A stretch of 41,113 bases of DNA from Verrucomicrobiia bacterium (GTDB lineage Bacteria > Verrucomicrobiota > Verrucomicrobiia > Limisphaerales > JADJPG01), in NCBI GenBank assembly GCA_035715125.1, contig DASTLJ010000484.1:1-41113 (forward strand), in the 5' to 3' direction. How positions within the stretch are numbered: the stretch's first letter is position 1; every line of letters starts with the position of its first letter. Shown piece after piece: positions 1 to 41,113 of the stretch. The position numbers and the translations under genes were made by a program. A model generated the notes under the pieces. The model was not told the origin of the DNA, ran no database searches, and was given only the letters and a program-made list of their open reading frames with translations.

Positions 1-464
1 CGCAACGTTGGATGGCCGATGGCCGCCGTCATGCGCCGGACCTGCCGATTTCTGCCTTCGATGAGTTCGAGCCCAATCCAGCAATCCGGAACGTTTTTTC
101 GAGCGCGAATTGGCGGGTCGCGAGGCGGCGGCTGCGGTTGCGGGTCGAGCAACCACGCGCGGCACGGAAGTGTCTTCCGCCCCTGCACGACCACGCCGCG
201 CGAGAGCCGCTGCAGCGCCTCGTTCGTCGGGATGCGTTCCACCTGCGCCCAATAAGTGCGCGGGTGACCGCGGCGCGGAGGCAGCAGCCGCTCGTTCAAC
301 TCCGGCTCGTCGCTCAAGAGCAGCAAGCCTTCCGAGTCCGCGTCGAGCCGGCCAATGGGGTACACGTCCTTCGGAAAGCCGAACTCGGCCAGCGTCCGAT
401 TCGGCGAGCCGTCGCCGGTGAATTGAGACAACACTCCATAGTGCTTGTGGAACGCAATCAGCAT
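1..464 (-). CDS. rluE: 23S rRNA pseudouridine synthase, RsuA/RluE family (N-terminal part; gene runs off the left edge)
   Basis: Absent from the ORF track because there is no stop in the window. Reverse-strand translation from ATG (complement of 462-464): MLIAFHKHYGVLSQFTGDG...VYPIGRLDADSEGLLLLSDE...RTYWAQVERIPTNEAL...LELIEGRNRQVRRMTAAIGHPTL. The GRLDxDSEGLL catalytic-Asp motif and EGRNRQVRRM match recalled E. coli RluE. Supersedes + strand ORFs 12..548, 19..255 and 110..421. Confidence 0.85.
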   Translation of the reverse strand, partial: MLIAFHKHYGVLSQFTGDGSPNRTLAEFGFPKDVYPIGRLDADSEGLLLLSDEPELNERLLPPRRGHPRTYWAQVERIPTNEALQRLSRGVVVQGRKTLPCRAWLLDPQPQPPPRDPPIRARKNVPDCWIGLELIEGRNRQVRRMTAAIGHPTL

Positions 465-637
465 CGGCAAGCAGGATGCCGCGAAAGGCGCGCCTCGGAA
501 AGTCTGCACACCTCAACGCTATTCGGCATCCCGCGAGAATTCACATGACAATCTCTCGCCTTCGGCTAATCTGACAGTTGATCCTGCCAGACAAGGCGCC
601 GATGGCTGTGGTGCGCGACGTAGCGAACTGGAAAAGT

Positions 638-1831
638 ATGAAGGTGCTCATTCTTGGCGCGGGTCCGGCGGGCCTGACGCTGGCTTTCGAGTTGAAGCAG
701 CGGGCCGTCGACTGTTTGCTCCTCGAAAAAGCCCCCGCTGTCGCGGACTCATGGGCGCGGATGCCGTCGCAACTGAAGCTCGTCAGCCCGTGGAAGGCCA
801 ACTGGCTGCCCGGCGCCGACCCGCGGGGGTTTCCGCCTAACTGCGCATTGTCCGCCGCCGAATACGGCTCGTGGCTCCAGCAATACGCCCGGTTGAGGGA
901 ATTGCCCATCGTGACGAACGCTGAGATCCGCGCCGTCTCTCGCGACGGGGATTCAGGTTTCCAGGTTCAAACGAGCGCCGGCACGTTCACCGCGCCGCTC
1001 GTCGTCAACGCGACCGGCTGCTTCGCGAACCCGTTCGTGCCGAAGCTTCCCGGCGCTGGCGAGTCGTCGATTCCGCAGATTCATTTCGCGGCGTTCCGCG
1101 ACGCCGAGCACATCCGCAATGTCGTCGGCCATGCCGGCGGTAGCGTTCTCATCGTCGGCAAGCGCCTCTCCGCCGGTCAAGCGCTGGTCGAGCTGGCCGA
1201 CGCCGGATTCGAGGTCGCGCTCTCCCGCCGCGGCCCGATTCAGTTCGGAGCGGGCCCGATCGGCTGGTGGATTTTCTTCCGCATCCACCCGGCTCTGGAG
1301 CGGCTCAAATTGGCGTTCCGCGGCGGCGCCGCCCACGGGTTCGAGGTCCGCATGCCCGGCGGAAGCGCCCGGCGACTCGTCGCCAGCGGCCGGGTGAAAG
1401 TATTCCCGGAGATCATCCGTTTCGAGGATCGCCGCGTCCTTTTCACCGACGGTCAATCGTTGCGCGCAGGCGCCGTGCTTTACGCCACCGGCTTTCGGCC
1501 CGCGCTGGCGCACCTGGCCCCGCTCGGCATCGCGTTCGATGAACGGACCGGCCAGCCGGCGCTGCGCGGTTTCGAGAGCGCGGAGGCGCCCGGACTTTTC
1601 TTCCTGGGCCTTGATGGACTGCGCAATTTTCGCAGCCGCTTTCTCCGCGGCATTCGCGAGGACGCCCCGCTGCTGGCCGAAGAGCTGGCGAAACGAACTT
1701 GTTCCCGGACCGCGAATCCGACTAATGTAGCTGTGAGGTCGCGGGCTGATCTCAAAAAACCGTGCCCCTCGATGACTCACACGGAAGAAACAGTCCGATC
1801 GCCTGCGACGTCGCGGTCGCAGTTACGCTGA
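638..1831 (+). CDS. FAD/NAD(P)-binding oxidoreductase (flavin-monooxygenase-like, CzcO/ArsO-type)
   Basis: MKVLILGAGPAGLTLAFEL is a Rossmann GxGxxG motif at ATG 638 (the track ORF starts at TTG 578). Second nucleotide-binding stretch GGSVLIVGKRLSAGQ. ATGF-type motif LYATGFRP. Confidence 0.7.
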   Translation: MKVLILGAGPAGLTLAFELKQRAVDCLLLEKAPAVADSWARMPSQLKLVSPWKANWLPGADPRGFPPNCALSAAEYGSWLQQYARLRELPIVTNAEIRAVSRDGDSGFQVQTSAGTFTAPLVVNATGCFANPFVPKLPGAGESSIPQIHFAAFRDAEHIRNVVGHAGGSVLIVGKRLSAGQALVELADAGFEVALSRRGPIQFGAGPIGWWIFFRIHPALERLKLAFRGGAAHGFEVRMPGGSARRLVASGRVKVFPEIIRFEDRRVLFTDGQSLRAGAVLYATGFRPALAHLAPLGIAFDERTGQPALRGFESAEAPGLFFLGLDGLRNFRSRFLRGIREDAPLLAEELAKRTCSRTANPTNVAVRSRADLKKPCPSMTHTEETVRSPATSRSQLR

Positions 1832-1864
1832 AGACGCACGCGCCGTCGGCATCGCGCTATTCTT

Positions 1865-2896
1865 ATGACCGCCTGGAGCCGCATTCGCTACTACGCGCTT
1901 GTGCCGAAAAACTGGCTCCAGCTCACCGCCCACAACACCTGGGGCATTCTGAACGTGCTCGACATCATCTGGCTTCGCCCCATGCCCGGCGGTTTGATCG
2001 ACGAAACGCACCCCTTCTGCACCGGCATCAACCCGGCCACCGGCCGCCCCATCTGGCACGACAATCTGCTCTTCCGCACCCCGCCACACCCGCACTGGCC
2101 CGACGGACATCGTCCGCCCGATCCCGACGACGAGATCATTTCCAAAGTCGGCGACCACCTTTGCAAACAAGTCCGCATGGCCGCCGCCAGCGCAGGCCAT
2201 CCGACGGGCCACGCCAGCCCGATGCCCCCCGGCATCCTTTACCTGCACGGGGGCGTTCACTTCAACGGCGGCTGGCTGCTCTTCAACGATTTCACCGAGG
2301 CCATCGAGCACTTCAGCGACCGGCGGTTCGCCGCCGAGTTCCGCCGTTTCGTGCGCGAGCAACGTCGCGAGCCGGTTACCCTCTTCCGCGACCGCGACTA
2401 CGACCGCGACGCCTTCGGCCGTTACGTCTGTTTCATGCGGACGATTTTCCCGTGGTTCTCGAACTCGAACGGGCCGAAGAAATTCGTCCTGTGGGGCAAC
2501 CCCTCGCCCTATCCCGCGGTGAACACGATCACGGGCAACTGGATTCGCGACTGCCGCCTCCTTAAATCCGACTCCGGCCGCCACGCCGTTGCCCGCCCGC
2601 CGATCCCGCCAGGCCGCTATTTCCAGGAGGGCCCCTACCACGGCGAGCGCAGCACAACGCTCTGGCCCGAGCACTTGTTGGCCCGCTTCACCGAGAAACG
2701 CATCGCGCTGCGCGGTGAGCAGGAGAACCTTTACTTCGTCGACAAACGAAAGCTGAAGCATGGCCTCCGCTACGGCCCCGAGCCGATTCCGAATCCGCTC
2801 CAGCGCGCCGGCCGATGGCTGCGGCGCCTCGCCCATCCGTTCGCCCGCCGGCAAAGGTTGACCCGGGCGGCCGGCTCAACCGAAGGCCGGCATTGA
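1865..2896 (+). CDS. hypothetical protein (W/H/P/F-rich, 343 aa), no domain recognised
   Basis: Strong G/C third-position bias and protein-like composition (many W, F, Y, N, K). The overlapping ORFs 1823..2854(-) and 1762..2565(+) have the A/G/R/P-rich look of high-GC off-frame translation. Lies 34 nt downstream of the flavoprotein gene. Confidence 0.6.
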   Translation: MTAWSRIRYYALVPKNWLQLTAHNTWGILNVLDIIWLRPMPGGLIDETHPFCTGINPATGRPIWHDNLLFRTPPHPHWPDGHRPPDPDDEIISKVGDHLCKQVRMAAASAGHPTGHASPMPPGILYLHGGVHFNGGWLLFNDFTEAIEHFSDRRFAAEFRRFVREQRREPVTLFRDRDYDRDAFGRYVCFMRTIFPWFSNSNGPKKFVLWGNPSPYPAVNTITGNWIRDCRLLKSDSGRHAVARPPIPPGRYFQEGPYHGERSTTLWPEHLLARFTEKRIALRGEQENLYFVDKRKLKHGLRYGPEPIPNPLQRAGRWLRRLAHPFARRQRLTRAAGSTEGRH

Positions 2897-2902
2897 GCCA
2901 GC

Positions 2903-4342
2903 CTACTTCCCCTGAGCCGCGGTCGGGTCGCGATATCTGTAGAGGAGGGCGAAGACGATGAAGACGGCGCCAGTCCCAAAGGCCAGACCGGCGTAAAGCA
3001 TGAAGCGCCCGGGAGTGACGGAGCTATGGCCGGATCCTCCACCCATTGTAGCCGTAATGGCCATGACAAGGAGATTCCCCAACGACACCGTCAAGTTCCA
3101 GAAGCCCATAATGGTACTCTTCATCGAGGGAGCCGCTTCGCGGAATGCAAACTCTAATCCGGTGGTGGAGACGAGCACTTCGGACGTAGTGAGAATGAAA
3201 TAAGGGAGCAATTGCCACAGGATGGACAGCTTTTTGCCCGCATCGACTTGCTGTTGCAACCACGCGACCACGACGAAACTGGCTCCCGCCAAAAGAATGC
3301 CTATGGACATTCGCTTGAGCGGGGAGGCGAACCTGCCAAGCCGCGGATAGAGCCACCACGTCATAATGGGCACCAGGGCCATGACCATGAGAGCATTGAC
3401 CGATTGCATGCTCGCCGCGTCCAATATCCAGCCAAAAGGAAGATTCACCGGGGTCATGCTGGTGCCCTGCGCAACCCAAGTCGTGTGAGTTTGGTCGAAC
3501 ATGGACCAGAATACGGGAATCATCGCGAAGATCGACAGAATCGGGACCACTGACCGGGCCGCATCGACTTCTTGTTCGGAGTAACGCTGGCGAGCGCGAT
3601 TCCAGAATCCGCCAGAACCGGCATGGTTTTGCAGTGCTGCAAAGAAGACTGCGAAGAAGCCGGCCGTCCGCGACTCCCGGGCTGGTGGCACCATAACGTA
3701 ATGCCGCGTCCCAAACCAGAAAATCAGCGTCGCAACACCCATGAGAATCCCCGGCACAAAGAATGCCCACGCCCAACTGTGGTTCTTGATCTGCGGGATC
3801 AGCATCATGGAAAAGAACGAACCGAAATTGATCGACCAATAAAATGCCGCGTAGGCCTTTTGGAGCAGGCGGGTCTGGTTCGCCTTGAATTGGTCACCGA
3901 GGAAGGCGGACACGCAGGGTTTGATGCCGCCAGAACCAAATGCGACCAGCATAAGGCCCGTGTAAAGGCAGGCCGTTCTGGCCTCCTTCGTCCCTGTAAA
4001 ATCACCGAGAGCAAGGACTCCATGCCCAGCGCAGTACGCCAGCGAGATCCATAGGATGGTCCGGTAGCGACCCCAGTACCGGTCGGAAACCCACGCCCCC
4101 AGTAGAGGCATGAAATAGTTCACGAACTTGAACGCGTGGATGATGAAGGCGGAGTCGTCCTGAGTCTTCTCCAACACCTCCGTGATGTACACCATCAGAA
4201 TACTAACCAGGCCGTAGTAGCTGAAACGCTCCGCCGCCTCATTGCCGATGATGAACTTGGTCTGCGCCGGCCAGCGGTCGCTGCGCGTTTCGACGGTCGG
4301 GGCGGCCGCTGCTTCAGCGGCAGTCGCAGTGGGCGTGCTCAT
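2903..4342 (-). CDS. proton-dependent oligopeptide transporter (POT/PTR2 family, DtpT-like)
   Basis: FIIGNEAAERFSYYG is the ExxERFxYYG PTR2 signature. Polytopic hydrophobic protein. Start taken at MSTPTATA (ATG, complement of 4340-4342); the track ORF extends to 4399. Confidence 0.85.
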   Translation of the reverse strand: MSTPTATAAEAAAAPTVETRSDRWPAQTKFIIGNEAAERFSYYGLVSILMVYITEVLEKTQDDSAFIIHAFKFVNYFMPLLGAWVSDRYWGRYRTILWISLAYCAGHGVLALGDFTGTKEARTACLYTGLMLVAFGSGGIKPCVSAFLGDQFKANQTRLLQKAYAAFYWSINFGSFFSMMLIPQIKNHSWAWAFFVPGILMGVATLIFWFGTRHYVMVPPARESRTAGFFAVFFAALQNHAGSGGFWNRARQRYSEQEVDAARSVVPILSIFAMIPVFWSMFDQTHTTWVAQGTSMTPVNLPFGWILDAASMQSVNALMVMALVPIMTWWLYPRLGRFASPLKRMSIGILLAGASFVVVAWLQQQVDAGKKLSILWQLLPYFILTTSEVLVSTTGLEFAFREAAPSMKSTIMGFWNLTVSLGNLLVMAITATMGGGSGHSSVTPGRFMLYAGLAFGTGAVFIVFALLYRYRDPTAAQGK

Positions 4343-4418
4343 GCGTGCATTAGGCGTTCGGGCTGTTGAGTAGCGGATTTGGCGCGGGCGGGGAAGCACT
4401 ACTTTTGGCGGCAGATAA

Positions 4419-4557
4419 CTTGAAGCGCCAACTGGTTAAATCGTTAAAACGTTGAATCGTTAAATCGTTGAAGCGAGCTGGCGCGCTTGCACTTCAGCGG
4501 TTTAACGATTCAACGATTCAACGATTAAACGATTCAACGCTTCAACGCTTCAACGCC
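4419..4557. repeat. palindrome built from tandem ~8-nt units (CGATTCAA / TTGAATCG family)
   Basis: Left arm cttgaagcgccaactggttaaatcgttaaaacgttgaatcgttaaatcgttgaagcg. Right arm ggtttaacgattcaacgattcaacgattaaacgattcaacgcttcaacgcttcaacgcc. The arms are mutually reverse-complementary arrays. Lies between divergent genes. Confidence 0.85.
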
Positions 4558-4683
4558 TCATCGCCTAAAGCCCTCCCGCCACCCCGCCGTTCTACCTCCC
4601 GGCACAATGTCACCCATTGCTTCCGCGCCCCGCTTCGGCCACGCTCCCGCCGACAGGCACGGCGGCCTGGCAGATCTTGCAGG

Positions 4684-7600
4684 ATGCAAACGCTCCTCAT
4701 GAACCCCGCGCCCGGCGAGCGCCTCGTGCGCTTCGTCGGCGACCAGCTTTCCTTCAGTCTCGGCACCCCGGATGGCCGTCCGTTGCCCGAAGGCTGGCAG
4801 GCCCGGCTTCGCACCAACCTCGGCCGGGGTCATGTGCTGCGCCAGGAAATCATCCTCGCCCACAGCCGCAAACCCCAACTGGCCCTGGCCTCGTGGCGTG
4901 ACCTCCCGATGCGCCCCGACGCCGCGGGCATGTGGACGCTTTCGTTGCCACTCACAGAGGTGGGCTTTTTCAAGGCCAAGGCGTACGCCATCGATCCGTT
5001 GGGCCGCCAGCAGTGGCCCGACGGACCCGACTTCGGCATGAGCGTCCATCCCGACGCCTATCGCACGGCCAACACCCTCTACTGCGCCTTCCCGCGCATG
5101 TTCGGCCCATCGAAGAAGCTCGTCAGCACGGTCGATAAGCCGCTGGAGGCGCAGCTTCGCGTGCTCGATGCGAAGGATTTTACGGTCATCCCACCGTCCG
5201 GCAAATTGCGCGATCTCGTTGCAGAACTCCCGTTCATCATCGGCGAACTCGGTTGCCGCATCCTCCACCTGCTCCCGATCACTCCCACGCCCACGACCTA
5301 CGCGCGCTTCGGCCGGTTCGGGAGCCCGTACGCCGTGCAGGACCTGCTCGCCATCGATCCGGCGCTCATCGAGTTCGACAAACGCACGACCGGCGTGGAC
5401 CAGTTCCGCGAGCTGGCCTTCGCCACGCACGCGCGCGGCGCGAAAGTGTTCCTGGACCTGGTGATCAATCACACAGGCTGGGGAGCGACGCTTCACGAGC
5501 AGCATCCCGAATGGTACTTGCGCGCGAAGGACGGTTCGTTCGTTTGCCCCGGCGCCTGGGGAGTCGTCTGGGAGGACCTCGTGGAATTGGACCACCGTGA
5601 GCCCGCGCTCTGGGAGCACATGGCCGACGTCTTCCTCGAATGGTGCCGGCGCGGTGTGGACGGTTTTCGCTGCGACGCCGGATACAAGATCCCGGTCCCC
5701 GCCTGGCGATACATCACCGCGCGTGTGCAGGAGGAATTCCCGGAAACCGTCTTCCTGCTCGAGGGCCTCGGCGGTTCGTGGGAAGCCACGGAGAATCTCC
5801 TTACCGACGGCGCGATGCAGTGGGCTTACTCGGAGCTGTTCCAGAATTTTTCCCGCCAGGAAATTGCCAACTACCTCGACTACGCGCTCAAGCAAAGCCG
5901 CCGCGCCGGCCTCTACATCCACTACTCGGAAACGCATGACAACGACCGCCTCGCCCAGCTCGGCCGCAGTTGGTCGCTGTTGCGCAACCGGCTGTGCGGC
6001 TTGACCAGCGTCAGCGGCGGCTTCGGCTTCACTTGTGGCGTCGAGTGGCTTGCGACGGAAAAGATTAACGTCCATTCCAGCCGCGGCCTGGCGTGGGGCC
6101 AGGAGCCGAACCTGGTCGGCGAACTGGCGCAGCTCAACCGGCTGCTGGCGCAGCATCCGTGCTTCTTCGACAACGCCGCTCTGACGCGCCTGAGCGCGCC
6201 CGACGATCACGTTCTGGCGTTGCGCCGCGTCTCCGACGAGGGCGTCGACCAAACGCTGGTGCTGGTGAACACGGACCCGAAGATCGCCCGCTCGATCACG
6301 CTGGACCTGGAGACGTGGGAGGAACTCGGCTCGCCGCGCCACGATTTGCTCGGCCAAACGGCGCCCGCGATCAAGGAGCACGCCGAAGGCATCGAGATTG
6401 TGCTCAAACCGGCGGACTGCTTTTGCCTCGCCGAACAGCTCGAGCCTCGCGGCCTGGCCGGCGACGCCTACCGCGCGCTGCGCGCGCAGGCCGCCTGGGC
6501 CATCGCCATGATCACCTTGCGCATCCGCATGCGGCACCTGAGCGCATTTGACTGGCGGGAGATGGCCTCGCGAGTCCAGGCCGGCGCAAAACCATTCCTC
6601 GCAGCCGTCAGGTACCTCGACCCTGCGCTGGTGAAGGAGGACGCGCTCGCCGCGCTGAAGCAGGCCGCGGCGGTCGAACGCTTCCCGCCCGTGGTGACGT
6701 GGGATCATTCCAACGCCAGCCGCGTGACCCTCGTGCCTTGCGACCATTGGCTGCTGGTCGAGGAGGACGCGCCCTTCCGCGCCGTTCTCAAGCCGGACGA
6801 CACGTCCTTCCCCGGACACGCCGCATCGATTCGCATCGGCACCCGCTACTTTGCCAGCTTTGCCCCCGCCCGGCCGCCCGGCGACGCGACGTTGAAGCTG
6901 GAGCGCTACGACGGCGAACCGAAGTTTGTCGAGGCCCGTATCCGCTTCATCGATCTGCCAAAAGAAAATCCGCAATCCGCAGTCCGCAATCCGCAATGCC
7001 TGGTCCTTCTCACCAATGGCCTCGGCGGCATGGCGCGACTGGCGGTCGATCTGGGCCAGGTTTATTCCAAGTACGACTGCCTGCTCGGCGCCAACCTCCA
7101 TCCCGCCTTGCCCGTGGACCGCCACATCCTGGCCAAGCGCGCCCGCGTTTGGATCGACGCCGACGGCTTCAGCACGCCTCTCAACTTCGACAATCTGCTC
7201 GATTTCGAGCTGCGCCCCGTCGCCCAGTGGCGCTTCCTGGCCAGCGCCGGCGACGACCGGGCCGTCGAAGTGCGCCTGTGCGCCGACATGCTCGAAGGCC
7301 GCAACGTCACCGTGCTCCAGTTCCATCGACCCGACGCCGCGCCGCGCGCCGGGCATGATCTGGCTCCCGAGTGCCGCGTGTCCCTCACCGTGCGCGTGGA
7401 CATCGAGGACCGCAATTTCCACACCGAAACGCAACGCAACTCCGGCGCCGAACATCACTTCGCCTCCCACACGCGCACGTTGGGCGACCAAACCGGATTC
7501 GAGTTCGCTCCCGCGGTGGACCGCCGGTTGCGCGTTTTCGCCGACCACGGGCTTTATCATCCGCAGCCCGAGTGGAGCGAACACATCGAGCATCCGGTCG

Positions 7601-9027
7601 AAGCGACGCGCGGCCAGACGGCGCACGGCGACGCGTTCAGCCCCGGCTGGTTCGAATTGCCGCTGCCCAAAGGCCAGACTGTCACGCTCGTGATCAGCGC
7701 CGACCCCGTGGATCCAACCGCTGCCGAGTTGAAGGGCTTCGTCGAGCAACGCGAGGCTGCTGATGTGAAACTGCTGCGCGACGCGGATCTCCAGCGCGGC
7801 GACCGCTTCGGGCGCGAGCTGGCGCTGGCCCTGCGCGCGTTCGTCGCGAGGCGCGACCGCGGCCGGACCATCATCGCGGGCTACCCGTGGTTCCTCGATT
7901 GGGGGCGCGATTCGCTCATCTGCGCTCGCGGCCTGCTGGCCGCCGGCATGACCGATGAAGTGCAGCAATTGCTCACGGTTCTTGCCCACTTCGAGGATCG
8001 CGGCACGCTGCCCAACACGATTCGCGGGGAAGACGCTTCCAATCGCGACACCACCGACGCTCCGCTCTGGTTTGGCATCGTCTGCGAGGAACACGCTGAA
8101 ACAATGACCCGCGCCCGCGCCACGGCGTTTTACGCGACGCAGGTCGATCACCGCGGGCGCACCGTGGCCGATGTGCTGCAGTCCATCGCCTGCGGCTTCC
8201 GCGACGGCACACCCAATGGCATCCGGATGGATCCCGAGTCCGCGCTGGTCTGGAGCCCGAGCCACTTCACCTGGATGGACACCAGTTTCCCCGCCGGCAC
8301 CCCGCGCGAAGGCTACCCGGTCGAAATCCAGGCGCTGTGGGTGCGCTTGTTGCGGCAAGTCGCCCGCCTCGCCGGCCGCGGGGAAGGCGACGAATGGGCT
8401 GCGCTCGCCCAGCGCGCCGAGCAGTCCCTGCTCGAAAAATACTGGATCGAAGAACTTGGCTGGATCGCCGATTTGCTCGTGGCGGCGCCGTCGGTGCCCG
8501 CGCGCGACGCGGAGCAGGACACGTCCCTGCGGAGCAACGGCCTGCTGGCCGTCAGCCTGGGTTTGCTGACGGGCCAACGGGCCCGACGCACCGTGGACGC
8601 GGCGCTGCGGCACCTGGTCGTGCCGGGCGCGCTGCGGTCACTGGCGCCTTTGCCCGTTTCACCGCCGCTGCCCATTCACGGGCGGGACGGCCAATTGCTC
8701 AATGATCCCAGGAATCCCTACCGGGGCCGCTACGAAGGCGACGAGGACACGCGCCGCAAGCCCGCCTACCACAATGGCACCGCCTGGACGTGGACCTTCC
8801 CTGTCCTCTGCGAAGCAATTGCGCGAGCGTGGGATTTTGAGGAGGAGGCGGTGGCCGCCGCCCGTTCTTACCTCGGCAGCATGGACCAATTGCTCCGCGA
8901 AGGCTGCATTGGCCAGATTCCCGAAATCCTCGACGGGGACGCTCCGCACGCCCAGCGCGGCTGCGACGCGCAGGCCTGGGGCGTGACGGAGGCGCTGAGG
9001 GTGTGGAAGCTCTTGAGCAAGTCGTGA
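4684..9027 (+). CDS. fusion protein: GH13 alpha-amylase-family (GlgE-like) module + archaeal-type glycogen debranching enzyme (GDE_N + amylo-alpha-1,6-glucosidase GDE_C)
   Basis: GH13 regions I-IV: VFLDLVINHTGW, GFRCDAGYKIP, FLLEGLGG, YSETHDN. GDE N-domain: LLTNGLGGMARL...YDCLLGA. GDE_C: IIAGYPWFLDWGRDSLICARGLL, EIQALW, AYHNGTAWTW. Start taken at ATG 4684 (MQTLLMNPAPGERLVRF). The track start 4468 reads through the repeat element 4419..4557. Confidence 0.85.
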   Translation: MQTLLMNPAPGERLVRFVGDQLSFSLGTPDGRPLPEGWQARLRTNLGRGHVLRQEIILAHSRKPQLALASWRDLPMRPDAAGMWTLSLPLTEVGFFKAKAYAIDPLGRQQWPDGPDFGMSVHPDAYRTANTLYCAFPRMFGPSKKLVSTVDKPLEAQLRVLDAKDFTVIPPSGKLRDLVAELPFIIGELGCRILHLLPITPTPTTYARFGRFGSPYAVQDLLAIDPALIEFDKRTTGVDQFRELAFATHARGAKVFLDLVINHTGWGATLHEQHPEWYLRAKDGSFVCPGAWGVVWEDLVELDHREPALWEHMADVFLEWCRRGVDGFRCDAGYKIPVPAWRYITARVQEEFPETVFLLEGLGGSWEATENLLTDGAMQWAYSELFQNFSRQEIANYLDYALKQSRRAGLYIHYSETHDNDRLAQLGRSWSLLRNRLCGLTSVSGGFGFTCGVEWLATEKINVHSSRGLAWGQEPNLVGELAQLNRLLAQHPCFFDNAALTRLSAPDDHVLALRRVSDEGVDQTLVLVNTDPKIARSITLDLETWEELGSPRHDLLGQTAPAIKEHAEGIEIVLKPADCFCLAEQLEPRGLAGDAYRALRAQAAWAIAMITLRIRMRHLSAFDWREMASRVQAGAKPFLAAVRYLDPALVKEDALAALKQAAAVERFPPVVTWDHSNASRVTLVPCDHWLLVEEDAPFRAVLKPDDTSFPGHAASIRIGTRYFASFAPARPPGDATLKLERYDGEPKFVEARIRFIDLPKENPQSAVRNPQCLVLLTNGLGGMARLAVDLGQVYSKYDCLLGANLHPALPVDRHILAKRARVWIDADGFSTPLNFDNLLDFELRPVAQWRFLASAGDDRAVEVRLCADMLEGRNVTVLQFHRPDAAPRAGHDLAPECRVSLTVRVDIEDRNFHTETQRNSGAEHHFASHTRTLGDQTGFEFAPAVDRRLRVFADHGLYHPQPEWSEHIEHPVEATRGQTAHGDAFSPGWFELPLPKGQTVTLVISADPVDPTAAELKGFVEQREAADVKLLRDADLQRGDRFGRELALALRAFVARRDRGRTIIAGYPWFLDWGRDSLICARGLLAAGMTDEVQQLLTVLAHFEDRGTLPNTIRGEDASNRDTTDAPLWFGIVCEEHAETMTRARATAFYATQVDHRGRTVADVLQSIACGFRDGTPNGIRMDPESALVWSPSHFTWMDTSFPAGTPREGYPVEIQALWVRLLRQVARLAGRGEGDEWAALAQRAEQSLLEKYWIEELGWIADLLVAAPSVPARDAEQDTSLRSNGLLAVSLGLLTGQRARRTVDAALRHLVVPGALRSLAPLPVSPPLPIHGRDGQLLNDPRNPYRGRYEGDEDTRRKPAYHNGTAWTWTFPVLCEAIARAWDFEEEAVAAARSYLGSMDQLLREGCIGQIPEILDGDAPHAQRGCDAQAWGVTEALRVWKLLSKS
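6967..7000 (+). repeat. one-armed heptamer array inside a CDS (AATCCGC x4 + partial unit)
   Basis: aatccgc aatccgc agtccgc aatccgc aatgcc, translated in frame as NPQSAVRNPQC, immediately before LVLLTNGLGG (start of the GDE module). Confidence 0.8.
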
Positions 9028-9029
9028 TT

Positions 9030-9111
9030 GGATTTACGATTTACGGGCAAGTGGGTGAAACGCCCGAGCGAGCGAACGGCGCGTAAATCGTAAATCGTAA
9101 ATCGTAAATCC
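9030..9111. repeat. palindrome with heptamer-array arms (GATTTAC / CGTAAAT)
   Basis: ggatttacgatttacgg ...35 nt... cgtaaatcgtaaatcgtaaatcgtaaatcc. 16-nt perfect complementarity, available in several registers. Confidence 0.9.
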
Positions 9112-9113
9112 CC

Positions 9114-9902
9114 ATGGACATCATCGCCCACCGCGGTGCCTCGCACGAAGCGCCCGAGAACACGCTCGCGTCCGTCCGCCTCGGTTGGGCGCAGGGCGCG
9201 GACGCGGTGGAGGTGGACGTGCGCCAATCCCGCGACGGCCACATCGTGGTCATCCACGACGCTCATACGCGCCGGACCGCAGGCGTGGCCCGGCGCGTGC
9301 GCGCGCAGACGCTCGACGAGTTGCGCGCGCTCGATGTCGGGCGCTGGAAACATCCGCGCTTCGCCGGAGAAAAGATTCCGACGCTCGCGGACGTCCTCGA
9401 AACCGTCCCGCCCGGCAAGCGCCTCTTCGTCGAAATCAAATGCGGCCCCGAGTGCCTGCCGCAATTCGTCGACGCGGTGAAGCGCTCCGGGAAGAGCCCT
9501 TCGCAAGTCCTCCCCATCGGGTTCGATCTGACGACGATGAAGCTGGTGAAGTGGGCGCTACCCGAATGGGAGGTGGCGTGGGTCCAGGGCTTCCGCCGGA
9601 ACTGGCGCGGCGGCTGGACTCCCACCGCCGAGAGACTGATCGCCCAGGCGAAGGAAGCCGGCCTCGATGCGCTCGACCTCGGTGGGCGCGGCCCGGTGAA
9701 CCAGACGTTCGCGTCCAAGGTTCATGCGGCGGGTCTCAATCTCTACATCTGGACGGTCGACTCTCCCGCGAAAGCCTCGCGTCTGGCAGCCGCAGGCGTG
9801 GATGGAATCACGACCAACCGGCCTTCGTGGTTGCGGGAGAAACTGGCACGGCACGGAGTCCCGGCTTTAGCCGGCGGAGCAAGCGAAAGCATGCCGCGGT
9901 AG
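9114..9902 (+). CDS. glycerophosphodiester phosphodiesterase (GlpQ/UgpQ family)
   Basis: MDIIAHRGASHEAPENTLASV...GADAVEVDVRQSRDGHIVVIHD is the GDPD signature. The last ~15 codons and the TAG stop lie inside inverted repeat 9855..9940. Confidence 0.85.
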   Translation: MDIIAHRGASHEAPENTLASVRLGWAQGADAVEVDVRQSRDGHIVVIHDAHTRRTAGVARRVRAQTLDELRALDVGRWKHPRFAGEKIPTLADVLETVPPGKRLFVEIKCGPECLPQFVDAVKRSGKSPSQVLPIGFDLTTMKLVKWALPEWEVAWVQGFRRNWRGGWTPTAERLIAQAKEAGLDALDLGGRGPVNQTFASKVHAAGLNLYIWTVDSPAKASRLAAAGVDGITTNRPSWLREKLARHGVPALAGGASESMPR

Positions 9903-9940
9903 GCATGGCCGGACGCATCACCGGCTAAAGCCGGGACTCC
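9855..9940. repeat. REP/MITE-like element with 20-bp perfect terminal inverted repeats
   Basis: ggagtcccggctttagccgg (9855-9874) and ccggctaaagccgggactcc (9921-9940) are exact reverse complements. The internal part also has a catgcc..ggcatg stem. Confidence 0.9.
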
Positions 9941-9981
9941 ATGCTTACAGCGCGACACGCTCAAAGCAGATCCGGGAGCGA

Positions 9982-10401
9982 CTACGGCCTGGTTTCGCCC
10001 AACGCGAGCAGGCGATCGAATTGCCCGGCAGTCATCGACGAGACAGAGAGCCGCGAATGCTTCACCAGTGGCATCGAGGCCAGCACGAGGTCTCTCTTCA
10101 TCGTCGCCAGACTGACCGGCTTTTTGAGCGGTTTCACGGGCGCAAGATCGACGCACGACCAATCCCCTTCATCGGCGGTCGGGTCGGCGTAAGCCTCGCG
10201 GTCCACTCGCGCAAGGCCCACCACCTGCTTTTCGCTCCCGCTATGATAGTACGCCACAAGTTCGCCCTTCTTCATCCCGCGAAGATTGTTTCGGGCCTGA
10301 AAGTTTCGGACGCCCGTCCATGCGGCGCGGCCGTCTGCAACGAACGTGTCCCACGAGTAGGATTCGGGTTCTTGTTTCACGAGCCAGTAATTGCGTGGCA
10401 T
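9982..10401 (-). CDS. EVE (PUA-like) domain protein
   Basis: MPRNYWLVKQEPESYSWD...AWTGVRNFQARNNLRGMKKGELVAYYHS is the classic EVE/DUF55 N-terminal pattern. 139 aa. Confidence 0.8.
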   Translation of the reverse strand: MPRNYWLVKQEPESYSWDTFVADGRAAWTGVRNFQARNNLRGMKKGELVAYYHSGSEKQVVGLARVDREAYADPTADEGDWSCVDLAPVKPLKKPVSLATMKRDLVLASMPLVKHSRLSVSSMTAGQFDRLLALGETRP

Positions 10402-10517
10402 CGGGGGATATTAGGCGGCGGCCACTGCGGGTGTAAACCTCAGTATCCGTAGCTACACTGGCACGTCGCTCACTTCCGCTTTGCGCCGGCCTGCGCGCCG
10501 ATCTAGCCTCGTCCCTA

Positions 10518-11072
10518 ATGAGCATCGCGACGCGCACGGGCGACGACGGCACGACGGGGCTGATGTATAACCGGCGCGTCTCGAAGTGCCATCCGCGCGT
10601 CGAGGCCTACGGTAGTGTCGATGAACTCAATGCGGCGCTCGGCGTGGCACGGGCTGCGGCTGAACATGATTTCGTCCAGCGGCACCTGCTCGTGACGCAG
10701 GAGGATTTGGTCATACTAATGGGCGAGCTGGCGACGCTCCCGGAAGATCGCGGGCGCTATGTGAAGGATGGCTTCAAACTCGTCACCGCGGAGCTGACGG
10801 CGAAACTCGACGCACTGGTCAAGGAGATCGAGGCGCAGAATGTTTCGTTTAAAGGCTGGGCGACGCCCGGTCAAACCGAAGCCTCCGCCGCGCTCGACGT
10901 AGCGCGCACGACTTGCCGTCGCGCCGAACGCCGTGTGTGCGCACTGCGCGAGGCGGGGCAATTGGGCAACGATGAGATTGGCGTTTACCTCAATCGCCTC
11001 TCGGACGCGCTTTGGCTGCTGGCGCGGTGGGTCGAAACGCAGGCCGCGCTCGTTACATCGGGACGAGCTTGA
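10518..11072 (+). CDS. cob(I)yrinic acid a,c-diamide adenosyltransferase, PduO type
   Basis: MSIATRTGDDGTTGL...RVEAYGSVDELNAALG is the PduO-type N-terminal motif. 184 aa. Confidence 0.85.
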   Translation: MSIATRTGDDGTTGLMYNRRVSKCHPRVEAYGSVDELNAALGVARAAAEHDFVQRHLLVTQEDLVILMGELATLPEDRGRYVKDGFKLVTAELTAKLDALVKEIEAQNVSFKGWATPGQTEASAALDVARTTCRRAERRVCALREAGQLGNDEIGVYLNRLSDALWLLARWVETQAALVTSGRA

Positions 11073-12435
11073 AGACCTTGCCGGTCTTGCCGCGAAGCGC
11101 GTTGCTGCCGTTGGTCAGCAGGTAGAGCTCGCCGTCGGCGTCTTCGCCCATCGCGACGATGTAGGCGCTGAGCTTCGCCGGCTCGACGAGCGGCAAATAC
11201 TCCAGCGACCACGTGCCGGTCTTCCCATCAGCCGGCCGCGACGCGACGAGCAGCACGCCGTCGGCGATGGCCCAATTGCGCGACCAGTCGGCGAACACGT
11301 AGCGGGCTTGCAACGAGGGGATGGCCTTGCCGCGATAAACGTAGCCGCCGGTGACGGAAATGCCCTGCGGCTCGGTCGCGCTCGGCGGCTTGTTGCGCGG
11401 CGGATGGCGGTATTCGAGCACGGGATCGACGAACGGCCGGCCGGCGGCATCGGCGGTCGGGGCGTTGGTCGGCGTACGGTCGGCGTTCTTCGGATCGAAA
11501 CCGTGGAACCCCTCGCGCACGTGCCAGCCGTAATTGCCCCCTTTGACCACAATGTTCAATTCCTCGTAAAGGTTCTGTCCGACATCCGCCGCGAACAGTT
11601 CCCGGCTGCCGCCGCGATCGAAGCTGATGCCCCACGGATTGCGAAAGCCCCACGCGAAAATCTCCGGCTTGCCCTGCTTGCCATCGGCGAACGGGTTGTC
11701 CTTGGGCGCGGAGTAGGGTGACCCGTGATCGACGTCGATGCGGAGAATTTTCCCGAGGAACGTCTGCGTATTCTGGCCGTTCCCGGGTTCGGGATGTCCT
11801 GTGTCGTTGTCGTTGGCTCCGCCGCCATCGCCAACGCCGACGTAGAGCAGGCCGTCCGGGCCGAACACCAGCCGCCCGCAATTGTGGTTGAACTGCGGTT
11901 CATCGAACTGGAGGAGCAGTTGCTCCGAGGCTGCGTCCACCCTGCTCAAGTCCTTCACGGCCGTGAACTCCGAGAGGTGGCTGGTGTGGTCCCAGTTTGT
12001 CGGCGCGGACTCGCGGCGGGGCGCGCTGTAGTAGAGGTAGAGCTTCTGGTTCTGGCGAAACTGCGGGTGCAGCGCCAGGCCCAACAATCCACGCTCATCG
12101 AAGGCGTCGTTCAGCTTGGTCATCTTCGGGCGCAAGTCGAGGAAGAGCTGATCGGAGAGTTTGCCGTCCTTGCCGAGCAGGTGGACTGTGCCGACCTGGT
12201 CGGCGACGAGCACGCGGCCGGAGCCGTCGTCGAGTGGCGCGAAATTGAGCGGGGAGACGAAGCCCTCGACGACGAGCTTGAGGCCGACGGACGGTTTGGC
12301 GTCCGAGGCGGGCGCGGCGGGCGACAGTCCAAACGCGACCGCAACGGCAACCACAGGGATGGCACAACGAGAATAGAAACTTTGGATGTTCACGGGCCGG
12401 ATTCTAGCGTTGTCCCTTCCATGCTCAAGCTCCAT
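11053..12435 (-). CDS. PQQ-dependent soluble sugar (glucose/sorbosone) dehydrogenase, secreted
   Basis: NHNCGRLVFGPDGLLYVGVGDGG, GKILRIDVD, IFAWGFRNPWGISFD and GGNYGWH are YliI/SGDH-type motifs. Signal-peptide-like AIPVVAVAVAFGLSPAAPASDA. Start uncertain: ATG 12435, or GTG 12393 (VNIQSFYSR...). The track start 12501 lies inside repeat 12446..12547. Confidence 0.8.
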   Translation of the reverse strand: MELEHGRDNARIRPVNIQSFYSRCAIPVVAVAVAFGLSPAAPASDAKPSVGLKLVVEGFVSPLNFAPLDDGSGRVLVADQVGTVHLLGKDGKLSDQLFLDLRPKMTKLNDAFDERGLLGLALHPQFRQNQKLYLYYSAPRRESAPTNWDHTSHLSEFTAVKDLSRVDAASEQLLLQFDEPQFNHNCGRLVFGPDGLLYVGVGDGGGANDNDTGHPEPGNGQNTQTFLGKILRIDVDHGSPYSAPKDNPFADGKQGKPEIFAWGFRNPWGISFDRGGSRELFAADVGQNLYEELNIVVKGGNYGWHVREGFHGFDPKNADRTPTNAPTADAAGRPFVDPVLEYRHPPRNKPPSATEPQGISVTGGYVYRGKAIPSLQARYVFADWSRNWAIADGVLLVASRPADGKTGTWSLEYLPLVEPAKLSAYIVAMGEDADGELYLLTNGSNALRGKTGKVFKLVPM

Positions 12436-12445
12436 GAACCGCAAC

Positions 12446-12547
12446 GTAGGGCGGGCGTCTCGCTTGCCCCGCCGCGCCGAAAGGCGCGGCTTTCGCATCA
12501 CCTGGGCCTCGCTTCGCTCGGCCGGGCCGGCGAGACGCCTGCCCTAC
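12446..12547. repeat. 102-bp MITE-like element, copy 1 (terminal hairpins GTAGGGC(A/G)GGCGTCTCGC...)
   Basis: gtagggcgggcgtctcgcttgccc ... gggccggcgagacgcctgccctac. The internal 54 nt are near-identical to copy 2 (27987..28088). Confidence 0.9.
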
Positions 12548-12703
12548 TCTGTTGCCGCGCCCGTCAATGGCGCGAAGGCGTGCCTCTGTTTCAGTGATCT
12601 ACTATTCTCATGAAGCCCCGTGCTGCAATCCTCGCTGGATTGACGTTCCGCCTGAAATTCGCGTAAACCACGTGGGCGGCTTCGCGAGCCACGCCCACAA
12701 GTC

Positions 12704-13450
12704 ATGCCCGTTTTCGGATTTCCAGAGCCGCTTCTCGACGCGCTGCGCACGGCGCGCCGGATGGTGGTGTTGACCGGCGCGGGCGTGTCGGCGGAAAGCG
12801 GCGTGCCGACGTTTCGCGACGCGCAGACGGGCCTGTGGGCGAACTTCAAGCCCGAGGATCTCGCCACGCCCGGGGCGTTCCGGCGGAACCCCCGTCTCGT
12901 GTGGGAGTGGTACGCGACTCGACGCGCGCGGGTCGGCGAGGCGCAGCCGAATCCCGGCCACTTCGCCATCGCGGAATTGGAGCGGCGCATGCCGGAGTTT
13001 CTGCTGGCGACCCAAAACGTCGACGGCCTTCATCAGCGCGCCGGCAGCCGCAACGTCGTCGAGCTTCACGGCAACATCACCCGCACGAAATGCTTCGAGG
13101 AAGGCACGGCCGTGGAATCCTGGCCGGCGACGGCTGAAGCGCCCCCGCATTGCCCGCGCTGCGGCGGATGGCTGCGGCCGGACGTGGTGTGGTTTGGGGA
13201 GATGCTGCCGGAGGAGGAATTCGCGCGCGCCCTGGCGGCGAGCCGGCGCTGCGAGGTGTTGTTCAGCGTCGGCACCTCCGCGCTCGTGCACCCAGCGGCG
13301 TCCTTGCCGCTCGACGCGCTCGACGCGGGGGCCTGGGTCGTCGAGGTCAACCCGCAACGCACACCGCTGACACCGCGCGTGGATTACTTCCTGGAGGGCG
13401 TTTCAGGCGTCATCCTTCCGGCGTTGCTGAAGGCAGCCTGGCCTGCGTAA
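12704..13450 (+). CDS. cobB: NAD-dependent protein deacylase (Sir2 family, CobB-like)
   Basis: VVLTGAGVSAESGVPTFRD, ATQNVDGLH, VELHGN, CPRCGGWLRPDVVWFGE. Confidence 0.85.
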   Translation: MPVFGFPEPLLDALRTARRMVVLTGAGVSAESGVPTFRDAQTGLWANFKPEDLATPGAFRRNPRLVWEWYATRRARVGEAQPNPGHFAIAELERRMPEFLLATQNVDGLHQRAGSRNVVELHGNITRTKCFEEGTAVESWPATAEAPPHCPRCGGWLRPDVVWFGEMLPEEEFARALAASRRCEVLFSVGTSALVHPAASLPLDALDAGAWVVEVNPQRTPLTPRVDYFLEGVSGVILPALLKAAWPA

Positions 13451-13455
13451 AGGCG

Positions 13456-14946
13456 ATGTCTTCCGACGCTATCGATCATCCGCTGGTCTACGAGATTAAT
13501 GCGCGATGTTGGTTGCGCGCGTTGAGCGCTCGTCACGGCCGGTCTATTCTGCTTGGGGACGTCCCGGAGGAGGAACTCGAGGTCTGGCGGAGCCTTGGCT
13601 TCACCCACATTTGGATGATGGGAGTGTGGACGACCGGCCCGCGCAGCCGCGATGTGTTTCTCCGGCAACCGGACACGGCGGGGCGGCTGAAGGTTGCGCT
13701 GCCCGATTGGCGCGAGGAGGATGTGGCCGGCTCCTCTTACGCGCTCGCGGCGTATCGGGTGCCGGCTTCGCTCGGGGGCGACGCCGGGCTGCGAGCTTTT
13801 CGCGAGCAGCTTCACCGGCACGGTCTCGGTCTTTTACTCGACTTCGTTCCGAACCACGTCGGGTTGGATCACCCCTGGCTGCGGGAACACCCGGATTGGT
13901 TCGTCCGCGCCGGACACCCGGCGCCTGGCACTTTTCCCATGCCGACGCGCAAGGGCGAAGTCCGGATTGCCCACGGCAAGGATCCGAATTTCCCGCCGTG
14001 GATCGACACCGCACAACTCGACTTCCGACTCCCCGCCTTGCGCGCCTCGGTGATCGAGCAACTTCAATCCGTCGCCACAATGTGCGACGGCGTTCGTTGC
14101 GACATGGCAATGTTGCTCATTAACGACGTCTTCGCGCGCACTTGGGAAGGATTTCCGAGCAGCAGCCCAACACCACAATCGGAGTTTTGGGCCGACGCCA
14201 TCGCCGCCGTCCGGAAGCCCGGCTTCCTGTTCCTGGCTGAAGCCTATTGGGACCTCGAAGCGCGCCTCCAATCCCTGGGCTTCGACTTCACCTACGACAA
14301 GCGCGTGCTCGACTTCCTCATCGAACGCCGGCCGGCTGAATTGCGGCGCCATCTCCTCGAACGAGGTGTGGCCTTTGTCCGGCGTTGCGCGCATTTCCTG
14401 GAAAACCACGACGAGCCCCGAATTGCCCCCCGGCTTTCTCTCGAAGAACATCGCGCGGCGGCGCTCCTCGTCCTCGCCCTCCCTGGCTTGCGCCTGCTGC
14501 ACGACGGCCAACTCGACGGCGCTCGCGTTCACGTTCCCGTGCACCTTGGCCGGCGTCCGTACGAAGCGCCCGACCCGGCGATTGCCGCGCTCTACCGACA
14601 ACTCCTCGGCACGCTCGCCCCGACGGCCATCGGCCGCGGCACTCCCCGGATTCTCGAAGTGCTGCCCGCTGCAGCGACGGACGAGAGCTTTGAGAATGTC
14701 ACGGTGATCGAGTGGCAAACGCAGATTGGGGCGTGCGACCTGGTGGTGGTGAACCTCTCCTCGCAGCCGGCCCGAGTCCGGATTCCTGTGCCGGGCAACC
14801 GGCCGGGGGCGAATGTGTGGCGCCTCCGTGATTTGGCCGACCCACAGGGCGCACCGCCCTGCGAGGTTCAGATGGAGCAAAACGCGTTGACACTCCACTT
14901 GCGCCCGCACGCCGCGCTTGTGCTGCATCCAAACTCTTGCAACTGA
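13456..14946 (+). CDS. alpha-amylase family (GH13) glycosyl hydrolase/transferase
   Basis: GH13 regions: LLLDFVPNHVGLDHPW, GVRCDMAML, FLFLAEAYWD, FLENHDEPR. Start at ATG 13456 (MSSDAIDHPLVYEIN), 6 nt after the cobB stop. The track ORF start 13150 overlaps cobB. Confidence 0.8.
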   Translation: MSSDAIDHPLVYEINARCWLRALSARHGRSILLGDVPEEELEVWRSLGFTHIWMMGVWTTGPRSRDVFLRQPDTAGRLKVALPDWREEDVAGSSYALAAYRVPASLGGDAGLRAFREQLHRHGLGLLLDFVPNHVGLDHPWLREHPDWFVRAGHPAPGTFPMPTRKGEVRIAHGKDPNFPPWIDTAQLDFRLPALRASVIEQLQSVATMCDGVRCDMAMLLINDVFARTWEGFPSSSPTPQSEFWADAIAAVRKPGFLFLAEAYWDLEARLQSLGFDFTYDKRVLDFLIERRPAELRRHLLERGVAFVRRCAHFLENHDEPRIAPRLSLEEHRAAALLVLALPGLRLLHDGQLDGARVHVPVHLGRRPYEAPDPAIAALYRQLLGTLAPTAIGRGTPRILEVLPAAATDESFENVTVIEWQTQIGACDLVVVNLSSQPARVRIPVPGNRPGANVWRLRDLADPQGAPPCEVQMEQNALTLHLRPHAALVLHPNSCN

Positions 14947-14956
14947 ACTTAAGAAT

Positions 14957-15077
14957 GGAAACCACGGATGGACACAGATGAACACGGATTTCGGTGGGGA
15001 ACGTCCCTCCTAATGGGTGAACCCGCTTGCAGTCGCAACGATTTCTTATCCGTGTTCATCTGTGTCCATCCGTGGTT
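14957..15077. repeat. palindrome with decamer-array arms (CACGGATGGA/CACAGATGAA)
   Basis: Left arm ggaaaccacggatggacacagatgaacacggat. Right arm atccgtgttcatctgtgtccatccgtggtt. 29-30 nt perfect complementarity, 58-nt spacer. Confidence 0.9.
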
Positions 15078-15234
15078 ACAACTCCTCTGAGGCTGATTCC
15101 AAGTCGCTCCAACCTCCCGCTGGAAACCTGCCCGGTGGCGGACTACATTCCCCACATGAAGCCCGCCGCGCTCAAGGCCGGAACTCCTTCTCCCCCCACT
15201 GTTGCCGTATTTCCGGGAAGGCGCCGCTCCCCGC

Positions 15235-15272
15235 TTTCACGTTTTACGTTTCACGTTTTGCGCTTTTCGTTC
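15235..15272 (+). repeat. solitary heptamer array (TTYACGT-like x5)
   Basis: tttcacg ttttacg tttcacg ttttgcg cttttcg ttc, ending 5 nt before the AAA+ ATG (15278). No inverted partner seen. Confidence 0.7.
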
Positions 15273-15277
15273 TGCCC

Positions 15278-16795
15278 ATGACCATTCACCACGAAATCGA
15301 AACGCTCATCCGCGCCCGCTACCCGCTGCTCTACGTCGTCACAAGCGAGGAGACCCGCGTGCAGGAGTTGTTGCTCGACATCGCGGCCAAGCGCCAAAAG
15401 AAACTTTACGAATGGAGCTGCACGACCGGCCTGGCGCTGGCCGGCGCGTCCGTGCAGACCGTAAGGCCGCGCAACCCGGCCACCCGCGAGCCGCTGGCCG
15501 CGCTCGACGAGGTCATCGCGCACGTCGAGCCGGCGGTGTACCTGTTCAAGGATTTGCACCCGTTCCTGGGCAAGCCGGGCTTCACCGTCACGCGCCGGCT
15601 CAAGGAAATCGCCCTGCACCTCAAGCACAGCTACAAGACCGTTGTGCTCGTTTCGCCCGTGCTCGAAATCCCCGTCGAGCTGGAGAAGGAGATCACCGTC
15701 CTCAACTTTCCGCTCCCGACGCGCGAGGAATTGACCGCCCTCCTTCACCAGATTTTGGCCGACGTCGCGCAGTTCAAGAACGTCGCCATCGACCTCGACC
15801 CCGCCGGCCGGGAGCGCCTTCTGCAAGCCGCCCTCGGCCTCACGCTCGGCGAGGCCGAAAACGTCTTCGCGAAAATCCTCGTGAAAAGCCAGCGCCTGGG
15901 AGTGGAAGACGTCGGCGAAGTGTTCGCAGAGAAACAGCAGATCATCCGCAAGAGCGGCCTGCTCGATTATTGCACGGGTGAGGAGTTCTCTCATGTCGGC
16001 GGTCTGGCCCTGCTGAAAGGCTGGCTGGGCAAGCGCGCGCTGGCCTTCAGCGATCAGGCGCGCGATTTCGGCCTGCCGGCGCCTAAGGGCATCCTGCTGC
16101 TGGGCGTGCAGGGTTGCGGCAAAAGCCTGTGCGCGAAAGCTGTTGCGAGCCTTTGGCAACTGCCACTGCTGCGCTTCGACATCGGCCGCATGTTCGGCAG
16201 CCTGGTCGGCTCGTCGGAGGAAAACGTCCGCCGGGCCATCGCCGTGGCCGAGTCGATCGCGCCCGCGGTGCTGTGGGTGGACGAAATCGACAAGGCGTTT
16301 GCCGGCGCCCAAAGCTCCTGGAGCGGTGACGGCGGCACGACTGCGCGCGTCTTCGGCACGTTCCTCACCTGGCTGTCGGAGAAGACGGCGCCGGTCTTCG
16401 TCGTCGCCACAGCCAACGACATCTCGAACCTCCCGCCCGAGCTGCTTCGCAAAGGCCGTTTCGATGAGATTTTTTTCGTGGACCTGCCCGCGCCGGGCGA
16501 GCGCGAGGAGATTTTCCGAATTCACCTGGCCCGTCGCGGCCGCGACGTCTTGGCGTTCGACCTGCCCGCGCTGGTCGGGGCGAGCCACGATTTCAGCGGC
16601 GCGGAAATCGAACAGAGCGTCATCAGCGCGTTGTTCGACGCCTTTTCCGACCGCCAGGAATTGACGACTCCGCACGTCCTCGCCGCGCTCCGCGAAACCG
16701 TGCCGCTCTCGCGGACGATGGACGAGCAGATCGGCCGGCTGCGGGCGTGGGCGGAGGGGCGGGCCAGGAATGCGAGTGTGGCGAGAGGAGCATGA
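15278..16795 (+). CDS. AAA+ ATPase with N-terminal non-ATPase domain (Ycf46-like architecture)
   Basis: Walker [12 protein letters not shown], Walker [12 protein letters not shown], second region of homology [28 protein letters not shown]. The N-terminus [15 protein letters not shown] resembles recalled Ycf46-type proteins. Start at ATG 15278; the track start 15017 reads through repeats. Confidence 0.75.
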
Positions 16796-16890
16796 GTAAT
16801 CAGTAATCAGTATTCAGTATTCAGCCGGCCGAAGGGCGACCGCGCGCGCAACTGAATACTGAATACTGAATACTGACCTACTGAATACTG
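16794..16890. repeat. palindrome with heptamer-array arms (AGTAATC/AGTATTC ; TGAATAC)
   Basis: gagtaatcagtaatcagtattcagtattcag ...27 nt... ctgaatactgaatactgaatactgacctactgaatactg. The inner 18 nt are perfectly complementary. Confidence 0.9.
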
Positions 16891-16893
16891 GAT

Positions 16894-17163
16894 ATGTGGC
16901 AAGGCTTCTGTGAACACTTGAAGGAATGTGGCCGCAATGGCGCGCCGTTCTGCTTGGCCGTCGTGGCGGTGCTGTGCATGGGAGCGCTGGGCGACTGGGG
17001 GTTGGCCGTGTTTGCGGTGGTGCTCGCGGCGGGCATCGCCTGGGTGTGGGCGTCCGTAGCCGAACAGCGTCAGAAATTCGAAAGGCTCGGAAAAATGCCT
17101 CCGCTCTCGGAGAACGAATTGCATCGTGCCCGGTCAAAGCTGGTGGATCGTGCGAAGCACTGA
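16894..17163 (+). CDS. small membrane protein (2 predicted TM helices), hypothetical
   Basis: FCLAVVAVLCMGALGDWGLAVFAVVLAAGIAWVWA followed by a charged helical tail. ATG is 3 nt after the 3' arm of palindrome 16794..16890. The next gene starts 3 nt after its stop. Confidence 0.5.
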   Translation: MWQGFCEHLKECGRNGAPFCLAVVAVLCMGALGDWGLAVFAVVLAAGIAWVWASVAEQRQKFERLGKMPPLSENELHRARSKLVDRAKH

Positions 17164-17165
17164 GT

Positions 17166-17510
17166 ATGTTCACCATGCGCAACGCCATCAAAGTAGCCCT
17201 GATGCAGGTCGGAGTGATTGTGGCCGGCATTCTCGCCGCGGGCGTCGGTTATCATGCGGCGAGCGGGATGGGCGGAAGCATGCCTGCCTCCACGGCTTTT
17301 CTCGTTCACTTCGGGTTCCTGCTGTTGGCATTGCCGCTGGCGTGGATCTCGTTTGCTGCCCGGCTCCAGCACAATGCGGCTGCTTCTGACCGCAAGAAAA
17401 CCCTGACGTTCGTTGTCGGCCTGGCCCTGCTGGTTGGGCTGACACTGTTCTCGCTGTATGCCGCAGGCGAACCGTGGATGGGAGGCGACCTATGGCCTCA
17501 GGGCGACTGA
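17166..17510 (+). CDS. small membrane protein (3 predicted TM helices), hypothetical
   Basis: MFTMRNAIKVALMQVGVIVAGILAAGV..., FLVHFGFLLLALPLAWISF, FVVGLALLVGLTLFSLY. Its stop TGA (17508-17510) shares one nt with the ATG of the next gene. Confidence 0.5.
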   Translation: MFTMRNAIKVALMQVGVIVAGILAAGVGYHAASGMGGSMPASTAFLVHFGFLLLALPLAWISFAARLQHNAAASDRKKTLTFVVGLALLVGLTLFSLYAAGEPWMGGDLWPQGD

Positions 17511-18220
17511 TGAACCTCCCGCGCCGCAGTTGCGGGGCAAGATGGACAGGCGGCTCGACCGTGGACTGCGGGGGGATTCGACTGAGCCTCCACAAGTCTG
17601 CGATCACAATGGTGGAAATGTTAATTGTCGTCTTCGTCTTAGGTCTGTTGGTAGTTTTGCTCGTAGCCATGCTTCGCACGCGGCACGTTAAACAGGATTG
17701 GGGCAGCTGTATTAACCACCTAAAGTTTACCGGCTTGGCGTTTCAGCAATGGGCTGACGACAACAACAGCAGGTACCCGATGCAAGTTCCTGTGACGAAT
17801 GGGGGAACAAGGGACTTCCTTACGAACGGCGAGGCGGCAGTTCATTTCAGAATCTTGTCGAATTATCTGAACACCCCGACGGTACTGTGGTGCCCTCGTG
17901 ATGCCGGCCGAACGCGAGGCAGAGATTTTTCCGGCGAGTTCAACAACTCAAACGTCAGCTATTTCCTCGGTGTGGACGTGAACTTCAACTTTCCCGCCAT
18001 GCTCCTTGCAGGTGATCGACTGATGACCATCAGTGGCAAGCAGGCCGCGAGCGGCGCTTTGGATCTGCACACGAATAGTCCGGTCGGCTGGACCAAGAGC
18101 ATCCACAACGGAAAGGGGAATCTCCTATTTGTGGATGGTCACACTGAGCAGAGCGACACGCAATTGCTTCAGGCGAGTCTTCGGCGCACGGCCGCGACGA
18201 ACCGAGTATTGATTCCGTGA
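17510..18220 (+). CDS. prepilin-type N-terminal cleavage/methylation domain protein with H-X9-DG motif (pseudopilin-like)
   Basis: KSA|ITMVEMLIVVFVLGLLVVLL has Glu at +5 of the putative cleavage site. C-terminal SIHNGKGNLLFVDGHTE is an exact H-X9-DG. Visibly lower G+C than its neighbours (one hand-counted 60-nt line was 50%). Confidence 0.75.
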   Translation: MNLPRRSCGARWTGGSTVDCGGIRLSLHKSAITMVEMLIVVFVLGLLVVLLVAMLRTRHVKQDWGSCINHLKFTGLAFQQWADDNNSRYPMQVPVTNGGTRDFLTNGEAAVHFRILSNYLNTPTVLWCPRDAGRTRGRDFSGEFNNSNVSYFLGVDVNFNFPAMLLAGDRLMTISGKQAASGALDLHTNSPVGWTKSIHNGKGNLLFVDGHTEQSDTQLLQASLRRTAATNRVLIP

Positions 18221-18224
18221 TGTC

Positions 18225-18998
18225 ATGAGCCGTTTCGCCAATCTTGAATTCGGTCAGGAACCCGAGGGCGCGCCGCGACGGCACTCGGCCGGCCGCGACG
18301 AACAGCGCTGCCTGGATGATGCCCAGACCGCCTTCGAGCAGGCCGACTTCGAGGCGGCGCTGCGGGCCTTCTCCAAAGTGCTGGAGTTTAATCCGCACAA
18401 CGCGGCCGCCTGGGCCGGGCAGGTCCGCGCGCTCGTCGAACTGGGCGAGTTCAATGAAGCCAAGCTCTGGGCCGACAAGGCGCTGGAGCGGTTCCCCGAC
18501 GCCCACGAATTGCTCGCCGCCAAGGCCGTCGCCCTGGCGCGCCTGGGCGACACGGACGCCGCGATCGCCTTCTCCGATGCCGCGGTCGATTCGCAAGGCG
18601 ACACCCCGTACGTCTGGCTGGCCCGCGGCGACGTGCTCCTGGCTCGGGCGGAAAAACGGGCCGATTACTGCTTCGACAAGGCGCTGGCGCTGGCGCCGGG
18701 CGACTGGTTTGTGACGTGGCTGGCGGCGCGCGTGCGGGCGTTCTACCGGCAGTTCGCCATCGCGTTGAAGCTCGTCCAGCAGGCGCTCGCATTGAAGCCG
18801 GACCACACTGTATTGTGGCTCATGGCCGGGCAATGCCAGCAAGCACTCGGGTTGGTGGCTGCGGCGCGCAACTCGTATGGTCAAGTCTTACAGTTGGACC
18901 CGCGCCGGCTCGAAGCGCGCGACGCGATCCACGCCCTTGAAAATACGGGCCTCGCCGCGCGCATCGCCGCATGGTGGCGCAGATGGAATTCCAAATGA
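18225..18998 (+). CDS. tetratricopeptide (TPR) repeat protein
   Basis: Repeated A-x-x-F-x-K-A-L-E-x-x-P type helices (FSKVLEFNPHNAAAWAG, ADKALERFPDAHELL, CFDKALALAPGDW, VQQALALKPDHTVLW, YGQVLQLDPRRLEA). Starts 4 nt after the pseudopilin stop. Confidence 0.75.
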   Translation: MSRFANLEFGQEPEGAPRRHSAGRDEQRCLDDAQTAFEQADFEAALRAFSKVLEFNPHNAAAWAGQVRALVELGEFNEAKLWADKALERFPDAHELLAAKAVALARLGDTDAAIAFSDAAVDSQGDTPYVWLARGDVLLARAEKRADYCFDKALALAPGDWFVTWLAARVRAFYRQFAIALKLVQQALALKPDHTVLWLMAGQCQQALGLVAAARNSYGQVLQLDPRRLEARDAIHALENTGLAARIAAWWRRWNSK

Positions 18999-19122
18999 CG
19001 AATGACGAATGGAAACGACGGATACCGGATGAACTTTTCCACCATCCGTCCGATGCCCGCTTTCACGTAGCGATTCTACGGCAGGCCGCCTGTGCCCATT
19101 CGTCATTCGTCATTCGTCATTT
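18993..19122. repeat. palindrome with heptamer-array arms (AATGACG / CATTCGT)
   Basis: aaatgacgaatgacgaatgg ...83 nt... ccattcgtcattcgtcattcgtcattt. 20-nt perfect complementarity in two registers. The TPR gene stop TGA (18996-18998) lies in the left arm. Confidence 0.9.
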
Positions 19123-19128
19123 AACCTC

Positions 19129-20190
19129 ATGCACACCTCCCGCCTCGATCGGCTGCTTGCCATGGCCCGCGAGTACGAGGCCTCGGACCTGCACATCATC
19201 GCGGGCGTGCCGCCCTCCTTCCGCGTGAATGGCGAAATCATCCTCGCGGAAAGCGACGCGCTGGCCGAGGCCGACGCCGAAGAGATGGCGCTGCAACTGC
19301 TCAACGAATCGCAGCGCGACAAATTTGAGCGCGAGTGGGAGCTGTGCATTTCGTTGCGGCATCCCGTGGCTGGGCGGGTGCGCATCACGTTTTACAAGCG
19401 CAACGGGCACCCGGAAATGAGCTTTCGCTTCTGCGGCGACCGCATCGCGACGCGCGAGGAACTGGGTCTGCCGGCGAAAATCGACGACATGGCCCGCCGG
19501 CCCAACGGACTGTTCCTCATCACCGGCCCCACCGGCGCGGGCAAGACGACGACACTCAACTACATGGTGAACCTCATCAACAGCGAGCGCCGCTGCAAGG
19601 TCGTCACCATCGAGGATCCCATCGAATTCGTCCACCGAAACAACCGCGCCATCATCGTGCAACAGGAGGTGCTAACGGACGTTCATTCGTTCAACCGCGC
19701 GCTCATGCACGTCCTGCGCCAGGATCCCGACGTCATCGTCGTCGGCGAAGTGCGCGATCCGGAGGCGATTGCGACCGCGCTCACGGCGGCCGAGACGGGC
19801 CATCTGGTGCTGGCGACGATGCATTCGCCGAACGTGGCCCACGCGCTGGAGCGCATCATTGGCGTCTTCGAGGGGAGCGCCCAGCGGCAGATCGTCCTCC
19901 AACTCGCCAACACGCTTCAGGGCCTTATCGCCCAGGACCTGCTGCCGAGCGCCGACCGCTCGAGGCGCGTGCTGGTGTTCGAGTTTCTGACGGCGACGAG
20001 CGCGGTGCGGAACTTGATCCGCGAAAACCAGCTTCATTTCCTGGAAAACACCATCCAAACCGGCGCGAAGGAAGGCATGTCGCTCATGGACAATTGCCTT
20101 TACGACCTCTACTGCCGTTGCCTCATCAGTTACGATACCGCCATGAGCCGCGCCCGGCATCCGGACCGCATCAGCCGGAAAAAGGAGTGA
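19129..20190 (+). CDS. pilT: type IV pilus retraction ATPase PilT
   Basis: Walker A ITGPTGAGKTTT, Asp box/Walker B DPDVIVVGEVRD, His box TGHLVLATMHS, PilT signature AVRNLIRENQ (AIRNLIRE). 353 aa. Confidence 0.9.
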   Translation: MHTSRLDRLLAMAREYEASDLHIIAGVPPSFRVNGEIILAESDALAEADAEEMALQLLNESQRDKFEREWELCISLRHPVAGRVRITFYKRNGHPEMSFRFCGDRIATREELGLPAKIDDMARRPNGLFLITGPTGAGKTTTLNYMVNLINSERRCKVVTIEDPIEFVHRNNRAIIVQQEVLTDVHSFNRALMHVLRQDPDVIVVGEVRDPEAIATALTAAETGHLVLATMHSPNVAHALERIIGVFEGSAQRQIVLQLANTLQGLIAQDLLPSADRSRRVLVFEFLTATSAVRNLIRENQLHFLENTIQTGAKEGMSLMDNCLYDLYCRCLISYDTAMSRARHPDRISRKKE

Positions 20191-20193
20191 CGC

Positions 20194-21405
20194 ATGGCGC
20201 TGCGCTTCGCGTTCGGGCTGTTGGTGCTGCTGCTTTTCGTCGCCTGCATCGGCTGGCTGTTCTGGCGGTCCCTCAAGAAAAACGAAGACCCGGCGCGGGT
20301 GGTATTCTATTGGGTCCTGTCGGCGTTGCTCATTGGAGGCGGGTTCTTCGGCATCTACAAGCTGTCGAAGGACGGAACCCCGGAAGGAAAGTTCACCGGA
20401 CTCGTGCTGGGTCTGGCGCTAGGGGTGGTGTTAGGAATTATGTGGGCGCCGAGAATCGGGGCCAAAGTCGGGGACTGGTTTGGGAATCTCTACACTGGCG
20501 GCAGCACGCCGCCGGACCCCACGCCGCTCTATTCCATCGCCGAATCGCGCCACAAGCAAGGCCGCTACGTGGAGGCCGTTCGCGAAATCCGCGCGCAACT
20601 TGCGAAGTTCCCAACCGACGTAACCGGGCAACTGATGCTGGCTGAAATCCAGGCCGAGCACATGGACGATCTTCCCGGAGCGCAACTCGCTATCGAGCGA
20701 TTCGTCGCCCAGCCCGGGCACGGGCCGAAGAACGTCGCCTTCGCGCTCAATTCACTGGCCGACTGGCACCTGAAATATGCCCGCGACGTCGAGGCGGCAA
20801 GGCAAACTCTCGAGAAGATTGTCGAACTCCTGCCCGACACGGATTTGGCGATGGGCGCCGCGCAACGCCTGGCCCACCTGGCCGACGCGGACGCCGTCCA
20901 CGCAGTCCATGAACGCCGGCAGATCCGGCTGCCAGCCGGCGCCACGGACATCGGCCTCGGTCACGGGGCAACTCCCGCGTCTCCCAAGGGACTCTCTCCC
21001 GAAGACGCGGCCGAACGCCTTGTGAAACAACTCGAAGCTCACCCGCTCGACGCCGAAGCGCGCGAGAAGCTGGCCGGCATTTACTTCGATCACTACGACA
21101 GGCCCGACCTCGCCTTGGAGCAGCTCGAACAGCTCATCCAGGCCCCAAACCAGCCGGCGCGCGAAGTCGCCCGCTGGCTCAACGTGATTGCTGATTTGCA
21201 GGTGAAACAAGGCGCCCCCTACGAGTCGATTCAGGCCACGCTCCAGCGCATCATCGATCGCTTCCCTGGACTGGCCCCGGCGCGGCTGGCGCAGCAGCGG
21301 CTGGATCTGCTCCGGCTCGAATTGAAGGGCAAGGAACAGGGTCAATCATTGAAGCTTGGGGCTTACGAGAAGGACCTCGGACTCAAACGGGGGAAGCCGG
21401 GCTGA
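20194..21405 (+). CDS. membrane-anchored helical-repeat (TPR-like) protein, hypothetical
   Basis: Three N-terminal hydrophobic helices (FAFGLLVLLLFVACIGWLFW, VVFYWVLSALLIGGGFFGIY, LVLGLALGVVLGIMW), then an alpha-helical repeat region. Starts 3 nt after the pilT stop. Confidence 0.55.
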   Translation: MALRFAFGLLVLLLFVACIGWLFWRSLKKNEDPARVVFYWVLSALLIGGGFFGIYKLSKDGTPEGKFTGLVLGLALGVVLGIMWAPRIGAKVGDWFGNLYTGGSTPPDPTPLYSIAESRHKQGRYVEAVREIRAQLAKFPTDVTGQLMLAEIQAEHMDDLPGAQLAIERFVAQPGHGPKNVAFALNSLADWHLKYARDVEAARQTLEKIVELLPDTDLAMGAAQRLAHLADADAVHAVHERRQIRLPAGATDIGLGHGATPASPKGLSPEDAAERLVKQLEAHPLDAEAREKLAGIYFDHYDRPDLALEQLEQLIQAPNQPAREVARWLNVIADLQVKQGAPYESIQATLQRIIDRFPGLAPARLAQQRLDLLRLELKGKEQGQSLKLGAYEKDLGLKRGKPG

Positions 21406-21406
21406 C

Positions 21407-21494
21407 GGTTGAAACGTTAAACCGTTGAACCGCCAACCGTTTTAACGATTCAACGCTTTAACGATTCAACGCTTATTCAACGCTTATTCAACGG
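21407..21494. repeat. palindrome of the same unit family as 4419..4557 (TTNAACG/CGTTNAA)
   Basis: ggttgaaacgttaaaccgttgaaccg / ccgttttaacgattcaacgctttaacgattcaacgcttattcaacgcttattcaacgg. Shares the string acgattcaacgctt with 4419..4557. Confidence 0.85.
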
Positions 21495-21904
21495 GGCGGC
21501 GTGCTGGCGGGGCTCAGGTTTCCGCTGGCCAGACGCACCGCGATCTCCTTTTCGAGGTACGCGGCCATCTGCATATCGGCGAAGCCCCCCTTCGTCCGCG
21601 CCTGAACGATCACGCGGGACAGTTTGTCGTCGATGGCGTCCACGCTGATCCAGACGTGCCGATCGTCCACGTTTCCTTGCAAGGACTGGCGCTCGACGTC
21701 CTCGCTGTTGATCCTCCCATGATACTTGATCACGTCCTTGGCGGCGGCCCACAGGTCCGCCACGGGGCGGGGGTACCGTCCTTCCGCGCGGTCCTGCTGG
21801 AACGGCATCCCGGCCCGATGCCGGCCATCGACCGTATCCACGCAGCCACTCAAAACACTCGCGCCCAGGCACACAGCCATCAGCGCCATCCATTTCGATT
21901 TCAT
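21488..21904 (-). CDS. lipoprotein, hypothetical
   Basis: MKSKWMALMAVCLGASVLSGC is a signal peptide with an LSGC lipobox. Start taken at ATG (complement of 21902-21904); the track ORF extends to 21964. Confidence 0.6.
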   Translation of the reverse strand: MKSKWMALMAVCLGASVLSGCVDTVDGRHRAGMPFQQDRAEGRYPRPVADLWAAAKDVIKYHGRINSEDVERQSLQGNVDDRHVWISVDAIDDKLSRVIVQARTKGGFADMQMAAYLEKEIAVRLASGNLSPASTPPR

Positions 21905-21960
21905 GAGTGCCGATGCAATCAAATCCTCGCACGCGGTCAAGCTCGCATTTGTCCCCTGAT

Positions 21961-22015
21961 CCATTCGTGTTCATTCGTGGTTAAAGCCTGCTGTCCGAAA
22001 TTTCGTATGAATTTG
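21961..22015. repeat. solo half-copy of the 34661..34724 arm plus extension
   Basis: ccattcgtgttcattcgtggttaaagcctgctgtccgaaatttcgtatgaatttg versus 34670-34724 ccattcgtgttcattcgtggttaaagtccgctgtccggaattacgcgtggatttg (about 47/55 identical by eye). Confidence 0.85.
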
Positions 22016-22122
22016 AGCGTTCGGCGGCCTTCCCTGGAGTGAGACCACGCGAGTCGTTTCCCGTTTTCAACCGAGCCTGGCCCGCGCTAGGCTCACCCCC
22101 GGCCGCCCTCGGCGGCGGGTCG

Positions 22123-22923
22123 ATGAAAAAATACTGGCGCCTTTTCAACGTCGGAATTCAGAACACGCTCGTTTACCGGGTGAACTTCCTTTTTCGCAGC
22201 GTGTTCGGCCTCATCCCGCTCTTCGCGACTCTCTCGCTCTGGCGGGCGGTCTACGCCGGCAAGCAGGGCGACGTGGCCGGTTACACACTGGGCGCGATGA
22301 TTTCCTATTACCTCGTCGTGACCATCGTGGATGGGCTGACGGCGGTGGCGGAAGACGACTGGCAAATCGTCAGCGACATCCGGGACGGGCGCCTCAGCCA
22401 GTTGCTCCTCAAGCCCCTCGATTATCTCGCCTACCGGCTCACTCTGTACGTGGCCGGACGGGTTGTGTTCGTGGCCTGTGCGATAGTGCCGGTGACCGTC
22501 TTCATCTTTTTCCACCGCGAAAATCTGGTCGTTCCGGCGGACGCGCTGACGCTTGGCGCGTTTCTCATTTCGCTCGTGTTCACAGCCCTGCTGCAATTCT
22601 TCATTTCCTACACGATGGCGCTGCTGGCCTTCTGGGTGCTGGAAGTCTCGACCTTCATTTTCATTCTCTATTCGTTCGAATACATTGCCGGCGGTCATCT
22701 ATTCCCGCTGGACATCCTGCCGTCGGCGCTGGTCAAGGCGCTGCATTACACACCGTTTCCGTATCAGCTTTTCTTTCCGGTCAACGTGTATCTGGGCCGT
22801 GTGACGGGCGTGGCGCTTTGGAGCGGGTTGTTCATCCAGTTCTGCTGGGTGGCCGCGGCGTATCTGGCTGCCCGCTTCGTTTGGGCGCGCGGGGTGCGGC
22901 ACTATGGGGCGGTGGGAGGGTGA
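22123..22923 (+). CDS. ABC-2 family transporter permease (ABC2_membrane_6/DUF990-like)
   Basis: MKKYWRLFNVGIQNTLVYRVNFLFRSVFGLIPLF plus about 6 hydrophobic segments. Family call from memory of this N-terminal pattern. Confidence 0.6.
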   Translation: MKKYWRLFNVGIQNTLVYRVNFLFRSVFGLIPLFATLSLWRAVYAGKQGDVAGYTLGAMISYYLVVTIVDGLTAVAEDDWQIVSDIRDGRLSQLLLKPLDYLAYRLTLYVAGRVVFVACAIVPVTVFIFFHRENLVVPADALTLGAFLISLVFTALLQFFISYTMALLAFWVLEVSTFIFILYSFEYIAGGHLFPLDILPSALVKALHYTPFPYQLFFPVNVYLGRVTGVALWSGLFIQFCWVAAAYLAARFVWARGVRHYGAVGG

Positions 22924-22931
22924 CTTGTTCT

Positions 22932-23729
22932 ATGCTCCTCCGTCGCTACGCCAGCATTTATTCCGCGCTCTGGAAGAACGGCGTGGCGCGGGAGATGGCC
23001 TTCAAGGTCAACTTCCTCCTCTGGATTGTCGTGGATCTTCTCTGGTTTGCGCTCCAAATCTGCTTCTTCAGCGTCCTTTACAGCCACACGGATAAAATCG
23101 GCGACTGGTCGAAGTGGGAAGTCATCCTGTTGGCCGGAGCGGGCAACTTCATCCAGCAGATTTTCGTCGCCCTGTTCCAAACCAACATGGTCCACCTCTC
23201 CGAGCAAGTCCGCACCGGCCGGCTCGATTTCCTGCTGCTGCTGCCCGTGAACACGCGGTTCATCGTGTCCCTTCGGCAGCCCGATCTCAACGCGTATGTG
23301 ACCGGCGCGCTGGCTGTAGCGGTGATGGTTTACGCCGGGGTGCGGCTTAATCTGTCGCCTTCGCCCGCGGCCATCGCCGGTTTCCTCGTGCTTTGCGCGG
23401 CCGGGGTGCTAATCCATTACTCGATGATGTTCATGCTGTCTTGCGCGTGCTTTTGGACTGTTCGCGCGGAAGGCATCGTGTGGGGTTACTATCATCTTCT
23501 CCAGGTCTCGCGACAGCCCGACTCGGCTTTCAGCGGCGCGTTCAGGATTTTTTTCACGTTTGTGATTCCGATGATCCTGGTGGCGAATGTTCCCGCGAAA
23601 CTTCTGGCCAAAAAGATCGAGTCTCCCGTTGAAATGCTGCTCTTGCTCGGCATGAGCGGCGTGATATTCCTGGGGTCGGAGGCGTTCTGGCGTTTTTCGA
23701 TGAAACGCTATCGCAGTGCCAGCTCGTGA
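22932..23729 (+). CDS. ABC-2 family transporter permease (second subunit)
   Basis: MLLRRYASIYSALWKNGVAREMAFKVNFLLWIVVDLLWF. Polytopic. Lies 8 nt after the previous permease. Confidence 0.6.
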   Translation: MLLRRYASIYSALWKNGVAREMAFKVNFLLWIVVDLLWFALQICFFSVLYSHTDKIGDWSKWEVILLAGAGNFIQQIFVALFQTNMVHLSEQVRTGRLDFLLLLPVNTRFIVSLRQPDLNAYVTGALAVAVMVYAGVRLNLSPSPAAIAGFLVLCAAGVLIHYSMMFMLSCACFWTVRAEGIVWGYYHLLQVSRQPDSAFSGAFRIFFTFVIPMILVANVPAKLLAKKIESPVEMLLLLGMSGVIFLGSEAFWRFSMKRYRSASS

Positions 23730-23805
23730 ATCGTGGCAGCTTGTGAATGCAATGCAGGCAGAAGCAGATGCGTTTCGAAAACTCACCGGCTGCGTCACTG
23801 GCTTT

Positions 23806-24003
23806 GTCCCGAAGGGACTTCCCGAGAATAGCCCAGCGTTTCAACGCTGGGTTCAGAGGCACAATCAGCCTCGTCCCGAAGGGACGGCTGAACTCGTGTC
23901 ACAAATGCCTCCACTCAGCCGTCCCTTCGGGACTGATCCAACGGGTGATGCATACCCGGCGTTGAAACGCCGGGCTATTGTCAATCATCCCTCCGGGATG
24001 ATG
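23806..24003. repeat. composite multi-hairpin palindromic element
   Basis: Outer inverted repeat 23827-23891 / 23915-23979 (aatagccc[a/g]gcgtttcaacgc[t/c]gggt...gtcccgaagggacggctga). Local hairpins gtcccgaagggac (x3), cccagcgtttcaacgctggg, cccggcgttgaaacgccggg and catccctccgggatgatg. Track ORF 23716..24072 is its translation. Confidence 0.85.
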
Positions 24004-24056
24004 CCTGCGGCCCGGTTGCGAAACACTTTCACAGGTTCCCGAAGAGCACTAAGCCT

Positions 24057-25091
24057 ATGCACGTGGTGTTGAGCGCTGAGGATTGCGATCAGTTCCTGCT
24101 CGAAGAACTGCGGCGGAGCGGCCCGGGTGAGACCCACGAGGCAAAACCAGGCGGCCTGGTTTTCACCGAACTCAATCTCCAGCCGGAGGCGCCGCCTACG
24201 TTCGTTTTTGCGCGGCAGTTCCTGCCAAACGTCGAGGAGCGCCAGGCGGATTCGGTTTCCCAGTGGGTTGGCCGGGTGGTCGGCCCGATCGCATTGCGTC
24301 TGCCGGAGGGTCAGCCGTGGCTGCTGCACGTCGTTTCAGCCTACGGCTCCGGCCCGGCGGGTCGAAATCGCTGCCGGCTGATTCGCGAAGGAATTCGCGA
24401 ATGGCTCCAACGCAAGCGCCGCCGCCTCCTTCGCTCCCTGCAAACCGAGCATTCCGCGTTCAGCCCGGCGCACTCGCTTGTGCAGGTTCTCCTCACCGCG
24501 CCCGACCACGGTTTTATCTCGGTGGCGCCCGCTCCACTGCCGTTTATGCTCCGCCGCCTCGTTTCGCCGTTTCCCAAAGGCGAAATTCCCATTGCCAGCG
24601 ACAAGGCCGCCCCGTCCCGCGCGTTCGCCAAGCTTGTGGAGGCCGAGTTGCGCCTCGGCCGCCGCATCGGGCCCGGCGAAACGTGCGTCGACCTCGGCGC
24701 GTCGCCGGGAAGCTGGAGCTACATGGCGCTGAATCGCAGCGCCCGCGTCATCGCGGTGGACCGCGCGCCGCTGCGAGCCGATTTGATGCGCCACCCGTCC
24801 TTGGTTTTCCGCAAAGGCGACGCCTTCGGGTTCAAGCCGGAGGCGCCCGTGGACTGGCTGCTGTGCGACGTGATCGCCGCGCCGGAGCGGAGCATTGGCC
24901 TGTTGATCGACTGGCTACGCGAGCGGCGCACCCGCCGGTTCATCGTGACGATCAAGTTCCAAGGGCGCGAGGACTATGCGAAGCTGGAGCAATTGAAACA
25001 CGCGCTCCCGCGGCTCTGCGGCGAGCACTTCCTCACCCGCCTGTGCGCGAACAAGAACGAGGCGTGCGCGTTTGGAGAAGGGGAAGGGTAG
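24057..25091 (+). CDS. rlmM: 23S rRNA (cytidine-2'-O)-methyltransferase RlmM-like (THUMP-like N-domain + FtsJ-type MTase)
   Basis: APSRAFAKLVEAE...GETCVDLGASPGSWSY is the SAM-binding motif of RlmM/FtsJ type. DWLLCDV. 344 aa. Confidence 0.7.
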   Translation: MHVVLSAEDCDQFLLEELRRSGPGETHEAKPGGLVFTELNLQPEAPPTFVFARQFLPNVEERQADSVSQWVGRVVGPIALRLPEGQPWLLHVVSAYGSGPAGRNRCRLIREGIREWLQRKRRRLLRSLQTEHSAFSPAHSLVQVLLTAPDHGFISVAPAPLPFMLRRLVSPFPKGEIPIASDKAAPSRAFAKLVEAELRLGRRIGPGETCVDLGASPGSWSYMALNRSARVIAVDRAPLRADLMRHPSLVFRKGDAFGFKPEAPVDWLLCDVIAAPERSIGLLIDWLRERRTRRFIVTIKFQGREDYAKLEQLKHALPRLCGEHFLTRLCANKNEACAFGEGEG

Positions 25092-25114
25092 GACAGGCTT
25101 CCAGCCTGTCCTAC
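25088..25114. terminator. perfect 12-bp stem / 3-nt loop hairpin between convergent genes (likely bidirectional terminator)
   Basis: gtaggacaggct-tcc-agcctgtcctac. The rlmM TAG (25089-25091) and the propeller-gene TAG (complement of 25111-25113) each lie within a stem arm. No U-tract. Confidence 0.6.
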
Positions 25115-26370
25115 TTCCCCGTCAGGTCGTAGCACAGCAGAATATCCTGATCGCGCAGCCACAGTTTGCCGTCCGAGACGACCGGGTGCGCCCAACTCGC
25201 TTGCTCGCTGCGGTTGGGCGGATCGAACCGGCCCTTTTCCCGGAAACCGTCGGGTGACGCTTCGATCAGCCACACCGTCCCCTTGCCTTCCTCCGCGCGG
25301 AGGATCAAATGGCCGTCGGCGTACACCACCGATCCTTTGGACGCCTTTCTTTTTTCTTCCCACGCTGCCTCGCCGGTCTTGAGATCCAGGCACACCCATC
25401 CTTTGCCCTCGGAGTGGCCGTAAATGTGGTCTCCCACGCGCAGCACGCCGCCGTGATGATTTGCCAGGGTCTTGTTGGCGTAAAGCTGCTCCGCGACGAA
25501 CTTTCCTCCAGCCGCCGTCACCTTGAATGCGTTGCAGCCGACTCCGTAGCTCGACGTCACGAACACAATCCCGTCGTGGTACACCGGAGTCGGAATCACC
25601 GCGGTTGAACCTTTCCGTGGCGCGCGCCAAAGCAGCCGCCCGTCGTCCGCGGCCACGCCGGCCACGCTGGCGTCCGTGAGCTGGATGTATTGCCGCACGC
25701 CGCCGATCTCCGCGATGATGAGCGACGAGTAATGCGCCGAGTCGGTGAATTCCTTGCTTTGCCACACTGTCGCCCCGCTTTTCTTGTCCAACGCCACAAT
25801 CGCGCCTTGCCTGCCGCCTGGCGTGACGATCACCTTGGTGCCGTCGAGCAAGGGCGATTCCGCGAAGCCCCATTCGGGCCGTTTCCCGCCGAAGTCTTTG
25901 GCGTAATCCTTCCGCCACTTCTCCGCGCCTGTTGCCGCGTCCACGCAAATGAAATCGCCCCATTGTCCGACCGCGAGGACGAGTTGGCCGTCGGTCGCCG
26001 GCGTGCAGCGCGGTCCGGCGTAGCCGCCCCAGCCTGGCGCCCCCGCCTGGCCGACCTTCGCAGACCAGAGCGGTTTGCCGTCCGCGCGATTCAACGCCAC
26101 GATGAAGCACTCCTCGCCCTTGTCGCCCATCGAGAACACCTTGTCGCTCGAGGTGGCGATGCTTGAATACCCCCCGCCCAGGCCCGTCGCTTTCCAAAGC
26201 AGTTTCGGGCCGCCGGCTGGCCATTGCTTGAGCAGGCCGGTCTCGGCCGAGCGACCGTCGCGGTTCGGCCCGCGCCACTGCGGCCAGTCGTTGGCGGCCT
26301 GGGCGACTGCGCCGAGCACAAGCAAGCCGAAACACATCGTGGAAGGTTGAAGGAGGCGTGAAATGGTCAT
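25111..26370 (-). CDS. PQQ-like beta-propeller repeat protein (BamB-like fold), secreted
   Basis: Signal peptide MTISRLLQPSTMCFGLLVLGAVAQA, then NDWPQWRGPNRDG and repeated G-x-V-Y/V-x-x-x-x-G-x-L-x-A-L-D-like blades. Confidence 0.75.
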   Translation of the reverse strand: MTISRLLQPSTMCFGLLVLGAVAQAANDWPQWRGPNRDGRSAETGLLKQWPAGGPKLLWKATGLGGGYSSIATSSDKVFSMGDKGEECFIVALNRADGKPLWSAKVGQAGAPGWGGYAGPRCTPATDGQLVLAVGQWGDFICVDAATGAEKWRKDYAKDFGGKRPEWGFAESPLLDGTKVIVTPGGRQGAIVALDKKSGATVWQSKEFTDSAHYSSLIIAEIGGVRQYIQLTDASVAGVAADDGRLLWRAPRKGSTAVIPTPVYHDGIVFVTSSYGVGCNAFKVTAAGGKFVAEQLYANKTLANHHGGVLRVGDHIYGHSEGKGWVCLDLKTGEAAWEEKRKASKGSVVYADGHLILRAEEGKGTVWLIEASPDGFREKGRFDPPNRSEQASWAHPVVSDGKLWLRDQDILLCYDLTGK

Positions 26371-26546
26371 TGAGGAGAACGGGTTATTTGGCAAATTTGC
26401 TTTCGTAGCAGACGTTGCGCTGACGTTTCTATTCGCCCGGAACGCATGTGCTGCGATGCGGCTAACCGCCGCGCTTGCCGCGCCTGTTCAGGCTTGGTCG
26501 GCGCAGAGACGGCTGCTTCAATGGTCGCGTCTCGCGCGGAAAGCCT

Positions 26547-26756
26547 GTGAGCGGAAACATCATCATCGCCAATGGCCGAGAAACGCCGGCGGAGCTGCCC
26601 TGCACGGTGGAGCAATTCCTCGTCGCGCAAGGCTTGCTGCCGCGCAGTGTGGTGGTCGAGCACAACGGCCAAGCCGTCGCGCCGTCGGAGTTTTCGCGGC
26701 GCCAGCTCAAGGCCGGCGACCGGCTGGAAGTGGTGAAGATTGTGGCGGGGGGGTGA
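26547..26756 (+). CDS. thiS: sulfur-carrier protein ThiS/MoaD-like
   Basis: 69 aa from GTG 26547: VSGNIIIANGRETPAELPCTVEQFL...VVEHNGQAVAPSEF...LKAGDRLEVVKIVAGG*, with a C-terminal GG. The track ORF start 26475 adds an Arg-rich extension. Confidence 0.7.
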   Translation: MSGNIIIANGRETPAELPCTVEQFLVAQGLLPRSVVVEHNGQAVAPSEFSRRQLKAGDRLEVVKIVAGG

Positions 26757-26771
26757 GGCGGCGGGCGGCCT

Positions 26772-27920
26772 TCAATTCACCAGCCGATACCAGTTGTCGC
26801 GTTGCCGCGGCTCGTAACCGAGATCGCGGATGAGCCGCTGCATGTCGGCCACGCCCATGCGGAACGTCGTCCCTGCCTGGCTCACGACGTTCTCTTCGAT
26901 CATGATGCTCCCGAGATCATTGGCGCCATACTTCAACGCGATCTGTCCGATCTCCTGCCCTTGGGTCACCCACGAGCTTTGGATGTTCGGGATGTTGTCC
27001 AGGTAGATGCGCGAGAGGGCCTGCGTCCGCAGGTATTCGTGCGCGCCAACCGTCGGCGCCTTGAGCATCGTGTGCTCGGCCTGAAACGTCCACGCGATGA
27101 AGGCGGTGAACGCTCCACCGTTGGGCTTCGGTGCAATCGGCAATTGGCCATCGGCCATCGGCAATCTACCCAGCGACTTGTCCTGCTGAGCGCGGACCAC
27201 CTCAAGATGCTCGATGCGGTCCTCGACCGTCTCGAGGTGGCCGAACATCATCGTTGCCGTGCTCGCCAGGCCCAGCCGGTGCGCGGTGTCCATCACGCCC
27301 ATCCATTCGGCCGTCATCGCCTTGAGCGGCGCGATGCGTTTGCGCACGCGGTCGACGAGAATCTCCCCGCCACCGCCAGGGATGGAGCCCAGCCCCGCGC
27401 TCACGAAGTCGCGGATAATCTGTTCCACCGGCTCGCCAAAGAATTCCTGGAACGCGACGAATTCGCTGGGGCTGAAGCCGTGAATGTTCACCTGTGGGAA
27501 CTTCTCTTTGATGTGCGCGAGCAGGTCGAGATACCACTGCTTGGTCAGCTTGGGATGATGCCCGCCCTGCATGAGGATCTGCGTGCCGCCCAGCGCGACC
27601 GTTTCCTCGATTTTCCGGTCCATCTCCTCGTGCGAAATGACGTAGGCGTCGGCGTCCTTCTCCGTCCGGTAGAACGCGCAGAACTTGCAGTAAACATTGC
27701 AGACGTTCGTGTAGTTGACGTTGCGGTCGACGATGTAGGTGACGATGCCGTTGCCGCGGCCATCGTAAGCGGTCTGCTTCGCGATCTGGCGCCGCCGATC
27801 CGCCAGCGCGCCCAATTCCTCCAGCGGCAGCCGATAAAGCTGCAACGCCTCGGCCTGGCTGATGCGCCCGCCGTCCCAAACCTTCTGGAGCAAGGAGTCG
27901 AGTGACGCGTCGTGAATCAC
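26772..27920 (-). CDS. radical SAM enzyme of the futalosine menaquinone pathway (MqnC/MqnE family)
   Basis: VNYTNVCNVYCKFCAFYR is the CxxxCxxC cluster in CofH/MqnC/MqnE context. GGTQILMQGGHHP. 382 aa. I cannot separate MqnC from MqnE by eye. Confidence 0.75.
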   Translation of the reverse strand: MIHDASLDSLLQKVWDGGRISQAEALQLYRLPLEELGALADRRRQIAKQTAYDGRGNGIVTYIVDRNVNYTNVCNVYCKFCAFYRTEKDADAYVISHEEMDRKIEETVALGGTQILMQGGHHPKLTKQWYLDLLAHIKEKFPQVNIHGFSPSEFVAFQEFFGEPVEQIIRDFVSAGLGSIPGGGGEILVDRVRKRIAPLKAMTAEWMGVMDTAHRLGLASTATMMFGHLETVEDRIEHLEVVRAQQDKSLGRLPMADGQLPIAPKPNGGAFTAFIAWTFQAEHTMLKAPTVGAHEYLRTQALSRIYLDNIPNIQSSWVTQGQEIGQIALKYGANDLGSIMIEENVVSQAGTTFRMGVADMQRLIRDLGYEPRQRDNWYRLVN

Positions 27921-27986
27921 GATGACAATGTTACCGGAAGACGATGGGCAAACAAGCGTCGGCTTCCAATCCGGCGGCGCGCCAAA

Positions 27987-28088
27987 GTAGGGCAGGCGTC
28001 TCGCCTGCCCAGCCGCGCTGAAAGGCGCGGCATTCGTACCACCTAGGCCTCGCTTCGCTCGGCCGGGCAGGCGAGACGCCCGCCCTAC
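27987..28088. repeat. 102-bp MITE-like element, copy 2
   Basis: gtagggcaggcgtctcgcctgccc ... gggcaggcgagacgcccgccctac. Same orientation and length as copy 1. Confidence 0.9.
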
Positions 28089-28249
28089 GTTGGCGGTTCA
28101 TAAGTGGACTGAACAAGCGTCCCCCTGCTCCGTACTCGTCGCGTCGAACCCTGAATCATCCTCCCTCGCCGCTCGTCATTCCTCATGCACACGCTGGCGC
28201 AATTCAACGCTGGCCTGGCCTTTGCCGGCGTGCTAGAAATCACGACACG

Positions 28250-29683
28250 ATGAACTGCCAGTCGCATCTTTATCGCGGACAGGATCCGCGGCTTGTCAGC
28301 CGCCGTTGGTTTTTCGAGCAGTGCGGCGTTGGCCTCGGCGCCCTCGCGCTCGGCTCGCTTTTGCGCCAGAACGGTTTCGCGTCGCCCGCGATGGCGAACC
28401 CGCTCGCGCTCAAGCAGCCGCACTTCGCCCCGAAGGCCAAACGCGTCATCTACCTGTTCATGGCCGGCGCGCCGAGCCACCTCGAATTGTTCGACAACAA
28501 ACCGGAGTTGGCGAAGTGGGACGGCAAGCTGCCCCCGCCCGATCTGTTGAAAGGCTATCGCGCCGCGTTCATCACCCCGAACTCCGCGCTGCTCGGGCCG
28601 AAGTTCAAGTTTGCCCGCCACGGCCAGTGCGGCGTGGAACTCTCCGAACTGCTCCCCCACCTGGCGGACGTCGCGGATGACGTCGCCATCGTCAAGTCGA
28701 TGGTCACCGACGCCTTCAACCACGCGCCCGGCCAAATCATGATGAACACCGGCTCGCAGATGTTCGGCCGGCCCAGCCTCGGCGCGTGGGCGACCTACGG
28801 GCTGGGGAGCGAGTCGAACGACCTGCCCGCCTTCGTCGTCTTCAGCACGGGCGGCAAGGGGACCAGCGGCGGCTCCTCGAACTGGGGCGCCGGATTCCTG
28901 CCGTCCGTCCATCAGGGCACGCTCTTCCGCAACACCGGCGAGCCTGTCCTTTATCTCTCGAACCCCAAGGGCATCGACGACCAGGCCCAGCGCGATTCGC
29001 TCGACACGATTGAGAAGCTCAACCGGCGCCGCCTCAGCCTCGTCGGCGATCCCGAGATCGCCACACGGATCAGTTCCTACGAGATGGCCTACCGCATGCA
29101 AACGAGCGCGCCCGATCTGATCGACGTGTCGAAGGAGCCGAAGCATATCCTCGACATGTACGGCGTCGAAGCGGGCAAGGCCAATTACGCCAGCGCCTGC
29201 CTGCTCGCCCGCCGGCTCGTCGAACGCGGCGTGCGCTTCGTGCAGATTTTCCACGAGTCGTGGGACCAGCACGGCAACCTCGTCGCCGACCTCAAGAAAA
29301 ACTGCAAGAACACCGACCAGGCCAGCGCCGCGCTCGTGACGGACCTCAAGCAGCGCGGTCTGCTCGACGACACGCTGGTCATCTGGGGCGGCGAATTCGG
29401 CCGCACGCCCATGGTGCAGGGAGGCAATGACGGTCGCGATCATCATCCCAACTGTTTCAGCTATTGGCTGGCCGGCGGCGGTGTGAAGCCCGGCTCGACG
29501 CTGGGCGAATCCGACCAGTTCGGTTTCAACGCCACGCGGGATCGCGTCCACGTCCACGACCTGCACGCGACGATTCTGCACCTGCTCGGCTTCGACCACA
29601 CCAAGCTCATCTACCGCTTCCAGGGCCGCGATTTCCGCCTCACCGACGTGCACGGGGAAGTGGTGACGAAGCTGCTGGCGTGA
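28250..29683 (+). CDS. DUF1501 domain protein (sulfatase-fold, Tat signal)
   Basis: Tat-like [50 protein letters not shown]. 477 aa. Family typical of Planctomycetes and Verrucomicrobia. Confidence 0.85.
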
Positions 29684-29794
29684 AGCGGAGTGCCAAGCCG
29701 GAGCTCGGCGCTCCAGCCTGGTTAAAGGGGCCGATGCAGCGCTTGACGCTGACCCGACAGCGTGGAACATGGCAGCATGAGAAAGAAAGATGAC

Positions 29795-30211
29795 ATGGGT
29801 AGAATCATTCAGAAAGCCAAACTGACCAACAGTGGCGATCTGGCCGCGGTGCGCGAGGGACGAATCAAGCCGGGCAAGGTCCGCTCCGTCGAGGTGGAAC
29901 TCCTGGTGGACACTGGGGCGGCCATGTTGTGCCTTACGCCAAAAGTCATTGGGCAACTCGGACTTCACAAGATTAACGAGCGCGAAGTCATCACCGCCAA
30001 CGGCATCGTCACTCGCGCGGTTTACGAGCCCGTCCTGATTCAGATCTTGGATCGCGAAGCGAACATCGACGTCATGGAAGTCCCCACCGGCACGCCCGGG
30101 CTGCTCGGCTATCTTCCCCTCGAAGCGCTTGACCTCTATCCCAATCCCAAGAAGCGCACTCTGGAAGGCAACCCCGCCTACGACGGCAAGATGGTCGTGG
30201 ACCTGCTCTGA
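29795..30211 (+). CDS. retropepsin-like (clan AA) aspartic protease
   Basis: VELLVDTGAAMLCL contains the DTGA catalytic motif in a ~138-aa protein. Alternative starts at ATG 29777 and GTG 29762. Confidence 0.7.
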   Translation: MGRIIQKAKLTNSGDLAAVREGRIKPGKVRSVEVELLVDTGAAMLCLTPKVIGQLGLHKINEREVITANGIVTRAVYEPVLIQILDREANIDVMEVPTGTPGLLGYLPLEALDLYPNPKKRTLEGNPAYDGKMVVDLL

Positions 30212-30212
30212 A

Positions 30213-30365
30213 CAGTTGGGCCTGCGGCGCAAAGAGGAACCGGGACCAAGTGAAGATCGCGCAGCGATGAAGTGTGAGACGACGATAATGCTGGGCTGGA
30301 TCGCCCGTCGGCTGAACCAGGGTGCGACCGGCTACGCGGCCAACCATCTGCGGCAGGCGTCATGA
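30213..30365 (+). pseudogene. C-terminal fragment of an IS200-like/REP-associated tyrosine transposase-type protein (DnaA-like HTH tail)
   Basis: The frame of ORF 30129..30365 reads ...EQLGLRRKEEPGPSEDRAAMKCETTIMLGWIARRLNQGATGYAANHLRQAS*. This resembles the recalled C-terminal tail (RK.DP.K..IA..LR.ETTMTL.WIA.RL.MG....V..LL) of PVC IS200-like transposases. No catalytic domain lies upstream. Confidence 0.45.
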
Positions 30366-30486
30366 AGCCAATATGCGAACATGCGGTACTAACCGTTTTC
30401 CACATGATGCTATTCGCGCGTGCAAGTATCGTCGCGCGGCAGCAAGCGGGCGCTGCATACGAACGGATCGCATCAACGGGGACGGC

Positions 30487-30933
30487 TTGTCACGTTTAGT
30501 GGCAAGTGCGCTAGCGCTGAGTTCGGCGCTTTTCATTACGGGTTGTGATAGTCCCTATGCTGGTTGTGTGATCGGCTCAAAGTCCAAGCCTGGCGGTACC
30601 AACCAGTATTGTTACGTCGTACAGAATGTTAGGTCCAACGATTCTGGCCTCATGCCGTTGTGCGGCATTATCTGGATTTCGTCCCACCAAGGAGAGGTAA
30701 GTACCAGTGGCAATCGCATTACTTCAATCCATGGTAATCGCGTATCGATCAAGCCTGGAGTGTGTCGCATTTATGCCTTACTCCCGGATTACCGATTAGA
30801 AGCCATTGAAATGGCCAACCCGGAGATCGATCAGGTATTTGCTTTCCTGTTATCGACTAATAATCAAGCAACGGAATCAGACATCTGGAGGACAAACGTA
30901 GAGAGACGCCTCCACTTTATTAATCCTCCATGA
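30487..30933 (+). CDS. lipoprotein, hypothetical, in a low-G+C segment
   Basis: A TTG 30487 start gives M/LSRLVASALALSSALFITGC (lipobox ITGC). Alternative ATG 30373. Three hand-counted 60-nt lines gave 42-50% G+C, against 70% in a typical coding line (5401-5460). Confidence 0.55.
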   Translation: MSRLVASALALSSALFITGCDSPYAGCVIGSKSKPGGTNQYCYVVQNVRSNDSGLMPLCGIIWISSHQGEVSTSGNRITSIHGNRVSIKPGVCRIYALLPDYRLEAIEMANPEIDQVFAFLLSTNNQATESDIWRTNVERRLHFINPP

Positions 30934-30973
30934 AAACCCAGCCCCGCGCATGCGCCTTTCTGGCGCCTTCTCT

Positions 30974-31074
30974 CAGGGCCGAAGGCCTGCAAGGTGATAG
31001 CCTGGGCTGGAGCGAGCAGCGCGAGCGCAGGCCCAGGTGAGGTATCCCGAAATTGCCCGGAGGCCTGAAAGGCC
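30974..31074. repeat. degenerate hairpin-rich REP-like remnant
   Basis: cagggccgaaggcctg, agcctgggc...gcccaggt and ggcctgaaaggcc stems. The reverse translation (..FRPFRPPGNFGIPHLGLRSRCSLQPRLSPCRPSAL..) resembles recalled REP-derived pseudo-peptides of PVC genomes. Confidence 0.4.
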
Positions 31075-31168
31075 GAAACAATGCGCTGGCGGGACGTGCT
31101 GGCCCGAATTCTCCTGGTTCCAAAGAAGCGGCCTTGCTTGCCACGGCTGCGAGGTGGATACTTGGCCT

Positions 31169-31555
31169 ATGAGTGCCGACACTGCGACCGCGCTGCGCGC
31201 CGAGCCATTCGATTTGTCGGCTGGCCTCGCCACGCGCCTGCTCCGTTACTTCAAAGCGCAAGTCGAAGACTGGTACGACGCATGCCGCCATCTCCCCAAC
31301 TGGGAAGACCGGCATTTGTTGGACCATCCCACGCCTGAGCGACTGGCCGACCATACGCGGCTCGTGGATGAATTGGAGCGCGTGGGTCGCTGGCTGTCGC
31401 TGACCGCCCAAAGTCCGGACTTCCCGGACCGGGCCACCGCCGACCTGATTGCCAGCACTCTCCAAGACCTGAAAGACGCCCGCGCGCTCTGGCACGGACA
31501 GATGAGCGAAGCCCGCCGCGCCGAAATCCGCCGCAGCGTCTTCCATGAGTCCTGA
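31169..31555 (+). CDS. hypothetical protein (128 aa, helical, acidic)
   Basis: MSADTATALRAEPFDLSAG...; G/C third-position bias. Overlaps the next ORF by 11 nt. Confidence 0.5.
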   Translation: MSADTATALRAEPFDLSAGLATRLLRYFKAQVEDWYDACRHLPNWEDRHLLDHPTPERLADHTRLVDELERVGRWLSLTAQSPDFPDRATADLIASTLQDLKDARALWHGQMSEARRAEIRRSVFHES

Positions 31556-31769
31556 GCTGGAGCGGCTCCTCGAGGCCCTGCACGAAAAGCGGTCGTGCCC
31601 GCCGGAGGAGAAGCCGCACCGCCTGGCCACGTTCGAGCGACTGCTGCAAGAGGCCCTCGCGCGCCAGCCCGGCCTCAGCCGCGACGAATTGCTTGAGGCG
31701 ATCCAAGTTCGCTATGAGGAATTCCGCCGCTCCCGTCGCAAACCCACCACCCTGCCGCCCAAGGCGTGA
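31545..31769 (+). CDS. hypothetical protein (74 aa, helical)
   Basis: MSPELERLLEALHEKRSCPPEEKPHRLATFERLLQEAL.... ATG lies inside the last codons of the upstream ORF. Confidence 0.45.
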   Translation: MSPELERLLEALHEKRSCPPEEKPHRLATFERLLQEALARQPGLSRDELLEAIQVRYEEFRRSRRKPTTLPPKA

Positions 31770-31803
31770 CGGAAACGGAATCGGGTCAGAAAACGAACAG
31801 GCT

Positions 31804-33909
31804 CTACGTCTCGGCTGGGGCCGGCAGACCTCGTGTCAACCGTCCCGCGATCCAGGTCTCCATCACCAGCACCACGAGCGCCGTGGCCAGCAGCCAGCGC
31901 CACAGTTTCTGGCGCTGTTCGAGGTCCGCGGCGTGGAGTCTTGCTCGGGCGGCGGCTTGCGCCGCGACGACGGGCGGCGGGGTCTTCAAGGGCACTCCGA
32001 GCCGGTCGAGGTTTTCGAGCAGCATCGGATCGGTGCGGCTTTCGGTTGGATCGAGGTTCACCGAAAAGCGTTGAGTGACCGAACCGGAGAAAACTGTGTA
32101 GACGCCCGGCAATTCCGTTTCAGTGAAGCGGTTTCCGGAGGCGGTCGGCGCCTGGCGGCCATCGGGGCGGCGCACGAGCGTCGGCGTCGCGGCGTTTGTC
32201 GGGCCGAGCGGGACGGAGTCGCCCACGATGAACTGACTGGTCTGCGAGCTCGTGGCGCCGGACAGCTCCAGCATCGAGTAGAGCAACGGCACGAACTTTG
32301 TCGACAGCGCAAGCTGGCTGTCGGCCGGCGCCCAGCCCGCCGTGAAGAGCAGAAGCGAGCCGCGGCCCGCAGGCACCTGGATGATTGCGGGGTCGCCCTT
32401 ATCGAACTTCGCCAGCACCCGCGCGCCAGGCAACGCGCCCGCGTCGACGCGGCGGTGTTTCCAGAAATGTATCTTCGCGAAGTCGCTGAAGCGAGGATCG
32501 GCGAATGGCGCAAAGAGCGGATGCTGAAAGTCGATTTGCCCCAGCAGCGCGTAGCCGTCAGCCGGGGCTTCCTCGGCAGGAACCGTTCCGACGCCGGCCA
32601 CTGCCGCCAGCGTCTCCGCCAGGGCGGGCGATTTCATTACGAACAGGGCGGTGGCCCCATTGGTCACCGCGGAGCGCAGGCGGCTAGCTTCCTCCGGTCC
32701 GAGTGGATCGCTCACGACGAGCAACGGCACGGGCTCGCTCTCGCGCGGCAGCAGCGGCGCGTTGGCCGGCCGCACGACGACGCGCAGCGCCCGGCGCCGC
32801 GTTTCCTGAAACGCGCGCCGGATGTAATAGAGCAACTGCGCCGGGTCCTTCTCGTCATCGCGCCCGAGGAACAGCACGTTCACCTGTTCCGGATCGGCGG
32901 TGGTGACGAACGCCGTGTTGTCGAAATCCTCGTCATCGCCCACGAGCAGCAAACGGTCCGCGGGCGAATTCGTCGGCGCTCTTGGCGCGGTCAACGCCCG
33001 GCTCTGGCCCGGCGGCACGTAGAGATCGACTGGCGCGCCCGCGAATTCCCTCGAGCCCGGCCGCGCCCAGCCCAGCCGGAACTGTTCGCGCTTCGAGCTG
33101 GCGGCCGAAGTGACTCGCACGTGCAGTTCCTCGTCGCCCGCGAATTTCTCGGATTCGTCACGGCTGGTGACGAGTTGCAGCCCCGCGTTAGTGGGGCGCC
33201 TGGCCTTGACCGGTTCGAGCACGACCTCGAGGCCGCGCGGCCACTCGAAGCCTTGGAGCCCCTCGACGTGCGCGCCCTCCTGCAAGTCCGTGACGACGAC
33301 TATCCGCCGTGCGGCTGGAGTGGCTGCCGGGCCGGTGGTCTGTTCCTCGAGCAGTTCGACGGCGTTGAGCAATGCGTGGCCCAGGTGCGTCCCGCCCCAA
33401 CCCGGAGTTACTTCACCGAGCCGCTGCGAGGCCAGCGCGGCGCGGTCGCCCGGCGATGCGGACGCCCATTGCTCGAAGTTCACGAGCGTGCGCGAACTTT
33501 GGTCGAACACCACCAGCATCACCGCGTCGACCGGACTTGCGCCCCGCAGCACGCGCTCGGCTCGCGACCGGGCGTCGGCCCACAGGCCTTCGCGCCGCAT
33601 GCTCGCGCTGAGATCGACCAGGACAACGACGCGCGAGCCGGCGCCGGCCGCCGGGTCGGCCGAAAGGGGCCGCTGGAGGAACGGCCGCGCGAATCCCAGC
33701 GCCAGCAGGCAGAGCACAAGGCAGCGGAGCAGCAGAAGAAAAATGTGCTCCAGCCGGCTCTTGCGCGTCATGCGCGGGGGCGTCTGCTGAAGAAACATCA
33801 GCGAGCTGAAGGTGATCTTCTCCCGCGACGTGCGGCGGATGAGATGGAAGAGGACCGGCAGCGCGAGCGCCGCCGCGCCGAGAAGGAAGAGCGGCGCCAG
33901 GAAACTCAT
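31804..33909 (-). CDS. BatA_N (aerotolerance-regulator N-terminal double-TM) + von Willebrand factor A domain protein
   Basis: MSFLAPLFLLGAAALALPVLFHLIRR...LLLLRCLVLCLLALGFARPFL is the BatA N-terminal domain. VVVLVDLSASM is the MIDAS DxSxS motif. C-terminal TM WLLATALVVLVMETW. Confidence 0.8.
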   Translation of the reverse strand: MSFLAPLFLLGAAALALPVLFHLIRRTSREKITFSSLMFLQQTPPRMTRKSRLEHIFLLLLRCLVLCLLALGFARPFLQRPLSADPAAGAGSRVVVLVDLSASMRREGLWADARSRAERVLRGASPVDAVMLVVFDQSSRTLVNFEQWASASPGDRAALASQRLGEVTPGWGGTHLGHALLNAVELLEEQTTGPAATPAARRIVVVTDLQEGAHVEGLQGFEWPRGLEVVLEPVKARRPTNAGLQLVTSRDESEKFAGDEELHVRVTSAASSKREQFRLGWARPGSREFAGAPVDLYVPPGQSRALTAPRAPTNSPADRLLLVGDDEDFDNTAFVTTADPEQVNVLFLGRDDEKDPAQLLYYIRRAFQETRRRALRVVVRPANAPLLPRESEPVPLLVVSDPLGPEEASRLRSAVTNGATALFVMKSPALAETLAAVAGVGTVPAEEAPADGYALLGQIDFQHPLFAPFADPRFSDFAKIHFWKHRRVDAGALPGARVLAKFDKGDPAIIQVPAGRGSLLLFTAGWAPADSQLALSTKFVPLLYSMLELSGATSSQTSQFIVGDSVPLGPTNAATPTLVRRPDGRQAPTASGNRFTETELPGVYTVFSGSVTQRFSVNLDPTESRTDPMLLENLDRLGVPLKTPPPVVAAQAAARARLHAADLEQRQKLWRWLLATALVVLVMETWIAGRLTRGLPAPAET

Positions 33910-34127
33910 GGCGTGACGCCAAGGGCCGGTTTATCGGACTTCACGCCCTTGCGCCGGGCATGGTCCACCATGTCGGCGATGTAGGCCTTGCGTTCGGCCA
34001 GGGGCAGGAAGTTGACCCGCGCCATCTCCTCGCCGAAGGCGCGGACGTGGAATTCGTACTCCACGCGGCGAAGGTGTTCCAACACCTCCGGGGTCAGCCA
34101 ATCGGGTTTCTGCGTGGGTTCGTTCAC
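33906..34127 (-). CDS. hypothetical small protein (73 aa)
   Basis: GTG start (complement of 34125-34127) overlaps the upstream TGA (GTGA). Its own TGA overlaps the BatA-VWA ATG (ATGA at 33906-33909). VNEPTQKPDWLTPEVLEHLRRVEYEFHVRAFGEEMARVNFLPL.... The rest of track ORF 33906..34682 looks like off-frame junk. Confidence 0.45.
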   Translation of the reverse strand: MNEPTQKPDWLTPEVLEHLRRVEYEFHVRAFGEEMARVNFLPLAERKAYIADMVDHARRKGVKSDKPALGVTP

Positions 34128-34444
34128 GGTGCCAAACCAATAAAGCTTCCGCGCGCGTCTGGCAACCACTCCAGTGAACCGGGCGGGAGAAATCGGGCAG
34201 CCTGTTCGCGCGCTTCGGCCATCAGGCGCTCCAGACCATAAGCTCGCAAGGGGTTTTGGGCCAGCAGGCGTTCGGCGTGTTCGACTCGCGCCGCGTGCTG
34301 CACGGGGAGTTGGGGAGCGTCCGACCGCGCGTCTCGTTTCACAGCCAACATCCCGCTGGTAATGGCACAGGTGATGCCTTGCGCCCGGGCGCGGGTGACC
34401 AGCCCTTCGTAGAAGCGTTCGAGTTCGGCATAGCCCAATGGCAC
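34124..34444 (-). CDS. hypothetical protein (106 aa)
   Basis: GTG start. (M)PLGYAELERFYEGLVTRARAQGITCAITSGMLAV.... First gene of a three-gene overlapping set. May instead be the 5' part of one frameshifted gene together with 33906..34127. Confidence 0.45.
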   Translation of the reverse strand: MPLGYAELERFYEGLVTRARAQGITCAITSGMLAVKRDARSDAPQLPVQHAARVEHAERLLAQNPLRAYGLERLMAEAREQAARFLPPGSLEWLPDARGSFIGLAP

Positions 34445-34544
34445 GGGGAGTTGTTAGCGGCACGCGCGCCGTTCGTCGAGAACAAGGCGCGGGGCGTTGG
34501 GGATTGGAAGAATGGAGTGCTGGAGTGATGGGGTAATTCTTTTC

Positions 34545-34724
34545 AACCACGAATGGACACGAATCCACACGAATAGAAGCGGGCGCGAGATCAGCGCTCG
34601 GCCATGCAATGGTCATGGACGCAAGGGCCGGAATGCGGCTGGCGGCTCGCGCCAGCGTTGATTCGTGTCCATTCGTGTTCATTCGTGGTTAAAGTCCGCT
34701 GTCCGGAATTACGCGTGGATTTGG
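34545..34724. repeat. palindrome with decamer-array arms (CACGAATGGA family) plus 34-nt conserved 3' extension
   Basis: Left arm aaccacgaatggacacgaatccacacgaat. Right arm attcgtgtccattcgtgttcattcgtggtt (34661-34690). Extension aaagtccgctgtccggaattacgcgtggatttgg is shared with 21961..22015. Confidence 0.85.
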
Positions 34725-34774
34725 GGGCGGCAAATCGCGTTGCGTGCCGGCCAGCGCTGGTGAACAGTTGGCCC

Positions 34775-36709
34775 GTGCAACTTCTCGATGTGCTTCGCGC
34801 CTCCAGACGTTCCGCGGCGCTGGCCGTAATCTTCGTTCTGCTCGCAAGTATCGCGGAGGGCGCGGCCCAGGAGACGGACCCCAGGCTTCTTCGCCTGCTG
34901 GGCAAGCGGCGGCTGGCTCAGATCGAATCGGCCAATGGGTTCACCGCGTTTCACCAGTTCCAATTCACCGACAACGTGAAATCCAGCGGCATCACGTTCG
35001 AGCATCATATCGTCGAGGACGCCGGAAAAAACTGGCAGCCGGCCCACTACGATCACGGCAACGGCCTGGCTGTGGCCGACGTGGACGGCGACGGGCGGCT
35101 GGACCTTTACTTCGTGTCGCAGCTTGGCTCGTGCGCGCTCTGCCGCAACCTTGGCGGCGGGAAGTTCGAAGATATCACCGACAAGGCCGGTGTTGCGCTC
35201 ACCGATAAAGTGGGTGTCGCCGCGTCGTTTGGCGACATCGACAACGATGGGGATCCCGATTTGTTCGTCACGACGGTGCGGCACGGGAACCATCTGTTCG
35301 AGAACCTCGGCGGCGGGCGCTTCCGGGACGTGACGAAGGAGTCGGGCCTGGATTACTCAGGCCACTCCTCGGCCAGTGTCTTCTTCGACTACGACCGCGA
35401 CGGCCTTCTGGATCTGTTCGTGTGCAACGTGGGCGTCTACACCGAGCCGGACCGCAAGGGCCCGGGCGGTTTTTATCGCGCGCTGACGAACGCCTTCCAC
35501 GGCCATACATTTCCCGAGCGCACCGAATTCAGCCTTCTCTATCACAACGAGGGCGGGCGGAAGTTCAAGGAAGTCTCGCGCGACCTGAACCTGCGCGATG
35601 GCTACTGGACCGGCGAAGCGACCGTGTGCGACGTGAATGCCGACGGCTGGCCCGATCTCTACGTCGTCAACATGCAAGGCGACGACCACCTTTACGAGAA
35701 CGACGGCGGCAAACGCTTCGTCGAGAGGACCGCGCGTTACTTTCCGAAAACGCCCTGGGGCGCCATGGGCGCGAAGTTTTTCGATTTCAATAACGACGGC
35801 CAGCTCGATCTTTTTGTGACTGACATGCACTCGGACATGACCGACGGGCAGGGCGCGGCGGCGTTCGACTTCTCGCTGGCTCCCGAAAAGTCCAAGAGCG
35901 AGAAATGGTGCACCGCGCAGTGGACCGACGAATTCCTTCAAGGCGCATCCAACAACATATTTGGCAACGCATTCTACGTGAACAAGGGCGCCGGGCGCTT
36001 CGAGGAGGCGTCGGAAGCGCTCGGACTTGAAACCTACTGGCCGTGGGGGCCAAGCGTGGGCGACCTGAACGCAGACGGCTTTGAGGACATTTTCATCACC
36101 GCCGGCATGGGGCACCCGTTTCGCTATGGCAACAACACCGTGGCGCTCAACGAAGGGGGCAAGCGTTTCTTCGACGCGGAGTTCGCGCTCGGCGTCGAGC
36201 CGCGCGCCAACGGCCGGTGCGAAAAGGTCTGCTTCACCCTGGACTGTGACGGCGCGGACAAGACGCACAAATACTGCGCGGGCCACACGGGCGTTCATCC
36301 GGTCATGGCGCCCCTCAGCACGCGCTCGGCGGCCATTTTCGACCTCGACGACGACGGCGACCTCGACATCGTCACCGCCGAGTTCAACGACCGTCCACAG
36401 GTGCTCGTAAGCGACCTCAGCACCCGGCGTCCAATCCGCTGGCTGAAGCTGAGGCTCGTCGGCACGGCGTCCAACCGCGACGCCGTCGGTGCGATTGTCC
36501 GCGTCCACGCCGGCGGCAAAATGTTCACGCGGTACCAGGACGGCAAGTCCGGCTACCTCTCCCAAAGCGTCATGCCCCTCTACTACGGCCTGGGCGACGC
36601 GACGACCCTCGACAAGATTGAAATCACCTGGCCGAGCGGAAAAAAGGAAACCGTGACTCGGGGATTGGCGATGAACCGGCTGCTCACGCTGAAAGAGCCC
36701 ACGAACTAA
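34775..36709 (+). CDS. CRTAC1-family protein (FG-GAP/VCBS repeats + ASPIC/UnbV domain), secreted
   Basis: Repeated DVDGDGRLDLYF, DIDNDGDPDLFV, DYDRDGLLDLFV, DVNADGWPDLYV, DFNNDGQLDLFV. C-terminal NRDAVGAIVRVHAGGKMFTRYQDGKSGYLSQSVMPLYYGLG...IEITWPSGK. Start placed at GTG 34775 (VQLLDVLRASRRSAALAVIFVLLASIAEGAAQ) because track start 34604 lies inside palindrome 34545..34690. Confidence 0.8.
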   Translation: MQLLDVLRASRRSAALAVIFVLLASIAEGAAQETDPRLLRLLGKRRLAQIESANGFTAFHQFQFTDNVKSSGITFEHHIVEDAGKNWQPAHYDHGNGLAVADVDGDGRLDLYFVSQLGSCALCRNLGGGKFEDITDKAGVALTDKVGVAASFGDIDNDGDPDLFVTTVRHGNHLFENLGGGRFRDVTKESGLDYSGHSSASVFFDYDRDGLLDLFVCNVGVYTEPDRKGPGGFYRALTNAFHGHTFPERTEFSLLYHNEGGRKFKEVSRDLNLRDGYWTGEATVCDVNADGWPDLYVVNMQGDDHLYENDGGKRFVERTARYFPKTPWGAMGAKFFDFNNDGQLDLFVTDMHSDMTDGQGAAAFDFSLAPEKSKSEKWCTAQWTDEFLQGASNNIFGNAFYVNKGAGRFEEASEALGLETYWPWGPSVGDLNADGFEDIFITAGMGHPFRYGNNTVALNEGGKRFFDAEFALGVEPRANGRCEKVCFTLDCDGADKTHKYCAGHTGVHPVMAPLSTRSAAIFDLDDDGDLDIVTAEFNDRPQVLVSDLSTRRPIRWLKLRLVGTASNRDAVGAIVRVHAGGKMFTRYQDGKSGYLSQSVMPLYYGLGDATTLDKIEITWPSGKKETVTRGLAMNRLLTLKEPTN

Positions 36710-37016
36710 AGTTCTGCGGTCTAACCCCAACTCTGCATCAGATTTTTCCCGATGCCTTTGTTCCCGCGAAGTACGGAGCCCATCCAATCGAACGACGGGT
36801 TTGAACCCGGTGTCAAACCCCGCTCTGTAATGATGTAGGGTATCGCGGGCTGCGACTTGCGCGCTCCTCTTTCCGTTGCGTCAAACAGAAGGAATGGGTG
36901 TGAGGGCCAGCCGTTCGGTTCCTGACTCTTGCGGCGCAAATAAACAAACAGGGAAACAGGGATAGACAAGCTGGCTGAAAAGCCAGGAGTAAAAACAGAA
37001 AGGTGGTGAGAGTGTA

Positions 37017-37256
37017 ATGTTAAAGATAAATGAGACAGTTGCCGGGTATGATTTGGCTGAGTTGCTCCACGGTGAATCCGGGATCTTCGAGGCCACTTCG
37101 CCTGTCGGTGAGAAGTTCCAGTGCGTTTGTCGTGCAGGTGCTTCCATCAGTAATCTGCGCCCGATCACGGCACACACTGCGCCGGATTCACAGCAAAAGG
37201 CGTGGCGGGCACGGAAAATCGGCGAGCTACGGCTCGAACAACAAACAGTTGGTTAA
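37017..37256 (+). CDS. small ORF (79 aa) of doubtful status
   Basis: Preceded by the purine-rich aaaggtggtgagag. MLKINETVAGYDLAELLHGESGIFEATSPVGEKF... vaguely resembles the first beta-strands and G-loop of a Ser/Thr kinase. Sits in a 776-nt gene-poor, lower-G+C gap. Confidence 0.25.
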   Translation: MLKINETVAGYDLAELLHGESGIFEATSPVGEKFQCVCRAGASISNLRPITAHTAPDSQQKAWRARKIGELRLEQQTVG

Positions 37257-37485
37257 CCTCAACCCGCGGGGCGGAGTGTTCGCGCATTCCGCCACCGCGT
37301 TTGCGGCCCCTTAATCCTCCATTGGCGCCGCGTACCCCGCGCGCCAATCGGCGCGTGCGCGCAATGGGCGAATCCGCCGGGGCGCACCCGATCGATTCAA
37401 TTGCCTCCCCTCTTCTTTGTGTTTGTTTCCTTGAGGTCCTCTGGCACGATGTTTCCGCGCGCCGGTCTGAATTCGGCCTGCTCAG

Positions 37486-38868
37486 ATGGACAAAAACGCC
37501 CTTTGCCTCAGCTTGCTCAACGGCCAGTTCAAAGCGGCTGCGATGCGCAAGGGCGCCATCGCCGGCACCTGGGAGCGCGCCGAGCCGCTGGAGGACCTGG
37601 CTGGCCTGGGCCCAGTGCTCCGGGAAGCGGGTGAGCGCACCCGGCCCGCCAGCCGGCGCGTGGCCCTCGTGCTGGCGCATCCGCGACTGAGCCACCAGAT
37701 TGTTGAAGTGCCGCCGGCCCGCGGCTGGGCCGTGGAGCGTTTTCTGGAACGCCGCGTGCAAACCATCAAGCCGTTCGAAGGCCAGGCGGCGTGGAGTTCG
37801 CAGCCCGCGTTGCCCACCCGTAACGCCAATGCCCGCCTCGTTGATTTGCTGCCCAAAGACGTCGTGGAGCAGATCGGCCAGGGCTGTGCCGCGGCCGGCC
37901 TGCAATTGGAGCGCATCATCCCCGCCACCGCCGTGCTCAGCGCTCAATTGCGGGAGCTGCCGCTGGAGAAGGACGAAGTGGCGCTCCTGGCGGCGGTGAC
38001 CGGCCCAACGACCACGGTGGTCATCGGCCGGCGCGATGGCCGCGTGTGTCTGGCCCGCGTGTTAAGCAGCACATGGAGCACACAGCCCGAGCGGGTGGCG
38101 ATGGACCTTACGCGCACCGTCGGGTTCGTGAACCAGCAGTCGGGCCTGTCGGTCAGCAGCGCCTGGCTATTCGGCGCCGGCGCCGAGATGGAAGTGACTT
38201 ATCTGTCCTCCGCGCTCAAAATGCCCGTCCGGCTCAGCCCCGTACCTGCTTCGCCTTTCTATTGGGCCGAACAGGCTCTCAAGCTGCCGGTCAAAGACGA
38301 CGGCAATTTGGTCAGCCGTGAGGCGCGGGAAGCGCCGCTACGCCGTCGCATGCTGGCGGTGACGGCGGCGGTCGTGGTGCTCGTGCTCGTAGCGTCGCTG
38401 GCCGGCGCCGGCTTTCTCGAAGTGCTGCGCCGCAATGAACTGGACACCATCGCTGCGCTCGACTCCGACATTGCCAAGCTCCAGAGGCGCGTGCGGGATC
38501 TGGAACAGCGCGAGGCGCAGCTCAAGAGCAAACGCGAACTGGTCGAATTCGTGCGCGAAGGAACGCTGCCGCCGGTGCCCGGTTGGTTTCTCGGTTACGT
38601 CAGCGAAGCGGTGCCTCAAACGCTGGTCCTCACCCAGCTTCGGGTCGCGCGCACCAACGATCAATGGCTGGTAAATCTTGCGGGCACGCTCCATCCCACG
38701 ACCAACGCCGCTCCGTCTACGATCTTGCGCCAGGCCGTGACGACCTTGACCAACGAGCTGGCCACGGGTCCGTTTCATTTGAAGATCCACCAAAGCAACA
38801 TCGACGACGCTCCCGCCCAGCCCGCAGGCCCTAAGCATCAGTTCTCGATCGAGGGGGTTGCGCAGTGA
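37486..38868 (+). CDS. PilM-like / PilN-like fusion protein (pilus assembly platform), inferred from architecture
   Basis: About 290-aa cytoplasmic domain, one TM (MLAVTAAVVVLVLVASLAGAGFL), a coiled coil (IAKLQRRVRDLEQREAQLKSKRELVEF), then about 100 aa periplasmic. Followed by PilO/P/Q-like genes. No strong sequence motif recognised. Confidence 0.5.
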   Translation: MDKNALCLSLLNGQFKAAAMRKGAIAGTWERAEPLEDLAGLGPVLREAGERTRPASRRVALVLAHPRLSHQIVEVPPARGWAVERFLERRVQTIKPFEGQAAWSSQPALPTRNANARLVDLLPKDVVEQIGQGCAAAGLQLERIIPATAVLSAQLRELPLEKDEVALLAAVTGPTTTVVIGRRDGRVCLARVLSSTWSTQPERVAMDLTRTVGFVNQQSGLSVSSAWLFGAGAEMEVTYLSSALKMPVRLSPVPASPFYWAEQALKLPVKDDGNLVSREAREAPLRRRMLAVTAAVVVLVLVASLAGAGFLEVLRRNELDTIAALDSDIAKLQRRVRDLEQREAQLKSKRELVEFVREGTLPPVPGWFLGYVSEAVPQTLVLTQLRVARTNDQWLVNLAGTLHPTTNAAPSTILRQAVTTLTNELATGPFHLKIHQSNIDDAPAQPAGPKHQFSIEGVAQ

Positions 38869-38885
38869 ACAAGAAATGAGCAGAC

Positions 38886-39009
38886 GAAACCACGGATGGA
38901 CACAGATGAACACAGATAAGAGAGAGTTGAGAAGGGACCCAAGTTCACTGTTCCAGGAAGGCGCTTCAGCCGATCCTATCCGTGTGCATCTGTGTCCATC
39001 TGTGGTTTC
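38886..39009. repeat. second copy of the 14957..15077 palindrome family
   Basis: Left arm gaaaccacggatggacacagatgaacacagat. Right arm atccgtgtgcatctgtgtccatctgtggtttc. Three mismatches between the arms. The flank agaatggaaaccac is shared with the first copy. Confidence 0.9.
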
Positions 39010-39046
39010 CATTCTGTCATTCAAATCCAGCCGCCGCTTTTAGAGG

Positions 39047-39661
39047 ATGAACGGGACCGCTTCACCCACACCTTCCCCGCCGCCGCTGCCGCGTCCAATG
39101 GTCCGCGGTGTGCTGATTCGTGTGGCAGTGGTCGTCGTGCTGGCCGGAGCGATCCTGCTGCCGGTATGGAGTTGGAAGCGCCTGCAGCCGGTCAGCCGGC
39201 AGCGGGCCGCCGCCGCCGCCCAGCAAATGCGACTCAACAACGAAGCCGACGGGTTGGAGCGGCGCTGGGACCCCGCCCAGGCCGAGCGCGTCGAGGCGCA
39301 GCTCAAACAAGTTCTGGAACGGCTCTTCGCCAGCCCTGAGGAACTCATGGAATGGCAAACCGAACTGGATCGCCAGACGCGCCAGCATGAGATCGAGGTG
39401 ACCTCGCGCCTCGGCGCGACGGAAACCCGCTCCAGGGACGGGCACACGCTGGCCGTGCGCCCGGCGACCATCGAACTCCTCCCGACCGCGGCCGGCCGCT
39501 CGACCAATTCGTCGTACCAGAGGCTGCTCGGCTTCACTCGCACGCTGGCAAACATGAACCGGCGGATTGATCTGGTCGAATTGTCCGTCACCGGCCGCTC
39601 CAATTCCGTCGAACAAGCCCGGGCCACCGTCCAACTTTGGTCGCGGGAGGCGCAACCGTGA
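39047..39661 (+). CDS. PilO-like pilus assembly protein (TM + coiled coil + periplasmic domain)
   Basis: VLIRVAVVVVLAGAILLPVW is the TM, then a helical region. The gagg at 39043-39046 abuts the ATG (no spacer, so at best a weak SD). Call rests on position in the cluster. Confidence 0.45.
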   Translation: MNGTASPTPSPPPLPRPMVRGVLIRVAVVVVLAGAILLPVWSWKRLQPVSRQRAAAAAQQMRLNNEADGLERRWDPAQAERVEAQLKQVLERLFASPEELMEWQTELDRQTRQHEIEVTSRLGATETRSRDGHTLAVRPATIELLPTAAGRSTNSSYQRLLGFTRTLANMNRRIDLVELSVTGRSNSVEQARATVQLWSREAQP

Positions 39662-40245
39662 AACTCTTGCGCAATCCAGTCGCCGTGACGGTGCTCGCGG
39701 TGCTGGCTGTGGCCGTGATGGCCGTCCAATTCTGGCCGATGCTGCGCCCGCGCTTCGCGCGCTCTTCGCCGCCGCCGCCCCCACCCACGCCTGCTGTGAT
39801 CCCGAGCAAGCCAGCCAAGCCTGCAAAACCGCCGGCCGACTCGCCCGTGCCGTCACAGGGGCCGGCGGCCACCGTCGAAATTGGCGTGCTCGAAACCAAT
39901 GCCTTGCGTTGGGCCGAGGCGCCGCGGAACGACCCTTTCAAAGTCCGCTTCTATGTCGGCAGCGCGCAGGGCGCTACCAACCGGACGGCCATGGAGGCGC
40001 TCACCCTGAACGCCATCTGGCAGCAGACTGACGGTGCTCCCCTGGCAGTCATCAATAACCGGCTTCTCAGCGAAGGGGACGTCATTCTTGAATTCAAGAT
40101 CACCACCATCGAGCCGGACCGCGTGTGGGTCGATGGTCCCAACGGACGCGAGCCTGTTCGCTTCAAACTTCCGACTCCCCTCGGCGATGCGGGCGAGATT
40201 AAACTTGAGAAGGAAGTCCGGGTCACTCCCAAATCGGTTCCGTGA
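39658..40245 (+). CDS. PilP-like pilus assembly protein
   Basis: GTG 39658 overlaps the upstream TGA (GTGA). TM VAVTVLAVLAVAVMAV, Pro-rich linker, NDPF motif (PilP-type RDPF), then LTLNAIWQQTDGAPLAVINNRLLSEGDVI. Confidence 0.45.
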   Translation: MKLLRNPVAVTVLAVLAVAVMAVQFWPMLRPRFARSSPPPPPPTPAVIPSKPAKPAKPPADSPVPSQGPAATVEIGVLETNALRWAEAPRNDPFKVRFYVGSAQGATNRTAMEALTLNAIWQQTDGAPLAVINNRLLSEGDVILEFKITTIEPDRVWVDGPNGREPVRFKLPTPLGDAGEIKLEKEVRVTPKSVP

Positions 40246-40316
40246 CTCACGTCTGAACGTTCATCCGGAGAAATGTCTTATGCATCTGATGCTCCCTGTT
40301 GTGCCACGACTCCAAA

Positions 40317-40340
40317 GTAGGGCAGGCGTCTCGCCTGGCC
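40317..40340. repeat. partial copy (left terminal hairpin only) of the 102-bp MITE-like element
   Basis: ccaaa-gtagggcaggcgtctcgcctggcc matches 27982-28010 including the 5' flank ccaaa. No right terminus follows. Confidence 0.7.
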
Positions 40341-40486
40341 CGGCCGCGAAGCGGCCCGCTGGCGATGCGCCTTCGGGGCTGCTCCGCATTCCCAAAGGGA
40401 TTCGAGCATGGGATTTCCGCAAGGCATTAACTTTAGACAGATATGACCGCCCCCGCTCCGCTTCGCAGCGGCTCATCCTCGCGTTG

Positions 40487-41113
40487 ATGGCCTGTTGTCT
40501 CGCGTTGCAGGCGGGCGCCGCTGAGACCGCCGATTCCGCGCCTCAGACCGCGACTGCCCCGGCGGCGACACCGAACAAGAATGCGTTGGATTTGCTCCGC
40601 AGCATTACCCATCCGCCCATGCCCCGCTTCGAATCCTGGCCCAAGCCCCCGCTGCTTCCGCCGATCACGAACGCCCCGGCTCCGGCCACGCAAGCTGAAA
40701 AGGCGCCCGTCGCTCAAGCAGCCGGCGACAAGACGCTGTTCTCCTTTCGCGCCGAAAACCTGGAGATGAAGTCCGCCCTGGCGCTCTTCGCCCGCGCCAA
40801 CAACCTGAACATCGTTCCCGACCTGGACGTGACGGGCGCGGTCACACTCGACGTGCGCGGCCTGTCGCTGGAGCGACTGATGCAGGCCCTGCTCGAAGCG
40901 CACGACCTGGCATGGACGGAAGAGGGCGGGCTGATTCGCGTGCGGGCGACTCAGACGCGGAACTTCGTCATCGATTATTTGCGGATGACCCGGGAAGGGC
41001 AGGGATCCAGTTTGGTGACTCTCTCGTCCTCCAGCACGTCGGGTGGCGGCGCCGGCGGAGGTGCTGGCGGAGGCGCCGGCGGGGGAGCGGGCGGCGGGGC
41101 GGGTGGCGGGGGC
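40487..41113 (+). CDS. secretin, PilQ/GspD-like (N-terminal part; runs off the right edge)
   Basis: Absent from the ORF track because there is no stop in the window. FSFRAENLEMKSALALFARANNLNIVPDLDVTGAVTLDVRGLSLERLMQALLEAHDLAWTEEGGLIRV is a secretin/STN-type N-terminal domain pattern. Signal-like ..RLILALMACCLALQAGAAE. Start uncertain (see C5-tract finding); 40487 is the first in-frame ATG downstream of the partial REP copy (40317..40340). Confidence 0.6.
   Translation, partial: MACCLALQAGAAETADSAPQTATAPAATPNKNALDLLRSITHPPMPRFESWPKPPLLPPITNAPAPATQAEKAPVAQAAGDKTLFSFRAENLEMKSALALFARANNLNIVPDLDVTGAVTLDVRGLSLERLMQALLEAHDLAWTEEGGLIRVRATQTRNFVIDYLRMTREGQGSSLVTLSSSSTSGGGAGGGAGGGAGGGAGGGAGGGG
41042..41113 (+). 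repeat. GGN/GCN low-complexity tract encoding a Gly/Ala linker in the secretin
   Basis: ggtggcggcgccggcggaggtgctggcggaggcgccggcggggga... encodes GGGAGGGAGGGAGGGAGGGAGGGG and runs to the window end. Confidence 0.8.

Follow-up and report, generated by a model that had tools for sequence, protein, structure and literature searches.

Paired arrays of short tandem repeats at bacterial gene boundaries have a close precedent in Xanthomonas campestris and Xanthomonas citri, in which tandem GGGAATC heptamers of two or more units are approximately 90% intergenic and lie mostly between co-directional genes, near the upstream open reading frame (ORF) (Rehm et al. 2015, PLoS One 10:e0144275, PMC4692102). 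In 70 to 75 cases per genome, two convergent arrays on opposite strands form an inverted repeat capable of folding into a stem-loop; copy number and sequence differ at the same junctions between close species (PMC4692102). The original prediction knew of no formal description for the inverted arrays in the 41,113-nt stretch of DNA analyzed here (the window), but these Xanthomonas pairs had already been described and share with them the tandem intergenic arrays, the inverted pairing, and the variation in copy number and sequence at shared junctions. Whereas Xanthomonas uses one G-rich unit capable of forming G-quadruplexes, we find at least five AT-richer families with units of 7, 8, and 10 nt and no G-tracts, in a different phylum (Verrucomicrobiota). 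Unlike the Xanthomonas arrays, these families also occur in phages, their single arrays are oriented and proximal to start codons, and unit turnover is documented on both arms.

The TAACTGA direct repeats of marine Beggiatoaceae, cyanobacteria, and Bacteroidetes are likewise intergenic sets of 2 to 6 tandem heptamers, "forward" and a few nucleotides from start codons, with a patchy distribution across lineages and a proposed role in translation (MacGregor 2015, PMC4679880). They differ in having a single unit sequence, inverted in just one of 170 sets, and neither a hairpin architecture nor a link to phages is reported for them (PMC4679880). RAYT-associated REPs and REPINs are also short, many-copy extragenic repeats that stand singly or as inverted pairs, and pairs 20 to 100 bp apart fold into long hairpins whose spacers are poorly conserved (Di Nocera 2013, PMC3733652; Bertels and Rainey 2011, as cited there). 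A single REP already forms an imperfect palindrome and bears a GTAG or CGTC tag, whereas the arrays described here are untagged and not self-complementary. True GTAG-type palindromes are present elsewhere in the window, at 12446-12547 and 27980-28095.

Foldback-type transposons are eukaryotic, range from hundreds of base pairs to kilobases, and come with a known transposase and target-site duplications; we saw no such feature (size, transposase, or duplications) in the elements here. The likeness, as far as the cited accounts of FB, Galileo, and Tetris describe it, lies in inverted arms built of tandem sub-repeats and in the variable length of the arms and central part (PMC4079207, PMC3573991). 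The elements are neither REPs nor MITEs, nor are they CRISPR arrays, attC sites, or canonical terminators. Cluster K mycobacteriophages carry start-associated sequences, a short conserved motif a few nucleotides 5' of many starts, sometimes with nearby inverted repeats; this is a single 13-bp motif that includes a Shine-Dalgarno sequence, is not a tandem array, and belongs to another host phylum.

Inverted tandem-repeat arrays fill gene boundaries in the window

The source genome is a Limisphaerales-like member of the Verrucomicrobiia in which most genes lack Shine-Dalgarno sequences; few genes in the window have one. Long hairpins in which both arms are short tandem repeats are abundant in the intergenic spacers of this soil-type Verrucomicrobium. 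Using Tandem Repeats Finder (TRF) combined with reverse-complement matching, we detected eight inverted tandem-repeat arrays in 41 kb, all eight intergenic; when the 21 intergenic segments were shuffled 100 times with dinucleotides preserved, the count was 0.0 (maximum, 0). The pairs have periods of 7 (9031-9045 with 9082-9110, 16795-16824 with 16851-16894, and 18994-19011 with 19097-19121), 8 (4435-4472 with 4492-4564 and 21408-21432 with 21441-21493), and 10 (14963-14989 with 15048-15074, 34548-34574 with 34661-34687, and 38891-38917 with 38978-39004). An inverted-repeat finder returned arms of 24 to 56 nt with 79 to 100% complementarity and inter-arm distances of 18 to 92 nt, and RNA folding yielded z-scores of -4.0 to -9.2 for seven of the eight elements (-2.3 for 21403-21497). 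Judged from sequence, the arms could pair in multiple registers.

All nine loci of the original prediction are present at the positions it gave, and these tools, together with gene context, bear out its view of a common design with differing units at gene boundaries. The high density that it noted is borne out, at roughly one per 5 kb in this window, which is about 16 times that of 80 loci from related genomes (16 inverted arrays in 1.30 Mb). The elements and accompanying single arrays are as follows.

4420..4564, no strand assigned: element 1, inverted 8-mer array (TRF and inverted-repeat finder); 5' arm, GTTRAAYC x ~4.5 (4435-4475); 3' arm, TTCAACGN x 8-9 (4492-4564)
9030..9111, plus strand: element 2, inverted 7-mer array; GATTTAC x 2 (9031-9045) and CGTAAAT x 4 (9082-9110)
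14957..15077, plus strand: element 3, 10-mer hairpin, AACCACGGATGGACACAGATGAACACGGAT ... ATCCGTGTTCATCTGTGTCCATCCGTGGTT; z -9.2
15235..15271, plus strand: single heptamer array, CGTTTYA x ~5, 6 nt 5' of the ATG (15278) of an AAA ATPase gene
16794..16893, plus strand: element 4, inverted 7-mer array; AGTAATC/AGTATTC x 4, and CTGAATA x 3 with 2 more degenerate units; z -6.2
18993..19122, plus strand: element 5, inverted 7-mer array; AATGACG x 2.6 and CATTCGT x 3.6; z -5.5
21407..21494, no strand assigned: element 6, inverted 8- and 11-mer array of the TTCAACG family; z -2.3
21961..21982, minus strand: element 7, single forward 10-mer array, AACCACGAATGAACACGAATGG
34512..34531, plus strand: lone array, TGGAGTG-type 8-mer x 2.5, directly 5' of element 8
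34545..34690, plus strand: element 8, 10-mer hairpin of the CACGAAT subfamily; z -8.7
38886..39009, plus strand: element 9, 10-mer hairpin; z -7.6

The hairpins often fill the entire spacer, reaching from the stop codon of one gene to the start codon of the next. Element 2 does so between the TGA at 9025-9027 and the ATG at 9114 (z -4.0), as does element 4 between the TGA of the AAA gene (16793-16795) and the ATG at 16894, while the 5' arm of element 5 overlaps the TGA of a TPR gene (18996-18998) and its 3' arm stops 6 nt short of the ATG at 19129. Across these three elements and their orthologues, stems start at -6 to +8 nt relative to the stop codon and finish 0 to 6 nt short of the ATG. Element 3 starts 10 nt past the stop codon of an amylase-like gene. 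Element 8, with a GC-rich loop of 56 to 86 nt, starts 16 nt past the stop codon of ORF 34178-34528, with an FG-GAP/ASPIC gene downstream, and element 9 extends from 17 nt past the stop codon at 38868 to a point 37 nt short of the ATG at 39047. Element 1, for which the unit CGATTCAA at 4419-4557 had been read correctly as an 8-mer, occupies the divergent spacer between a POT transporter gene (minus strand, start 4342) and a glycogen-debranching gene (start 4699) and folds at -63 kcal/mol (z -8.5). Element 6 is flanked by convergent stop codons at 21405 and 21488.

Single oriented arrays are the elementary module

The palindrome, originally taken as the basic unit, proved to be a composite. The elementary module is a single intergenic array, typically 0 to 30 nt 5' of a start codon and in a family-specific orientation, and the palindromes are two arrays of the same family in inverted order, with stems of 25 to 35 bp. 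An ATG-initiated ORF begins within 30 nt downstream of 19 of 27 CGTAAAT arrays, compared to 4 of 27 on the other strand. For ACGAATG arrays, the corresponding figures are 12 of 24 and 2 of 24, with the ATG inside the last unit in 9 of those 12. Single 10-mer arrays in phages show the same kind of asymmetry, with a start within 20 nt in 22 cases in one orientation versus 6 in the other. This orientation rule is also obeyed in the window by element 2 (the start-proximal arm of which runs CGTAAAT to ATG, as in phages), by element 7, and by the array at 15235-15271. Element 7 had been described as a half copy at 21961-22015, yet RNA folding finds no hairpin there (z +0.7); it is a single minus-strand array whose last unit contains the ATG of the gene at 21488-21964, with an upstream flank (to ~22015) similar to that of the right arm of element 8.

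The repeat families are dispersed and shared with phages

The arms are copies of several dispersed short-repeat families with units of 7, 8, or 10 nt and 2 to 9 units per array. These families, each internally periodic, are CGTAAAT, ACGAATG, CTGAATA, TTCAACGN, and the 10-mer ACACRRATNN. All of them recur in related genomes, metagenomes, and phage contigs, 10 to 20 times above permuted control units, and they are common to Limisphaerales-type Verrucomicrobiota and their phages. A three-unit 10-mer arm is found in 92 viral stretches, and three-unit arrays of CGTAAAT, CATTCGT, TTCAACGN, and CTGAATA are found in 43, 23, 14, and 8, respectively, compared to 4 and 1 for permuted control units. The viral contigs encode terminase, portal, DnaB, and tail proteins, marking them as genuine phages; several families frequently occur together on one phage contig, and the single array is the commoner form there. 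The TGGAGTG-type 8-mer, a lone array in the window, builds hairpins in L056.

Elements 3 and 9 share an arm sequence and have unrelated loops. Exact matches to the 26-mer of this arm come from at least 107 distinct metagenome contexts, with the order of its non-identical units (GGATGG / AGATGA) fixed across more than 100, and an identical copy of element 9 is present in metagenome record WNGB01112196.1 (L334). The original exclusion of CRISPR stands, as does that of REPs and MITEs insofar as the arms are not self-palindromic, carry no GTAG tag or target-site duplication, and enclose unrelated loops; its denial of one conserved sequence in many copies fails, since each family is just that, as the 26-mer contexts and the presence of all families in phages attest. 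Some units are related, as had been suggested, with ACGAATG contained in CACGAATGGA and orthologous arrays drifting among CTGAATA, CGCAACA, and CGGAACA.

Elements are inherited, altered, and gained or lost among relatives

In relatives with 87 to 95% protein identity, elements are inherited at orthologous junctions and are also gained or lost whole between close relatives. We observed three outcomes: retention with a change in copy number, exchange of the unit on both arms, and presence or absence at tight junctions. Element 2 is kept in L181, L183, and L184 (four lineages including the window) with 2 to 4 units per arm and unrelated loops, and the orthologous junction in L181 carries the family of element 1. 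Element 4 has one unit fewer in L081, while in L083 and L084 the junction carries CGCAACA and CGGAACA in place of CTGAATA, with 5' arms that stay complementary. The array at 15235-15271 is kept with unit changes in L081, L083, and L084, and element 6 is kept with diverged units in L081 (11773-11878). Element 3 is absent from the orthologous spacer of L081, L083, and L084. L081 also lacks elements 5 and 7 and carries two elements missing from the window; at the site of element 5, two genes overlap by ATGA in L081, and L083, which also lacks the element, has a spacer of ~20 nt.

Possible roles of the arrays and hairpins

The hairpins look less like chance products than like a little-studied class of gene-boundary signals or selfish elements. 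The explanation that we favor, with a probability of about 0.5, is that the arrays act in RNA as leader, intercistronic, or ribosome-landing modules and the hairpins mediate translational coupling, a function that we infer from sequence and context. In the transcript, the arrays would be read by a conserved host factor, in a genome mostly without Shine-Dalgarno sequences. An inverted copy would sequester the leader module inside a hairpin, the base of which would juxtapose stop and start codons, so that initiation on the downstream gene would be tied to termination by a ribosome on the upstream one. Transcript ends and stability are likely to be affected secondarily, and the arrays probably spread by a mix of slippage, templated correction from arm to arm, and a degree of dispersal by copy-paste or recombination, in which phages take part.

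Several observations run against a leader and coupling role. Single 10-mer arrays at co-directional phage junctions lie on the same strand in 32 cases versus the opposite strand in 24 (by crude gene calls), just 6 of 53 single arrays in metagenomes have an ATG within 15 nt, and the start-proximal arms of elements 3, 5, 8, and 9 have the minority orientation of single arrays. The antisense fold is more stable than the sense fold in 8 of 14 hairpins, and G-U wobble thus shows no sign of selection on sense RNA. Elements 1 and 6, at divergent and convergent junctions, cannot act in coupling, and stems of -45 to -85 kcal/mol would strongly block initiation unless processed or unwound. A mobile element would explain at least equally well why identical arms of 26 to 30 nt stand beside loops and flanks that are unrelated.

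Such an element would be a selfish, non-autonomous mobile palindrome comparable to REPINs, MITEs, or Foldback elements, with arrays serving as binding sites for a transposase encoded elsewhere and no host function; its persistence in spacers would reflect the low cost of an insert that folds on itself. We consider this origin somewhat doubtful. It would account for presence or absence at tight junctions between genomes with 93 to 95% identical proteins (a 130-nt insert versus an ATGA overlap in a relative), for the recurrence of identical arms in more than 100 unrelated contexts, for hairpins nested within one another in L034 and L361, for AACCAC termini that face outward in every host hairpin, for fold stability without strand bias, and for the arrival of arrays in phage genomes. 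Those phages also hold back-to-back pairs, however, and at least half of all copies are single arrays, which are not excisable as a terminal-inverted-repeat pair and prefer a certain orientation and distance to start codons. Moreover, target-site duplications are not visible at 11 inspected hairpins, the interior is not conserved, the window contains no transposase gene, and elements 1, 2, 4, and 6 are inherited vertically at fixed junctions. The long stable stems immediately 3' of stop codons, including the convergent junction at element 6, could instead be non-canonical transcript ends (terminators without a U-tract, 3' exonuclease barriers, or RNase III sites punctuating operons, like enterobacterial REP/BIME), which we regard as unlikely. 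Canonical terminators are not in excess in the window (19 versus 17.5 expected), so that some other end signal would be needed, and in Xanthomonas, too, the distance between array and upstream ORF is ~28 nt (PMC4692102). Yet no T-run follows the element stems in the window, single arrays cannot form hairpins, sense-strand wobble bias is absent, and elements stand within apparently co-transcribed gene pairs, including genes that overlap in a relative.

Protein binding at the DNA level, with arrays as operators or as promoter-proximal or nucleoid/organization sites and inverted arrays binding symmetric oligomers, is improbable. It draws on the 10-mer family, which is kept across an order and its phages with a conserved ACACRRAT core, variable positions 9 and 10, and a period of exactly one helical turn; a 7-nt core with a 3-nt spacer and a period of 10 bp would resemble direct-repeat sites of winged-helix regulators. 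It is also consistent with the back-to-back arrays at divergent phage junctions, each oriented to its own gene, and with composite leaders, in which the 10-mer array invariably takes the upstream position. Periods of 7 and 8 nt, however, fail to hold one helix face, many arrays touch or include the start codon and so leave no room for a promoter, and sigma-70-like hexamers were not found beside the arrays. Neutral by-products of replication slippage in AT-richer spacers and template switching between quasi-palindrome arms, without selection on sequence or structure, would explain why copy number varies and why units are homogenized both inside an array and across the two arms; simple sequence repeats of heptamers are known to be prone to slippage (Mrazek 2007, as cited in PMC4679880). 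This very improbable reading is already disfavored by the control scans, given the excess of specific units over permuted controls, the fixed order of non-identical units, the positional and orientation preferences of the arrays, and a density ~16 times that of sister lineages.

Tandem arrays in inverted pairs fill gene boundaries

Direct reading of the sequence bore out the description of inverted tandem arrays at all nine loci of the original prediction. The loci, together with a further array that belongs to the same analysis, are as follows.

4420-4564, element 1, inverted tandem-repeat array
9030-9111, element 2, inverted tandem-repeat array
14957-15077, element 3, inverted tandem-repeat array
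16794-16893, element 4, inverted tandem-repeat array
18993-19122, element 5, inverted tandem-repeat array
21407-21494, element 6, inverted tandem-repeat array
21961-21982 (-), element 7, lone 10-mer array
34545-34690, element 8, inverted tandem-repeat array
38886-39009, element 9, inverted tandem-repeat array
15235-15271, CGTTTYA heptamer array before the AAA gene, conserved in relatives

TRF placed arrays of period 7, 8, 10 or 11 on either side of each locus, and an inverted-repeat finder paired arms of 24-56 nt that are 79-100% complementary and lie 18-92 nt apart. A stricter repeat detector recovered two of the eight paired elements, and a TRF-based detector was used to count inverted arrays. 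Defined as a TRF array with its reverse complement within 220 nt, eight inverted arrays were found in the window, versus none when the identical detector was run on 100 dinucleotide-preserving shuffles of the 21 intergenic segments (6.5 kb). The elements are therefore in excess over shuffled intergenic DNA, contrary to the outcome that would have refuted the original prediction. The RNA folding that had been proposed as a check gave z scores of -4.0 to -9.2 against shuffles for seven elements and a marginal fold (z -2.3) for element 6, which lies at a convergent junction. The supposed half copy at 21961-22015 is a single array that, tested at 21955-22040, has no fold (z +0.7).

A gene map built from Pfam assignments and from gene calls on near-identical public contigs places every element between genes, which include DUF1501, BatA and ASPIC/UnbV types. 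The elements form local AT-richer dips in DNA of 63.6% G+C. For the AAA ATPase, the 80 best-matching genomes are all Verrucomicrobiia, Limisphaerales or subdivision 3 MAGs, at no more than 75% identity, which makes the assignment of the window to an order tentative. Elements 2, 4 and 5 fill the whole spacer, with a stem that starts a few nucleotides from the upstream TGA, or overlaps it, and ends 0-6 nt before the downstream ATG. This geometry is drawn only from junctions that visual inspection or gene calls in databases had verified, as automated assignment of neighboring stops and starts is noisy because of spurious antisense ORFs in GC-rich DNA. The 3' arm is longer than the 5' arm in five window elements, an asymmetry that is absent in orthologues and on which we therefore make no claim.

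Elements gain and lose units in close relatives

Protein searches identified syntenic contigs from relatives (L081, L083, L084, L181, L183 and L184, with 87-95% identical proteins), as well as a same-species contig, L087, that is 99.8% identical. Comparison of orthologous spacers revealed the variation in unit number that the original prediction had proposed looking for. At the GDE|GDPD junction (element 2), an ATTTACG/CGTAAAT hairpin is present in 4 of 4 lineages with 2-4 units per arm; in every case it abuts both TGA and ATG, and its loops are unrelated across the four lineages. Elements 1 and 6 are also kept in relatives, with diverged units. In the window and L081, the junction after the AAA gene (element 4) carries CTGAATA units, with three versus two clean 3' units; L083 has CGCAACA units there, and L084 both CGGAACA and CGCAACA. 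The 5' arm is complementary in all four, with 0-1 mismatch except in L084, where it is degenerate. Relatives at 85% identity or less have a plain spacer of 20-30 nt at this junction.

Whole elements also differ. Elements 3, 5 and 7 are absent from L081, and at the site of element 5 the two genes overlap by ATGA in L081 and are separated by a spacer of ~20 nt in L083. L081 has hairpins of its own that are absent from the window, namely one of CACGAAT units between the two ABC-2 genes and one of CCGAAAT type that follows the FtsJ-like gene. That the elements evolve by gain and loss of units, by homogenization across both arms and by gain and loss of whole elements is firmly established. No indels separate the window from L087 in elements 1 to 4, so the arrays are not hypervariable on that time scale. 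The 99.8% identity to L087 extends to window position 18922 (L087 19086), after which the last 130 nt are unrelated; the break falls ~70 nt before element 5, and SNPs are clustered at 18648-18909. Either the assembly broke at the repeat here, or this may be the edge of a recombination event between strains.

Array families are shared with related genomes and phages

The high density claimed for this DNA holds: the window has one inverted array per 5 kb, versus 16 that the same detector found across 1.30 Mb of sequence taken from 80 related genomes, or ~1 per 81 kb. Units that recur between related genomes include CACGGAT-type 9- to 11-mers, AACATCC, TGGAGTG, GAGGAC, CGGAATG, CCGAAAT and CGCGAAT, and one related contig (L034) has a hairpin nested within another hairpin.

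A 30-nt pattern representing a three-unit 10-mer arm was found in 92 stretches of IMG/VR contigs. The matched contigs code for terminase, portal, DnaB, and head and tail proteins and are thus genuine phages. Exact three-unit arrays of the other families were likewise present in viral contigs (CGTAAAT in 43 stretches, CATTCGT in 23, TTCAACGN in 14 and CTGAATA in 8), with permuted heptamers of the same composition in 4 and 1 stretches, and on several phage contigs two to four array families occur together. At least 120 metagenome stretches, with at least 107 distinct contexts, contain the exact 26-mer from the arm that elements 3 and 9 share. Among the matches listed, these comprise 54 hairpins, with loops of 13-144 nt, and 53 single arrays; the loops of the 54 listed hairpins are unrelated save at evidently orthologous loci. 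The 10-mer unit has the logo ACAC-RR-AT-NN, in which RR is commonly GG, GA or AG and rarely AA. Because the non-identical unit order (GGATGG, AGATGA) is kept in all listed 26-mer contexts, the 10-mer arm is a specific, internally periodic sequence of ~30 nt and not a freshly slipped microsatellite.

It is firmly established that the elements are real, non-random and drawn from several dispersed sequence-specific families, and equally that these families are common to a verrucomicrobial clade and its phages. One phage single array (L166 2234-2263; L298 ~4590-4620) is the exact 30-mer of the left arm of element 3 and lies 11 nt upstream of an ATG; it possibly marks a phage of this or a closely related host.

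Single arrays tend to point toward start codons

Most phage copies of the 10-mer (88 of 120) are single arrays. By strict count nearly all heptamer copies in phages are single as well, although visual inspection shows degenerate partners for several TTCAACG and a few CGTAAAT copies. For the heptamers, we scored ORFs of 50 codons or more whose ATG lies no more than 30 nt downstream. Such an ORF follows CGTAAAT arrays in 19/27 cases, versus 4/27 on the opposite strand. Arrays of the CATTCGT family occur mainly as ACGAATG reading into ATG (12/24 versus 2/24), and in nine of these the last unit itself contains the ATG. Among phage 10-mer single arrays, 22/88 lie within 20 nt of a start, versus 6/88, and the arrays typically begin ~5 nt after the previous stop codon. 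At divergent phage junctions two arrays stand back to back, each directed at its own gene.

Composite phage leaders repeat one order, in which a 10-mer array is followed by another hairpin and then by a CGTAAAT array and the ATG. They are found at L205 ~8340-8470, L175 1730-1795 and L188 ~3390-3470 and in L201; the CGCGAAT hairpin in the middle is present only sometimes. Within the window, the arrays at 9082-9110, 15235-15271 and 21961-21982 follow the start-codon rule. Strand agreement of 10-mer single arrays with flanking genes, based on crude ORF calls, was not significant (32 versus 24), and a start lies within 15 nt in only 6 of the 53 listed metagenome single arrays; the start-codon preference is weaker outside the phage ORF tests. 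We regard it as firmly established that the basic building block is one array with a set orientation and that hairpins are a derived arrangement.

The arrays resemble Xanthomonas heptamer repeats

The closest precedent for the window arrays is the paired heptamer SSRs of Xanthomonas (Rehm 2015). The GGGAATC repeats there form 186 arrays, with 70-75 pairs convergent and hence inverted repeats; they lie between aligned ORFs, near the upstream gene, and differ between sister species (PMC4692102). The window arrays are likewise tandem (two or more units), mainly intergenic and situated between aligned ORFs, and their pairs consist of one unit, convergent and close together. Unlike the Xanthomonas GGGNATC units, which have G-tracts, can form G-quadruplexes and prefer four copies, CGTAAAT, ACGAATG, CTGAATA, TTCAACGN and ACACRRATNN contain no GGG tract. 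The single arrays behave like the TAACTGA repeats of Beggiatoaceae, forward direct repeats a few nucleotides upstream of starts (MacGregor 2015, PMC4679880), although TRF found no TAACTGA array in the window, where the nearest unit is ATACTGA in element 4. In contrast to both cases, the arrays described here have a vocabulary of several 7-, 8- and 10-nt families without G-quadruplex potential, are shared with phages, show documented unit turnover on both arms and are unusually dense.

Exclusion of the better-known repeat classes stands. Single arms are direct repeats, not the 20- to 40-nt imperfect palindromes of REPs, and have no GTAG/CGTC tag: the 10-mer family terminates in AACCAC, its flanks are tag-free, and GTAG occurs in the window only in separate GC-rich palindromes. 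The arrays do share with REP/REPIN sequences their many extragenic copies, both single and in inverted pairs (54 pairs and 53 single arrays listed). REPs go together with a RAYT (Y1 transposase) gene, and the 41 kb at hand from this genome contain no transposase. They are not MITEs, as reading of 11 hairpins found no target-site duplication and flanks that merely extend the palindrome (GGAAACCAC...GTGGTTTCC); there is no conserved interior, the loops of elements 3 and 9 being unrelated, and no autonomous IS partner was seen. Nor are they CRISPRs, since the units are contiguous, 7-11 nt long and spacer-free versus interspaced repeats of 24-48 nt. The arrays likewise lack at least one defining feature of Foldback elements.

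Arm sequences searched as text were not mentioned in the literature collection used, and keyword searches of that same limited collection returned no description of comparable arrays in Verrucomicrobiota. Nevertheless, the design is not unprecedented given the Xanthomonas arrays (PMC4692102), although the original prediction knew of no formal description. The original prediction is thus supported in part: the shared design at gene boundaries and its separation from CRISPR, REP and MITE are upheld, while the palindrome as the basic unit and the absence of a known formal description are not.

Several other candidates were rejected. A terminator scan called no element as an intrinsic terminator, and the stems, at 25-35 bp, have no T-run. 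Integron attC sites have RYYYAAC / GTTRRRY cores that bound promoterless cassettes beside an intI integrase. By eye the units of elements 1 and 6 fit GTTRRRY, but their flanking genes are large, syntenic housekeeping genes and no integrase was found. DnaA-box and ECF-sigma -35/-10 readings gave weak matches by eye with inconsistent spacing. The CsrA SELEX consensus reportedly has the core ACA-N-GGAUG, which the unit ACAC-GGAUG-A matches; CsrA was rejected as a general explanation because GAAU and AGAU each occur in a quarter of the units and whole CACGAAT subfamilies contain no GGA.

Possible roles of the arrays

We favor a role at the RNA level, as leader or intercistronic modules, with a probability of roughly 0.5. 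Four observations argue for it: single arrays adjoin start codons in a preferred orientation, Shine-Dalgarno-like motifs are rare (~3 of 29 genes, in the 40 nt upstream of the window's start codons), phages carry the array vocabulary before unrelated genes, and hairpins 2, 4 and 5 join the upstream stop and the downstream start at the stem base. That geometry is expected for coupling via ribosome-mediated unwinding, and also for a neutral insert at an ATGA-type junction. Fold energies show no preference for the sense strand, with antisense more stable in 8 of 14 comparisons, so G-U wobble does not indicate selection for a hairpin in the sense RNA. The chief competing explanation is a selfish element of the REPIN or Foldback kind, which would account for the insertion polymorphism, the nesting, the identical arms with unrelated loops and the lack of strand bias. 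We regard it as unlikely; it leaves the positional preferences of single arrays unexplained, the 11 hairpins have no target-site duplication, and Pfam assignments include no transposase gene in the 41-kb window. A terminator or stabilizer without a U-tract, a DNA-binding array and neutral slippage are weaker explanations.

A more specific form of the RNA-level role, which we consider quite improbable, is that the arrays are a modular, Shine-Dalgarno-independent code that governs how translation is initiated and coupled. The units in mRNA leaders would be read by a conserved RNA-binding factor of the host, for example a single-strand binder of the S1 or cold-shock type, and the clade's phages would copy the vocabulary to plug into host expression. 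An inverted copy would make the leader a switch, with downstream translation conditional on upstream termination, and the families would differ in position, the 10-mer array lying upstream and the CGTAAAT array beside the ATG.

The arrays bear on the question of how start codons are chosen, and how genes within operons are coordinated, without Shine-Dalgarno sequences in Verrucomicrobiota and several other phyla. They offer dense, sequence-defined candidate signals exactly at stop/start boundaries, common to the clade's phages, which makes the question testable. Should they prove selfish, the arrays would represent a bacterial equivalent of Foldback-type elements and would show clearly how both arms of a hairpin evolve in concert. 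Either way they provide a handle on gene-boundary signaling or on new selfish DNA in a phylum so far unexplored in both respects. In practice, the arrays break assemblies and produce spurious small ORFs in MAG annotation, and they could act as markers tying phages to Limisphaerales hosts.

Other repeats and signals in the window

Canonical terminators are not enriched in the window (19 versus 17.5 expected), and none coincides with an element; a canonical promoter scan of the window found no association with elements, and an Rfam 15 scan at the gathering score, with a tRNA scan, gave no match at any element. The sole Rfam hit in the window, outside the elements, is a full-length Acido-Lenti-1 motif at 23955-24000 (46 bits, E 1.8e-7). 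This motif, named for Acidobacteria and Lentisphaerae, sits in a 327-nt spacer before the FtsJ-like gene, along with three nested or adjacent palindromes (23799-23940, 23824-23982 and 23873-23933, within a feature at 23799-24000).

GTAG-tagged REP doublets are abundant in the verrucomicrobium Opitutus terrae (Di Nocera et al., PMC3733652). Two divergent spacers of the window contain GC-rich palindrome pairs starting GTAGGGC(A/G)GGCGTCTCGC... (12446-12547 and 27980-28095), which look like such doublets and a class separate from the arrays. In the related contig L181, spacers are dominated by REPIN-like palindromes, while arrays dominate the window genome; five near-perfect long copies, GTAGCTGCGACCGTGAGGTCGCGG...CCGCGACCTCACGGTCGCAGCTAC, occur within 20 kb (10730-10865, 14645-14740, 16100-16200, 17130-17210 and 19670-19740). 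A further repeat type, not based on arrays, is the palindrome at 9851-9944, which has 24-nt arms (GCACGGAGTCCCGGCTTTAGCCGG / CCGGCTAAAGCCGGGACTCCATGC) and reaches from the end of the GDPD coding region into the convergent spacer.

Several window genes begin directly after a repeat array or C-rich runs. The AAA ATPase leader of ~190 nt is kept in four lineages (window 15090-15277, L081 4660-4832, L083 1115-1284 and L084 250-468); it contains CTGGAAAC..GGACTACATTCC and what may be a short ORF, ATGAAGCCCGCCGCGCTCAAGGCC, terminates in the CGTTTYA heptamer array and, at 15090-15277, has no Rfam match. Heptamer arrays also occur within coding regions, AATCCGC x 4.4 in a debranching-enzyme gene (6967-6997) and GCAATCG x 4.9 in a radical-SAM gene (27133-27166), where a period of 7 is unusual for an ORF. 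A segment of 776 nt (36710-37485) has no convincing gene or RNA family and includes an A-rich stretch (36940-37040) with the lowest GC of the window. The right edge of the window cuts a GC-rich tandem repeat of 12/24 nt at 41040-41109 (CGGGCGGAGGCGCCGGCGGAGGAG x 2.3).
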